DNA of 64,000 bases from assembly GCA_030704615.1 (NCBI GenBank), contig CM060734.1, forward strand, positions 6,138,001 to 6,202,000, read 5' to 3'. The notes under the pieces were generated by a model. It had not been told where the DNA came from and did no database searches. It saw nothing but the letters and a program-made list of their open reading frames with translations. Positions 1 through 64,000 of the stretch are shown one piece after another (positions within the stretch are counted from its first letter, which is position 1; each line of letters starts with the position of its first letter). This stretch comes from Takakia lepidozioides. Taxonomy: Eukaryota; Plantae; Bryophyta. Made by a program: the position numbers and the translations under genes.

Positions 1-469
1 TGGACCCAAAACCACAGTTTCTTCTCTGTTTTGCACTCCAAACTTGATTTGTGTTCAACTTCATGCACTCTTCATAGAGAGTTCTGCAATAGTGAGCGAA
101 GAGAACACTTTTTTTTTGGGGGCATTTTTGATTGGTCCAAATTTTGGCGGGGGAGTAGTGGTGGGATGTTGGAAGCTGCAGAACAAAATTGAGCCAAAAC
201 AAAAATCAATACGTGCCAGAAACCCCCAATGAAAGGCAGTGCAAACCTATTTATTGGTTTAAAATTATTTTAAATTCAATTACATTATGGAATGGCTCGT
301 GTCGATGGGGAGGCTAACGATTTATTTGTCTGTTGTGTCTCCGCACATGTGTTGCACACATGTTCAAGCACATGCGGGCAAAAGAGGGGCTTCAACCACA
401 TCCGTTCAATGGGTGCAATAGCCGTGCACGCATTGCAGGATTTTTTTTTCGCAATGAACAAAAACCAGA

Positions 470-712
470 TGACAACTGAACGCCTCATTGGCCCATCGAA
501 CGAATTTCGATTGATCTCATATTACACCGGGACCTATCAGAGGGTACATTGAAGACATTGGCCAAGTCTCAAAGCGAACGAAAATCATTTGGATGGGCAA
601 CCATCCGTCGGCCCATTGAACGAATTTCGGTTGATCTCATATTACTCTGGGGCCTCTTCCATGGCACATTGAAGATATTGGCCAAGTCTCAAAGCGAACC
701 AAAATCATTTGG
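470..712 (+). repeat. Two ~121-bp tandem units (…GAACGAATTTCGATTGATCTCATATTAC…GGCCAAGTCTCAAAGCGAAC…)
   Basis: The unit core recurs at ~500 and ~621 and is nearly identical to the array at 39855-40625. Confidence 0.85.
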
Positions 713-799
713 GGGCAAATGATTTATGCATCTGTTCATTTATTTGTGATTAATCGTTAATGGTGAAAAGGATAAACCAAAGGTTCATTGATAAAAAAA

Positions 800-1140
800 A
801 AAATTGAATGATTTGAAATTTTGCTAGTATGTTCTACATGCCTCTTACATGGACCGGACAAGTATGAGATCAATAAAAAATGGTTCACAGGAGAAACCAA
901 TGGTTACTTGATGTGCCGATTTATGAATGCTTTCAAACTTTGCCATTGCATTGTACATGCCCTCTTAAAGGTACCGGACAAGTATGAGTTCAATTTAAAA
1001 TATTGCAATGGGTGAACCAATGGTATCTTCATTCATCAATTTTTGATTGTTTTTAAACTTTGCCAGTATATTGTACGTGCTGTCAAACAGGTACCGAACA
1101 AGTATGAGGTCATTCAAAAATGGTTCAAAGGATGAACCTC
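800..1140 (-). repeat. Three diverged ~120-bp units, reverse complement of the 121-bp family
   Basis: CCGRACAAGTATGAG recurs at ~854, 974 and 1094. Its reverse complement ATTGATCTCATACTTGTCCGG matches ATTGATCTCATATTACACCGG of the 470-712 unit. Confidence 0.7.
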
Positions 1141-1226
1141 GTATTTCCAAAAATTACGTAGACTATACAGTGGGTTGCACATTTAAGTTTTCGCAACTTG
1201 AGACCTTTGGCCTACTCCTTACGTTT

Positions 1227-3802
1227 CTAGCCTTTATAGTCATCTTCATCTAGATTTATTACTTCGTTGTCGTCATCTCCAGATGTTGATGAAGATGCTC
1301 CGGGTGTAGAGGACGTGCCTCCACCAGTACGGAGAGCTTGAGCCTGGGCTCAAGTGGTCAAAGAGGGACCCAGTGTTGTGTGGTCCACCCTTGCCATCAT
1401 GCGTAGCGTTTTAGGTGAGTGCTGGCTCTCTTCCACATTTGCCAGAGCCGGGTGTGTCGCTCTTGCTACGGCGGCATGCAATTTTTCAATTAAATCCGAT
1501 ATGTTTGGAAGTGGCAAGAACACCCCTGGAATAGGGGCAATTTGGTCACGTCATGTGTTCTGCCAATACTTTAGAACACTCGTGATGGTAGCCTTGAAAT
1601 TGTCCAACACCTTCTCTTGCTGGGGGTCTCTGCGCAACTCTGGAAGAAATGGCCCATCATCCCGACGAGGCACCCAGTACGTCTCATTCATATCCTCCCA
1701 ACGGATGCTAGCGGCCTCCAACTCCCTTAGAAATAGGTCTCTCCCAATCGGTTCGCGATTATATGGGTCGTTTCCAGCTGACACCCACGGATTCTCAGGC
1801 AGTCGGAAGAATCTTTGTGTGGTACAGCTGCATGCCCTCCCAAGTTCCGACAAAAAATCTCCCTTTGGATTGGGTCCCGTATGCCTCTAGTACGCACGGT
1901 TATTTCCCAGTTGGATGTCACCCAAAAGGTCACCGGATCTTTAACCCTGGTTAACGTCTTTGCATCCAAGGCATGCATCTCTCTTGGAGCATCCCATGTC
2001 ATTGTCTCCCCCCAGTGCTGCCAATTTAAAAAATCGTAAGGCGATACATCCAATGGCATGTTGTACCGGTTGTACTCGTATCGCGTGGGCATATTGTCTT
2101 ACAACCCAAACAACTCGTAGAAACGTCGATGGATTGGTCCACGGCAGTCAGGGCATTGGCTGGCTCACATGGCTGCCGATATGAGACATGTGGGATAGAA
2201 CAAATGGCCACATGAACCAAGTATATAGCCTCCCTTCGGTCCATAAGGGTTTAGGCACATTGTGCACACCGTACCATCTGTTACCCATGACGCTGGATTG
2301 CTCTGTGGTATCCATGTCCGTTTATCCTCATTAATGTAGGATGACAGCCTCGGCCTGGTGTCCCACTCCTCATCTACTTCCAAATCCCAGTTTATGCTGT
2401 TATTGGTATCGGAAATTGTATGCACACAGTGCTCAAACATGGCATGCACATCACCCCATGTGGTGAATCCAGTGTACTTCGACGTGAATATATCACGCAT
2501 AATGTCGTGCCTTTGCAAATTAGCATAGATGCTATCTACGCTTCGATTCGACAAACGTGCTGCACGTTGGAGGGAGGACAACACTTCTTCTATCCGTGTT
2601 TCCCGCGATGCTAGATGGCCCACCCATGTCACCCAATTCCGCCAATTCCCCTTCAACCATGGCCACGATCGGATTTGCATGACATTTGAGTACCGATATG
2701 CAACAGCCCTAGCTTGCTCGCGTTCCCCCACAAGCTGCTCTAATTCCTGTTCTTGGGCCGATGTAATTTGCACGGCTGAACATTCCCCAGTTTCCACTAT
2801 GGGGTCCTTCCCTTTTCTTGCCCTCTCCGCCACAAGTCTTTCTTCCTCAACCCTCGCCGGGTCCAGTTCAGACGTTTACACTTCATTCCCATGCCCGATT
2901 GAGTCAACCCTGTCGATGACGCGGTCAATGTCCATTGGTGGCATATTCAAACGCGCCAATATGTCTTGCTCGTTGGTGATTGGCCTCGGGTCCTGAAGCA
3001 CACCGCGTACGCTGTCGAGAGTCCCCAACCCCATTCTTTCCAGCAACTTCGCTATTTGCCACCGTTGCAAATGAACAATGTCCTACAGGTCTTTGATGTG
3101 CTGTTCATGTGCGGCCAACTGTTCCTCCAACGGAGAGCGTACCTCGCCCCCCTCCACCTCAGACGTTGAAGGTCCGGCTGCGGAGACTTGTTGCGGCGTA
3201 TAATCTGGAGGTTGGTCTGCATTTCCTCCTTCTTCCACATCGTCGTTTCCATCCGCCTTTCCTTCTTCTTCCACCTCGTCGTTTCCATCGAACCGTATGA
3301 TGTCCTACCCCTGACATATATACAAGTCTGGGATATCAGAGAACATGTATAGTCTAGTACGTTGTCTCGCAGTGGCAGTTTGTCAATCCACCGGTCGCAA
3401 TAAAATCAACTCTGTGTACAACATGGCCGCAAATAAATATGGGACCTTGTTGTTGACGAGCGGTTGACCCCACAATGTTGTATGTACTTCCTCTGCCCTG
3501 TGGCGGAAATGCGGGTTGGCGCAAGAATACAAACTAGTTTGATTTTGTTTGGTTTGTGGATCATGCCTATCTATGGGCCACAAACGATTTATATGACATC
3601 AGTCCACAAATTTCCTGCAATCACTAAGCGACCGCCGCTGCCCCAACTTCCAAACTTCCCAACCTGGTTCCGCAAGAATGTTGGGGTCATTGTATATGTC
3701 CCAACAAAGTTCGCGCCTGACCCCTTTTGGTTTTTTTTTGGGAGATCCAGGTTCATTATCGTCATCCTTGGGATGACCTCCTCTGTCTTCCTCCTCCGCC
3801 AT
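1227..3802 (-). pseudogene. Intronless ~850-codon accessory gene with N-terminal WPIDRHD domain, coiled coil and RING-H2 finger (copy A)
   Basis: ORFs 3599-3802, 3383-3583, 3083-3274, 2876-3070, 2165-2833 and 1727-2092 share one frame and are separated only by stops. One frameshift near 1830 leads into the 1551-1853 frame, ending at TAG 1227. RING: CTMC…CGHLFYPTC…CPDC. Homologous to 32295-39408. Confidence 0.85.
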
Positions 3803-4136
3803 TTATGGCTTTGGCTTACCCATACTCGACAGGTGTTTGCTAAGAAAAATGCTTTCCCAGCCCTCCTAAATCGTACCTAATCCTACTCCCTAATGAATCC
3901 TCCCCAAGTACTAGAGGCACGTGTCACTCCCTCGGCAGTTATAAGTGATATGACGCAATGTGCAATGAAAAAAACGTGGGTGTTAGAGGAGGGCTTCCCG
4001 GTAGGTACTCAGCATCGATTTCGTAGAATCCAACGACCCAAAATACCTCCCACCCAACCAATAGCACCCCTCTCCACTTGGACTCAATGACAAGGAATGC
4101 AACATCCCATCACCTACCAAGTCCTGGTGTGGAGAA

Positions 4137-4172
4137 AAGTGAGGGAGAGAATGGCCTCCAAGGCCTTATAAG
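4137..4172 (-). promoter_or_regulatory. Putative TATA + Inr core promoter (TATAAG…CCCTCACTT) of the RING gene, copy A
   Basis: The same motif pair precedes all four hAT/RING genes (8422-8451, 26785-26819, 31974-32007). CTCACTT fits the YTCANTYY initiator. Confidence 0.5.
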
Positions 4173-4230
4173 CCCCCCCTCCACACTCGAGGCGTGCGTT
4201 GTCATCATGACTGCGCACGCTAGTAATAGC

Positions 4231-4860
4231 TGCGACCGCGAGCAGAGGTGGTCGCATTTTTATTTTTTTTCTTTATTATGTGCGACCACCAACAGGGGGG
4301 TGGTCGCAGATTTTTTTTTTTTAATCAACAGGGAGGTGGTCGCATAATTTTTCTTTTTTTTAATAGGCGCGACCACCAACAGAGGGGTGGTCGCAGAAAT
4401 TTTGTTAAAAACAAATAGTTGCGATGGTCGCATAATTTTCCGATTTTTTAATATCTACCAACAGTTAGTAGCTCAGTTGGTTAATTGCACTCAGTGCGAC
4501 CCGGACGATTTTGGGGTCAAATCTTACTACTTGATGGGTGTGGTATGGTTCGTGTGTGGTGCCCCATTCCTACGCTTCTTGGCACATAAATGAAAGAAGT
4601 TATTTTCTCCTCTCACTACTAAGGGGCCTGATTTGTGAGCTGTCGCTCCCAGGTTTTTCCCCAAAAAATAAAAATAAAAATAAAAATAAAAAATCTGCGA
4701 CCACCAGCAAGGGTAATTAGTAAATCAGTAAATAGGTGCAACTACCAGCAGGGGGGTGGTCGCAACATTTTTCTTTTATTTTAACAGTTGCGACGACCGC
4801 TACTGGTGGTCACACAATTGTTTTTTAAGAAAAAGGTGCGACCACCAGGAGGTTGGTCCC
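4231..4860. repeat. Array of GCGACCACC-N6/7-GGTGGTCGC palindromes with A/T-tract spacers (interrupted by a SINE)
   Basis: About 9 full or half copies are visible, e.g. GCGACCACCAACAGGGGGGTGGTCGC at ~4282. Confidence 0.85.
4463..4693 (+). mobile_element. tRNA-derived SINE-like element
   Basis: A-box-like TAGCTCAGTTGG at ~4469, degenerate B-box GGGGTCAAATC, and an (AAAAAT)n tail. The 3' body AAATGAAAG…GGGCCTGA is shared with 33335-33537. No clean TSD. Confidence 0.6.
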
Positions 4861-5166
4861 CTTGCACCTCTATGTATGTTTGGAGAGGCAGATGAAAAGC
4901 ACATGTATCGACTCCCCATGGATTTGTGAAGGGGAAGATGAATGTTGGGAGCTGCACCTGGCCTTTGTGGCTTTCGAAACCATAATAGGAAATCAACAAT
5001 GTAAAGGTAATGACGAAACACAAACGCACGCACAACCACCAAACCCTTTCTTGGGTACACATATTCCACCATTTTTGTTTGGGTACACGTATACATGTAC
5101 CCAAACTGAAACATGGATATCCATGGAAACATACTACACATCATGTGACAAAAGTTATAGCTGTAC

Positions 5167-8156
5167 CTAATTCCGTCTGGCACGACGATGATGGTATGAT
5201 CTCACGCCTAGTACAAAATCTTCGTCCCCACTCACTTCACCCCCGTTCCCATGATCAGTGCTAGAATCATGATCTCCATCTGTTCTTTCGATTCCAGAGG
5301 CAACTGGCCGTTGGACCTGTAGTCGTCCTCGGAGTACGTTCAGTTGTCTCTCTGGTCGATTTCCACTCCTATCATGAATACCACCTAGGGTATCAGGCCT
5401 GTTCACAGGTCGGTCACCAACAAAAGGTTGCACAATTCTCTGTCGTTTCTGGGCTTGTCCCGAATTTCGTGGTGGCCTTGGAGCAGGTCTCATATGAGAA
5501 AGACTACTCGCATGTACATCAGAGGGGCCGACATGAGAGGAAGGGGCATGAGATGGACCAGCGAGGGTCGAGGGAGCACGGTTCACATGCGGACGTCGTC
5601 GGGCCAGATGAAACGACAATGGCCGGTCATCGTCATCCGATGGTTCGACTTGCAGAAGTCCCGCAGCAGAAGAAGCATCTCCCAGGATCGGAGTAGCGAT
5701 GGAAGGAATTACATGAGGGGGAGAGAGACTAGATGGACCAGCATGGGATGGACCGGCTTGAGAAAGAGAAACATGAGATGGAGCGGGGATGAAGCACGGT
5801 TCACAGGGGCACGATGTCGGTGAAGGAATGACAACGGCCGGTTGTCATCATCCGACAATTCGACCTGCACATCTCCCGCAGTCCATGGAACTCGTGGTGG
5901 GGGAGAGTTGACCTCAACATCATTGTTGAGAATGTGCTCCACTGGGGGAAGGGGGTCTGCAATTGGGATGACATCATGTCGCAGTTCATCAACAACAAGA
6001 TCATCGAAGGATGGATGCATTGCAGCATCATCATCGTTAAATTCGTATGGGTCATGTGGAGGATTGCCCACATCATCGGACCCATCCCAACCGTCAGAGT
6101 CGGAGTCCCTCGCGGTGTCAGTGTCATCATTGCTGCTAGATTGGACCTCTGAGGCAGATTCTTCAGACAACAGATTCTTCTCGTACCATGCAGATGCGTC
6201 ACTTGCTCTCCTCTCTCGCAGTAGCCTACAATTCGTGTAGACATAAACCAATTTGTCAGCCCTGGCAGGATTCAACCTGTTGCGAATCTTGTTGTGAACA
6301 AACAAGTAACTGCTCCAGTTCCACTCACAGGACGAGGCAGAGCACACTTGAGCAAGAATACGCTTTGCAATAGGAGCTAACGTTCTTGCTCCAGCTCCAA
6401 TCAGATCCCACCATTCATGTGGCAACATGTTCATTGCTTTTGGATCCGGCATGTCATGGAAAGGATTCTGCCGATCCGAGAAGCACTGGTACTCGGATAA
6501 CGCTCGCTCTGCCATGTTCAAGGGCGCAAGTTGCTTGATGACCCATACAAGCCCGGCTTTGGCAACCACATCGTCTCTCAAATCCGTATTGTCCAGCAAG
6601 AATGGATTCAGCAAGGCCCCCGCATAATGTAAGTCTGTGCGAACCATCCGTTTGCGGTCGTAAAATGCATCCTCGATCCTTGCCGCCAAATCATCGTCCA
6701 TAGAAAATGGAGAACGCCTCAAGGATTGCACGTGCTTCTCAAGGTTTTCCAATATCAACCATGCTTTATCCATTATTGGTTATTTTCCATCAAACTCCCG
6801 CAAAGCAATCAACACCGGCTCCACCATGTACACAAAATTTGCACATTTCGCCCAGAAATCGTCAGAGAGAATGATTGCGCGGACCCTCTAACTTTTGCTC
6901 AAAGACTTGAACTTACGATAATCGCGTAAGGTGCCCACATATGCATCCCATTGAGGGTCAATGATCACCTGCTCCAGACCCGCCCTCACAGTCACCAGTC
7001 GATCCACCATCAAAAAGTTTGTGGCAAAGCGGGTTTCACCCGGGTTCCTAAGGCTGTATTTGGGTTCATGCTTTCTAAACAATGCCAGAGGGATGTGATG
7101 TGTAAGAATGAACGTCACAACCGACTTTGCCATTTTTACTAGTTGTTTCATCCATGATTTTTTTCCCCAATCCTCCAAAAGGAGATCAAAGATATGAGCA
7201 GCACACCCTTGGTAATATAGATGGGGATATCGTACCATCATTATATCGGCCATATTAACCATGTTAGATGCATTGTCCGTGCACACTTGGACAATTTTTA
7301 TCAGCTCCAATTTTATTGATGTAACTCGTTAACAACCCTGCTTAATAACGTGCATATTTTCTCTCCCCGCTTGTGTCAACAGATCCCAAAAATTGTTCCC
7401 CCGCAGGACAGACCAGCATGACATTGAACAGTGATCGATTAGTAACATAACTCCAACCGTCCGCACATATAGTGCTTCCATATTTCCGGAGAGAATCACC
7501 TGTATTTTCATTCACCTTTTGGGTGAGGTCAGACATAGCCTCTTCTAGCAATCATGTGCGGAGATTGCGATAACTCGGAGGTGTGTATGTGGACTTGGAA
7601 TCGGACGTGGCTTTGATAGCAGCCACAAACGCATGAAGCCTCAAGACATTGAACGGAATATTGGCCTCGTAGAAAAATTGGGCCCACTTCTTATCCAGAG
7701 TCCTCTTTTGCGACAAATTAAGCCTTCTTGCATTGATTGTTGCCTCAATGGTCTGGTCCGTACAAGTGCTAACGTACAATCGGGTGTTGCTCCTGACCCA
7801 CCGGCTTCTCCACGAACAGTAGACGCCTCGCAAAAATCCCCCTGGGTACAACTCTGAAGGACAGTTTGATTCGAACCTGGAGTGTTTGGCTCAGAAGCCG
7901 CGGCCACATCAAGAGACGGTGGGATATTGCCTCCACATTGGGCAAAGTGGGCTTTCACTCGCATGGAGTTTTTTGGGCACAAACAAACCTCTGTATTCTT
8001 CCCATCTCTGTAGCCGAGGTGATATAACATGCGATCTTTGCGACCCGCCAGCTTCAATGCACAAAGATTGCATTGAACACCGTCCTTTTTGTGCGGGTCT
8101 ATGGTGAACCAAGGGATCCACTCCTCCCTCATCCTCACACCCAAAACTCTAACCAC
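5167..8156 (-). pseudogene. hAT transposase, copy A (BED finger, DUF659-like DDE core, hATC dimerisation domain, acidic C-terminal extension)
   Basis: BED-like CNLC…HL…C; catalytic-type motifs TICADGWS, CTDNASNM, CAAH, ETRF and SASSCEWNWS…HNKIRNRL. Broken by stops and frameshifts. Confidence 0.92.
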
Positions 8157-8498
8157 AGACTTAAGGTTGAACGAAGAATACTAGTGTACTTGGTAGATTT
8201 GTCAAGAGCAATAGAAGTTAGAACAAAATGCGATGGCCCAATACTACGGCATCAATCCAAGTGGATCAATGCACCATGTAGTATTGTGTTTTTCGACAAT
8301 TTGCTACAGTGGCTCTGGTGGAAGCCACAACAGCAAAAAATCCGCACCCTCTTCTTGGGCTTACACTCTTGCTCAAGGAAAAGAGAACATTCACTCGCCA
8401 CAAAAGTGTTTGCCACAAAAGAAGTGAGGGGCATTGGGACCACTTTATATACCCTCCAGCCTCCAAGCCTCACACGCTCGACGAATCAGATCCAATGC

Positions 8499-8865
8499 TG
8501 CGACCGCTTCAGGTCGCACGAGGAAGTCGCATGTTATTTAAAAAAAAAACTGTTGCGACCACCCTCATGCTGGTGGTCGCACCTATTAAAAAAAATAAAA
8601 ATGTTGCGTCCACCCCCATGCTCGTGGTCACAGAGATTATTAAATTATTATTATTATTATTATTTGCTGCGACCACCCCCCCTGCTGGTGGTCGCACCTA
8701 TTAAACAAATAAAAATTTTCTACGACCACCACCATGCTGGTGGTCGCACCTATTAAGAAAAAGAAAAATGTTGCAACCACTCCCATGCTCGTGGACACAG
8801 AGAATATATATATTTTTTAAATTTTTATATTTTTTTGCGACCACCCCCCTGCTGGTGGTCGCACC
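8499..8865. repeat. Array of GCGACCACC-N-GGTGGTCGC palindromes upstream of hAT copy A
   Basis: About 7 copies at roughly 52-62 bp spacing with poly-A/T spacers. Confidence 0.85.
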
Positions 8866-10029
8866 TATTAAAAAAACTGAAAAATGCTGATGGAATCCGT
8901 CGCATTTGAGGGATGTTGTGACTATTTTTCATCCTGTGCCGATGAAAAATCGGGCAAATGCCCTAAGCTGTCTCTCCCGCCGTCAGTAGCACAGGCTGTG
9001 CTTCTGAGTGTTATGGTGTCTGCATTTTTGCTATTGTCCTGTTTGCTGCATGGTACCCGTGCTGAGTGACTTCCTGGGGATGCGCAATGGCGGTGTTTGG
9101 TCCCTCTTACATGCAGGAGACAAAGCTGTGAATGCTTTATTGTGTTCCCTCCTCTGGCCTTTAATTTTTGCAGCGGCACCTATGGTGGGAAGTCTCTCTC
9201 CCTCCCCTTCTTAACCTTGCAAGCTTGCTTGTATGCCTCATTGCTTCTTTGCTTTGTTGGAGGCGGCTTTCTGGTGGTAATGGCGCACAACTCTTTTCCG
9301 CAATCGCTCAAGGTGCTTTTGGTGACTAGGGTTCCTTCTGTTTTGTCTTCATCTCTTGCTTTTGAAGTTCTTGGTTGATATCGATGACAAGTGTGGGGAT
9401 CTGTGATTCACCTGGGGTTCCATAATCCTCACTAACCTGTTGGTTTTTGTGGGGGCTTGTGATGGGACCAGGTGAGGATCCCCACTTGCTTTGAATTTTC
9501 TTGAGCATGCAGATGTGGATGTGGGCAGATGAGCCCCTTGTCTTGTTGCGTCTTAATATGGCTGATGACTCCAGCCTCAATTTTGGCCGGTCTGCTCCTG
9601 GTTTGGCATGCTGCCACTTTTGTAAGGCCTGCGTTTTGCTACCATCTACGGGGCATCTCAGTTTCAAAGGCCTGTTTTCTGAAGCCCTGCATCCAACCTT
9701 TACCTTGTCTTTGGATCCCTGACAGCAGAGCCTGTGGATCACTAGGCTAGGTTACAATTTTGTGGCTCCAGAGGTTCTATGTTTTATGGGTAAGGCATCA
9801 GTGGCCTTTTGTTTTATGGGGCGAGGTGGCCTTGAATTTTATGGCAGCAGCCTAGTAAGGCACTGGCCTGCCCATTTTCAGGCCTTCATTTGGTAGATAA
9901 TGGATCATAGTAAAATGCTTTTGCAAACCCTAGCTTTGGCGTCTTGAGAAACGGTGGTGGTAAGCTTTAATGGACTCCAGCCAGTGATTTTGGCTTTGTC
10001 ATGACATCAGGCCCGTGACCTGCAATTTA

Positions 10030-10810
10030 AGGACCCAAGAGGCTTGCTTATCAGTGCATGTCTTGATAAATTTATTGGCCAAGAGGGCCAGGTCTCGGGT
10101 ACCCAAGATGCTTGCTTGAAGTGCATGTCTTGAATCTGTAAAATGGCAAGCTGGTCTCACATACCCAAGATGCCTTGCTTTGTGCATGTCTTGGTATAAT
10201 TATGACTGGTACGGTAAGCTGCTGCAATCTATTTTGTCATGCCCAAGGTGCTTGCTTGGATGCATGTTTTGAATCTGAAAAATTGCAGGCCTGTTCATAC
10301 ACCCAAGATACTTTGCGTGATGCATGTCCTGGTGAAATAAAGGTTGGTATTAAGGTAGGATGCAACAACATGGTTTGTCATGCCCAAGATGCTTGATTGA
10401 ATGCACATCTTGAATCTGTAAAATGGCAGGCTGGTGAGGCTGCAATATAGAATGAGGCTGCAATCTGTTTTGTCATGCCCAAGTGGGTTACTTGGTTGCA
10501 TGTCTCGAATCTGAAAAATTGCAAGCTGGTCCATTTAACCAAGGTGCCTTGCTAGATGCAAGTCCTGGTGTAATAAAAGGCTGATATGGTAGGAAGCAAC
10601 AACATGTTTTGTCATGCCCAAGATTTTTTGTTTGAAGACATGTCTTGAATATGTAATATGACAGGCTGATTCATATGCCCAAGATGATTTGCTTGGTGCA
10701 TGACCTAGGGTATTTATGATCTGTTTTGCCTTTTCCAAAACCCTTGCTCGGATGCATGTCTTGAATCTGTAAAAATTACAGGCTGGTTCGTATACCCATG
10801 GTGCCTCGCC
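10030..10810. repeat. Degenerate ~60-75-bp tandem repeat (CCCAAGATGCTTGCTTGGATGCATGTCTTGAATCTGTAAAATGGCAGGCTGGT)
   Basis: About 10 diverged copies of CCCAAG…TGCATGT…GAATCTG are visible. Confidence 0.75.
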
Positions 10811-11229
10811 TCTTGCGTGACTGCAACAACCAGTTATCATGTCCCTTACATGAACAAACCCCGCCCTCCCACCCTGTTTTATCATGAACGATTGGGTGAA
10901 GTCAATTGGGAAGCTATGACAAGAATGGAAGTGTTAGATGGTGCCCTGTTTTGGGCTGTTTATGTCTTTAATTGACAATTCTTTGCTGGATAATGTTTCC
11001 AATGGACGAGCTCATGGATGATTTTTTGTCTCTTTCATCTGAACCGGATGATAGGTGCAGCTGTTTATGGCCCTGATCTGATCTTAACTACCCCTAATTA
11101 TGGTTAATTACGGTGTGAAACCCTAACCCCTACCCTTAAAACTATTTTTTTAACCTAGCTACGTGTTATAGGGCTGTCTGGGACTTAGGCGGAATAGGGG
11201 TTTTGTGGGTACCCCTAATTTTTTGCGCA

Positions 11230-11445
11230 GTTGTGGTGCTTCAGCTGTGTGATCACAGCCCGACACAGGTCACAGTCACAGGGTGTGACAACTTGTGGTG
11301 CTTCATGACTGTGTGATCACAGCCCGTCACAGGTCACAGGTCACAGTCATAGGGTGTGACGACCTGTGACGCTTCGTGACTGTGCGGACATAGCTCGACA
11401 TAGGTCACAGTTCATCACGGGTCACAGGCGCTGTTACCACAGATG
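11230..11445. repeat. GTCACAG/TGTGAC-rich short-motif cluster, probably a DNA-transposon subterminal region
   Basis: Dense GTCACAG and TGTGAC motifs in both orientations, ending in GCGCTGTTACCACAG. Confidence 0.5.
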
Positions 11446-12736
11446 GGGAACATGAAGCGGGAACACCACCAGCGGGGACACAGTGTAGTTACAAGCTGAC
11501 TGGCGGTTAGAGGCGCGGTTAGACGATTATAGCTTGTAGGTGAAGAGCTAGCGGGAGGAGGGGAAAGGGATCACTTCTTGGACATCTGGCATCAGGGCGG
11601 AGAGCATGATCTTGGAGCACAGGGATGGAGATTACATATAGGAGGAGATACGACCCTGCTGTAGAGATGTACTGTAGGGCAGAATAGAGACACCATGGCT
11701 TCGGCCTGAAACATGATAGATATAAATCTGATTCTTATTTCATACTCACACTGTGTAGAGAGATCTGAGTGAAGCTGTGTGTCGCGCACCTCACTTCGGT
11801 AAGCTCCCCTTCAAGTCATAGTTACTCGCTTTGATGCGCGCGCCTGACTCCCAACCTGGCCTCCCGGGCCAACTTGGAGCTTCGGCTGCTCACCGGGACA
11901 TAACGGTCCCCCTTTGCTTCCCTCTAAACCCTCCACCTGTTTGGAACTAGGAGAATTCCCTTTGGTAGATGGCAGTCCGGAACAGCTCCCCACTCTTTGG
12001 TCGCTCTCCAGCTCGCTCGCTTACTCACTAGTTTTTGGTCACCAACGGGCTTGCACCGTTCTCGGGGTTACTACTCCCTATATATACTTCTGTAGCTGTC
12101 CGCGGGGGTTTCATAACCAGCCATGCCATTTTATGGCGAACCACCACGAAAACCCTCGACTCCCGGTGATGAGTCGCGGTGAGTCTTGGCCCACTCATCA
12201 CGGCCCCTATGGACCGTGATGAGTCCCAAGACTCCCCACGACTCCCACCACGAGGTCTCCGCCCCCATGGTGAGGCCTATGCCACCCCCACTAAGTCCCG
12301 CTAAGCTACCACCACCCCTTGTGGAGCCACCCCCCACCGCAACCCGGTGTGCGGGGCTCCACCTAGTGAGCGCCTCCGCCTCCTTGAGTGCCTTGGGCAC
12401 TCAAGGGTGCTTCAGCCCCCCATACCTATCGCTGCCGATGCCCCCACTACAGGGGCAGCCCCTCATGTGTCCTGACCCCCTGCTCTCAAGGCAAAGGGCC
12501 GCGACACACACCCCTACCAACAGGGAGTCGATGTCCTCATCGACTTGTCCATTTTGTAGAAACGAACATCCAAGTTGTGGCGTCCCACATCAAGGAGTTT
12601 GTTTCCGCACCATGGCGTCCCATGGCAAAGAACCAAACCCCACACTTGACTCTACTCTCCACTAGCTAGTTCGGCCGACTTCGTCCAAGTCCCGGCCAAG
12701 GGTGGAGCCTCTCCAGCTCCTCCCAGTGCACTCTTC

Positions 12737-13700
12737 TTGGCCTACTTCTTTCTGATAAGAGGGAAAAACAGTGTGAAATGTGTTGAAGAAGGTGCCTTCA
12801 TTAGCAGTGTCGTAATGGATCAATTGTGCCGCTGCTGGTGCGGCTTCCACTTGACCATGTACCCATGCAGGTTTCTTGTAGCTATCCTTCCACAGGAAAT
12901 CATAGGTAATCTAGAGCTTCAAATCCGGCCTTCTTGGATGAATCTGGACCCACACTCTATCCCTGCTCCTTCCGCTATCCATGCCTCTGCACAGATCATG
13001 CATGCATCCTTGCCTTGCTGCTGGCAGCTGACAATGACAGCCTAGAACTCTTCCAGTAAACACCCCAACCTACTTATCACACTATGTTGACTTGAGTCTG
13101 CTTCCAACAGGCATACACCTTTTTGCCTCGGTTGTCCCACCATTGACTGGGGTCATAAAAGTATTCATTCCATAGCTTCTCATCATCTCTATTACCTATT
13201 TTTGGACACTTTCGTGTTGTCACATTGGCAGTATCATGTCAAAGTCACTCCAAACTAAATTAAGTCAACCATCTAACTTGCAAAATTCAACATGAAAAAT
13301 TAGGGACGACTAGATGATAACAGGGAAAACAGGCTGAAATGTGTTGAAGAAGGTGCCTTCGTTAGTGGTGCCTGGTTTTATCAATTATGCTTATGCCGCC
13401 GCTGTTTCAGTTGACCATCTACCCATGCAGATCCACCCAACGAGCTAAAGTATAGAATTCAACATGCAAATTCAGGGACGAATCTGATGAGAGGGCAAAA
13501 CAGGCTGAAATAGGCTGAAGAAGAAGGTGCCCTCACCACATTGTCCTCGACCTTGTGTACGGACCACTTTCTCGAACACTCGCTTTGCATCCTCAAAGCA
13601 CCCACATTTGGCATACATGTCCACAAGGGTATTGTTCAAAATGACATCTGCCACAATTCCAGCTTTGACGATGCTACCATGGACCTCTTTGCCCTTCTTC
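12737..13700 (-). pseudogene. Scrambled fragments of an OSB-type PDF-motif gene joined to a PPR motif (cargo copy 1)
   Basis: Minus strand encodes GKEVHGSIVKAGIVADVILNNTLVDMYAKCG (PLS-PPR), DPSQWWDNRGKK and HPRRPDLKL…SLWKDSYKKPAWV. The DNA is homologous to 23230-25267 and 33680-37080. Confidence 0.75.
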
Positions 13701-15001
13701 TGATATCTGCACATGAAGCGAAGGGTCAACCACTCCCCCGTTGGATAATTCACTCAAGGCAAAGACAATATTAATACTCCTAGAAATGAAACAAATCATT
13801 TACCTATTTCTATTCACTTGCTGCCACTCAATTTCATGTGTATACAATGTGAGGATGGGGCTAGCCTGTGCACTTACAATAAAAGAGATTTTAGAAACAC
13901 TGCAGTTATTTCTTGCATCAATTTGAAGCCAAGTCAGCAGATGTAGAGACAAAGGTGATTACATTGGGCTTCCAACAAATTACTGTCAACTTTGATTGCA
14001 AATATGTGACATGTGTACCTGCAGACAAATAGGGCCCACCCTTGAAAAGGGGCAGTAGCCGCAAGGCGAAGTGGCTCTTAGTTACGCCAATTAGGCCGGA
14101 GTCTTCTTCTTCTACCTGCAGACAACGAACATAACGCTTGGTATAGCCCAAGTCATTAACTGTGGGGACCTCCAAGTTTCTTGCAAGTTGTCGGGTGCAC
14201 TTATTACAAAACTGCATCTACAGGGCCTCATTCTATAAGTTAGATTGTATGTTCAAGCAAGCGTGTTTCTCTAGTCCCTCTTGTGCTCAGATGCCTTGTA
14301 GCCTGACTGAAAGTGGTGGTGTTACTGTAGGGATGATCGGTCACATCAAAGTACTAACCACTATGGTGATCAGGTCTACCAATCCTAAGTAAAGATCACA
14401 CCAATGCTTGTGCAGGAGCTATGACAATTCCATACTAGACTGTCAACACCTTGAAGGAAGATGTCGTGTAACCAAAAGGCCATAGCAGCTTATCAAGGCA
14501 AAGCATCACCGTTTATGGGGTGCCGTCACTAGCCATGTTTGGGCACTTATAGATGGCAATAGGTTTGCATTCTTGAAGTGAAAGGCTCGCCCCTCCATTC
14601 TGGGTTGCAGATGTTTGGTACTTCTGTGCAATTGCTGCCAACTGTGTCACCTACCCACCGCCAAAACGCAAAAATGTATGAAGGGAATCAACATCACAAA
14701 TTGTTGTTTGCCAACAATGAAATAACATCAATTTATCAGTCATGAGTGCTCCAATCTTGGTGATGGCGAGTGAGACAGTGCTGGCCTCCAAGTCCTGTTG
14801 TCATCATAAGCTAACCATCACAGTAGCATATGGGTGTTGTGACAAGTCCTATCTACATAATGAGAATGATAGATTCCTGTTTGAGAAAGAGCCAGTACCC
14901 GACATGAGTAACATATACATGCTAAAATGTGTCCCTAAGGTATTACAAATTTACTGACTGAGAATTTGAAGAAGCAGTACTGCATGGGCCAAACCTGAGA
15001 A

Positions 15002-16645
15002 CTAAGAATTGACTTCAAGCATCGCACTCCACGACACCACATCTCGTTCAGCCATAGTGTTGAACACTCCCTTTGCATCCTCGACGCACCCACATTTTGC
15101 AAACATGTCCACGAGGGTATTGTTCAGACTGACATTTGGTACAATTCCACCTCTGAAGATGTCACCATGTACCTCTTTCCCCTTCTGCCAGGGCAATGTT
15201 CATAATGACATTGGGTACAATTCCACATGTTTCATAATGACATTTATGGTACAATTCATAATGACATTCGGTACAATTCCAGCTTTGATGATATCCCCAT
15301 GTTTCCCCTTGTCCAGGGCTCGATGCACCCACATTTTGCATACATGTCCACCAGGGTATGGTTCAGAATGACATTTGGTACAATTCGAGGAGTTTGGGTT
15401 TTTCGTGAGCAGAGTTTCGTGAGCAGGTGAGCAGTGAGTAGAATAATATTCCTTTTTGAGAATATTTATGAAAAATATTCCTTTTGGAGATTCTGATTCA
15501 GGGATATTCTCACGAATATCCAAGAAATATTTTGCCGAACCTTTGCTGAGCGAATGCCAAGGAATATTCTATCAAAGAATATTCTTCCGAACCTATGCCG
15601 AACCAGTTCGGTCTACTACCAAACGTATGGCACTGTTCGGCGCCGAACAAGGCGGGCACCTACGTTTTCCTAAAAAATTAGTTTTTTTTTTCTAAAATTT
15701 TAGTGTATGAAATGGTGTTCGGCGCCGAACCTGCAATCTTTGAGGGGTCATATGCAAAAACAATTTAGTAAAAATCTCATTTGGAATCCAAAATGGGAAT
15801 ATTCCAATAACCGAACCTATCCCGAACTTATCCCGAAGCTCGGACGTGGTTCGGAAGTCTACTCACCGCTCACTGCTCACAGCTCAATGCTCGTGCTCAC
15901 TGCTCACGGAATTTCAGCCCCCCAATTCGAGCTCTGAAGATGTCGCCATGGACCTCTTTCCCCTTTTCCAGAGCTGCCAGGGCAGTGTTTATAATGACAT
16001 TTGGTACAATTCCAGCTTTGATGATATCCCCATGCACCTTTTTGCCCTTGTCCAGGGCTCCATGCACCCACATTTTGCATACATGTCCACCAGGGTATGG
16101 TTTAGAATGACATTTGGTACAATTCGAGCTCTGAAGATGTCGCCATGGACTTCTTTCCCCTTTTCTAGAGGTGCCAGGGCAATGTTCATAATGACATTTG
16201 GTACAATTCCAGCTTTGATGATACCCCATGCATGCACCTCTTTGCCCTTGTCCAAGGCTCGATGCACCCACATTTTGCATACATGTCCACCAGGGTATTG
16301 TTCAGAATGACATTTGGTACAATTCCAGCTCTGAAGATGTCGTCATGGACCTCTTTTCCATTTTCTAGAGCTGCCAGAGTAGTGTTCATAATGATATTTG
16401 GTACAATTCCAGCTTTGATGATATCCCCATGCACCTCTTTGCCCTTGTCCAAGGCTCGATGCACCCACATTTTGCATACATGTCCACCAGGGTATGGTTC
16501 AAACTTCAGAATGACATTTGGTACAATTCCAGCTCTGAAGATGTCGCCATGGACCTCTTTCCCCTTTTCCAGAGCTGCCAAGGCAATGTTCAGAATGACA
16601 TTTGGTACAATTCCAGCTTTGATGATATCCCCATGCACCTCTTCA
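15002..16645 (-). pseudogene. Tandemly amplified, frameshifted PLS-type PPR motif fragments
   Basis: About 9 copies of (ALEK)GKEVHGDI(I/F)(K/R)AGIVPNVI, several with LVDMYAKCG, and one DVVSWSAM motif. Confidence 0.9.
15390..15922. mobile_element. Mutator-like MITE with 9-bp TSD
   Basis: CAATTCGAG at 15381-15389 and 15923-15931. G-starting imperfect TIRs carry GTGAGCAG/CTGCTCAC motifs. The empty site TACAATTCGAGCTCTGAAG occurs in a sibling PPR repeat near 16120. Confidence 0.85.
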
Positions 16646-17076
16646 AGCCTTGCCTTTCCAAACCGTGTTCTTGAAATGCACAGGGCTAGGCCCGATAGGA
16701 AGACCCGTGCTCGTCGATCGGCTGGGTGTGCGTGCTGCAGCCACCTCCACGGTTTCTTCCTGCGGCTCTTTGGATGTCTGCGATCCCTATACCACCTCCA
16801 CCTTTGGAGTTAGGCATGCAAACATTTTCTGCATTCAAGTGTCCTAGCATAGAGTCAAACAAATGCACAAAAACCAAGAGGGAAGGTTTCGTTGCTCGAT
16901 CAGCTGCGTGCATCCCGATAGCACCGAGCTCTCACCGGAGGCTGTGTCGTCTGCGTTGCTTGCTGCTGCACGGTGACCATCTCCTCCTGAAGACGCATCT
17001 GCTTCTTCCCCTTCGGCATTGGTCTGGGTCCGAAGTACGATGACGTCTCTTCTCTGGTGCAGAAACTTCATGGACC

Positions 17077-17885
17077 TTGGAAACTACAGACCCATAGCCC
17101 TTGCCAACACCCTATACAAACTATTCACTAGCACTCTAACTACGATGCTATCCACCTACGGTGAACAACACCGTATCTTAAGGGACCCCTAAGAAGGTTT
17201 TTGTGCTACATGCAGCACTACCCGGCAAATACAGTATGTCTTCTCTGCCCTAGAAGACGCAAAACTTACTAAACAAGACATCTACCTCCTCTATATCGAT
17301 TTCAAAAATGCCTTCGGATCCCTGGACCACCCCTGCCTATTGGCGATTATGTCAGATCTTGGATATCCTGTTGACGCTATCCAACTCGTAGATAATATCT
17401 ACACCAATAGCACCACTGAATACTCAGGCTCCTACTATGGCTCTACCCTTCCTATCCTGATCTTACGTGACTCTATTCAGGTGACACACTGAGCCCCTAC
17501 CTCTTTATCATTTTTCTCGAACCTTTACTGAGGTGGTTCGCACGCGACAACCGCGATACCACAAAAAATCTGCCCATGAAATTTCCGCCGCTGCTTACGC
17601 TGACGACCTCGCCGTTCTTGCACACAAACCTCAACATATCAGCCGTCAGGTCGACAAATTATCTTGCTTCAACCAATGGTCTGGTATGGAGCTAAGTCTG
17701 CACAAGTGTGCAGTCACTGCTGCCACACATTGCAATAAGCTTACTAAAACCACGATAGCCTCTCACTGTAAACTACACATAAATTATCAACAAAAACCTT
17801 TTCCCTTCTTGAGTCCGGATGAACCTTACACTTACCTGGGCATACAATTAGTCCCCTCGCTCACCTGACATATACAGAAGGACGT
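17077..17885 (+). mobile_element. Non-LTR retrotransposon (LINE) reverse-transcriptase fragment
   Basis: NYRPIALANTLYKLF, YIDFKNAFGS, DTLSPYLF, AYADDL and YTYLGI motifs, with stops and frameshifts. Confidence 0.9.
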
Positions 17886-19194
17886 TGGGTGATTGCAAAC
17901 TAGAGTGGACCAAAAACGACGGATCATGAGTACATAAAGGAGGATGTGGCAAATCCTCAACCATCGGATTTGCTTCAACTGACAATCTTGACCGTCTATT
18001 ACTGACTGTTAAAGCCAATATTTTCAAATTGCGATAATATCAATTCACAAATTTTTTTTTGAGATTTGATCATACTCAACTGTGCATTGATGGTGAATGA
18101 ATGCGTCTAATGAAAACAATTTTGTTATTTCAAAAGAATTTAGTCATAAAGGACTTTACGAAAATAGCTATTTTTGAGTACATAAATTATTTTTAACTTC
18201 ATATTTTTGGATGATAGTTTTCATTCCAGATTCCCCATTCTTCAAAGCAAGTTTGAGATAGTCCATTTTCTTGACTTTTTGCTAGCTCCTATATTAAAAA
18301 AGTTTATAACGTATTTTTTTTATGGACTGTGGACTTTTTACCTCACAAGTCCTACAAGAACCGGAAAAAAAAAAACAAAAAAACAAAAAAACTTTGAACA
18401 ATCTAAATTGCAAGAGGTCCAAGATTTATGTGGGCGTCAATGTCTACATAAGTCGTCGCAACTCTTCAACTTAAATAAAATATTAAAACAATCCGACAAA
18501 AAATATATTTTTGGTTGTTCCGAATTAGGTAGAGCATATCTTTACTCTTGACATTTCTATGGACTGACGTTCTTTATCTCTGAGCAGGATTTTTCTTTAC
18601 AATGACCTCTTTCGAGTCGGGCACAAAATATATGCACAAACATGAATCCAATTTATCAACCAATATTAACGTATTTCCAATGAGAACATGTTTGACATTG
18701 TTCTCAGATATAAGGTCACTTTCTAACATCACACCACTCTGCGCTCACGACCACTAAACGTGACGCCTAGTCTCACGCTTAGTGGTCAATCATGAGCCTT
18801 AGCTCACATGCTCATGGTGTAGCTTTGTTGCATTATTTAGAAATTAAAACTACCAAAAGACAATGAGTCTACATCATTTCATTTCCATTTATGGATGAAC
18901 CGACCATTCGATGTCTTCACCACTCAATAATATTTTCTTTCTCATTTCATCATACTATTTGTGAAGTTTGCATGGGTGTCGCTTCAAACCGAAGCCAGTT
19001 TTCGGCTTATAATCTTTCTTAAGAGGTTAAAAGCCGTAAATCTCATAGGGTTCACAAAGAAGACCCTCAAAACATCTATTAGGCTCCATACAATCACATT
19101 TTTGGCATGCTTGGGTGTACAATTTATTTTAGCTCATTGGACTTTTTATTGTTTCTCTATTCATAAAATACAGAATGAATGGAAAAACAAGTTT

Positions 19195-19345
19195 GCGACC
19201 GCTTGAATTCGGAGATCTCATGTATTTTTCTTTTTAGTGCGACCACTGGGAATTCGGCGGTCGCATGTGTTGTTTTTAAAACAATTAGTGCGATTGCCAG
19301 AATTCGGTGGTCGCTGCGGAGATCGCCAAAAGTCCGTGGTTGCAT
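19195..19345. repeat. Orphan degenerate GCGACCRC…GAATTC…GYGGTCGC palindromes
   Basis: 3-4 copies related to the hAT-unit arrays; no adjacent gene was recognised. Confidence 0.5.
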
Positions 19346-20554
19346 GTAATTTAGAGGAAAAAAAAAATAGATGCGTTGGTCAAAGACTGACGGTCGAATC
19401 TAATTATAAATTACAAAAGTAGCCATGACCTACGGTTGTATTGAATTAATACAATATATATATATGTAAAATTAAATCCAACTATGTACTCCGCCTAGGC
19501 TGCATCTTCGTCATCTGGGGATAAAAATAAGCTGATAAAGTTAATAAAGTTAATAAAATAATAAAATAATAATAATGTTCATTTTGGACATGACGTGAAG
19601 CGACGCACATTCATACTTGACGTTGATATACCCGCACCACATATGTATAATTATGCCTAACTTATTTCAATTGGGCTAAAAACATTTCAGGGGTTTTCCG
19701 ACGCCTGGGGGAACAAGTGAACCACGGTTACTCATAATGACGTGACATAACACAAATGCATTCCCCTCACATCCAGAATTGACTTTACGTCGCGCAATTT
19801 TCTTAAAAACTTTTGCGCAACCTCTTTACCTTGTTGTCAAGGTGGCAGCCCTGAGCAGACCTGCGTTTTTTTTAAATAATAATAATAATAATAATAATAA
19901 CTAAAATCAAGACGACCGCAACAACGGTTGTCCGATTTATGTTCAATTTTGAAAAGACGGACAATTGCTGCAGCGGTCATCCAAAAATTATACAAAAAAT
20001 GGGTGAGTGGGGAATAATGATCGTCCAAAAATTCAGAATATGGACGACCGCCAGACAACGAACAATAGATGTGGGCGTGACAGGTGTGTATGTATTTTTT
20101 TTTTCCCCTTTCCGGTCTGCATTTGTAATCCAGCAGACGGTGCGTTGGGGGTGAGGCAATTTTTTTGGTCAATATCTGAATGTGGAGGAATCATGTTTAC
20201 ATTCCACAAATGCATTTCAGTATTTTTTATTTTTTATTTTTTATTTTTATTATTGTCTTAAGCGATTGGGCTGGAAACTTTTTATGCTAGTAAATGGGAT
20301 ATGTGGGTATAACTTTTAATGGTCAATTTGGATGGGGTTACAAAATGATTAAAGATGATTGAGTCTTCTTGTCTTTTTCTCTCTATGCTCTAATTAGCAA
20401 ACTTATGAAATAAATTATTGTACCAGCTTTGCTCTTCTTGTGCAATTGATCAATTACAATGAGCGCCCCAATATCATTCTCAAATATGCCAAACTAAATA
20501 AAATAAACGCATAAAGGTCATTTGTAAAAAAAGACGGTTATTAAAAAAGACTGT

Positions 20555-20764
20555 TTTTTAATAAATAAAAACAGGTAAATAACCACAACAACCCGTACGA
20601 AATTCTACGCTTCAAATAAGCCAGTCTTTTTAATAAATAAAAACAGGTAAATAACCACAACGACCTGTACGAAATTCTACGCTTCAAATAAGCCAGTCGT
20701 TTTAATAAATAAAAACAGGTAAATAACCACAATGACCCGTACAAAATTCTACGCTTCAAATAAG
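20555..20764. repeat. 72-bp tandem repeat x3
   Basis: TAATAAATAAAAACAGGTAAATAACCAC at 20559, 20631 and 20703. Confidence 0.9.
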
Positions 20765-21859
20765 CAATCCCTAGAAAGTCGCTTTAAACCAAAAAAAAAA
20801 CAAATGCTAAAACCTTAAATCTGCATCTTATTAATCAATAAGGAATATCATTTGTACTAATAGATCTGAAGCCCTCGACACCTCTGTGTATGTTTTTTTT
20901 AAAATATTTTTAATAAAATAAAATATTAAAATATTAAAATAAAATACATATATATATATTGGCATGCACTTCATGGATTTTAGGATTTTATGAACTTATC
21001 GAGATAATATATCATCAACTACGTGGATTTTGTGTTCCAAATCCAAAACATGTTTTTCAAGGCTGACCACCATACTAGCTATTGTGAGTGAATTTGAGAG
21101 TTTTCAAGGGAATGATATAACAAATTCATCTACTGTTCGTACCCATAACATGGCAGAGTCAATGCGCTTGCAATTAGAGTAAAAGACATTGAAAGATGAA
21201 CCTGCAGTTCTTTCCCATGCAAAGAGCGACCATATATAGATTAAAAAAAAAAAATCTTTGATCATTGTACGTAGTTCCGATCTCAAGCCATGGATATGCG
21301 AGTTTTAATGACAATCTCGAGCAATGACTTTATTTATAGTAGAAACTCGGCAAAAGTTTGAGTTGATATAATTTGCCTCGGAGCTGCTCGTCGGTACCGT
21401 GCTTGTCAATCATTTTGCATCAACAGCGTATCCTTGCCTCCTTCAGCAACTCTTGTCATTTCATAAAAATGTGTAGATCTTCACCCTCATAAGTTGTGGA
21501 AGTGATTGACAGCGGCAAGCCATAGTTGTGGGTACTAAGTGATTCTTGGTGCAAGTCTTCACACTCTACATCATCTCATCTCGTATTCAGGGCTCGTTTG
21601 ACGAGGATGGATCTAATTGTAGTCTTGACCCTCAAGTCCCAACAACCGAGGCAGCCGATCAGATCGAGGATGACGAAAGAGTTTGATGTCAAAGACTTCG
21701 ACGCGACGTTGCTAGTCATAGTCAACCATATTATGGAGAGAAACCTAAGGAGCCTCGATTGAAGATATCTCGACGTGTATTCTGGCAATCAATGTAGTTT
21801 CAACAAACTCTCATCATCATCGATCTAATCGACCGCCTCGAATATGGGGGACATCTCAC

Positions 21860-22235
21860 ACTTGGCTTTTCGATAAAGTTGTTTGTCTAGTCCGTAGTGA
21901 TCGTCTATAAGGACTTTATAGGATTAAGTGAGCAGTTGTAGCTCGACAGGTCAACCAAAACATGTTTAGATGTAACAGATAACACGGCACGAATCCAAGA
22001 ACAACGGCAAAAGAGAGTCTTAGAAGGAACAATCAAAACCTTTGAAGAAGGTGAGTTTGTCTTATAGTTATTAAAAATAAACAAGATCAAGTTTAGAGGC
22101 AGGTTAAAGATGCCATGGATGTGACCCTTCCAAATAAAAAAGGTACATGTTTATGGTACAATGGACTTACAAACTCTGGAAGAAGAAGAAACAGTGGGAC
22201 GAATTCGCATTAACAAACTCAAAGGCTACCGAGGC
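21860..22235 (+). pseudogene. Ty3/Gypsy integrase C-terminal relic
   Basis: KTFEEGEFVL*…GRLKMPWM*PFQIKKVHVYGTMDLQTLE…RINKLKGY resembles the GPY/F module; compare the end of 51601-52221. Confidence 0.7.
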
Positions 22236-22689
22236 ATCCACAACCAGGCTCTCAAGCACGATTTTTATGCAAACAAGAAGACAAAAATAACGCAAGAAGT
22301 CTACCAGAAGAGCTTGGAAATCTTCTACGTTCACCTCCAATATGGTAAACCACAAGAAGTACCACTAACTGGGCACGATACCCCACTACCACTAGGATGG
22401 CCCACTACCACGAAACAATTAGAATCCATAAATTGTTTCTTGGTCGCAGCAAGAAGACTATTTAAAGCTAAGGAAGGTTTAAATGACGACCTCGTTATTT
22501 GCGTCAGACATGATGCTGACGTGGCCTGCGTCAGGTCGGTTTTAGGTGTCGATAATGTAATTTTTGGGTGGGGGGTGAAAAGTGTGACACGTAAGTATCC
22601 ACGTCCCCTAGAAATTACACGCATGAAAAAAAAAATCAATTAGATTGAATTTTGATAATTTTAAAGGGTCGTCACGGTCGCCCGACAAT

Positions 22690-25267
22690 CACTAGAAGAG
22701 AAAATGGTTTTCTCCACGGTTTTTTCCACACTTTTTGGTGTGGATTCCACCCCAGTCCACACCTACCGTGGGTGTAAGAAATGACTAGTGCTTTCAGACA
22801 CCTGTGGAAAAAAGCCTCCACGGCCATGGCTCTGTGGAAAAAACCATAGAGGCGTATATCACAGGTGACATGGCCGATGGTATAGTTGACATGGTGGAGT
22901 GTGACACGCGACACGTGTCGGATTTCACACCTTTGACAAGTCACTATGCGACACGTGTTCGTTCCTGTGTAGTGGCACGCGTTTAATTTATTATTTTATT
23001 TTATTTTATTATTGAACAGGGGGATTGTTAATTATTAAATTATTAAATAATTTCAAATATTAAGTTGGAATATTAATGAATTTAATTTATTATTATTATT
23101 ATAGAGAACAAGGAACAGTGGCCTTGATGAGAACATTATTAAATTATGAATTATTAAAATTATGATTTTTTTAAAAAAAAATCGCTCAGATACCAAAACA
23201 CACCCCTTACAGGGAAGGAGAGTTTATCTTAGTGCCTATGCTGATTTGCATCTGCTACTCTCTGTAATCTAGCAGGCATTCACATTTTTGCCTCGGTTGT
23301 CAGAAAAGTATTCAGTCCACAGCTTCTCCTCACCTCTATTACCTGTTTCTGGATACTTTCATATTGTCGCTTTGGCACATGTCAAAGTCACTCCAAACTA
23401 TCAAAGGTTCACTCAACCAGCTAACTTGCAGAATTCAACATGAAAATTTAGGGCCGATTCTGATAAGAGAAAAAAAACAAGGTGAAATATGTTGATATGT
23501 TGTCTTGATTAGCAGTGCCTGATTTATCAATTGTGCCGCTGCTACCACGGCTTCCAGTTGTCCATCTACCCATGCAGGTTCATTGTAGCTATCCTTCCAC
23601 AGGGAATCATAGGTAATATGGAGCTTGAAATCCGACCCTCTTGGATGATCTGGACCCACACTCTATCCCTGCTCCTTCAGCTATCCATGCATCTGCACAA
23701 ATCATGCATACATCCTTGCATTACTGTTAGCAGCTGACAATGACAGCCTAGATTTGTTCCAGCAAACACCCAACTCAACTTATCACACTAATTCTTATTC
23801 TCGATTGAATCTGCTACTCTCTGTAATCTAATAGGCAGTTACCTTTTTGCCTCAGTTGTCCCCACCATTGACTGGGGTCAGAAAGTATTCATTCCACAGA
23901 TTCTCCTCCTCTCTGTTATCTATTTCTGGATACTTTCATATTGTCACTTTGGCAGTATCATGTCAAAGTCACTCCAAACTATTAAAGATTCATTCAACAG
24001 CTAACTTGGAGAATTCAACATGACCACACCGTTAGTGTCAGCTGCCAGCAGCAAGGCAAGGATGTATGCATGATTTGTGCACAGGCAATGATAGCTGAAG
24101 GACCAGGCATAGAGTGTGGGTCCAGATTCATCCAAGAGGGTCGAATTCCAAACACAAGATTACTTCTGATTCCCTGTGGATCAATACCTACAAGAAACCT
24201 GCAGGGGTAGATGGTCAACTGGAAACAGCAACAGCAGCAGCACAATGGATAGAACCAAACACCGCTAACGAATGCACCTTCTTCAACACATTTTAGCTTG
24301 TTTTCCCTATTATCAGAGTTGTCCCTAATTTTTATGTTCAATTCTGTAAGTTAGCTCGTTGGTGGATCCATGGTGGTTTTGGAGTGATTTTGACATGTTA
24401 CCGCCAAGTGGCAACAGGAAAGTATCAAAAAATAGATAACAGAGATGAGGAGAAGCTCTGGAATGAACACATTTCCGACCCCAGTCAATGGTGGAACAAT
24501 CGAGGCAAAAAAGTGAATGCCTCTTGGAAGCAACCGCAAGTCAGCATAGGAACTAGTATGATAAGTATGGTTGGGATGTTTGCTGAAGAGTTCTAGGCTA
24601 TCATTGTCAGCTGCTAGCAGCAAGGCAAGGATGTATGCATGATTTGTGCAGTTCTTCCAGAAAACACCCCAACCCTACTTATCACACTAGTTCCAAATCT
24701 GAAATGCATCTGATTTTCTCTGTAATCCAACAGACATTCACCTCTTTGGGGTCGGAAAGTGTTCACCCCAAAGCTTCTCCTCATCTCCGTTATATGTTTT
24801 TGGATACTTCCTTGCTGCCACACTGGCAGTACCTTGCCGAAGTCACTCCAAACCGCCACAGATCTACCCAACGAGCTAAATTCAACTTGTCAGAGTCACT
24901 CCAAACCACCACAAATCCACCCAACGAGCTAACTTACAAAATTCAATATGCATCTCAGAACCGAGTCTGATGAGAGGGCAAAACATGTAGAAATAGGTTG
25001 AAGAAGAAGGTGCCCTCACCACATTGTCATTGATCTTGTGTCATGACCCATTGAGGATTTGACCAATCACCAACCCAAAAGGACCTCTTCTGTGCATATT
25101 GCTCGTGTCTGTAGTCAGGTAATGTCGGTTTGGTTTGTGCGAACCACCACGGTGCAGCTGAGCACTAGACAGAGATTAAAACACAGCCTACTAAGACCAA
25201 GCTGACTCTCCCAAGAACCTTGTAAACATCAAGAAGAATACCAAATCATGGTAGTAATAGGAGCCAA
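22690..25267 (-). mobile_element. One end of a Pack-CACTA element, truncated or interrupted at ~25268
   Basis: Begins CACTAGAAGAGAAAATGG and has ACACGTGT subterminal motifs. 22940-25267 is inverted-homologous, with rearrangement, to 34178-37340 of the complete CACTA. The other TIR was not found. Confidence 0.65.
23230..25267 (-). pseudogene. OSB-type PDF-motif exon fragments (cargo copy 2; some segments inverted)
   Basis: HPRGSDFKLHITYDSLWKDSYNEPAWVDGQL (minus); HPRGSNSKHKITSDSLWINTYKKP and KLWNEHISDPSQWWNNRGKKVN (plus). Confidence 0.75.
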
Positions 25268-25466
25268 GCCCGGTTATCAGCGTCACGTCCGTCCGTCCGT
25301 CAGCGTCACGTCACGTCAGACCTGACGCTGACGGGACCTCCGTCACGTCAGGTTCGGGGAATATTCTGGTAAAAATAGTACCAGGTAAAATACTGCCACT
25401 TAAACAGCCACGTCGCCGACACGGTGGCGGTGGCAAATACATTTTGAAAATTAACAAAATGAACAC

Positions 25467-26675
25467 GACCGCCCATTCGCTTTGTTTTTCGAAATTAAAA
25501 AAGAAATAGCGACCGCCGTATTGGCGGTCGCTTCAAATTTTTCTTTTTTAAAGTAAAATTGGCGGTCGCTTCAAATGTTTTTTTTTTAAAAGCAAGATTG
25601 GCGGTCGCTTCAAATGTTTTTTTTTTAAAAGCAAGATTGGCGGTCGCACTAACGGTCGCCTTATTTTTCGAATCAAAAAAACAAATAGCGACCGTTATAT
25701 TGGCAATCGCTTCAATTTTTTTATTTAAAAAACAAGATTGACGAGCGTATTGGCGGTCGCCTAATTTTTTTATAAAAACAAGCGACTGCCGTATTGGCGG
25801 TCGCACGGTGGCAAATACATTTTTGAAAATTAACAAAATGAACGCGACCGCCAATTATGGTGGTCGCTTCATTTTTCGAAATTAAAAAAGAAATAGCGAC
25901 CGCCATATTGGCGGTTGCTTCAATTTTGTTTTTAAAAGCAAGATTGGCGGTCGCACTGGCGGTTGCTTTATTTTTCGAAATAGAAAAAGAAATGACGACC
26001 GCCATATTGGCGGTCGCTTCAATTTTTATTTTTTTAAAGCAGGATTGGCGGTAGCACTGGCTGGTCGCTTTATTTTTCGAACTAAAAAAAGAAATAGCGA
26101 CCGCTATCTTGGCGGTCGCTTCAATTTATTTCTAAAAAAAACAAGACTGGAGGTCGCATTGGCGGTCGCCTAATTTAAAAAAGAAAACAAGCGACTGTCG
26201 TATTGGCGGTCGCACAGTTTTGTAAATATGTACAGAACAAGCGACCGCCATATGGCGGTCGGATAATTTCAAAAATATATAAAAAAACAGCGACCGCCAT
26301 TGGGCGGTCGCTTAATTTAAAAAATATATAGAAAAATAAACGACTGCAATAAAATATAAATATTAAAAGCGACCGCCTTACTAGCGATCGCGTTTTTTTT
26401 AAAATATTAAAAATAAAAGCGACCACCATATTGGCGGTCGTTTTATTTTAAATATATTAACAAATGAAGCGACTGCCATACCGACAGTTGCATTATATTT
26501 TGAAATAAAAAACAATAGCGACCGCCATACGGGCGGTCGCTTAAATTTAAAAATATACAAAATAGAAGTGACCGCAATATTGCACAACTGAAAGGAAATA
26601 AAAGCGACCGCATTAGTGGCGGTCGCTTGTTTTTCATTATAAAAAAAAATAGCGACCGTAGTATTAGCGGTCGCT
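25467..26675. repeat. Array of GCGACCGCC-N4/6-GGCGGTCGC palindromes upstream of hAT copy B
   Basis: More than 20 full or half copies separated by A/T tracts. Confidence 0.92.
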
Positions 26676-27055
26676 TAATTTCAAAATTACAACAAATATG
26701 GTTGTACAGCCTTTTTCGGGTGGATGCTATTGGTTCGTCATTTATTCATTTAACTTTCATTTCACTTTCATCCCTCTTGGATCATATATAAGGGAGGAGG
26801 GTCATCAAGCTCCTCACTTCTTTTGGCGTAAACACTTGAGGTTGTTTTGGATGTTCTCTTCCATTGAACGAGAGTGTAGCCCAAGAGGAGGGTGCGCACC
26901 TTTTGCCGTTGTGGCTTCCACCAAAGCCACTTCAGCAGATTGTGTATAAGCTCAACACTACAACCCACATCGATCCACTTGGGTTGCTGACAGGTGTAGA
27001 AATGTTGGGCTATCGCATTGCACTCTACATTCACAACACGTTTATTTATAGGTGA

Positions 27056-30000
27056 TTGTTTTTTGTTGTTTGCATCGCTAGGTCCCAGGGGAGTGGATAT
27101 TGGGTGAAGATGAGGGAGGAATTGAGCCCTTGGTATACGGCAATCTCGAACATTGTCAGTGCCATTGGTAGTGTTGAGTGCTACCTATGTGGATTAAAGC
27201 TTTCTTATCGTAAAGATCGGTTGCTCGCTCACCTCGGCTATAAAGGTGTGAAGAGCGCTGGGGTGGGTTTATGCCCCAAAGCATCTATGTGGGTAAAAAG
27301 CCACTTTGGCCAATGTGGAGGCAATATTCCAATGTCTTTGGATCTGGACATGACCTCTGAGCAGAACACTCTATCTTCCCGTCAGGATGCCCCGATTAGT
27401 ACCCAGGGCGACTCTTGTGAGGCTTCGGGTGTCTTTGGACAAGTGGGTTGTGTCGGAGCAACACCTGCTTCAACACCTCTTTGTACCCTTACATTTCAAC
27501 GAAATAGAGGATTACGGCAGCAATCCATGCAAGAAGGTCTTAACTTGTCTGCGAAAAGACAGTTGGATAAAAAATGGGCGCAGTTTTTCTTCGAGGCCAA
27601 CATATCCTTTAATGTGGCAAGGCTTCCAGCATTTGTTTCTGCCGTTAGAGCAACCTCGGAGTCCAGATCCACGTACGTGCATCTGACTTATCACAATCTC
27701 CGCACATGATTGTTAGAAGACGTCATGACCGAGCTTACCCAAAAGGTCAACGATAGAACGGACGATTGCATCAAAAAATATAGAAGCACTATATGTGCCG
27801 ATGGTTGGAGTTCTGTCACAAACAGACCATTGTTCAATGTCATGCTCATATGTCCAGCTGGGGAACAATTCTTGGGATCGGTCGACACTAGCGGCAAGAA
27901 GAAAGATGGACGTTATCAATGCCAACTATTGACGGATCATCGAACAAGTCGGAAGTGATAGAATCGTGCAAATATGCACAGACAATGCCGCTAACATGAG
28001 AAACACTGCAGACATGTTGTTGGCACGTTATCCACATATGTACTATCAAGGTTATGTTGTTCATATCCTTGACCTCCTTTTGGAAGATTGGGGAAAAAAA
28101 ACAGTGCGTAAAACAACTTGTCAAGCGAGCGAAGACTATTGTGTCGTTCATCCGCACACACCACATCCCTTTGGCAATATATAGGAGGCACGAACCCAAA
28201 TACAGCCTCCGCAATCCAGACGAAACTCGTTTTGCCACTAACTTCTTGATGGTGGATCGGTTGGTGACGGTGAAGAGTAGTCTGGAGCACACCATCATCG
28301 ATCCTCAATGGGATGCGTACACACGGACATTGCGGGACTCCAGAAAAGCCAAGTCATTGGGCAAAAGTCGAAAAGTTCGAAATAACATTCGCAGCGATGA
28401 TTTAGGGAAGAAATATGAAAATTTTGTTTATATGGTTGAGCCGGTGTTAATCGTCTTGCGGGAGTTTGATGGAAAACAACCAGTATTGGGCAAGACATGG
28501 TTACTAATGCAAAATCTTGAGAAGCACGTCCAATCGTTGAGGCATCCTCCTTTCTCCTTGGAACCTGAACTTGCGGACAGTGCCGAGGATGCATTTTACG
28601 ACCGTCGTTCGATGGTTCGAACGGACTTGCATTATGCGGGGGCTTTGCTCAATCCATTCTTACTCGACAATACCATGTTCCGAGACGATGTTGATGCCAA
28701 GGCCGGCCTCGTGCGAGTGCGAGTGCGACTGGCTCCGCCGAACCATGTAGAGAGAGCTATATCCGAATACCAATGCTTCTCAGATCGCCGCGACCCTTTT
28801 GAGGACATGCCGGATCCAAAAGAGCTCAATATGCTGCCACATGAATGGTGGGATCTGATTGGAGCTGGAGCAAGAACATTGGCTCCCATTGCGAAGCGTA
28901 TTTTTGCTCAAGTGTGCTCTGCCTCATCTTGCGAACGCAATTGGAGCAGTTACTCATTTGTTCACAACAAGATTCGCAACAGGTTGAATCCCGCGAGGGC
29001 TGACAAATTAGTGTATGTGTATACCAATTGCCGACTGAGAAGACAGCGGATGATGTTGCAGCATGGTATGAGAGGAATTTGCATTCCGAAGACTTTGCTT
29101 CTGAGGCTGATTCGATTAGTGACGATATTGAGCCTCAGAGAGAATCATCTTAGAGAGAATCATCTGCCTCCGATAGTGAAGATGGATCCGATGATGCTCC
29201 CGAAAATGCGTATGACCCGTTTACATTCACAGAGGAGGATGTTTATATCCAGCCGATCTTTGGTGACCTTCTTGAAGAAATGCGTATTGTTGATGAAGGT
29301 GAAGCTGCAATTGTGTCATCCCCAGAACATGGTCCTCAAAATGAAGTTGGGGTCGACCATCGCCCCCCACTACACGCTGAAGTCACCGGTAGCTTAGGGG
29401 TGATGTACTGTCAGGACCGATCGACGTACGCAACCCTGTTCATACAAACGATGGTGTCGAACCCATTGTACGGTCGACGGGACGGGATCATGCCTCACCG
29501 ATACGACCAGCTCCACCACAATGCCAAAACCGATCCAGCTCCCCATCAACACAACGGACATTAAGGAGCAACAGGGTTGATCTGTTTTCCACATGCATGC
29601 ATCATTCTGCTGCATTGGACCGGACGGAAGTTGAAGCCTCGGATGATGACAACCTGCTACTACAATTCCACCTTAACCAACGTGTTGCGCAGCAGACCCG
29701 TGGTTCCTCACATTCCGGACCATCTAATGTCGATCCATCTCGGGCAGTCCCCCCTCCAGTATCTCCTTCGAGACCACCTTCGATTGCGTCCCAAGTCCAT
29801 AAACGACAGAGAACAATCCAACCTTTTGTAGGCGATCGGCCCACAAACAGGCCACATACCGTAGATGGTATTCAAGACCGGAGTGGGAGTCGACCTCAGA
29901 GAGAACTAAATATCGTTCGAGGTCGTTTGCAGATTCAAAGGCCTGGACATATGAGGTCGGATAGGGAGGACGATTCCAGCACTGATCATGGCAACGGTGG

Positions 30001-30091
30001 TGAAGTCGAGGGTGACCCGGATTTTCAATCCATCGGAGCATTAGGATTAGGGTCTTCTTCGTCCCGCCGTCGAAGCAGTAGAAGGAATTGA
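27056..30091 (+). pseudogene. hAT transposase, copy B
   Basis: CYLC…HL…C BED-like finger, TICADGWS, CTDNAANM, ETRF and SASSCERNWSSYSFVHNKIRNRL. Stops and frameshifts are present. The C-terminal QPFVGDRP…DSSTDHGNGGEV block is shared with copy A. Confidence 0.92.
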
Positions 30092-30365
30092 CGCAAAACA
30101 GCTGTAGGCATGCATCAGCACTTTTTAGTGGACATGTTTATATTTCTGTACTAAAGTAATACCAATGTGATCATTGTCACTATGAATATTTGTATTGCTG
30201 TTGTGTATGTGCTGGAAAATAAAAGATGTTGCCCAAGTGTATACCAGCCAAAATGTCGGCCAAATGCCCCGTCACTTGCTCATGTTTGTGTTCGGTGATT
30301 TGCTTGTGGAATGGAGAACAATTGTGCCATGCTTCCAACTGTGCATTTATTTTTATTTAAATGGA

Positions 30366-31920
30366 GCGACCGCCAAGGTGGCGGTCGCTTCTAAGAGGTC
30401 TACCCTCCGCGTGGAGCGAGGAATGAGGCGGGGGGGGGGGCATATAAGCCCCCACTCATTCTCCCCTCACTTTCATTATTGGCAGTTTTTGTTTTTACAA
30501 AATGCAACGACCGCCATTTCTGGCGGTCGCTGTAATGGTTTATTTTTAAGATGCAGCGACCGCCATTACTTGCGGTCGCTTTATTTTATTTTATTTTTGG
30601 AAATGGGGCAACCGCCATTACTGGCGGTCGCATTTATTTTAATTATTTTGGAAATGAAGCGACCGCCATTAGCTTTAACAAACGCTCGCGTTCTTCTAGC
30701 ACCGCTGCTACTGCCGGTTCCTCAACGTCTTGGGCGGCCCAACTTGCGGTCGCTTTTATTTTAATTATTTTGGAAATGAAGCAACCGCCTATGTTGGCGG
30801 TCGCTTATTTATTTTAAAGTTTTTGAAAATGAAGCGACCGCCTATGTTGGCGGTCGCTTATTTTTTTTAAATGTTTTGAAAATGATGCGACCGCCTATGC
30901 TGGCGGTCGCTTATTTTTTTTAAATTTTTAAAAAATGAAGCGACCGCCAGCATGGGCGGTCGGTTTTTTTGTTTTAAAGTTTTTGAAAATGAAGCGACCG
31001 CCTATGTTGGCGGTCGCTTATTTATTTTAAAGTTTTTGAAAATAAAGGGACCGCCTATGTTGGCGGTCGCTTATTTATTTTAAAGTTTTTGAAAATGAAG
31101 GGACCGCCTATGTTGGCGGTCGCTTATTTATTTTAAATGTTTTGAAAATGAAGCGACCGCCTATGCTGGCGGTCGCTTATTTATTTTAAATTGTTTTTAA
31201 ATGAAGCGACCGCCTATGTTGGCGGTCGCTTATTTATTTTAAATGTTTTGAAAATGAACCGACCGCCAATGCTGGCGGTCGCTTACTTATTTTTAAAAAA
31301 ATTAAATGAAGCGACCGCCTATGTTGGCGGTCGCTTATTTATTTTAAAGTTTTGGAAAATGAAGCGATCGCCTATGGTGGCGGTCGCTTATTTATTTTAA
31401 ATGTTTTGAAAATGAAGCGACCGCCTATGCCGGCGGTCGCTTATTTATTTTAAATGTTTTTTAAGGAAGCGACCGCCTATGTTGGCGGTCGGTTTTTTTG
31501 TTTTAAAGTTTTTTTTAAGGAAGCGACCGCCTATGTTGGCGGTTGCTTATTTATTTTAAAGTTTTTGAAAATGAAGCGACCGCCTATGTTCGCGGTCGTT
31601 TATTTATTTTAAATGTTTTGAAAATGAAGCGACCACCCATGCTGGCAGTCCCTTATTTATTTTTAATTGTTTTTAAATTAAGCGACCGCCTATGTTGACG
31701 GTCGCTTATTTTTTTTTAAGTTTTTGAAAATGAAGCGACCGCCTATGTTGGAGGTCGGTTTTTTTTTTTTTTTTTTTTTTTTCCGGAAAATGGGGCGACC
31801 GCCAATTCTGGCGGTCGCAATTTTTATTTATTTATTCGGAAAATGGAGCGACCGTCAGTTCTGGCGGTCGCTTATTTTTTTATTTCCGGAAAATCGAACG
31901 TCCGCCAAGTTGGCGGTCGC
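30366..31920. repeat. ~53-bp-period array of GCGACCGCCTATGTTGGCGGTCGC palindromes
   Basis: Roughly 25-28 copies; starts at 30781, 30834, 30887, 30940, 30994 and onward. Confidence 0.95.
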
Positions 31921-32294
31921 TTCTAGAAGATTCGTCGTGCACGTGGCCCGAGAAATGAGAGGGGGGGGGGGGATATAAGCCAAGGGAGGCTTATTCTCCC
32001 CTCACTTCCTCTCCACACAACTTCTGTGTGCGTGGCATTTCATTATTCCACGACACGTAGTCACGTGGAGAAGGAGGCCATCGGTTGGGTGGGGGGTATT
32101 TTTTGCTGCGATTTATGTGAGGTCGTTGCAGAATGCTCCCATAAGCCCTCCTCTGGCTTCCAGGATCATTTTATTCTACAAAATTAGCTTTTAGGATCTA
32201 TTTTCACACCTACTCAAACTTACTTAACGGGAGAAGGGTTTAGAGTTACGTCTTTTTAGAAAACCTCGTTTAGTGTTGTTCCGATTGTTGTAGA

Positions 32295-32867
32295 ATGGTA
32301 GAGGGCCAGGACGATGACGTCATGGAAGAGATGACCCCAATGAACATGGACCGCCCCCTAAGAAAATCAAATGGTCAAGGCAAGACTTGAATTGGGAAGT
32401 ATTTGGTGACCCTAGCATACTAACAGAAGAGGGCTAGGAGGATGTTCCGGAAGAGTTCCGGTGGCCGATGGCGAGATGCAAAAAATTCGTGAAATGGTAC
32501 CACATCAATCGATTGTGGCCTCTGGATAGGCATGACGTGCAAACCCGAAACAATTACGTAGAGTCCAGGTCTTACACAAACTTGCATTTCCAGCATAGGG
32601 CGAATGAGATGCATTGCACATTGTGGGGTCAACCTCTCTTAAAGGGTCAAATCCCGTACACCTTGGCAGCCATGTTGTACGTGGAGGTCATACTCTTGCG
32701 TCCAGTGAATTGACAAACTGCTAGTAGGAGGAACGCAAGGTTGCTATACGATTTGGAGTACATCCTGGACACGTTTGGAATACAACCGGCTGCAACGTTA
32801 GAGGAACAACTAGCGGAAAGAGACCAGCGAATCAGGACCCTGCAGGACCGACTAGACTGGCAAACAC
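32295..32867 (+). pseudogene. RING accessory gene copy B, 5' part (WPLDRHD domain and start of coiled coil)
   Basis: KFVKWYHINRLWPLDRHD…HFQHRANEMHCTLWGQPL…AAMLY.EVILLRPV and LEEQLA align with copy A 3802-3083. Confidence 0.85.
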
Positions 32868-33334
32868 CACTACAACAGATTGCGGCTTTTATGACTCCCA
32901 TGGCTGCGCAATCATGACAGATTTGAGGCAGAAATGCCATTTGAAGTCGTAGATGTCTTTTGAAGTCATAACGCAGGTCCGGGGAAGGCGTATATGCGAT
33001 TGCATGACTCCGGATTCTACGCAACACAGGTCAAACATGTTTGACCACGAATATTGGCTTGGCAGATATGACTACCAGTCACGGTCATACCTACACTGGA
33101 ATGACGTGTACAAATTGCTAGACAGACATATGACTTTATGATTCTCACTCTAATGCATTCTGCCAGATCATCACATGGATGAATCACTACATGACTGCAC
33201 GTGTCGACACATGCTTTTCTGGTTATATATATAATATATCAATATTTATATTTTGAAAAAATGTCGGAGACTCTAACCACTAAAATGATTTTTTTCTTTT
33301 AAAATCAAAGTGCAAAAGATTTGAAAAAAAACAC

Positions 33335-33537
33335 ATTGGCTGGAGGTGCACAGTGTGTCGCCCCGGTGGTTCGGGGTTCAAACCCGCTGCCCTACCCCGT
33401 GTGTGGGATTGTTCGTGACGATATGTTTGGGCGTTGATCGTCCTGTAGGTCTCATGGCCCAAATGAAAGGGGGTTAATTTATCCCCCTCCTAGGGCCTGA
33501 GGCTTCCTTTAAATTAAAAAATAAAAAATAAAAAAAT
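33335..33537 (+). mobile_element. tRNA-derived SINE-like element
   Basis: B-box GGTTCAAACCC and an A-rich tail; 3' body related to 4463-4693. Confidence 0.55.
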
Positions 33538-33679
33538 TGCTTATAGGATTTGCAAGAAGGTTAAAAAACTTAAAAAGTTGCCCATCACGGTAGCCGTGAA
33601 TAGAATTAGAGTGAGCGGGAGGGAGGGAGATAGAGAGAGAGGGCTGGGACTTAGAGCGAGCGAGCGGGAGGGAAGGGAA

Positions 33680-36600
33680 ACATGCATGGGAGGCCGCAGT
33701 TGGAGCAACCTTCGCATCTGAAGCAAGCAACCCTAGAAACGCTAGGGTATGTGTGCGAGGAGGTTTTGGCTGGGAGCTCGTCGTTCTTGGGAGAGTCAGC
33801 TTGGTCTTAGCAAACCGTGTTTCAATCTCTACCCGCTCAGCTACACCGTGGTGGTTCTCACAGACCAATCCGACATTACCTGACTACAGAAACAAGCAGC
33901 ACACTGAAGAGGTCCTCTTGGGTTCATGGTCAGTCAAATCCTCCATGGGTCATGACACAAGGTCGAGGACAATGTGGTGAGGGCACCTTCTTCTTCGACC
34001 TATTTCAGCCTGTTTTGCCCTCTCATCAGACTTGGCCCTTCATTTGCAGCACGGAGCAGAGTTGGCATGAGATTTTTAAAGATCCTTCACGATGGTGCGA
34101 CAACCGCAATGGCAAGGTGTGGCTTTTCCTTAATGTACGATGTGAAGAAGTTTGTCCATCCTGCAAATGTGGGCTGTTGGCTCCTGTTAGTACCATGATT
34201 TGGTATTCTTCCTGATGTTTCAAGGTTCTTGGGAGAGTCAGCTTGGTCTTAGCAGGCCGTGTTTCAATCTCTGCCTGCTCATCTGTACCGTGCTGGTTCT
34301 CACAGACCAATCCGACATTACCTGACTACAAGACACAAGCAGCACACACAAGAGGTCCTTTTGGGTTGATGGTCGGTCAAATCCTCTATGGGTTCTTCTT
34401 CGACTTATTTCAGCCTGTTTTGCCCTCTCATCAGACTCGGCCTTGAGATGCATATTGAATTATGTAAGTTAGCTCGTTGCTTATTGATAAGTAGGGTTGG
34501 GGGTGTTTGTTGGAATGATTGTTGTATGCATGATTTTGTGCAGAGGCATAGATAGCTGAAGGAGCAGGGATAGAGTGTGGAAGAGGGCCAGATTTCAAAC
34601 TCCAGATTATCTATGATTCCCTGTGGAAGGGTAGATACAAGAAACCTGCATGGGTAGATGGTCAATTGGAAGTCGCAGCAGCAGCGGCACAATTGATAAA
34701 AATCAAGCACTGCTAATGAAGGCACCTTCTGAAACACATTTCACCCTATTTTCCCCTCTTATCAGAATCGGCCCTAAATTTTCATGTTCAATTCTGCAAG
34801 TTAGCTGGTTGAGTGAATCTAGTTGGAGTGACTTTGACATGATACTGCCAATGTGACAAGAGTATGCATTGAACCCATTGGTAGCGGGATATTGGGATAT
34901 CTCTTGGCCATGTGCCATCGTCAAAGCTGAAATTGTACTAGTTGTCATTCTGACCACTGCCCTAGTGGACATGTATGCCAAATGTGGGTGCAGCAAGCCT
35001 GATGCAAAGGGAGAGTTCGACAACATGGCTAAATGAGATGTGGTCTTGTGGACTGCCATGATTGTAAGGTGTGTGTAGCATAGGTGTGGGAGTAAGGCTT
35101 TGGAAACCTAAGAACAAATGATGTGGGAAAGGATGAAGCCAAACCAAGTCATGTTCATTTGTGTTTGTTAATATGCATATGCGAGCCTAGCAGCCCTGGG
35201 AAGGGGCCAAGAGGTTCATGGTGACATCATCAAAGCTGGAATTGTACCTGATGTCATTCTGAACATTCCCCTGGTGTACATGTATGTCAAATGCGAGCCT
35301 GGTAGCCCTGGAAAGGACGCAAAGGTCCATTATCAAATCTGGAATTGTACCACTAGATGTCACTCTAAACACTGCCTTGGTGGATATGTATGTCAAATGC
35401 ACGCCTGGCAGCCCTGAAAAAGGGTACAGAGGTCCACGGTGATATTGTCAAAGCTGGTATTGTATCTGATGTGATTCTGAACGTTGCCGTAGTGGACATG
35501 TATGCCAAGGTTGCAGGGTGCAACTACAAGGATACATGGCTGTTTTGATAATATGGCTGAATGAGATGTGGTACCAGCCTAGCCCATAATTGCACTTAAC
35601 TAGAGTAGGCAATGAGTGAAGACGGGGTTTGTGATGACATCGTCCAAGCTGGAATTAAACAAATGTTGTTTTGAACTATGCCCTTGTGGACTTGTATGCC
35701 AAATTGGGGTGCATGGAGGATGATGATCCCAGGATATGCACAACAGCGGCGCGGGATGGAGGCCCTTTGGAGAGGTCTATGAGCAAGTGGTGTGGGAAGG
35801 GATACTGCAGCGCAACCACATCGCGTTTGTTACATTTGCAACATGTGTGCAAGCCTGGCAGCCCTGCAAAATAGCAAAGAGGTTCGTGGTAACATCGTCC
35901 AAGTTGGAATTGTAGTAGACGTCGATCTGAACTTTGACATGATGCCAATGTGACAACAGGAAAGTATCCAGAAACAGGTCACAGAGACGAGGAGAAGTTG
36001 TGGAATGGTGGGACAACCGAGGAAAAAAGGTTAATGCTTGTTAGATTATAGAGGGCAGACGCAATTCAGCATAGGAACTAGTGTGATAAGTTGAGTTGGG
36101 TGTTTCCTAGAACAAATCTAGGCTGTCATTATCAGCTGCAAGGCAAGGAAGTATGCATGATTTGTGCAGAAGCAGTGATAGCTGAAAGAGCAGGGATAGA
36201 GTATGGGTCCAGATTCATCCAAGAGGGCCAGATTTCAAGCACATGATTACCTATGATTACCTGTGGATTTAGCTATAAGAAACCTGCATGGATAGATGGT
36301 GAATTGGAAGCCGCAGGAGTAGCGGCACAATTGATAAAATCAGGCACTGCTAATAAAGGCACCTTCTTCAACACATTTCACCCTGTTTTTCCCTCTTATC
36401 AGAACCGGCCCTAAATTTCAATGTCTGCAAGTTAGCTGGTTGAGTGAATCTAGTTTGGAGTGACTTTGACATGATATTGCCAATGTGACAACAGGAAAGT
36501 ATCGAAAAACAGTTAACGGAGATGAGGGGAAGCTGTGGAATGAATACTTTTCTGACCCCAGTCAATGGTGGGACAACCGAGGCAAAAAGGTAAATGCCTG

Positions 36601-37080
36601 TTGGATTACAGAGAGTAGCAGATGCAATTGAGAATAGGAACTAGTGTGGTAAGTTGAGTTGGGTGTTTGCTGGAATAAATGTAGGCTGTCATTGTCAGCT
36701 GCTAACAGCAATGCAAGGATATATGCATGATCTGTACAGAGGCATGGATAGCTGAAGGAGCAGGGAAAGAGTGTGGGTCAAGATCATCCAAGAAAGCCGG
36801 ATTTCAAGCTCCAGATTACCGATGATTCCCTGTGGAAGGATAGCTACAAGAAACTTGCATGGGTAGATAGTCATGGGTAGATGGTAGATAGTTTGGAGTG
36901 ACTTTGACATGATACTGCCAAAGTGACAATAAAAAAGTATCCATAAACAGGTAACAGAGATGAGGAGAAACTGTGGAATGAACTTTTCTGACCCCAGTCA
37001 ATGGTGGGACAACAGAGGCAAAAAAGTGAATGTCTGTTAGATTACAGAGAGTAGCAGACGCAATTCAGCATAGGCACTAA
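33680..37080 (+). pseudogene. Captured OSB-type PDF-motif + PPR gene fragments (cargo copy 3)
   Basis: WHEIFKDPSRWCDNRNGK|gt, LWNEYFSDPSQWWDNRGKK|gt and HPRGPDFKH…; PPR pieces LVDMYAKCG and MKPNQVMF at ~34900-35920; GA-rich, promoter-like 5' region at 33600-33750. Confidence 0.8.
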
Positions 37081-37644
37081 GGCAAACTCTCCTTCCCCGT
37101 AAGGGTGTGAGCGAATAAATATTTTATCTAAGAATATAATTTCAAAAATTCGTTATTTAATAATGTGCCACTGTCCCATGTTGGTCAAAAGTAATAATAA
37201 TAATAATTATTATTATTATTATTATTATAGTAAATATAATAACAATAAATTAAATCCCCAACACACCCCCCCCCCCCCACAGCGACGCGTGTCAATTGAC
37301 ATGAGGAACCACGTGTCAAAATCACGATGCGACACGTGCTGATGTCTGATTCCCTCCTCTGCAGTCAGGATGGCGTCGCAGTCTGACACGTGGTGTGTTC
37401 TGTAGAAAGCACGTGTCTCTCTTACACAACGGCTGACATGGATCCGTTCAGTCATTCAGTAAAGCCAGCGTGTATGACTACCCCCACAGCTGCTCAGGCA
37501 CCACGTCACAGCTAGGCTGGCGAGTCATATCTGCCATGCCACAACTAACTAGGGTTTTACGACTGCAGAGTCATGAAGTCGTAAATGGCTTTCCAACTTT
37601 GCAGTCATAACACAGAGTCGTAAAAGCCGCAATCTGTTGTAGTG

Positions 37645-39408
37645 CACTGCGCATAGCCAAGTTGGAAGCTAGATTGCAAGACATGCCTCCAAACAATGAA
37701 GGCACTGTTGTCCACAATGAGGTTCGAACAAATGTCGTGGACATGAACGCGGAGTTTGCGATGCCCGATCGTAGTATTGACCTCATCATTCAGGAAGTTA
37801 TGGACGTCCTTGACCCTGTGGCCGATGAAACCATGGTTGAAGAACAGCGAATTGCGGATGAGAGAAGGAGGAAAAGAAAAGAACCGTACTGGAAACCGGG
37901 GAATGCTCAAGGGTCGCCATTCAATCGGAGATGAACCCGATATTAGATGTCGACCGCGTTACAAATGAGCGGGACATTGCCATGGCAACTGCATGGTGCT
38001 TGTCCAAAACGCTGGAGATTCAGGTATGGGTCTCATTGAATGGTGATTGGGAGAATTGGGTACAATGGGCGACCCATTTGGCCTCCAGAGAAGCACGGGT
38101 AGAGCGGGCTCTGTCAGGCTTGCAACGTGTCGCACGCAGGTCAAACCGTAGCGTGGATAGCATTTTTGCCAACATGCAAAGGTATAACGATCTCCGCATC
38201 GCATCAAGGGTGTTCGCCGGGTATACCAATTGGGCAGATGTGGATTCTATGTTCGATCGATGTGAGCACATAATTTCGGGGTCGAACATAAGCATAAACT
38301 GGGAATTGGAGATAGAGGAAGAGTGGGACACCACAACAAGGATGTCCAGCCACATCAAACCGGCCCAGAGGGAGGAGATACCACGAGGCGTTTTGTCATC
38401 ATGGATATCAGATGGCACAGTTTGTTCGATGTGTAGGAATCCATACGGCCCAGAGGGATGTCATGTGCTTGGATCATGTGGACATATGTTCCATCTCACA
38501 TGTCTTATCCCGCAAGCCTTGTGGACGAGCGCTTGCCCAGAATGTCGTACACCAATCCATCGCCGTTTCTATGAGCTGGTGGGCTTGGAGGATCGGATGC
38601 CCATAGGTTTTGAATACAATCGACACAACCTCCCATTGGATGGGCTACCATACACATTTCTGAATTGTGTGCATTGGGGCAAGAGGTATGGGATGCAGAC
38701 AGAGAGATGCATGGCATACATGCCGGAAACCCGGCATATATCAAAGATCCCCAATATTTCTGGGTCACATCTGATTGGGAGATAATCATACGTGCGGGAG
38801 GAATTCGAGATTGGTGGGAGAGATAGCAGTTTTGCCGCAATCTGGGAGGGCATTGGAGTCAAAGAAGGTCTAGGTTTATCCAGCTCCCACAGGTTCCATG
38901 GGTGTCGGAGGAGAACGAATTGTATGACCGACAACCGATTGGGAGACATTTGTTGTTGTCCGAACTGGAAGATGCTATAATATGTCAACGCCGAATGAAT
39001 GATGCGTACGAGGCGGCTTATCGTCAAAACGACACAATGATTAGGGACAGGGCCCGCGAGAGGCAGTTGGAAAGTTTCAAAAGTACCATCAAGGCAGTTG
39101 TAGAAAAATGGAGGCGATTATGGACAGACCGTTATCAACGTGTTTCGGGGACTGTATTGCCGGATGTGGACGGCCTCGTTGCCGATTTGCATGCAGCCCG
39201 AGCATTTGTTCTCGATCCACCTCCGTCACGTCGTGAGAGTGAAGAAGAAAGTCAACTTTCGCCGCGAAGTAGGCGGATGCATGCCAGAATTGCTCACATG
39301 CCATTAGGCCCCTCATTGACCACGAGATCACGGTCACAAGCTCTGGCAATTGGCAGTGCAAATCAGGCCACAACATCAAATTCCACATCCTCGAACAGTT
39401 ACGACTAG
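37645..39408 (+). pseudogene. RING accessory gene copy B, 3' part (RING-H2)
   Basis: CSMC-x14-CGHMFHLTC-x10-CPEC is a C3H2C3 pattern. HLASRE, RSVDSI, INW.LE..EEWDT, PIHRRFYE and LGPSLTT are shared with copy A. Confidence 0.88.
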
Positions 39409-39854
39409 GCTTTTAATGACTGGCAGCGTAGTACATATACAATATGTATTTTTGTTGTACCATGAATATTGTTGGAAAACACAGTGATGGCATTCCGCCA
39501 AGTTTGTATATCATCTATTTTGTTAATACACAATGCACATGTGCGGCACCTGCCAATTTCAATTGCATGAGCAGCGTTTTCTTCACATTTACACTCGTGT
39601 GATGGGGAAGAAGTAGTTCACCCTGTAAACAAATTTACAATGGTGTCATATTTGGTCATGACGTGTATATGGGTATTTGCAATGAACTCCAAAAGCTGGA
39701 GAACAAGGAAAATTGATGTTAACAAATAAGTCATAACGAGTTACGAACGGTCCGGGTCCAAACAAATTTCGCCTCGTCCCTGCGTATTTCATAATCATTT
39801 CGCAAAATCTATGATCTTTCTACGAACATACCCACAAAGTTCTCAGAGCACAAA

Positions 39855-40625
39855 ATAATTTCGATTGATCTCATATTACATTGGGACGTATCAGAGGGTA
39901 CATTGAACACACTGGCCAAGTTTCAAAGCGAACGAAAATCATTTGGATGGGCAACCATCCGTTGGCCCATTGAACGAATTTCGATTGATCTCATATTACT
40001 CTGGGGCCTCTTACATGGCACATTGAACATAATGGCCAAGTCTCAAAGCAAACCAAAATCATTTCGATGGCCAACCATCCATTGAGCCATCGAATGAATT
40101 TCGATTGATCTGATATTAGTCCGGGACCTGTGAGAGGGTGTGAAGGTGTCTGGAACGTGCTGGCAAAGTTTGGAAGCTAACAAAAATGATTTGGATGGGC
40201 AACCATCCGTTCACCCGTTGAATGTATTCTGTTGGAGCTGCTATTGCTTTGGGACCTGTTGAATTGTGTTTCGCGTGCTCACGATTTTTTTTTCATTCCG
40301 TTTTTAAATGGGGCGTGTAAGATGGGCAACCATCCGTTGGCCCATTAAATGAATTTCGATTGATCTCATATTACTCTGGGGCCTCTTACATGGCACATTG
40401 AACATAGTGGCCAAGTCTCAAAGCGAACCAAAATCATTTCGATGGCCAACCATCCGTTGAGCCATTGAATGAATTTTGATTGATCTGATATTAGTCCTGG
40501 ACCTTATACATGGTATGTTGAACATAGTGGCAAAGATTGAAAGCAAACGAAAATCATTTGGATGGGCAACCATTCAATCGCCCATTGAATGAATGGGGTT
40601 TCGTCTTCGATTATACTGGGACCTG
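39855..40625 (+). repeat. ~121-bp tandem repeat, about 6 units
   Basis: ATTTCGATTGATCTCATATTA recurs with ~121-bp spacing; same family as 470-1140. Confidence 0.88.
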
Positions 40626-41656
40626 TTACATGGTATGCCCTTTGAAGCTCTTTTTGTAGTATCTCCTGCCTCGTAATGCGGTGCTTCTCCATGTCCACTT
40701 TATCCAATATGTTAATATTCTCCACCTGGAACAGATCCACATATGTGTGCAGAAATCCTTAAAAAAACAAATGATCATCTCAACTTTTATAAGCCTCATC
40801 CCCAGCTTCCAGTTTTGATGGTCATTTGTTTTTTAAAGTTATATACACATGTGTAGATATGTTCCAAATTAAAGATATTAGCATTGGAAAAATAAGAGTT
40901 GGAGAAGCACCTCATTACGAAGCAAAAGACATTACATAAGACCTCAGCATGTTGAACATCTGGATGAAGAACCTTGCCCATCGTCGCTTCAAAGTTCTAG
41001 CGCTTCTGAAATGATCACATGTTTGTTGGTGGAAGCAGATCTCGTAGGCCACATTGATCTCGTACCCATCGAAGACTCCCGTAGGCCACATGGAACGGTT
41101 CATGTGATACATTTTCACAAATGCGATGTGATACATTTGTGAAATGGTATCACATCAACCGTTTAATGTGGCCAATGCACGTCTTCCGCACCATGGCGGA
41201 AATGTTCGCCACTTGAAAGCACAAACACAAATAATCCGTGCAAACAATCTCAAGAATCATATGTACTGCAAGGTGTTTCATACTGCCGATGTTCATGTAG
41301 CAGAATTATTTATGAATCGTTTAGCTACTCCCATGCCAACAACATCAGGTCCACTACGACTGTCATATTCTGAATTCCGTATCAGCCACCACGGACATGA
41401 AACCAGGAACTTCGCACAAAATCTCCAATTCATTCAATTTATGGTGGGCCATGGCTGCAGCCTGCAAGTTGGCCGGGGTGGCTGATACGTCCGTTTGAAC
41501 ATGACAGTCTCAGAGGACGTTGGCATGAGAATAGCAAAAAAAATACTACAGAATTCAGCTAGAGGAACAACAATAGCATGAAGCACCTTACCGTAAATAT
41601 GATTGTTAACATTGGTTGTGACAGCTCCAATCAATAGAGAACTCGCACCATCAGTT

Positions 41657-41794
41657 GACTACCATGAGTGGCATGGATAAAAAAGTAATAGGTGTACATG
41701 CGACCTCCGCACGTTTAAGTAGAGATCTAGTATCAAACGTTCGGAGGTCGCATGTGCACCTATTACTTTTCGATCCATGCCTCTCATGGTAGTG
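41657..41794. mobile_element. 138-bp foldback (MITE-like) with CACTA-like ends
   Basis: ~60-bp imperfect inverted arms GACTACCATGAG…/…CTCATGGTAGTG around a short loop; no matching TSD. Confidence 0.65.
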
Positions 41795-42073
41795 TCGCAT
41801 AGTTAAATGAGAGGAGACGTTTGCTGTTTAACTCCTACGGAACTAATACATCGTTTTCTCATAACCCTATCCGAAACCTTGGAACATTACAAATATAAAC
41901 AGTGAGTCAATACACAAACCATTTATGTTGCGATGACATGTGCCAGGGTCGAGCATATGCAATGTAGTATTTACAATGAGACTTTATTTATTACATGCAT
42001 GATCAAAATTGAGTTATGTCTTCATAAAAGAACCATTGTACCGCCAGAAATCTCATATCTACGAGACTATGGT

Positions 42074-43010
42074 CTACTCCGTCCTATATACGTCTTTTGG
42101 CTCAGGCCAATTGAATGGCTTGCCCATGAACCGAAGTAGTACATGGGCTAATGTGACTCTCTCATTCTTGTTGTTGTCGTACAACCTTTGTAGCATTGAA
42201 TGCCAACAACCTCCCGTAAATTGGTCCTGAAACATACTTTGATCATAATGAGCGCCGCCATTATTTCGTACCGCTATCTTCCCAACGGCAAAGGCCTCCG
42301 ACGTCATGTCCTGGGGGGGGGGGGGGGGGGGGGTGACATTCGCATTGAAAACCAATGCAATATCTTTTTCCACCCACCATCTTTTCCCAAGTTCCCGGTC
42401 CAGCTTGTCTTGGTTTTCAATCTAGTACGGCGAGGCTTTGCGTATGCCCAATGGGGTGGCTAAGCCCCAATCACACACCCCAATCTTGATCTCCTCGGTG
42501 CCATTTGGAAAATACAACAAGATGTTGTCGGGGGACAAGTCGTTGTGCAGGACACCGTTCTTGTGGACAGCATCCATGATGCACACCAGTGCCCATGCAA
42601 GTTTACTGCGCACTTTCCGGAAACGAAGCAAGCGATCGCATTCCTGGAACTCTGCTTCCATTCCCCTTTGTTCCAAAATCACCCTGTTGTCTGAATCGTT
42701 GCTCCATTTTTTGTCAAGGTTCATCATGTTGCGTATTGTTTCCTCATTCCACCAGCGAGTGTAACCCTCTACCTCACGTGCATTCACAGCAAAATACGAG
42801 ATAACACCCGGATGCTGGAACTTCACTACCAAACACTCGTCGTTATGTTGTCTCAACATATTTTCTGGATTTTTGGACTTGGGTTTTTTTCCCGCTAGCT
42901 CCCATCGCTCCGATATTCTAGAATCGCCAACAATCCTACAGTGACGGACCTTAGCGTACTCTCCTTCTTTGTAAGGGCCAATCTCTACCACCTTCGCAGT
43001 AGAGTTCAGG
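42074..43010 (-). pseudogene. Intronless eukaryotic-type protein kinase, 5'-truncated, one in-frame stop
   Basis: EGEYAKV (G-loop-like), LAGK, HPGV, VLHNDLSPDNILL (catalytic loop) and VCDWGLA (DFG equivalent). ORFs 42422-42991 and 42074-42373 are in frame. Confidence 0.88.
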
Positions 43011-43029
43011 TAATAAAGACCAATTGTGC

Positions 43030-43723
43030 CTCCCCCGCCCGAGTATCATACTATTGAGACCCGCCACCCAAATTTTTGGTGGACCCTGCTTGAGTTAGAA
43101 CCGGAGAGAGCCATCTCGCCAGTTACCCGGCCCAAGTTGGGACCGGCGGGGGCCAACTTGGCTTACTACATGGAACCGGACTTTAACCTTGAAAATCAGC
43201 CGGGTAGTAACTTTTAGACAAGACCTTGAGATTTTATTACAACCTAGCTGCATTCATGGGTAGTAATTATGCAGCCACATGGGGTCCGCATTTAAGAGGA
43301 CTGTCAGTCAAAGGCTTTTGGAAGGAAAACCCAAAACCTTCAAAGCTCATATGCAGTTATTATTATTATTATTTTTCAACCAAATCTGGTCCACTTATTA
43401 TTATTATTATTATTATTTTATTGTGATTCTTCATATTTCATTTTTTTCCCTTTGTTTTTTTCCTTTCTTTCAGAATCTTAATGTATTATAACTGAAAATC
43501 AGGTTATATTGATAACCGTTGTATGGACCCGGTGCTGTTCCACTTGGATAATGACATATTGATAACGTGAGAATTTTTTTTTTGAGACCCCTCTATTGAT
43601 AACCGCTAACTGCACAATTTCCAAACCCCTACATTATATATAACCGCCTCCACACCGTTTTAAGCAAAGATGCCTTACCCGGACCCTTCAATATGCCCAA
43701 ATTGTCATACCCGCCCAACACTC
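43030..43723. mobile_element. Probable non-autonomous DNA-transposon fragment between kinase and LTR
   Basis: Abrupt junctions, repeated TGATAACC motifs, and an end CATACCCGCCCAACACTCG. No TIR pair or TSD confirmed. Confidence 0.35.
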
Positions 43724-46338
43724 GTCAGGACGACTTCAAACGGCAAAGCGTGGAATTGTTAGCAGTGCGGGACAACTGGAGGGGACTCCGGACAACCTAT
43801 GACTCAGTGGCAGGGTCAAAGATCCCAGAGCCATCTCCAAGGATTTGATTTCCAAAAATGCCACAAAATCTGTGTATAGCGAAAATACGACGAATGGCGA
43901 GAAGCGCAACCTTTTACCACCAATGGAGCTGAGAATTTACAGGCTGATACGGGGTATATAATTGTAGTTTGTCACCAAGTTTGGTGATTTATGGAGCTGA
44001 TTAGCAGCGGGGCCAAATTATTGAGTCGACGGCACTCACGGGGCCTATTATTTGCATTTCTACTTCTTGGATGGATGAAAAATCCTGGAATTCGCCTTGA
44101 GGAGCTGGATGGATGAAATTACAACTTGCGCCAATTGGTCATCCAATTGGATGGATGAAAATCCAGCTTTCATTTGCCTCTAAGACTTTTCATCCATGTT
44201 GAATATTATATTATAGATCCTCCAAGGAAACAATAGTTTAATGAATATTTTCTATTAGTTTATTAGGCTCAAAAACAGTACAAAAGAAGGGCAAGGCTTC
44301 CCTTGTTCTTCATCTAGTTCTTCCTCTTGTTGTTGTAGTGTTGTTAGTTTGAGGCTTGAGGAGGCTAGATCCTAGGGAGTGGAGCTTGAAACTCCATAGT
44401 TAAGTAGAATTCTTGTGAGCTAAGGCAAGCGGCCTAGCTTGTGGGCCTTTGAGCCATTTCATTTCTGAAGGAAGAGGGCAATTTCATGTAGAGGAAAGTG
44501 ACTTGAGGACGAGTAGGAGGGGCTGGTGTGGACTTATGGACGAGAGCCCAAGTGGAGGCCGCATAGAGTACCATTACTTGAGTCGATAGAGCATCCCAAG
44601 CACTCTCGCATAGAAAGGTTGATCCCATCTTACCATTTCACCATTTATGTATGTTATTTTTCAAGCAAAGCTTGAAGTTCAAAATCTGATTTAGGCTCTT
44701 AAAAAGAGGAGAGTGCATTGTGGAATCCCACTATTTCATGTCTAGAATTGACAAGGGGAAGAACCCCATAGCCTATTGGAAATGGTACCAATAGAGGCTT
44801 GTATTTGAATTGTTTGAAGAAATAATCTTTGTGTTTGATTACTAATTTGAAATATAGCCAGCTCTGGCAACGGTAGGCCAGTAGGCTAGATCTATGATAT
44901 AAGGCCACTATAAGGCCACTATGTGCTAATCCCCCCCCCCCCCAACTAGCAAGCCAAAGGCCTAGGGAGGGTGGGTTGTATTTTTTTTGTCTTGGGGTTT
45001 GGGCGGGCTGATTTCGCTTGACAGTAGCTGCCCCAAGGTCGCGAGCAGCCGGGAGGAGCCCGGGTGCTGCGCCTAGAGAGTAAGCACTCGATTACTAAAA
45101 ACGTGGAGGCCGTGGCCCAGCCACGACGTATGTACGGGGAGCGGGGCCCCAGCGCTGACCTTAAGTTGTACTGAGATCAAGTACATCAGCCGCGTGGCTC
45201 AGGCGTGAGGCCCGGAAGCGTGCGAGCAGGGTGTGGGTCTTTACCCGCGGGATAACCAAAAGCTGAGACAGACCGGCGGACGCCGGCGTTAACCGCAGCG
45301 GTCCGTCGGTTTGGACCGCTACGCGCGGAGCTGCGCCCCGCCACGTAGCGGGGGCATTTTACCCAACGGGCAATGCGTCTGCAAATTCCCTTAAAGGGGG
45401 GTATTCTTACCTTTAGCTATTAGATTCAATTTATACCCCTCTAAGGGTTAGGAGCCATTATCTAGGGCGCCAGTAGTAGATAAAATCTAGGATTTTGGGA
45501 GGACGTAGCCTTGGAGGGGGGCGTTCTTATGACTCCAAGAGAGAGCCAAGCGGGTCTGTGAGCAGTGAGCTAGAGGCGGAGACCTCGAGAGACAAGGGAA
45601 GAGAGAAAGTACTCTGTCCTAAAAACTCGGCTACAGTGCGTCTTTGTGTCAGAGCCCAAGGTAGAGGATGACTTTCTCCACGGAGCGAAAGCGCATCAGC
45701 GCCTTAAAATAATGTAAATGGGTGAAATCTGGCTTGGACCCACCAGTGGTTATTTTATTATTTACGCATGCATGTTCTGGACTAACGAATGTAGTGGCAG
45801 GGATGAGCTCTCAGCGAAATTCATTCATCCGATAGAGCCGCGGCAGTTCCTCGCGGTAGGGGACGGTTCCCGGGTGTCCCTCGGTTCTCATTGGGTTCCC
45901 ACAGGTATCTTTAGGCGCCAAGGGTATCTTTGGATTCCCCACATGATTTCCCACATGATGAGGTATTTTTTCCTGATTTTCTTAATTTCTTTTATTTTTC
46001 AGCATTTCTGATTTGCAAAATTGCTTAAATATGATAGATGCATGTGGTGCTCGTTATAGCTTGAAGGGCGTTGATTAAACTGATTGAACTTATTGAGTTG
46101 AGGGGCTAGAACCACCTTATTGAACTTGGTGAACCTATTGGATTATGATAGGTATTTTGGCCACTCCTTTGCTAAGACAAAGTATTTTAGGCACTGAGGT
46201 AGGAAGCGTTGGCCCTTCCATCAGAGATGACTTGAACTTAAGCACTTGGTGAAGGAGGGGCATTGGGAGAGGAAGATTTTCCCTCTTCTTCCTAGGCTCG
46301 GCAGGTGCCTTGTGAAGGGATTAAAACATGTCCCGGTT
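43724..46338 (+). repeat. 5' LTR (truncated at both ends)
   Basis: Collinear high similarity to 54285-56889. Confidence 0.9.
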
Positions 46339-46749
46339 ACTGCTACCTTCCTTTGGTGGTATTATATTTCCCCCTGGGCTGTGCCTTTGTGCTTGGTGCT
46401 CGAACAAGGTGTTTTCTTTTTTTCTTTTTTCTTTTTTTTTTCTTTTAAAAAAATATTATTAAATTTAAATAATAATTTTAAAAAAAACACATGGGAGCGA
46501 CAGCTCATAAATCAGGCCCCTTAGTTATAGTTAGAGGAGAAAATAACCTCTTTCTAGGGTAAAACACCCTATGACCGTTATAGTTCCTATGACCGTTCAC
46601 CTCATAATTGCTTGGGTCAGGCCTGCATGAGCGACCATGGATGGGCCCAAGATTGCTCATTTTTGCCACTTGGCAAACAGTTGTTTGATAGAACCCCCAA
46701 GAAATATGAGTGGTCATAGGGCTCAAACTTCACACAAGTCACCAGTGTC

Positions 46750-49700
46750 TTGATGGCATTGGCCAGGATCCGCCAAGGCCCCACAGAGGAGGTGGCGGAC
46801 TTTGAAATGCGATTTCGGGAGTTGATGCGACTCCAAAACTCTTTAACTCCCCTAGATGATGGGGTACTAAAGGATTGTTTTTTGAGTGGATTACGAGAGA
46901 CTACTCACTTTCATGTTTTGCAGCAAAGACCTGCAACACTGGTAGATGCCATACAAGCCGGCAAGGAGTTCGACAACATGCATCGCCAGGTACAACGGGC
47001 CAAGATGCCCGACTTTGCACTTCCATCATACATTACGATCGAGCCCACGCAGGAGCCGACGCCATTAGCGGTGATTCAACCCGCTCTACACTATACGCCG
47101 TCATATGTAGGAGGAGCACGGCCATACGCCCCCTACACCAGCAGTAGCACCGACCGTGCCACAGTATACGAATGCTGCCCCTACTAACTCGTATGCAAAT
47201 TCCACTGGGCAGTCTGATTCACGGGTGGGCCATTTGGAGGCGCAAGTCACCTCTCTCATCAAAACCATCAAAACAATGGGCGATCGCATGAGCTCCATCG
47301 GCCAGCTACGTGGGGTAGCAAGATGCTGCTCCAGTAGTAGAATCCGGCCCCAACCCGGCAGAGGTATGGTGCTCCAACTGCGACGGTCCTGGGCATGCTG
47401 CTCAACATTGTCCTTATCCCACCCGGGAGAGGCAGGTAAGCCGAAACCCGACTTATCAGGATAAATCAAAATGACAATTTAGTCAATCCAGGAAAGGTTG
47501 TCAAAAATGTGGCAGAACCACACACCCAACAGAAGACTATTGGAGTGATATAATATGTTTACATTGCGGCCAAAGAAGCCATCCCTTGGAGAGATGTTTG
47601 CGGAGATAGGTGGACCGACCGGCCCCTGCCACCATCCAGCAAGTAGAGAGGAATTTGGAAGGGCAACGAGCCCCATTCCCGGATCAGCATGTGACTGAAC
47701 CACCCAACCCTCTACCGCAACAACATAGCATGTATTTTGCTACCTCAACGCAGATAGCACAACGACCTAGGCCGGATCAGGCAGGTCCATCATACTCAGG
47801 GGGCAATGCCGCTCAGGGACAGGCTGCCCAAGCAGCTTATTCAAATCATGCGGCTCAGATAGCCCAGGGTTCTTCTAACACGTGGTCTCCCCCCTCAGGA
47901 TGTAAGGATGCAGGGAGGACATCAAGCGTCTACCTCGGCGCCGCCTCAGCAACAGCAGACCAACGTACAACCCAATCATACAACGCACCTTCAAGAGACG
48001 CAGCACCAAGTAAATTGGATTGCGAGTGAGCCGGAGGCCACTCCAACAGCGACAGCTAGCCACGGAAAAGGTAGCTACGCAGTGATGACCCGACAACAAC
48101 AAGATACGCTAGGGAAAGGCCTTGGGTATAAGGCGCCGGAGTCAGCCACATCCACACCGGAACGGGAGGATCTGAACTTCACAGTAATGAAGTCAGATGC
48201 ACGAAAGGTGGCGGAGACTGTGCTTCGGGAGGAGGAAGACATCCATCCCAAAGAAAAGGAGGTAGCATTCGCAGAGGCAGAATCTCCAATAGTCTGACCA
48301 ACCATTTCTCGACCCCCTGTATCAAGAGCAAAGAGTCCGGCGAATCGGCCGGCGGCACCAGAAAAGCTTCCCCGGAGGAGGATGCATTCAACTATGCGGT
48401 TCACAGACGAGCTGGAACCGTACAATCTAATGGAGGATCTTCGCCATATACAAGCAAACATTACGTTTGCACAACTCATAGCCATGGCTCCTACAGTCCG
48501 CCACGCTCTTAAGGCATCATTGGTGAGGAAGTGAGTGAGCATTTCTGCTCAGGCCCACCATATCAATGCTCACATCGACCTAGGACCAGTAGAGATAGAA
48601 GTGGACATTGCTGACCGATTCATACGGCGTTGTTTAGTGGATGATGGGAGCTCAGTCAACATCATCCAAACTGGGTTTGAACATGACAGGGGAATCCCCT
48701 CTAACAATCAGGCTAGCTGACCAGCGGAAGATCCGACCAATGGGTCACATAGCAAATGTAAAGATGAAGACAGGAAGCTACACGTATGCAGTAGACTTCC
48801 AAATCATAGACTTCCCCATCGACGAATATTCATATGCACTCCTATTAGGGAGGCCATGGTTGGTCCAGTCCAGGGCACGAACGGACTGGGGGCAGGCACC
48901 ATTACTTATGGGGTAAGACCTTACACTACTACTGTTGCATTTCTTTCTAGAGCACCTCACGAAGAAACAGATGAATCATGAGGATGAGCTCAGCATGATT
49001 GGTTCTGAAGAGGAGTCTGCAGACTTGAGTGAGGAGGATTTGTGGTCAGAGGGAGAGCTCCTCCCCACCTCGCACGCCCACCGAGTTTTAGCAACAACTA
49101 CCGCGCCTCATAGGGAGATTAAGCGAAGAAAGATAGGACTAGAAGACGCAGTCAAGTCTCTAGGACCGGGATTGTATGAATGCGAGTCTGATGCAGACTG
49201 CATGGCCTGGTTATTCAGAGAAAACCAAGGCAGGGAAGTGATGGTACACTCGGTATCAACCGAGGCACTTCCAGAGTTTGAGTCATTGACCGAACTTTTT
49301 TCCATATCCGCCGAACAGGTTGGTCTGCAGGAACAAGAGATTCCTCAGGAGGAAAACGGCGAGATTCTGGATATGAGAATTGTAGAGGAGGTCGACCTAG
49401 AAAGGGATGTCCTGAAATATAGTGCCCCCTACATTCCTTATTTGCAGCAGGGATCAAACAGATCTCGATTTGAGCCGAGGTCGTGTTTCACATCGGAACC
49501 AACGACGCAATTGATCGACATGGCAGTTGGAGGAGAGTCACAAAAGATGGTGAAGGTGGGAGCCCACTTGACAACAGAGCAGGCCTTGGAGTATCAGGCA
49601 CTGTTCAAGGAATTTCGGGACATCTTTGCATGGTCCTACACCGAATTGAAGGGAGTGCCTTCTTACGTGGCAATGCATTCCATTCCCCTGATTCCGGGAG

Positions 49701-52221
49701 CCACCCCAATATGACAACGCAAGAGGAGGATGAACCCCTTAGCACTGCCGCATAATTTATTTTCCCGGTGGAAACATCCCCGATGGTGATCATCCGAAAG
49801 AAGAATGGAGGCCTAAGGGTATGCGTGGACTTCCGTCCCCTTAACAAGGTAACACACAAGGATCATTTTCCCTTGCCATTCATAGATACTTTGGTGGAAG
49901 AAGTAGCAGGAAAGGAGCTCTACTCCTTCATGGATGGCTTTTCAGGGTACAATCAGGTATTGATTGACCCAAAGGACGTGTTGAAAACCACCTTTACTTC
50001 ACCATGGGGCACCTTTGCCTATACACGGATGCCCTTTGGCCTGTGCAACGCACCCCTGTCGTTTCAGAGGGTCATGACGTATGCCTTCTCAGACATCGTG
50101 AGAAGAAATTTGGTCATCTTCTTAAATGACTTTTGTTGCAATGGGGATGCAAAAGATCACGTTGCAGCATTACGGGAGTGCTTCATCCGGTGCAGGGAGA
50201 ATGGGATCTCTCTCAACCCAATGAAGTGCGTGTTTGCAGTCACACATGGACTGCTACTAGGGCACATAGTGTCCAAAGATGGCGTGGCGACAGATCCAGC
50301 AAAGGTGAGCGCCATAGTCGAATTGTCCGCACCAGAGACATCATTTAAGGTGAAAGGGTTCCTTGGCCACACAAGGTGGTATAGGAAATTTATGGACAAG
50401 TATGCAGCAGAGGCCTTACCTCTGACTTGATTATTGAAGAAGAACCAGGTATTTTCCTGGGATACATGGTGTGAGGAGTCTTTTGAGACACTCAAGCAGC
50501 GCTTGGTGTCCGCTCCCGTTTTGGCCGCTCCCGACTGGAACATGCCTTTCCATGTTTACGTTGATGCTTCAGCGGTGGCCGTAGGCTGTGCCCTGTGCCA
50601 ACCAGATGCTGATGGCCATGATCATCCAATATCTTTCGCCAGTCGACAACTGACATTCGCCGAAATGAGGTATAGCACCACAGAGCGGGAGGCTCTGGGA
50701 ATGATTTTTGCCGTAAAGAAGTATCGGCATTATTTGTTGGAGACATCTTTCATTTTTTTTGTTGATCACATGGCATTACAATACCTGATCAACAAACCCG
50801 ATTTGACGGGAAGAATAGCCAGGTGGGTTATTCTGCTTCAGGAATTCTACTACAAGGTAGTCTACAAGCCCGGAAGGCTTAATGCTCAGTGCCGACCACC
50901 TTTCCCGATTGTCGGAAGAAACAGGGGCCGAGCCTATTGACGATGACTTCACGGATGCATTTTTGTTCTCCGTAGAGACCGTTCCTCCATGGTATGAACA
51001 CATAGCTCAGTAGTTAAGCACCCTGGAATTTCCCCCAAGATTGGATCGACATGCGCGACGAAGGCTTCGACTGCGCATCATGAAGTTTGCTCTTGTGGGA
51101 GGGCAACTTTATAGAAGGGGATTGGATGGACTCTTGAGGCGATGCGTCACCCCGGAGGAGGTTCCCCAGATTTTAGAATCAGCCCATGATAGCATGTGCG
51201 GAGGACACTTTGCAGGGCGGCTCATAGTGCAGAAGGCTTTGAGGGCAGGATACTACTGGCCCTCCATGTTCAAAGATGCGCACATGCATGTGCAAAAATG
51301 TGACTTTTGTCAGAGGTAAGCCAAGCGAGATAACAGGCTCGGAATGCCGTTAGTTCCCACTCTCCCCCTTGCTCCGTTTGAGAAGTGGGGGATCGACTAT
51401 GTAGGGGAAGTGCACCTTGCATCGAGTCGACAAAATCCCTACATGATTGTAGCCGCTGAGTATCTGACCAAGTAGGCCAAAGCGGTTAAGAGGGCCAACG
51501 CACAGATAACTGCCTCTTTCATTTATGAATATATCATTTCCCGATTCGGATGCCCAAAAGAGATAGTGAGTAACAGAGGATCAACGACGTCATCGAGGAA
51601 ATGATGGTGGCATTCTCCATCAAGCATCGAAAGGCAGCCCCTTATCATCCACAAACGAGTGGGCAGGTGGAACGCGCCAACCAAACCCTGTGCAACATTC
51701 TCTCCAAGACAATCAGGGAGCACAAGAGGGATTGGGACACCAAGTTAATTTCGGCTTTGTGGGCATTTCGCACAACCCATACGGTAACTACTCGACATAC
51801 CCCCTTTTCATTGGTTTATGGGGTAAAGTCCATCATGCCAATCGAGACAGAAATCCCATCTCTACGATTGGCCATTACCGAACGGTTGGCGACATCAGAG
51901 TCATTAAAGGAACGACTCGAGATGTTGGAAGGACTGGATGAACTCCGGCAAGCAGCAACTCAGCACATTGAGGTAGTGCAACGGCGAAGGAAGGCTCGTT
52001 TTGATGCTAAGCGCAAAAAGAGAATCTTCGATCCAGGAGATCTTGTACTATTATTTGACAGTCGGAACGAGGAGTTCAAAGCCAAGTTCGACTCATACTG
52101 GATGGGCCCTTATCTCGTCAAGACAGTCTTTGACAATGGCTCATTACAACTAGAGATACTAAGAGGAGTGGAGTTCCCCAACCTGGTGAACGGTGTCCGA
52201 TGCAAGCACTACTACATGTGA
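46750..52221 (+). pseudogene. gag-pol polyprotein (degenerate)
   Basis: gag IRQG…FLSGL; CCHC knuckle CSNCDGPGHAAQHC (~47370); protease LVDDGSSVN; RT LRVCVDFR, DGFSGYNQ, MPFGLCNAP and FLNDF (mutated YxDD); RH VDAS…EREAL; INT HHCC, GIDY, QVERAN and WMGPY. No chromodomain. Confidence 0.95.
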
Positions 52222-54284
52222 GTTCCATTAACCAATGAACTATTTCCCCCCACTAAGGGAGAGATCTTTAGGATTTCGTCCCGGTTTGTCGGAAGGAAAT
52301 GTTGGTATTTCTTATCCATTGACTCATTGGTTATTGGAGCTCCACAACGAGGTGGAGTGCGGGGCAACTAAGTTGTAATAATCCAATGAAACTTCTCCAA
52401 TGGGAAGAAGTCAGTAGGGCTCTTACCCAAGTAGGTTATTGACACCCTTTCTTGGAGTTCCGAGGGTAGATCTTGGGATGCAGGGCAATGCAGTTGCATT
52501 AAAAGAGGTGGTTTGTTCTCCAGAGTGAATTTTTGGGTAGTTATTGGAATCCACAAGGACAGACCTTGGGATGCGGGGCACATAGCATGTAGTAATCTAA
52601 CCCACCTTGTAGAATTGGCATAAGCTATGAAAGCTATGACCATCTAATTGCCAAGTAGAAAACTTCATACATCTTCGTTACTAATCACGTGTTGTGAGTT
52701 TCTTTTCTTCTTCACCAAGTGAAGAACCATAGGTGCAGGAATGGGAACAATGGGTTGGCTAATATATGCACTCTTGTTCAATGCACACTATCGATCATCA
52801 TTTGTTTTTTTTCTATCACAGAGTCTATCTGTGTCTGCTCAAAGCATATCTCGAGAAAAAGTAAATGCTTGCTGTATCAAGCATTCTGCAGTATACTGAT
52901 GCTCCCTGCATGGAGCACAGCGACTTCCCGCACGGGGATTCTAAACCTTAAACCTTTTGTCATTTTCACCTTACCCCGCTGCAGCATTCCTCGTAGAGAG
53001 AGAAAAGTCAGAAGCAGTGAGGGGGTAAAAGGTGACTTGTAGAGTAGTGGTTGCTGCTCCCTCACATGAGTGAAGGGCGTCAGACACAAGAAAACCCAGA
53101 AGGGCTTGTGACCTCTTCAGATAGAATGTTACATTGTTCCAGAGTATGGTCCTCTGAGGTGCAAAATGGATCCAATCATTTCTTAGGTCAAGAATTTCAT
53201 CATGAGCTCTGCGAAATCCATGAGAGGTCCCTGCAAGTCATGAACCAAGTTAGATTGTAGTTAGGAATGGTGCGTTTATTTCATGGGTAGGGTCCTCGGG
53301 TATCCAATCTTTTCTATTGTTATGGGAGCCAAGAATTAGGACTCCCAGAAGCATCTTGTTTAGGAGCTTCTAGACCCTTCTGGATTCGAGTCGAGGTCGT
53401 AGTTCGCAGCGAGCGATTTACCATGAGCTGTGCACATCCATGAGAGGTCTCTGCAAGCCATGTCAAGTAGGGTAGAACCAAAAGTCCTTCCAAGGCTATT
53501 TTAGAGTACAATCATCAATTTGCACCGCGCATATCTCTCTTATATCATCTAGGGGATTCGAACCCAGTCCGGTGGGGGAGAATGGCGGTTTTGAAGTATT
53601 TTTTATCTGGGAACTCCAACTCTCGAAGAAGGCGAGCTGGGTGGTTTTGAAACATTTTTTTGGCTTTTGCTTTTATTTCCTCCTCTCTCCCGGAAGACTC
53701 GAACTCTCTCTGAGGAGGAAGAGCCTGAGGGGAATTATTCTTATCTTTACGCAAGGGAGTCGTTGACTCCAAGGGATATCAGGGATACCCTAGTAAGGGG
53801 ATTTTTACGAACCAGAGATCCTGGATTCTCTTACACTCGGGACGAGTGTTCCCCATTGGTCGCCATATATGTAGATGCATATATTGGTACACTTTTCTTT
53901 TCAGATCGTTTTTTATCATAAAACAAGCGGTTTCGGCATTGTACTGCCAAAACATGTTAGTTTGTTAGTTGTCTGGAAATCGTTGATAAAGCACGTAGAA
54001 AATTAGACAGTGTCTGCGACGACCATGGAGTGGAACTCTGGCGTCAAGATGACCGTAGGAAGCTGCATCAATAGCAGATTAGGCTGCCAATTCGGTATCA
54101 GAAACGACGAGTTAATCATGTTCGAACAATACATGACGACTGTTCCAGTCCCAGTTTGCGATCTCTCTTTTCTCCCACCTGTCAAGACCAGTAGGAACAC
54201 ACGGCGAGGAGCTTGGCAATTGTGGAAGCGACATGTATAACGATGAAATATCGCAACAAAGCAATTGCATCGGAATGACAACAA

Positions 54285-57200
54285 GTCAGGACAACTTCAA
54301 ACGGCAAAGCGTGGACTTGTTAGCGGTGCGGGACAATTGGAGGGGACTCCGGACAACCTATGACTCAGTGGCAGGGTCAAAGATCCCAGAACCATCACCA
54401 GGGATTTGATTTTCAAATATACCACAAAATATGTGTGTAGCAAAAATACGACGAATGGCAAGAAGCACAACTTTTTACCACCGATGGAGCTGAGAATTTA
54501 CAGGCTGATATGGGGTATATAATTGTAGTTTGTCACCAAGTTTGGTGATTTATGGAGCTGATTAGCAGCAGGGCCAAATTATTGAGTCGACGGCACTCAC
54601 AAGGCCTATTATTTGCATTTCTACTTCTTGGATGGATGAAAAACGCCTTGAGGAGCTGGATGGATGAAATGACAACTCGCGCCAACTGGTCATCCAATTG
54701 GATGGATGAAAAGACAGCTTTCATTTGCCTCTAAGACTTTTCATCCATGTGGAATAATATATTATAGATCCTCCAAAGAAACAATAGTTTAATGAATATT
54801 TTCCATTAGTCTATTAGGCACAACAACAATATAAAAGAGGGGGCAAGGCTTCTCTTATTCTTCATCTAGCTCATTTGCTTAGTTTCCTCTTGCTTGTTGT
54901 TGTAGTGCTTGCTAGCTTTTGGCTTGAGGAGGGGCTAGATCCTATGGAGTGGAGCTTGAAGCTCCCTAGTTAGGTAGGATTATTGTAAGCTAAGGCAAGT
55001 GGCCTAGCTTGTGGGCCTTTGAGCCATTTTCATTTGTGAAGGAAGAGGGCAATTTCATGTGGGGAAAGTGACTTGAGGACGAGTAGGAGGGGCTGGTATG
55101 GACTGACTTACGAGAGCCCAAGTGGAGGCCGCATAGAGTACCATTACTTGAGTCGATAGAGCATCCCAAACACTCTCGCATAAAAAGGTTGATCCCATCT
55201 TACCATTTCACCATTTGTGTATGTGATTCATTTATTTTCCAAGCAAAGCTTGAAGTTGAAAATCTGATTTAGACTCTTCAAAAGAGGAGAGTGCATTGTG
55301 GAATCCCATTATTTCATGTCTAGAAGTGACAAGGGGACGACCCCAATAGTCTATTGGGAAGGGCACCAATAGAGGCTTGTATTTAAATTGTTGGAAGAAG
55401 GAATCTTTGTGTTTGATTACTAATTTGAAATATAGCCAGCCCTGGCAAAGGCAGGCCAGTAGGCTGGATCTATGACATCAGGCCACTATAAGGCCACTAT
55501 GTGCTAATTCCCCCCCCCCCACTAGCAAGCCATGGAGGCCTAGGGGAGGGTGGGTTGTATTTTTTTGTATTGGGGTTTGGGCGGGTTAATTTCGCTTGAC
55601 AACAGCTGCCCCAAAGTCGGGTGTTGCGCCTAGAGAGTAGGGACAACACTAAAAGCGTGGAGGCAGCCGTGGGCCAGCCACGACGTACGGGAGCGGGGCC
55701 CCAGCGTTGACCTTAAGTCGTATTGAGATCAAGTACATCAGCCGCGTGGCTCAGGCGTGAGGCCCTGAAGCGTGCGAGCAGGGTGCGGGTCTTTACCCGC
55801 TGGATAACCAAAAGTTGAGACGGACCGGCGGACGCTGGCGTTAACCGTAGTGGTCCACGGTTTGGATCGCTACGCGCGGATCTGCGCCCCGCCACGTGGC
55901 GGGGGCGTTTTACCCAGCGGGCAATGTGTCTGCAAATTCCCTTAAAGGGGGGTATTCTTACCTATAACTATTAGATTCAATTTATACCCCTCTAAGGGTT
56001 AGGAGCCATTATCTAAGGCGCCAGTGGTAGATAAAATCTAGGATTTTGGGAGGACGTAGCCTTGGAGGGGAGCGTTCTTAGGACTCCAAGAGATAGCCAA
56101 GCGGGCCTGGGAGCAGTGAGCTAGAGGCGGAGACCTCGAGAGACAAGGGAGGAGAGAAAGTACTCTGTCCTAAAAACTCGGCTACAGTGAGCCTTTGTGT
56201 CAGAGCCCAAAGTAGAGGATGATTTTTTCCACGGAGGGAAAGCGCACCAGCACCTTAAAATAATGTAAGGGGGGTGAAATCTGGCTTGGACCCACCAGTG
56301 GTTATTTTATTATTTATGCGTGCATGTTCTGGACTAACGAATGTAGTGGCAGGGATGAGCTCTCAGCGAGATTCATTCATCCGATAGAGCCGCGACAGTT
56401 CCCCGTGGTAGGGAACGGTTCCCGGGTGTTCTTCGGTTCTCATGGGGTTCCCAAGGGCATCTTTAGGCACCAAGGGTATCTTTGGACTCTCCACATGATT
56501 TCCCATAGGGGAGGTATTTTTTTCTGATTTTCTTAATTTCTTTTATTTTCCAGCATTTCTGATTTGCGAAATTGCTTAAAAAGGATAGATGCACGTGGTG
56601 CTCGTTATAGCCTGTAGGGCGTTGATTAAACTGATTGAACTTGTTGAGTTGAAGGGCTTAGAACCACCTTATTGAATTGAGTGAACCTATTGGATGACGA
56701 TAGGCATTTTGGCCACTCCTTTGCTAAAACAAAGTATTTAGCACTGGGGTAGGAAGCGTTGGCCCTTCCATTTAGAGGTGACTTGAACTCAAGCCCTCGG
56801 CGAAGGAGGGGCATTGGGAGAGGACGATTTTCCCTCTTCCCCCTAGGCTCGGCAAGTGCCTTGTGAAGGGATTAAAACATGTCCCGGCTATAGGCTGCTC
56901 GGGGGCCTAGGCGGTAGGAATTAGACAATAAAACACAAAGACTTGGAAGGCAGTTACTGAGTAGATTGTAGGATACTGTAGGACTTAGAAACGCAAACTC
57001 GCCCTGTGAAGAGGAGTACGTGATTTCTCTTTGCCGGTAGGACTTAGATAGTGATCATAGCCACCATGTACGACCACGGACCCCCTGCACTAACCGCAGT
57101 CGGGTAGGCGGTTCAGTGAGCCCAACCTACACCGCAACTTACCTCGGCCCCCCTAGACTACTATGTCGTCACCCTGACCGCGCGCGCTCAGGGCTCGTCA
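54285..57200 (+). repeat. 3' LTR (true start probably further upstream; candidate TG at 53583 after PPT-like GGTGGGGGAGAA)
   Basis: Homology to the 5' LTR; terminal CA at 57200 abuts the interrupted MULE ORF. Confidence 0.85.
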
Positions 57201-60010
57201 TAAGGCCTGGCCTCCCGCGCACTATAATGCTTGAACAACCCTGTGAAAGTTGGGGCTGGAGTCCCTGTAGGGGCTCTACAAATCATAGATGTGCACTTCA
57301 CAAAGGACGTTGCCCTGATAGAGGAACATTTTACTTTTGAGCCTTGCGGAGTTCGTTCCATGTGCCATAGCGCGTCTGCACAATTAGACTCCTGGATGGG
57401 CAACAGGTTTGCCCATTCTTCCCGTGTAGTTGTAGTTGTCGACTTCGTGAACTCTGTCGAAGAAGATTCACCCACAAAGGATGTTGCGTGCACAAAAGTG
57501 GGTGGCACGGGCACATGTGGCACCGAAAAGTTATCTCTATCGTGTCGATGTGAATCGTCGTCCGATCCCGGAGGGGTGTCCAGTTTGTGCTTGCATGAAC
57601 CGAATCTCTCCTCACCTTCCAGATGAGGATGTCTTGATTGCAAAGGTGTTCCCATTGTGCATTTGTTTACAACCTTTGTCATTCTAGCACGATTCTTGCA
57701 TCTATTTGCAGCCCTCAACTACAACCCTGCTCTGTCTGACCCCTTACCAGAACCGCGTCCACGAAGGAAATCCCGGTACCGTGTCTGTTGCGAAAACGCA
57801 CGGACCATGTCATCCGAAGTGACAACGTACAGGTCCCGCCCGTTCTTGCCGGATTGCGCATTCCACATACTATGCACAGTCTCGGATAGATTACAGGAAG
57901 GCATATCCGCTATGTCCTCTAGAGACATATTCTGCACACAATGTTCTTCCCACTAATTATTGTACTTCAAAAGATAATAGCATTGAAGAAAGACACGTCA
58001 ACAAGGGTAATAGCGTAAATTGAACTCATGCAAGCCTCGGAGATTAGGAAGGGACCTTACTCTTGTCATGAACCCCCCCCACTGTTTGTATCTGAAGTGC
58101 CAGAATCCCATCCAGTCGTCAAGTTCTTTGAGGCCATCCTGACTTGCTGCATTGGAGGAGTACCACCATGCCTGAATAGTTTGGTATAAGGAGTTTGCTT
58201 CGATCTCGCTTGTTGCATCTTTATATAGCCGGCAGAGTTTTATGTGTTCCTCCTGCAACTCTGGTTTTATGCAACTCTTGGTGTGCCTTCGGAGGGACTG
58301 CGTCCAATGGAATAGGCAAGTGCGCTCCCTGCCCATCATGGGTATTTTCGGATCACCACTTCCAAAAACAGACCGGACTGCATTTCAATTTGCCTGCGCG
58401 CTGTCGGCCATAAATCCATGAAAGTTCGGATCTGGGACAGTATTGTTTCTCATGACTTTCACAAGGGACTTCCACATTAGGATTTGAGACTCAGTGTCTT
58501 CGGATTGCATGTCACACACTGCAATCGTCATAACTCTTTGGTAAGAAGGATCGTACACATGAGCAGCCATGGTTGTCTAGCCCTTTGAAACACATTTCAC
58601 GTGATCAAACATGAGCCAGGATTTCTGGAGATCGCCACCGGGCTGCATTCTGCGGACCAAGCTAACTCCACTTCCCTCCGCAACTGTGGACATCTTGAAC
58701 AATAACTCTTTCAACGACCCCTGACCAGGAAAGACATTATCTTGAATGAAGTCGTACATGCTTCTCCGCTTCAATTCCAGGATGCTATCCACATAACATG
58801 TGCTCCCTATCCCCATTCTGAGTGCGTTGCGTACATTGGGCGAACTAGGGGTCAAGAAATAGTCCATAACGACGTCCAGTTTTTCGCCGTCCAGTTTCAG
58901 AATGTTCTCTTCCGCTCCTCCTAGAATGTGTTTTTGCAAGAAGCTCTTGCTTGCAGAAAGTGCAATTGCAGATGGCGGTGCATAAGGAGCATTCTCCACC
59001 TCATGCCGTAGAAGTCCCCGAATTGTTTCAAGACTTTCCCGACAATCCCCTTTCGATACGGGGTGGGTATGATTGCTGAGATGAACACAAGCTCGGGTCA
59101 GGCCGCGAAAACGATGGAGCACATAGTACATGCGGGCCTTGCATGTGCCAATGCATGTTGGGGCCGTTTTGCAATATTTGCAAAGCAACGTCGTGTTTTT
59201 AGGAGGTGGGCACCCCACTTCGAATGGGTTATCCGCGCAACCCTCCCATTCTGTCTCGTTTGGTGAACCTCTCAATGATAGGTAGTTGCAGACTTCATTT
59301 CCACAACAGAGGTGCCCAACGCAGACTGATCTACGGAAAGACAAGCCATGAGGGTTGTGTATGTTGGTTGTCTTAGTTCGACACCAAGGGTGTCCGTCGT
59401 GCTTCTTGTCCATCCCTTGCATGAGTCCCACCAAACCTCCACAGGACGTCGGAGGTGGTAGCTCAAAAATCACATCTCCATCAAAGTCTGCGGGAACGTA
59501 TTTTGCTCTTACAATATTAATTGTCCCCCATGCAATTCCACGCACGTCACTTCTGCAGTTTGGCAAGCCTTTTATAGACTGCAACTTTGGAACGACACTG
59601 CCTATTTCCTGCACATCTGGTTCTTGGTGTGTTGGAGGTGGTGGAATCTCGGAGATGTCGTCGTCACCCGAGCTTTCCGAGAGATCGACAAAAGCTGTCG
59701 AAGTGCTGGTGTCCTCTCTTTTGATTGTAGTAGGTGTGAAGGCCAGAGCCACCGAAGCGGCAGTTCTTGGTGTGAGTGTTGAGCCTGCAGACGATAATCG
59801 TTGATCCCCGTGCACGTGATACGTACCTGCTGGAACTCTCCATTGTCTAATATGGTCATCGCACACGAATGGCTCCAGAATCATCATACTGTCAACCCTA
59901 CCGGCGGAGTCGTGCACTTCTTTCTCCACATGCACAGTTCCAGCTTGTAGATCCAAGCTTCTACAGAGGACATCCTCCCCCACGGTTGCCATCCCATTGG
60001 CGTCAGGCAC
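57201..60010 (-). pseudogene. Mutator/MULE-type DDE transposase with GCM-like zinc DNA-binding domain; 3' end cut by the LTR element
   Basis: WCRTKTTNIHN…RSVCVGHLCC…CKYC…C…HTHP resembles the WRKY-GCM1 fold. DDE-type motifs are MFDHVK, FMADSAQAN, CLFHW (CxxH) and CNLSE. Probable phase-0 intron ~57953-58060; several in-frame stops. Confidence 0.8.
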
Positions 60011-60581
60011 TTGTTAGGGGGAGCGATTTGTAAGCACAGTAGAATTTTATCAACTCACCTGTGAGAGCCATTCGCAAAGCAGAGAAGAGTACGGGTACAG
60101 TGTCCAACAAAGTGTGGCAGCACTGGAGCAACGATTCGTACATCTGTGGATAGCATCAAACAATATGCTCGAAGGGCCCAGACAGGAATGTCACCGCCGA
60201 TGCACGGCTGGCAGGATGAGCGGTTTTCATTTCACTGTGCAACAGGCCATCTATCCTCATCCATCCACATCACCCAACTGACAAGGTATCCTATGTAACC
60301 ATTAACTGCCTGTATCCAACGGTTTTTTACAGACACCAGCCGTCCAGCCACCCGTTCATTCTATCTTAAGATGTGATGTGTCATCTGAAGATGAAATGCA
60401 ACTAGGATGAAATTGTTTTACCCGTCAAGATATCGAATGAGTAGGGGATGTGGAGAAGACACCACCACTGAAGTGAGAACCAAAAATTCCACTTGTGTAC
60501 GGTTGATGATAGTAGGCGCGTACGCCAATCATACACAACCTTATTTTAGCGCGACTCTGAACCGCCCAGGGACGACATGTC

Positions 60582-63500
60582 TTGCATGCAGATGCTCCAT
60601 GCCACCCCGCCGCTTCTCCACGAAGCTGGCATCTTGGCGTTGTAGGGGCGGCGGAGAGGCAAGTGCACTCCCTCTTTCTCGCACCACTTTTTTCCTCGCT
60701 AGCTGCAATCCTGGATCCTGTCGATAGTGAGACTCCCTCTCGAGCTAAAAGAAGGTGCCGACGAACTCTGTACTTCACATCTAACAAACAAAGGTTGCGG
60801 GCGAAGGAGAGAATGAAAAAGATCCGAAGGGAACTCGTGTTGGGGGAGGACACCAGGGAGGGAGAGGCCGGAGGAGAGGGAGAGGCAGAGGCTGGAGAGG
60901 GAGAGGCCGGAGGAGCAGTTGCGCGGCAGTCTCTAGAAGGTTTAGCCGCGGTGCAGGAGGAGCCCAGCGAGCTACAACCTTTTGAGGGCGGAGAGGAGGA
61001 CGACTGGACCCGCCTCCAACAACAGTCTCAAGTAGTCCGCATAATGGAAGAGACACCAGCGGACGAAGTTCGTGGTTTTGTCACCCACCAGCCCGATCTT
61101 CTAGGACCTGTCCTCCCACACGAAGTGAAGTAGACGAGTCAGGCGGGAGATGCATCTTCGAGCGCTACGAAGAAGCAAGCCGAGGTATGTTTGTTGTTCC
61201 ATTTGCCTTTGTTTTTCAACGACAGTAGTGATTCTGTCTATTTGTTAGATCCCAATCAACCTTGCGTCAACGCAAGGTTGATTTGCTGGAATGCCCGAGT
61301 CGTGAATGACGGACAATAAGATGGTTCTCTTGTGCAACCCCTCAATCAACCTTGCGTCAACGCAAGGTTGATTCAGGTGACAGATACAAACATCCGAAAC
61401 GAACTCTTGTGGCATTGAAGCAACATCCACGGCGGTTTTGGGCAGACCTTGCACAACCTTGCGTTGCCGCACCCCTCAATGGAGTGCCCTTTGAATGATT
61501 GTCACCCGGTACTGAAGCCCGCAAAACAACCTTGCGTTGATGCAAGGTTGTTTGGAAGTCATGTCAAATGCCTGTTTTTGCTGCCGTTCCCACACTTGCA
61601 TGCCCCAAAATCAACCTTGCGTCAATGCAAGGTTGATTTCAGCCCGACTTGAGTGTCGTTGTTCTACTTTTTTTGATCGTTTGAAGCTCACAGAATAACC
61701 TTGCGTCAATTTCTCTCTTTGCCTTCACTCCCACCGTTGCAAGCCCCACAAACAACCTTGCGTCAACGCAAGGTTGATTTGGGCCACAGTCCAGTGTCGT
61801 TTTGATCTATTTTTTTGGACGTTTGAAGCTCACAAAACAACCTTGCGTTGACGCAAGGTAGTTTGGAAGTCCTCTCAACGTCTGTCTTTGCCTCCATTTC
61901 CACCATTGCAAGCCCCACAAACAACCTTGCGTCAACGCAAGGTTGATTTGGGCTGCAGTCCAGTGTCGTTTTGATTTACTTTTTTGAACATTTGAAGATC
62001 ACCAAACAACCTTGCGTTGACGCAAGGTAGTTTGGGAGTCCTGTCAACATCTCTCTTTGCCTCCATTCCCACCGTTGCAAGCCCCACAAACAACCTTACG
62101 TCAACGCAAGGTTGATTTGGGCTACAGTCCAGTGTCGTTTTGATCTATTTTTTTGAACGTTTGAAACTCACAAAACAACCTTGCGTTGATGCAAAGTAGT
62201 TTGGGAGTCCTGTCAATGTCTCTCTTTGCCTCCATTCCCACCGTTGCAAGTCCACAAAACAACCTTGTGTCAACGCAAGGTTGATTTGGGCTTCAGTCCA
62301 CTGTCGTTTTGATTTGTCGCAAGGTTGTTTTGGGCCATGCCGCTGCATGTTTTACTGTCATTTTGTTTAATATCAGACTTCGTGACTGATAAATCTTCCA
62401 GTTTTAGCAGAGGAAAAGGAAAAGGAAAGACCCTGTCAGAGACGGAGCAGAGGCAGAGTATGAAGATGATGAAGATTGCGTTGACGAACATTACGCAGAC
62501 AAAGCAGAGGCTGTTATCGGGGGACAGAAGGTGAATTCTTCGAAGGTAATCCTGTCAATGGAAATTCCTGGTGGAGATCTCCTTATCCCACTGTGCAGAA
62601 TGATATCAATGCCCGCTGTCCGGCCAGCACTCAGAAACGACATAAGGAAACTCAAAAATGATTTTGTGCATAGGTAGGTGAAGGGTTCTGCGGTGTTCTA
62701 TGTTTCCACAACTGACACGGAGGGAGAAGAGTGCCCTGTATCAGAAGAGATTGAGCAAAGTTGGGATCCATGTTGGCGTGAAGTAAACAGGGAGTTCGAG
62801 GCCAAACTATCCAAGAAGGCTTCCACGAAAGTTTTCATGGGGAAGATGTTTTTTGTATGGGATGGCAATCACCGCTTGCTTGCCTGGATGGACTACATAT
62901 CCGAATTGCACTCTGACGAAAAGGATTGGCACTAGAGCGTTCATTCTATGGTCCTAGATCACAAAGGACGAATCACACAGTTGTTGACTGCCATGCACGA
63001 CATCAACAAGTAAGTTTTCCGAAGTTGTTATGCATTATGTGATTGCCATGCACTATTTGTGGTTGTTTTCTTCTTAAATGGCAAAGTGACTGTTCAATGC
63101 AGATCAAATGAAACCTCCCACATAACAACCAACCTCTGCCACACCCTTTTCCGGGTCCAGAAGATTGGTATGATGCTACTGGAATCGTTTGCAAACGTGT
63201 TGAGTCCAAGTCAAATGAAGAGATGCAGGGAGAAGAAGCTTGTCACCTGGTATAGCCTGACAAGAGAGGCATTTCTTGACTACACGTACACGGTAAAGAA
63301 ACCGAAACCGAATTCAAATCCAGGCTAGTTTGTTCCCTCTATTCAATGGATGTGAATTTAAGGATCCTACATTTTGGATTGTTTGCAGCAAGAGATAGCG
63401 GAGACAAACTTGAAGGCGAAGGCCGAATACTACGCCACTCACGCAGAGGAGGAGAGGTCTGCTGTAGGGGTGGCGGAAGCAATCAGGTTTGAGATGGATA

Positions 63501-64000
63501 ACCACAGAAAGAACCTGCTGAGTGCATTTGACAAACAAATCCGCATTGCAGATCCAGGTCTCGGCTCAGAGTTCCTGGAGTAGGTGAAAGTGCACTACAA
63601 CAAGTATGGAACTAAACCCAAAATGACTCAAGAGAAACTGCATCGCCTGTCCATTTCAATGGTGGACACCGCAACCAAAATCAGATGGTTGGAGATTTGG
63701 AACTTGGATCCTCTGGTGAAGGACACGTATGGGTTTCCAAGAACAGAGAAAGACCCCAAAACCAATGTGATAAAAGTGGTGAGCGACCACTCCTTCGACC
63801 AATGGCTTCACAAAGCTACATTCTGGAGCCAGGTGAGAGAAACAACCGATTCATTATGGCAGTTTGTATTTTTCCAGTAATTTCGTGTTGTTTGCCTCCG
63901 TAGCCTCACATTCACCTTGTTGGGGCAGCTGGAGAAGCGTGCTATGGCAGCACTGGGAGAGTCCTTGACTGACTACAAAATCACCATGACAACACCCAGA
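60582..64000 (+). pseudogene. Spliced accessory gene with ParB/Sulfiredoxin-like domain (runs off the window)
   Basis: Predicted GT-AG introns ~61185-62376, 63010-63102, 63292-63387 and 63832-63928. Exon 2 encodes IPLCRMISMPAVRPALRNDIRKLKNDF…FYVS…FFVWDGNHRLLAW. In-frame stops are present. Confidence 0.65.
61254..62327. repeat. Phased array of 24-bp palindromes CAACCTTGCGT(CA/TG)ACGCAAGGTTG
   Basis: Copies at 61257, 61347, 61454 (partial), 61527, 61612, 61697 (half), 61753, 61838, 61922, 62007, 62091, 62176 and 62260. Spacing is 84-85 bp, with a 169-bp higher-order unit. Confidence 0.95.

Follow-up and report, generated by a model that had tools for sequence, protein, structure and literature searches.

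The window, i.e., the whole stretch of 64,000 nucleotides of the Takakia lepidozioides contig CM060734.1 that was analyzed, contains two old, mutated copies of a hAT transposon, namely copy A on the minus strand (~0.8–8.9 kb) and copy B on the plus strand (25.3–40.6 kb). The order of features is common to both copies: a palindrome array, a hAT transposase gene, a second palindrome array, a RING-H2 gene of ~820 codons and an array with a period of 120 bp. Both copies are inactive, with stops and frameshifts in each. The following features were mapped:

447–755, plus strand: extra 120-bp array, opposite in orientation to copy A's own array and 87–94% like the array of copy B; its presence is unexplained
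804–1138, minus strand: 120-bp tandem array of copy A, 3′ of the RING gene (TRF)
1333–4182, minus strand: RING-H2 accessory pseudogene of copy A, colinear with that of copy B
4245–4850, minus strand: palindrome array of copy A 5′ of the RING gene (TRF at 4245–4453, further arms to 4850), with the same arm variant as at 8540–8885
5167–8457, minus strand: hAT transposase pseudogene of copy A (Pfam Dimer_Tnp_hAT; tblastn to L001 and P0001)
8540–8885, minus strand: palindrome array of copy A 5′ of the hAT gene (TRF, motif map), arms GCGACCACC / GGTGGTCGC, spacer of 8–9 nt, stem-fold z ~−5.9
25428–26698, plus strand: palindrome array of copy B 5′ of the hAT gene (TRF, motif map), arms GCGACCGCC / GGCGGTCGC, spacer of 4–6 nt
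26779–30091, plus strand: hAT transposase pseudogene of copy B (Pfam; homologues at 46–48% identity)
30366–31922, plus strand: palindrome array of copy B 5′ of the RING gene, 53-bp period, ~22 units, stem-fold z −6.2
31962–32842, plus strand: promoter and 5′ part of the RING gene of copy B with the N-domain; TATA near 31974, leader at 31999–32007
32850–37830, no strand: interruption of ~5.1 kb in the RING gene of copy B, with repeats common to 12750–16643 and 23069–25267 (self-BLAST)
37835–39408, plus strand: 3′ part of the RING gene of copy B, with the finger ORF at 37931–38785 and, after a frameshift, the C-region ORF at 38902–39408
39857–40637, plus strand: 120-bp tandem array of copy B, ~6 units, between the RING and kinase-like genes (TRF)
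42074–42991, minus strand: protein-kinase-like pseudogene (Pfam Pkinase), convergent with the RING gene of copy B

Self-comparison of the window showed that the two copies are mutually inverted, lie ~16 kb apart and share four colinear inverted blocks:

Block 1 (hAT): B 26800–30025 = A 8441–5215, 68% nucleotide identity over 3.3 kb and 72% over the 2.3-kb core
Block 2 (RING gene leader and N-domain): B 31962–32730 = A 4182–3366, 61%
Block 3 (RING finger and C-region): B 37835–39344 = A 2852–1333, 61%
Block 4 (120-bp array): B 39854–40587 = A 1137–809, ~64%, inverted

An initial sequence-only reading of the window had proposed two inverted copies with the same internal order, and this held, as did its claim that the RING gene is more diverged than the transposase (54% vs. 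76% amino acid identity in trimmed columns). Its claim that the proteins align over their full length failed for the central linker of the RING gene, ~170 codons of which gave no alignment between A and B. The RING gene had been put at ~850 codons and is not intact in either copy, the array period had been given as 121 bp and is corrected to 120, and both the decay of the copies and the ~5.1-kb insertion in the RING gene of copy B had been overlooked. Non-coding DNA could not be aligned between A and B. Order and spacing are identical despite dS values of at least 1. The copies are diverged yet adjacent, and it was this arrangement that made the dN/dS estimates, the detection of compensatory changes in the palindromes and the eight-locus co-phylogeny possible.

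The transposase of the window belongs to a bryophyte clade of the known hAT superfamily. The Pfam search identified the Dimer_Tnp_hAT domain (PF05699; 31.5 bits in copy B and 29.8 bits in copy A, cut-off 21.4) and DUF659 (PF04937; 42 bits, cut-off 34.7), and the window genes are colinear with the 776-aa protein P0001 according to tblastn. A total of 94 transposase homologues were found, the best with 46–48% identity, and some of those named came from Physcomitrium patens and Calypogeia fissa. In copy A, a TATA box lies near 8447, followed by the leader CCCTCACTT at 8422–8430, and a conserved C-terminal "tail" ORF occupies 5167–5619; the gene carries at least two frameshifts and at least three in-frame stops. 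In copy B, the TATA box is near 26787, DUF659 is at 27710–27958, the dimerisation domain is located in the ORF at 28054–29397 and the tail ORF is at 29597–30091; a CERNWS-type motif is also present. When judged against the uninterrupted ORF of the homologous locus L001, copy B has at least one stop (27707–27709) and at least two frameshifts (near 27932 and 28097).

The RING protein combines an orphan helical domain at its N-terminus with a RING-H2 finger and a conserved C-region, and a variable coiled-coil linker lies between the N-domain and the finger. In copy A, the gene has a TATA box near 4168, a leader at 4137–4145, an ATG at 3802, the N-domain at 3766–3386, the finger at ~2270–2170 and the C-region extending to ~1353; it is damaged by at least 2–3 frameshifts as well as stops, and a zinc-ligand His that is otherwise invariant is replaced by Tyr. 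The gene of copy B is disrupted by a stop, a frameshift and the insertion; the interrupted stretch also includes the gene's own unalignable linker. In full-length homologues, the N-domain and the finger belong to one ORF, and these genes are single ORFs of 787–1154 aa, which supports the earlier claim that the gene is intronless. The finger of copy B retains all eight zinc ligands in a C3H2C3 arrangement with canonical spacing, and seven of the eight are invariant across the family. The window finger remained below the thresholds for zf-RING_2 (22.2 bits, cut-off 27.3) and zf-RING_5, whereas the homologues P0096 (29.4 bits) and P0097 (31.8 bits) exceeded the zf-RING_2 cut-off. The family profile matched RNF24 (E 3e-7), RNF38, EL5 and RNF8.

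The family comprises 153 clusters at E ≤ 1e-3 among 1.84 billion representatives, and all members found are metagenome or assembly ORFs. The N-domain was modeled with confidence (pLDDT above 90 for residues 11–120). Its fold had no PDB match by Foldseek, the best Z score in the wide VIA-align search was 2.8 and the TM score in the ESM Atlas did not exceed 0.38; a feature search with the N-domain was blank and a word-indexed search returned one further protein. The RING and C-region were left out of the structure search because their model was too poor (pLDDT 48). Thus, beyond the finger of ~45 residues, no relatives of the N-domain, coiled coil or C-region were detected outside the transposon-linked family by sequence and structure searches. 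The designation of the protein as E3 ubiquitin ligase-like, including ubiquitin transfer, is an inference from sequence alone.

Both genes of a copy have a common promoter design, namely a copy-specific array of palindromes with 9-bp arms, a TATA box and the CCCTCACTT leader. The period of the palindromic arrays is 51–53 bp. The arrays of copy A contain 16 arms of A-type and none of B-type, and those of copy B contain 55 arms of B-type and three of A-type. The difference between the two types is compensatory, with G/A on one arm and C/T on the other. The second array lies directly 5′ of the TATA box and conserved leader of the RING gene, a position that matches that of the first array at the transposase gene. 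Because the second array adjoins the RING promoter and both arrays carry one copy-specific variant, the series "array, hAT, array" does not delimit an element without the RING gene. As for the 120-bp arrays, their units had been considered as a "hairpin cluster", but their structure was weak (z −0.15 to −2.4) and this reading was dropped.

The kinase-like pseudogene downstream of copy B matched Pkinase (PF00069) with 35.0 bits at a cut-off of 31.7. It has the motifs HNDLSPDN and DWG, which provide the catalytic-loop Asp and the DFG-type Asp, and contains an in-frame stop at 42422–42424. Its identity to the kinase-like genes adjoining the hAT and RING genes in the loci L021 and L022 was 35–41%. 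No palindrome array was present upstream of this gene; in copy A, a corresponding gene would fall outside the window. It is likely that the kinase-like gene is the third gene of the copy B unit, although this rests on homology and position only, and kinase activity is inferred. Since this pseudogene is homologous to kinase genes located beside hAT/RING pairs elsewhere, the unit probably runs past position 40625, where the sequence-only reading, which had overlooked the pseudogene, placed its end.

The ends of the elements were sought with an inverted-repeat finder, candidate end motifs and local alignment of putative ends, and the sequence was scanned systematically for an 8-bp target-site duplication (TSD) with a 12-bp terminal inverted repeat (TIR) under both whole-unit and hAT-only models. 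The scan gave only matches that were at chance level or internal to arrays. Three candidates were rejected: for the end pair 25255/40628, the "TSD" was inside a 120-bp unit and the left end inside a neighboring repeat; the 9-mer CGGTTATCA at 25271, inverted at 43510 and 43597, occurred at chance frequency and had no TSD; and the first-guess end of L001, CAGGGTTGTCATTTTGGACG at 14068–14049, had no partner. No TIRs or 8-bp TSDs, either enclosing or excluding the RING gene, were found for either of the copies, which are old and have flanks full of other repeats. Therefore, a single pair of ends enclosing all genes was not shown.

To evaluate the association of the two genes, homologous loci were reached from both starting points, hAT and RING. 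RING homologues were linked to the hAT clade in L001, L002, L006, L014, L021, L022, L023, L024 and L025, in addition to copies A and B; in L006, from a public assembly, the transposase adjoins an intact ORF of 1154 aa (P0245). In 10 further loci from public assemblies, all related hAT or RING genes with enough flanking sequence had the partner within 10 kb, and the partner was present at every locus whose flank exceeded ~2.5 kb. Metagenome contigs scanned for RING relatives yielded only eight short loci, one of which (L014) was informative. It should be noted that in TE-rich DNA, neighboring elements could explain some cases of adjacency. Gene order and orientation vary between clades and may be tandem, divergent or convergent. 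For eight loci, the tree of the transposase and that of the RING gene had an identical topology, with all five internal splits in common (supports 0.885–1.0). Pairwise identities of hAT and RING were correlated (Spearman 0.89), and the divergence of the RING gene parallels that of the transposase down to a transposase identity of ~45%. The two genes are thus co-inherited, being linked in every informative locus and having identical trees.

For the hAT core (669 codons), comparison of copies A and B gave a dN/dS of 0.22, and the value for the hAT tail was 0.27; in the RING gene, dN/dS was 0.31 in the N-domain and 0.24 in the finger plus C-region. These estimates are biased downward, with dS saturated (at least 1) and only alignable blocks being used. 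During the active period of the lineages, purifying selection acted on both genes as they diverged. An old hAT family with a stably inherited accessory gene under selection, not a chance capture, was the main proposal of the initial reading, and it is supported by the dN/dS values, the linkage and the congruent trees. RING homologues that were mostly unlinked to the hAT, which would have refuted it, were not what the loci showed.

The simplest alternative is a one-off inverted segmental duplication of a hAT that happened to lie beside an unrelated host RING gene. In its favor, the window has just two copies, which are inverted, ~16 kb apart and alike in internal order. However, dN/dS is 0.22–0.31 in both genes at dS of at least 1, the non-coding DNA is unalignable, and at least nine further loci, drawn from several assemblies, carry the linked hAT–RING pair. 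The trees are congruent, and the copy-specific palindrome variants are common to both genes of a copy. Because of these dN/dS values at such divergence and the identical eight-locus topologies, this explanation can be regarded as virtually ruled out. Hardly more credible is the idea that one hAT family took up a host RING gene recently or by chance (Pack-type transduplication) and that the gene has no function for the element. DNA transposons do capture host fragments, and plant genomes are rich in RING-H2 domains. Against this, the RING family possesses a conserved N-domain and C-region of its own, and all members found are metagenome and assembly ORFs. Across eight loci the gene has diverged in step with the transposase, it was under purifying selection (dN/dS 0.24–0.31) and it possesses a separate promoter built to the element's pattern.

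Less easily dismissed, but still improbable, is the possibility that the RING gene, together with the kinase gene, is a separate non-autonomous unit that is mobilized by the hAT in trans and often lands nearby, with "array, hAT, array" being the autonomous element. The arrays on both sides of the transposase gene in both copies and the differing orientation of RING relative to hAT among the loci agree with this view. On the other hand, the order and spacing of A and B are identical at dS of at least 1, the second array abuts the RING promoter and not an element end, and the outer array edges yielded no TIR/TSD pair. In addition, strict co-phylogeny would not be expected of independent movers.

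The preferred reading, which we consider likely, is that A and B are decayed members of an old composite hAT lineage with its own intronless RING-H2 gene and, in their clade, a kinase-like gene as well; activity, DNA binding and expression are inferred. Under this reading, the entire unit would be mobilized in cut-and-paste fashion by the transposase. A dimeric DNA-binding protein encoded by the element may recognize the palindrome arrays, for which there are no binding data. By analogy with VANC in VANDAL elements, such a protein could activate the genes of its own family only, or shield them from silencing. The RING protein, together with the kinase, is predicted to act on host proteins, for example those of silencing, chromatin or repair, whose ubiquitination and phosphorylation would benefit the element.

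A comparison with known systems showed that the lineage shares the DUF659 RNase-H-like region and the hAT C-terminal dimerisation domain with canonical plant hATs of the DUF659 type (Ac/Ds, Tam3, Tag1). Unlike them, it has a co-evolving RING-H2 gene of 800–1150 aa, to which one clade adds a kinase-like gene; both are described with promoters of their own, and the unit size is at least 13 kb vs. 3–5 kb for the canonical elements. VANDAL elements (Mutator-like) are also DNA transposons with extra genes and have family-specific short motifs in tandem arrays beside genes, which vary among related elements; the targets of VANC form tandem repeats, and related TEs are not alike in them (PMC5735166). 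However, they belong to another superfamily, the accessory proteins of the window are RING-H2 and kinase-like, and array binding or an effect on methylation is assumed here by analogy only. PIF/Harbinger (Myb-like ORF) and CACTA (TNPA, TNPD) likewise have a second element-encoded protein stably inherited with the transposase. There, the accessory protein binds DNA as a partner of the transposase, whereas the window lineage is a hAT with enzyme-like modules (E3 ligase-like and kinase-like). Finally, small RING-H2 E3 ligases (RNF24, RNF38 and rice EL5) have the same C3H2C3 finger with canonical spacing (profile E-values 3e-7 to 1e-4), but the likeness is limited to ~45 residues.

The hATs are textbook one-gene cut-and-paste transposons, and canonical members encode a transposase only. 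No report of hAT elements with RING, kinase or other accessory ORFs was found in the literature searched. In the lineage described here, the RING gene, in part together with the kinase-like gene, was kept under purifying selection across deep divergence while gene order was reshuffled and linkage was never lost, which implies that the proteins serve the element. The compensatory changes of the palindrome between sublineages suggest that a DNA transposon may recognize itself and manipulate host proteins, an idea that can be tested, and intact ORFs usable for experiments are present in public assemblies (e.g., P0245, L006). P0095 is another intact homologue of the RING protein. For genome annotation, such RING and kinase ORFs in bryophyte genomes should be regarded as transposon genes and not as host genes. 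A bolder reading, possible but without binding data and with function only inferred, is that this bryophyte hAT clade carries a virus-like host-manipulation module, in which E3 ligase-like and kinase-like proteins, with the palindrome arrays as self-recognition sites, may mark host silencing or repair proteins for modification or activate only their own family. If true, it would be the first description of an enzyme-based counter-defence system for a cut-and-paste DNA transposon.

Self-comparison of the window revealed two inverted, colinear hAT units, copy B (+) and copy A (−), which share four matching blocks.

Matching blocks of copies A and B, with nucleotide identity
B 26800–30025 (+) and A 8441–5215 (−): transposase region, 68% over 3.3 kb
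B 31962–32730 (+) and A 4182–3366 (−): RING gene leader and N-domain, 61%
B 37835–39344 (+) and A 2852–1333 (−): RING finger and C-region, 61%
B 39854–40587 (+) and A 1137–809 (−): 120-bp tandem array, approximately 64%

According to Pfam, the first gene encodes DUF659 and the hAT dimerisation domain, and the second encodes a RING finger that was under threshold in the window copy and over it in homologues. Arrays of 51–53-bp units built around a strong palindrome are located 5' of each gene. Thus, the observation of two inverted copies with a common order of genes and arrays, made in the sequence-only reading, was confirmed by self-comparison and Pfam.

A further 120-bp array (447–755, +) is 87–94% identical to the array of copy B, to which the adjacent inverted array of copy A is only 64% identical; the further array could be a third, younger fragment or a product of array exchange. 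An unclassified repeat family with units of about 600 bp in both orientations occupies positions 12750–16643, 23069–25267 and 33783–37223 and also contains 100/200-bp tandem arrays (15923–16643 and 35172–35508). One of its copies adjoins the left edge of B and another, inverted relative to the first, splits the RING gene of B. The ORFs in these repeats had no match in Pfam.

Both copies are dead. Damage to the transposase was scored against the uninterrupted 776-aa transposase of L001, a locus from a public assembly. The transposase of copy B contains an in-frame stop (27707–27709) and frameshifts near 27932 and 28097, and that of copy A at least two frameshifts and at least three stops. The RING gene of copy A carries several frameshifts and stops, and an invariant zinc-binding His is replaced by Tyr. 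The RING gene of copy B retains all eight ligands, yet it has one stop, one frameshift and an interruption of approximately 5.1 kb between the N-domain and the finger, which form a single ORF in full-length homologues. The interruption contains repeats also found at 12.7–16.6 kb and 23.1–25.3 kb.

In an exhaustive HMMER search of 1.84 billion representatives, the 284-aa finger ORF retrieved no more than 153 clusters at E ≤ 1e-3 and 45 at 1e-10. Full-length members of the RING family are single ORFs of 787–1154 aa, which is consistent with the earlier description of the gene as intronless. Their shared layout begins with an N-terminal domain of roughly 110 aa; a linker that is variable and partly coiled-coil leads to a RING-H2 finger (ligands invariant at 7 of 8 positions), and a C-region, again conserved, completes the protein. 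When finger and C-region were searched as a profile, solved RING-H2 E3 ligases were matched (RNF24 with E 3e-7, then RNF38, EL5 and RNF8), but only over the finger. The N-domain has a confident predicted fold (pLDDT above 90 over residues 11–120), for which no counterpart was found in the PDB or ESM Atlas. None of the family members looked up was named by any source. Locus L001 also contains a 375-aa ORF (248–1375, −) with the N-domain only, followed by a low-complexity tail, approximately 4 kb from its full RING gene.

In A and B alike, the sequence leading into each gene runs from a palindrome array through a TATA box to a leader with CCCTCACTT or CTCCTCACTT. The palindrome is GCGACCGCC-N4-6-GGCGGTCGC in copy B (55 B-type arms versus 3 A-type) and GCGACCACC-N8-9-GGTGGTCGC in copy A (16 A-type arms, 0 B-type). 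The two arm types differ by a compensatory change, and within a copy the same variant heads both genes. A three-unit mini-array of a third variant (GCGACC... GAATTC ...GGTCGC) lies at 19190–19320, distant from A and B; perhaps it is what remains of a different family member or a non-autonomous derivative.

Linkage was followed from two sides, via homologues of the transposase and of the RING protein.

Arrangement of the two genes at loci from public assemblies
From transposase homologues:
L001: RING divergent from transposase
L002: RING upstream of transposase, in tandem
L021: downstream, a kinase-like gene and then RING, both convergent with transposase
L022, L023: RING downstream of transposase, convergent
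From RING homologues:
L006: intact 1154-aa RING gene convergent with transposase
L014: RING convergent with transposase, as in L006
L024: transposase then RING, in tandem, like the window copies
L025: RING, then an ORF (−) with 74% identity to the one trailing the L001 transposase

At the loci without a visible partner (L007–L013, L015–L020) the flank was shorter than about 2 kb.

Conservation across lineages extends to a low-complexity ORF directly 3' of the transposase ORF.

Positions of the post-transposase ORF
Window: 29597–30091 and 5167–5619
L001: 12318–13304
L002: 7503–8288
L025: 8663–9640

In this ORF, (P)MQPF/IQPF comes after a basic KRKR/KRQR motif. It could be a small additional gene, or else a C-terminal extension that is reached via an intron or a frameshift. 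Genes with Pfam DUF7869 are located a few kb from hAT/RING units at L021 6548–7699 and L024 13611–15482, in the same assembly. A short interstitial plant telomere repeat (TTTAGGG, 4.7 units) was found at L001 4688–4720, just beyond the short-repeat array that trails the RING gene.

Transposase and RING trees, built from query-anchored alignments of eight loci, contain the same five internal splits with supports of 0.885–1.0: {A,B}, {A,B,L021}, {L022,L023}, {L006,L022,L023} and {L001,L002}. Identical trees by chance are unlikely, since eight taxa allow 10,395 unrooted binary topologies. The loci are few and two are close relatives, which limits this comparison. For the pairwise identities of the two proteins the Spearman correlation is 0.89, and branches in the RING tree are longer than those in the transposase tree by a factor of about two to three.

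The dN/dS between A and B, estimated in in-frame alignable blocks only, was 0.22 in the 669 codons of the transposase core (dS about 1.0) and 0.27 in the transposase tail (the post-transposase ORF). In the RING gene it was 0.31 for the N-domain and 0.24 for the finger with the C-region (dS 1.3–1.8, saturated). Alignment is lost in the non-coding DNA between the matching blocks. Therefore, most of the divergence arose while both genes were functional, and neutral decay after a segmental duplication is excluded. Scoring of alignable blocks only and saturated dS both push the ratio down, but it remains far from 1. A one-off segmental duplication, which would have refuted the sequence-only reading, is thus contradicted in both genes. 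Another alternative was an element consisting of array, hAT and array without the RING gene; it is disfavoured, as the second array leads into the RING promoter and does not mark an element end.

A third, kinase-like gene was found beyond the 120-bp array of copy B, where window 42769–42275 (−) was matched by translated L021 ORFs. The ORF at 42422–42991 (−) exceeds the Pfam Pkinase threshold (35.0 bits versus 31.7) and has HNDLSPDN and DWG motifs; it is also a pseudogene, because the reading runs on past an in-frame stop. Since homologous kinase-like genes adjoin transposase/RING pairs in L021 and L022, and L021 groups as sister to the window copies in the transposase and RING trees alike, the order in copy B is likely to be transposase, RING, 120-bp array and convergent kinase. 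The end of the unit at 40625 proposed earlier would then be too short, which is most likely the case. However, this membership is weakened by the absence of a palindrome array upstream of the kinase-like gene and by an LTR retrotransposon beginning approximately 0.7 kb beyond it; because of the latter, the right end of copy B has possibly been lost. A kinase counterpart in copy A would fall to the left of the window start.

TIRs and 8-bp TSDs, proposed as a check in the sequence-only reading, were not found for A or B; the copies are old and lie among other repeats. At its left edge, B adjoins another repeat at 25267 and starts with a GACG/CGTCCG-rich stretch. This stretch resembles short-repeat arrays in L001 and L002 and hints, weakly, at a possible subterminal region. 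The LTR retrotransposon (43724–56890) has 2.6-kb direct repeats (43724–46339 and 54285–56890, 90% identical) with ends GTCAGG...CCGG(T/C)TA, not TG...CA, and ORFs with RVT_1 and RT_RNaseH domains between them (49768–50940); no flanking duplication was seen. The ORFs at 57188–57718, 58577–60010 and 60582–61133 had no Pfam match at E ≤ 0.001.

Linkage at other loci, co-divergence, selection and a common cis-design make it likely that the RING gene belongs to the hAT element, in the absence of TIR/TSD boundaries. The inference of an old hAT family with a RING accessory gene under selection is therefore supported, except for the element boundaries. The literature searched yielded no account of a hAT element with RING- or kinase-type genes. 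Of the three inferred steps, mobilisation of the whole unit by the transposase is held with the most confidence. With less confidence, the arrays would be bound by a dimeric DNA-binding protein that the element itself encodes, for which there are no binding data. In VANDAL elements, the targets of VANC are repeated in tandem and vary from one related element to another (PMC5735166), and the palindrome arrays are likewise tandem and different between related copies; by analogy, the array-binding protein would switch on the family's own genes or shield them from silencing. The least certain step, without biochemical data, is that the RING and kinase proteins would modify host factors to the benefit of the element.

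Thus, a transposase and a RING-H2 protein, probably together with a kinase-like protein, were inherited as a unit; constraint acts on the transposase gene and the RING gene, which both lie behind copy-specific palindrome arrays. Individually, A and B are ordinary dead copies; side by side, their divergence is clear evidence for constraint, co-inheritance and co-evolving cis-arrays.

Follow-up and report, generated by a model that had tools for sequence, protein, structure and literature searches.

The analyzed stretch of DNA, a window of 64 kb, contains two mutually inverted copies (A and B) of a multi-gene hAT transposon, in which each of four arrays of short palindromes, two per copy, stops 50–110 bp upstream of the same conserved core-promoter module. 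With a probability of about 0.5, we consider these arrays to be clusters of putative sites for a sequence-specific DNA-binding domain encoded by the element itself. The sequence pattern is well documented and the mechanism is plausible, with binding of a protein to the arrays, the identity of that protein and the effect of its binding being what we infer from the pattern. New here are a symmetric difference between the copies in the base flanking the motif core and the presence of a single promoter module after every array.

Copies A and B are old: over 2.3 kb their DNA is 72.5% identical, and the transposase cores are 61% identical at the protein level. Both contain a transposase gene and an accessory WPxDRHD/RING gene, with a kinase additionally found in copy B. 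Pfam matches above threshold to PF04937 (DUF659 region, in the RNase-H-like core) and PF05699 (C-terminal hAT dimerization) were obtained for both copies and their relatives, and by these transposase domains copies A and B are assigned to the hAT superfamily. The copy A transposase pseudogene (5709–8156, minus strand) includes the DUF659 and hAT dimerization domains and six in-frame stops, and the accessory gene (1458–3802, minus strand) is comprised of an N-domain with the sequence WPIDRHD and one in-frame stop (3386–3802) and a RING-containing part (1458–2749). In copy B, the transposase pseudogene (27032–29397, plus strand) has one in-frame stop and two frameshifts, and an insertion of ∼5 kb (about 32800–37880) parts the accessory N-domain exon (32318–32710, plus strand; WPLDRHD, one in-frame stop) from the RING-containing part (37886–39147, plus strand). 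The copy B unit also has a protein-kinase homolog (42275–42943, minus strand), convergent with the RING gene; a palindrome array was looked for upstream of the kinase and none was found, an observation that stands against a binding-site view. Both copies are dead, with in-frame stops in their coding regions and, in copy B, frameshifts, and consequently present function is not demonstrable from copies A and B.

Each copy has one array by the transposase promoter and one internal array, located past the transposase 3′ end and ahead of the next promoter. The transposase-proximal arrays sit where homology between the two copies stops, and it is solely on this position that the label "subterminal" is based for them. 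Some 40 bp beyond the array of copy A lies an Ac-like motif, CAGGATGAAA, a pattern that shows no enrichment (38 matches as compared with 34 expected). A search for the element ends gave no second end matching this motif and no terminal inverted repeats (TIR) or target site duplications (TSD), with copy A running off the window.

In copy A, the transposase-proximal array (8499–8885) is built from units of TG-CGACCACC, an 8–9-nt loop and GGTGGTCG-CA, with AT-rich spacers between units. The internal array of palindromes (4231–4846), upstream of the accessory gene, is interrupted by a SINE-like insertion of ∼240 bp (4455–4692), for which tRNA and Rfam scans were both negative. The transposase-proximal array of copy B (25440–26680) consists of units of AG-CGACCGCC, a 4–6-nt loop and GGCGGTCG-CT, together with runs of solo right half-sites, and the internal array (30366–31920) comprises ∼25 palindromes, of which 22 keep a strict 53-bp period, flanked by two copies of the promoter module (30366–30472 and 31899–32007). 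An isolated mini-array of three units from the same palindrome family, with the loop GGAATTC and mixed, decayed arms, lies at 19190–19320, and no gene of the family was found in its vicinity.

The initial annotation had placed the arrays immediately before TATA boxes, and this holds for all four. The order of the core-promoter module is a G-run, [C/A]TATAAG, about 20 nt and then CCTCACTT. It is seen in the transposase promoter of copy A (8422–8450, minus strand) as TATATAAAG followed by CCTCACTT, in the accessory-gene promoter of copy A (4137–4171, minus strand) as CTTATAAGG followed by CCCTCACTT, in the transposase promoter of copy B (26783–26819, plus strand) as CATATATAAGG followed by CCTCACTT, and in the accessory-gene promoter of copy B (31972–32007, plus strand) as GATATAAGCC followed by CCTCACTT.

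Counts across the window revealed 20 occurrences of GCGACCACC (0.35 expected) and 58 of GCGACCGCC (0.11 expected), nearly all confined to the four arrays; outside them the motif is present at only three sites in the window, one within the accessory gene of copy A and two that belong to the remnant of the solo mini-array. The palindrome arms are 10 bp long in both arrays of each copy. When the arms were counted as exact 8-mers on both strands, with positions 8798–8841 excluded, the copy-specific spellings first reported for them proved to be real: all 15 copy A arms read CGACCACC and none CGACCGCC, whereas 64 of 69 copy B arms read CGACCGCC, the others being three of the A type (CGACCACC) and two of a T variant. 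The base flanking GCGACC also differs symmetrically, being T in copy A (18/19) and A in copy B (58/71). Independent CpG deamination as the origin of the copy A spelling was ruled out. The outer CpG of the copy A arms is intact in nearly all, while the inner CpG is changed in all and always in the symmetric direction, which indicates that fixation of the A form preceded decay; furthermore, the flanking-base change is a transversion and cannot be explained by deamination.

The difference had been described as a compensatory change in both arms, homogenized across arrays. The pattern is indeed observed, but the loops are homologous between arrays and homogenization involves entire units including these loops, so that selection specific to the arms is not needed. 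In the internal array of copy A, the edge unit on the promoter side (4233–4254) retains one G/C-type arm and, taken together with the homologous loops and the mixed arms of the mini-array, this indicates that turnover of whole units could yield the "compensatory" appearance. Within the 22-unit array of copy B, the arms vary by 10–13% as compared with 23% for the loop and 21% for the spacer, although the arms hold CpGs.

Thirteen loci were sampled in all, and eleven related loci have non-coding flanks long enough for motif analysis. The transposase cores of these relatives are 39–57% identical to those of copies A and B, whereas their non-coding surroundings are unalignable. The half-site core CGWCCNCC is nevertheless enriched 6–20 times in all eleven, mostly gene-proximally, in clusters located mainly upstream of transposase and accessory genes, which marks the arrays as a conserved property of this hAT lineage rather than chance minisatellites, in support of the initial annotation. 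Its expectation that motif variants follow element phylogeny is borne out at a coarse level. The deepest well supported split in the transposase tree (bootstrap 100; 13 loci) separates CGACC from CGTCC exactly, and position 6 of the core is G, A, or C by lineage (same sample), but the G/A position is mixed inside the arrays of relatives, with A at about 7–43%, in a comparison that covers a deep catalogue of lineages. At this variable position, G is ancestral and A derived. The half-sites of relatives are found in mixed orientation with GC-rich spacers; one locus (L006) has the same core in direct repeats instead of palindromes, and no GCGACC palindrome arrays were found among the public relatives. 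A metagenome pattern scan for the palindrome produced, among the matches listed, nothing beyond lone chance hairpins from bacterial contigs of high GC content (median 0.67).

The best candidate for the binding protein is a conserved Cys/His zinc module at the N terminus of the transposase, with an invariant C-x2-C-x13-H-x16-C-x13-C pattern and a predicted β-hairpin plus helix. It had been called a BED finger, for which it is a candidate; the module has no Pfam BED match, its matches to C2H2 fingers among PDB sequences reach only E = 0.16–0.2 (not significant) and its Foldseek matches have E > 0.8 (not significant). For the N-domain of the RING protein, put forward as the other potential binder, no known fold was matched by a medium-confidence model, Pfam assigned no family, and the protein atlas gave no match. 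Pfam analysis of the accessory ORFs together with those of relatives gave RING fingers only, and no VANC-family protein was found. Nor is the binder required to be dimeric, as had been proposed, since solo half-sites are amplified in copy B, the core lies in direct repeats in L006, and loop length across the arrays ranges from 4 to 9 nt, which would be intolerable for a rigid dimer.

On the preferred reading, the recognized unit would be a half-site of 8–10 bp with the core CGWCCNCC. In the lineage of this genome the half-sites are arranged in facing pairs that form palindromes, on which two domains could bind side by side, and the units would have been amplified through tandem duplication. 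Owing to the location of the arrays by promoters, a protein bound to these dense clusters 50–110 bp upstream of the TATA box would be expected to act there as an activator, anti-silencer, or autoregulator. The transposase-proximal array, lying at the limit of A/B homology, would double as the usual subterminal transposase-binding region of hAT elements. The two spellings (T..A in A and A..G in B) may then represent subfamily states fixed by whole-unit turnover while the elements were alive, and a switch in specificity between subfamilies A and B is possible.

A more ambitious version, which we regard as unlikely, is that a bryophyte hAT element evolved self-recognition akin to that of VANC and TnpA, the zinc module reading arrays set before all genes of the element and the code of copy A having shifted together with its reader, both arms changing from G to A in the core and from A to T at the flank. 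If so, the two subfamilies would be activated or protected independently.

A rather doubtful explanation is neutral concerted evolution, in which hairpin-prone minisatellites would be expanded and homogenized by slippage and unequal exchange with no reader protein, and template switching in quasi-palindromes would copy mutations from arm to arm, leaving symmetric spellings as mutational by-products. Template switching is well established as a mutational route by which quasi-palindromes are corrected, and the palindrome units fold as strong hairpins (−12 to −14 kcal/mol). The copying of whole units evident from the loops, the mixed arms of the edge unit and mini-array, the CpG to CpA/TpG nature of one of the two changes, and the frequency of A as a minority state at the same position in relatives are all in keeping with such a process. 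It does not account readily for an 8-mer core that persists, with enrichment close to genes, in lineages whose flanks can no longer be aligned, for retention of the core in the non-palindromic repeats of L006, for arms less variable than spacers despite their CpGs, or for the fixed short distance of each array from a conserved promoter.

Less probable still is a role in nucleic-acid structure, whereby the units would act as DNA cruciforms or hairpins, or as hairpins in read-through RNA, instead of as duplex protein sites, serving as terminators or insulators between the element genes, sources of small RNA or aids to transposition, with the symmetric changes preserving stem pairing. Both changed positions do retain Watson-Crick pairing within a 10–11-bp stem, variable loops would be harmless to a hairpin, and the internal arrays have a suitable position between the transposase 3′ end and the next promoter. 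Amplified solo half-sites in copy B, direct repeats of the same core in L006, and the mixed orientation and GC-rich spacers of the half-sites in relatives all argue against this, and the one stretch scanned matched no Rfam family. The least probable alternative, that the arrays are multimerized sites for a host GC-box-type transcription factor driving the three promoters with the spellings as tolerated degeneracy, draws on the promoter-proximal position, the G/A mixtures of relatives and the similarity of some variants to what we take to be plant AP2/ERF-type sites (e.g. GCCGAC), but the motif is nearly absent from the rest of the window and its lineage states follow the transposase tree, as expected of a co-inherited binder and not of one conserved host factor.

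Proof of self-recognition through element-encoded readers of dense motif clusters comes only from Mutator-like and CACTA elements, in Arabidopsis and maize. Should binding to the present arrays be confirmed, this principle would reach the hAT superfamily and seed-free plants as well, the A and B sites would provide a natural pair of variants with a conserved half-site for studying co-evolution of site and reader, and a function would be given to the promoter architecture seen in this undescribed hAT lineage of three genes.

Among known systems, VANC, TnpA, and the AtMu1 transposase each bind to dense clusters of motifs that are specific to their family, and activate the cognate copies (PMC5735166; preprint 10.64898/2026.08.24.746577). 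In Spm TnpA and AtMu1, the motifs are found at termini and promoters, and the transposase itself can regulate (preprint 10.64898/2026.08.24.746577). The present arrays resemble these in that family-specific clusters co-diversify with the element lineage (a shared CGWCCNCC with W set by the tree, across 13 loci). TnpA and AtMu1, however, belong to CACTA and Mutator elements of a flowering plant and are experimentally proven, whereas the arrays described here are of a bryophyte-type hAT lineage with three genes and palindromic units, and are read from sequence. The facts about VANC cited in the initial annotation are correct (PMC5735166). VANC motifs are dense and tandem-amplified in the non-coding regions of Arabidopsis VANDAL elements, array units diverge together, and subfamilies carry single-base variants (C-type and T-type of YAGTATTAY) (PMC5735166). 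Dense tandem motifs in non-coding regions with subfamily-specific variants are common to both systems; the differences are the superfamily (Mutator-like as compared with hAT), the single orientation of the non-palindromic VANC motifs, the demonstrated binding and hypomethylation for VANC, and the lack of a detected VANC-like protein here.

Closest by superfamily are Ac/Ds and Hermes, which also have many short motif copies near the transposase gene at the element edge. Unlike in these elements, the arrays here are regular tandems of up to 1.5 kb with AT-rich spacers, one array is internal, before the second gene, every array abuts a TATA promoter, TIR and TSD were not found, and BED was not detected by Pfam. 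Ac hexamers (AAACGG) within the terminal 200 bp are bound cooperatively (PMC3260210), and in Hermes two BED domains bind a quasi-palindromic pair of subterminal repeats cooperatively without protein-protein contact (PMC10368747), a mode of binding that fits recognition of half-sites with palindromic pairing.

Sites of the forms GCGACCACC and GCGACCGCC occur 20 and 58 times in the window (0.35 and 0.11 expected, respectively, from 9-mer counts), and nearly all of them are contained in four tandem palindrome arrays belonging to copy A and copy B, two related copies of a multi-gene hAT transposon. The copy A arrays lie on the transposase side at 8499-8885 and internally at 4231-4846, with those of copy B at 25440-26680 (transposase side) and 30366-31920 (internal). 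The copy-specific spellings described in the initial annotation are real: counted as exact 8-mers on both strands, with places 8798-8841 excluded, the copy A arms read CGACCACC 15 times and CGACCGCC never, and 64 of the 69 copy B arms read CGACCGCC, the others being three of CGACCACC and two with T. A second symmetric position was also found, the base directly outside GCGACC being T in 18 of 19 cases in copy A and A in 58 of 71 in copy B, symmetrically across both arms, giving T-GCGACC-A-CC...GG-T-GGTCGC-A for copy A and A-GCGACC-G-CC...GG-C-GGTCGC-T for copy B. As this flank-base change is a transversion, deamination alone is insufficient to explain the two-spelling pattern. Exceptions are an edge unit of copy A (4233-4254) that retains one G/C-type arm, a few A-type arms in copy B, and a third, isolated mini-array at 19190-19320 whose arms are mixed and decayed. 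The copy A internal array is interrupted at 4455-4692 by an insert of ~240 bp that opens with tRNA-like motifs (box A, box B) and terminates in (AAAAAT)5; it looks like a SINE by these features, gave no match by ARAGORN or Rfam, and has no second copy within the window.

The loops are homologous between arrays when read in element orientation (CCyCTGTT in the copy A internal array, TATGTT in the copy B internal array, and the inverted form AGCATGgt in the copy A transposase-side array, with AGCATG recurring in a single copy B internal unit), so that copying or homogenisation, both inside arrays and from one array to another, has involved whole units and not arms only. The copy A spelling points to a single founder unit that would have spread during the active life of the subfamily. 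The symmetry of this founder could derive from selection for paired sites or for a stem, and both spellings fold as hairpins of -12 to -14 kcal/mol; it could also derive from template switching, which can make the arms of quasi-palindromes symmetric. Independent decay of each copy A unit is excluded by the inner CpG, which is altered in every arm, each time in the symmetric direction, with the outer CpG nearly intact.

Each array ends 50-110 bp before a core-promoter module composed of a G-run, [C/A]TATAAG, ~20 nt and then CCTCACTT, which is common to the transposase and accessory genes and to both copies; the arrays are therefore placed directly before each TATA box, as proposed. In copy B the module is present twice, flanking the 1.4-kb internal array. 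Motif positions across the window place no array upstream of the kinase gene.

Copies A and B are in inverted orientation and share 72.5% DNA identity across 2.3 kb, with shorter blocks past the internal arrays. The core of the unit is a hAT transposase gene with DUF659 and the hAT dimerisation domain; the accessory gene (WPxDRHD N-domain and RING finger, the latter above Pfam thresholds in relatives) and the kinase homolog were located by tblastn of public relatives' ORFs against the window. The accessory gene of copy A runs from 3802 down to 1458 on the minus strand, and that of copy B (32318-32710 and 37886-39147) is interrupted by an insertion of ~5 kb. This insertion (32800-37880) is composed of a repeat family also found at 12750-13700 and 23270-25270, with 75-92% identity and in both orientations. 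The kinase homolog (42275-42943, minus strand) and the RING gene are convergent, with a 120-bp satellite between them. In both copies this satellite (378-1138 and 39852-40637) follows the RING gene, and it is therefore seemingly part of the element. Both copies are dead, with six in-frame stops in the copy A transposase, one stop and two frameshifts in that of copy B, and a stop in the accessory N-domain of both. A search of the window found no element ends, and copy A extends beyond the window start. A small inverted repeat at 8918-8950, made up of an Ac-like CAGGATGAAAAAT on the minus strand and GATGAAAAAT facing it on the plus strand, lies ~40 bp beyond the copy A array and may represent either an element terminus or a chance occurrence. 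Just beyond the copy B transposase-side array is a cluster of short ACGT-rich hairpins of the CGTCACGTCA type (25280-25345), and the relative L006 has a similar TGACGTCACGACG repeat (8756-8792) ~170 bp beyond its corresponding array; the cluster may belong to the element end. Elsewhere in the window are ~2.3-kb direct copies unrelated to the hAT element (43724-45997 and 54285-56549; 87-95% identity, 10.55 kb apart) and two tandem arrays of 3.6 copies each, with a 200-bp unit at 15923-16643 (91% match) and a 169-bp unit at 61705-62313 (90% match), the latter including the palindrome CAACCTTGCG..CGCAAGGTTG.

The nearest public transposases share 39-57% identity in the core and come from ENA and JGI contigs of bryophyte-like composition, the named matches being one moss and one liverwort. 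GCGACC palindrome arrays are absent from all public relatives examined, and a related GC-rich half-site is clustered in all relative loci with enough flank, most of the clusters lying a short way before the transposase and accessory genes; of eight relatives scanned for the 8-mer CG[A/T]CC[G/A]CC, five show an enrichment of 6-20 times. As anchored consensus, the half-site reads TG-CGACC-A-CC in copy A, AG-CGACC-G-CC in copy B, TC-CGACC-C-CC in L006 (direct 12-bp repeats), CGTCC-G-AT and CGTCC-G-CC in L001, and GC-CGTCC-G-CC in L002, L127, L128, L130, L143, L144 and L145, with A at ~7-43% of sites. In the distant relatives L001 (1611-1965, 4899-5165 and 9349-9885) and L006 (8955-9228 and 15519-15915) the core has multiplied into direct repeats of 12-14 bp, with as many as ~50 sites at a locus; the L006 repeats face the same way with respect to each gene they precede. 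Maximum-likelihood analysis of the transposase core, covering loci L001-L137 with stops in broken genes read as X, paired copy A with copy B (bootstrap 100) and L006 with L129 (bootstrap 94), and joined the four in one clade (bootstrap 100). All CGTCC loci in the tree fall outside this clade, so whether the third position is A or T tracks the deepest split; at the variable position, G is ancestral, with A (copy A) and C (L006) derived. The expectation that motif variants follow element phylogeny is thus borne out coarsely, but the A minority is frequent in relatives, and the variable position may therefore be simply tolerant or decay-prone. Close-range comparison within this lineage covers two copies and one remnant.

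In the 22-unit array, which is the copy B internal one, variability was 10.2% in the arms overall and 13.3% in the left arm, which carries no anchoring bias, against 22.9% in the loop and 20.7% in the spacer (p ~0.007 for the left arm), the spacer value being somewhat inflated by indels in AT-rich sequence. The arms contain CpGs, at which faster mutation would be expected. One candidate reader is the accessory N-domain, in which a basic stretch and a core rich in Cys and His are present; its medium-confidence model (pLDDT 68, core ~80) matched no solved fold (best Z 3.4, Foldseek E > 1). The transposase N terminus has invariant C-x2-C-x13-H-x16-C-x13-C residues with a predicted β-hairpin and helix, and gave no significant match by Pfam, PDB sequence or fold search. 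Many residues within this module differ between copies A and B, which makes a change in specificity possible. We favor, with a probability of about 0.5, the reading that the arrays are element-specific clusters of predicted binding sites at promoters; that the two spellings constitute a subfamily recognition code, as initially proposed, seems rather unlikely.

The literature covered yielded no account of a hAT lineage with three genes or of palindrome arrays in one. VANC21 binds YAGTATTAY, a motif multiplied in tandem and showing C/T variants between subfamilies (PMC5735166); the present element does not belong to the VANC family, because no VANC-like protein was detected in it and it is of a different superfamily. 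In Ac, the AAACGG hexamers of the terminal 200 bp are bound by the transposase in a cooperative manner (PMC3260210), Hermes has a quasi-palindromic pair of subterminal repeats bound by two BED domains (PMC10368747), and TnpA and AtMu1 transposase activate their cognate copies and bind to dense clusters that are specific to the family (preprint 10.64898/2026.08.24.746577). By their layout and conservation, the present arrays would work in a manner like that of the Ac, Hermes, VANC and TnpA/AtMu1 sites.
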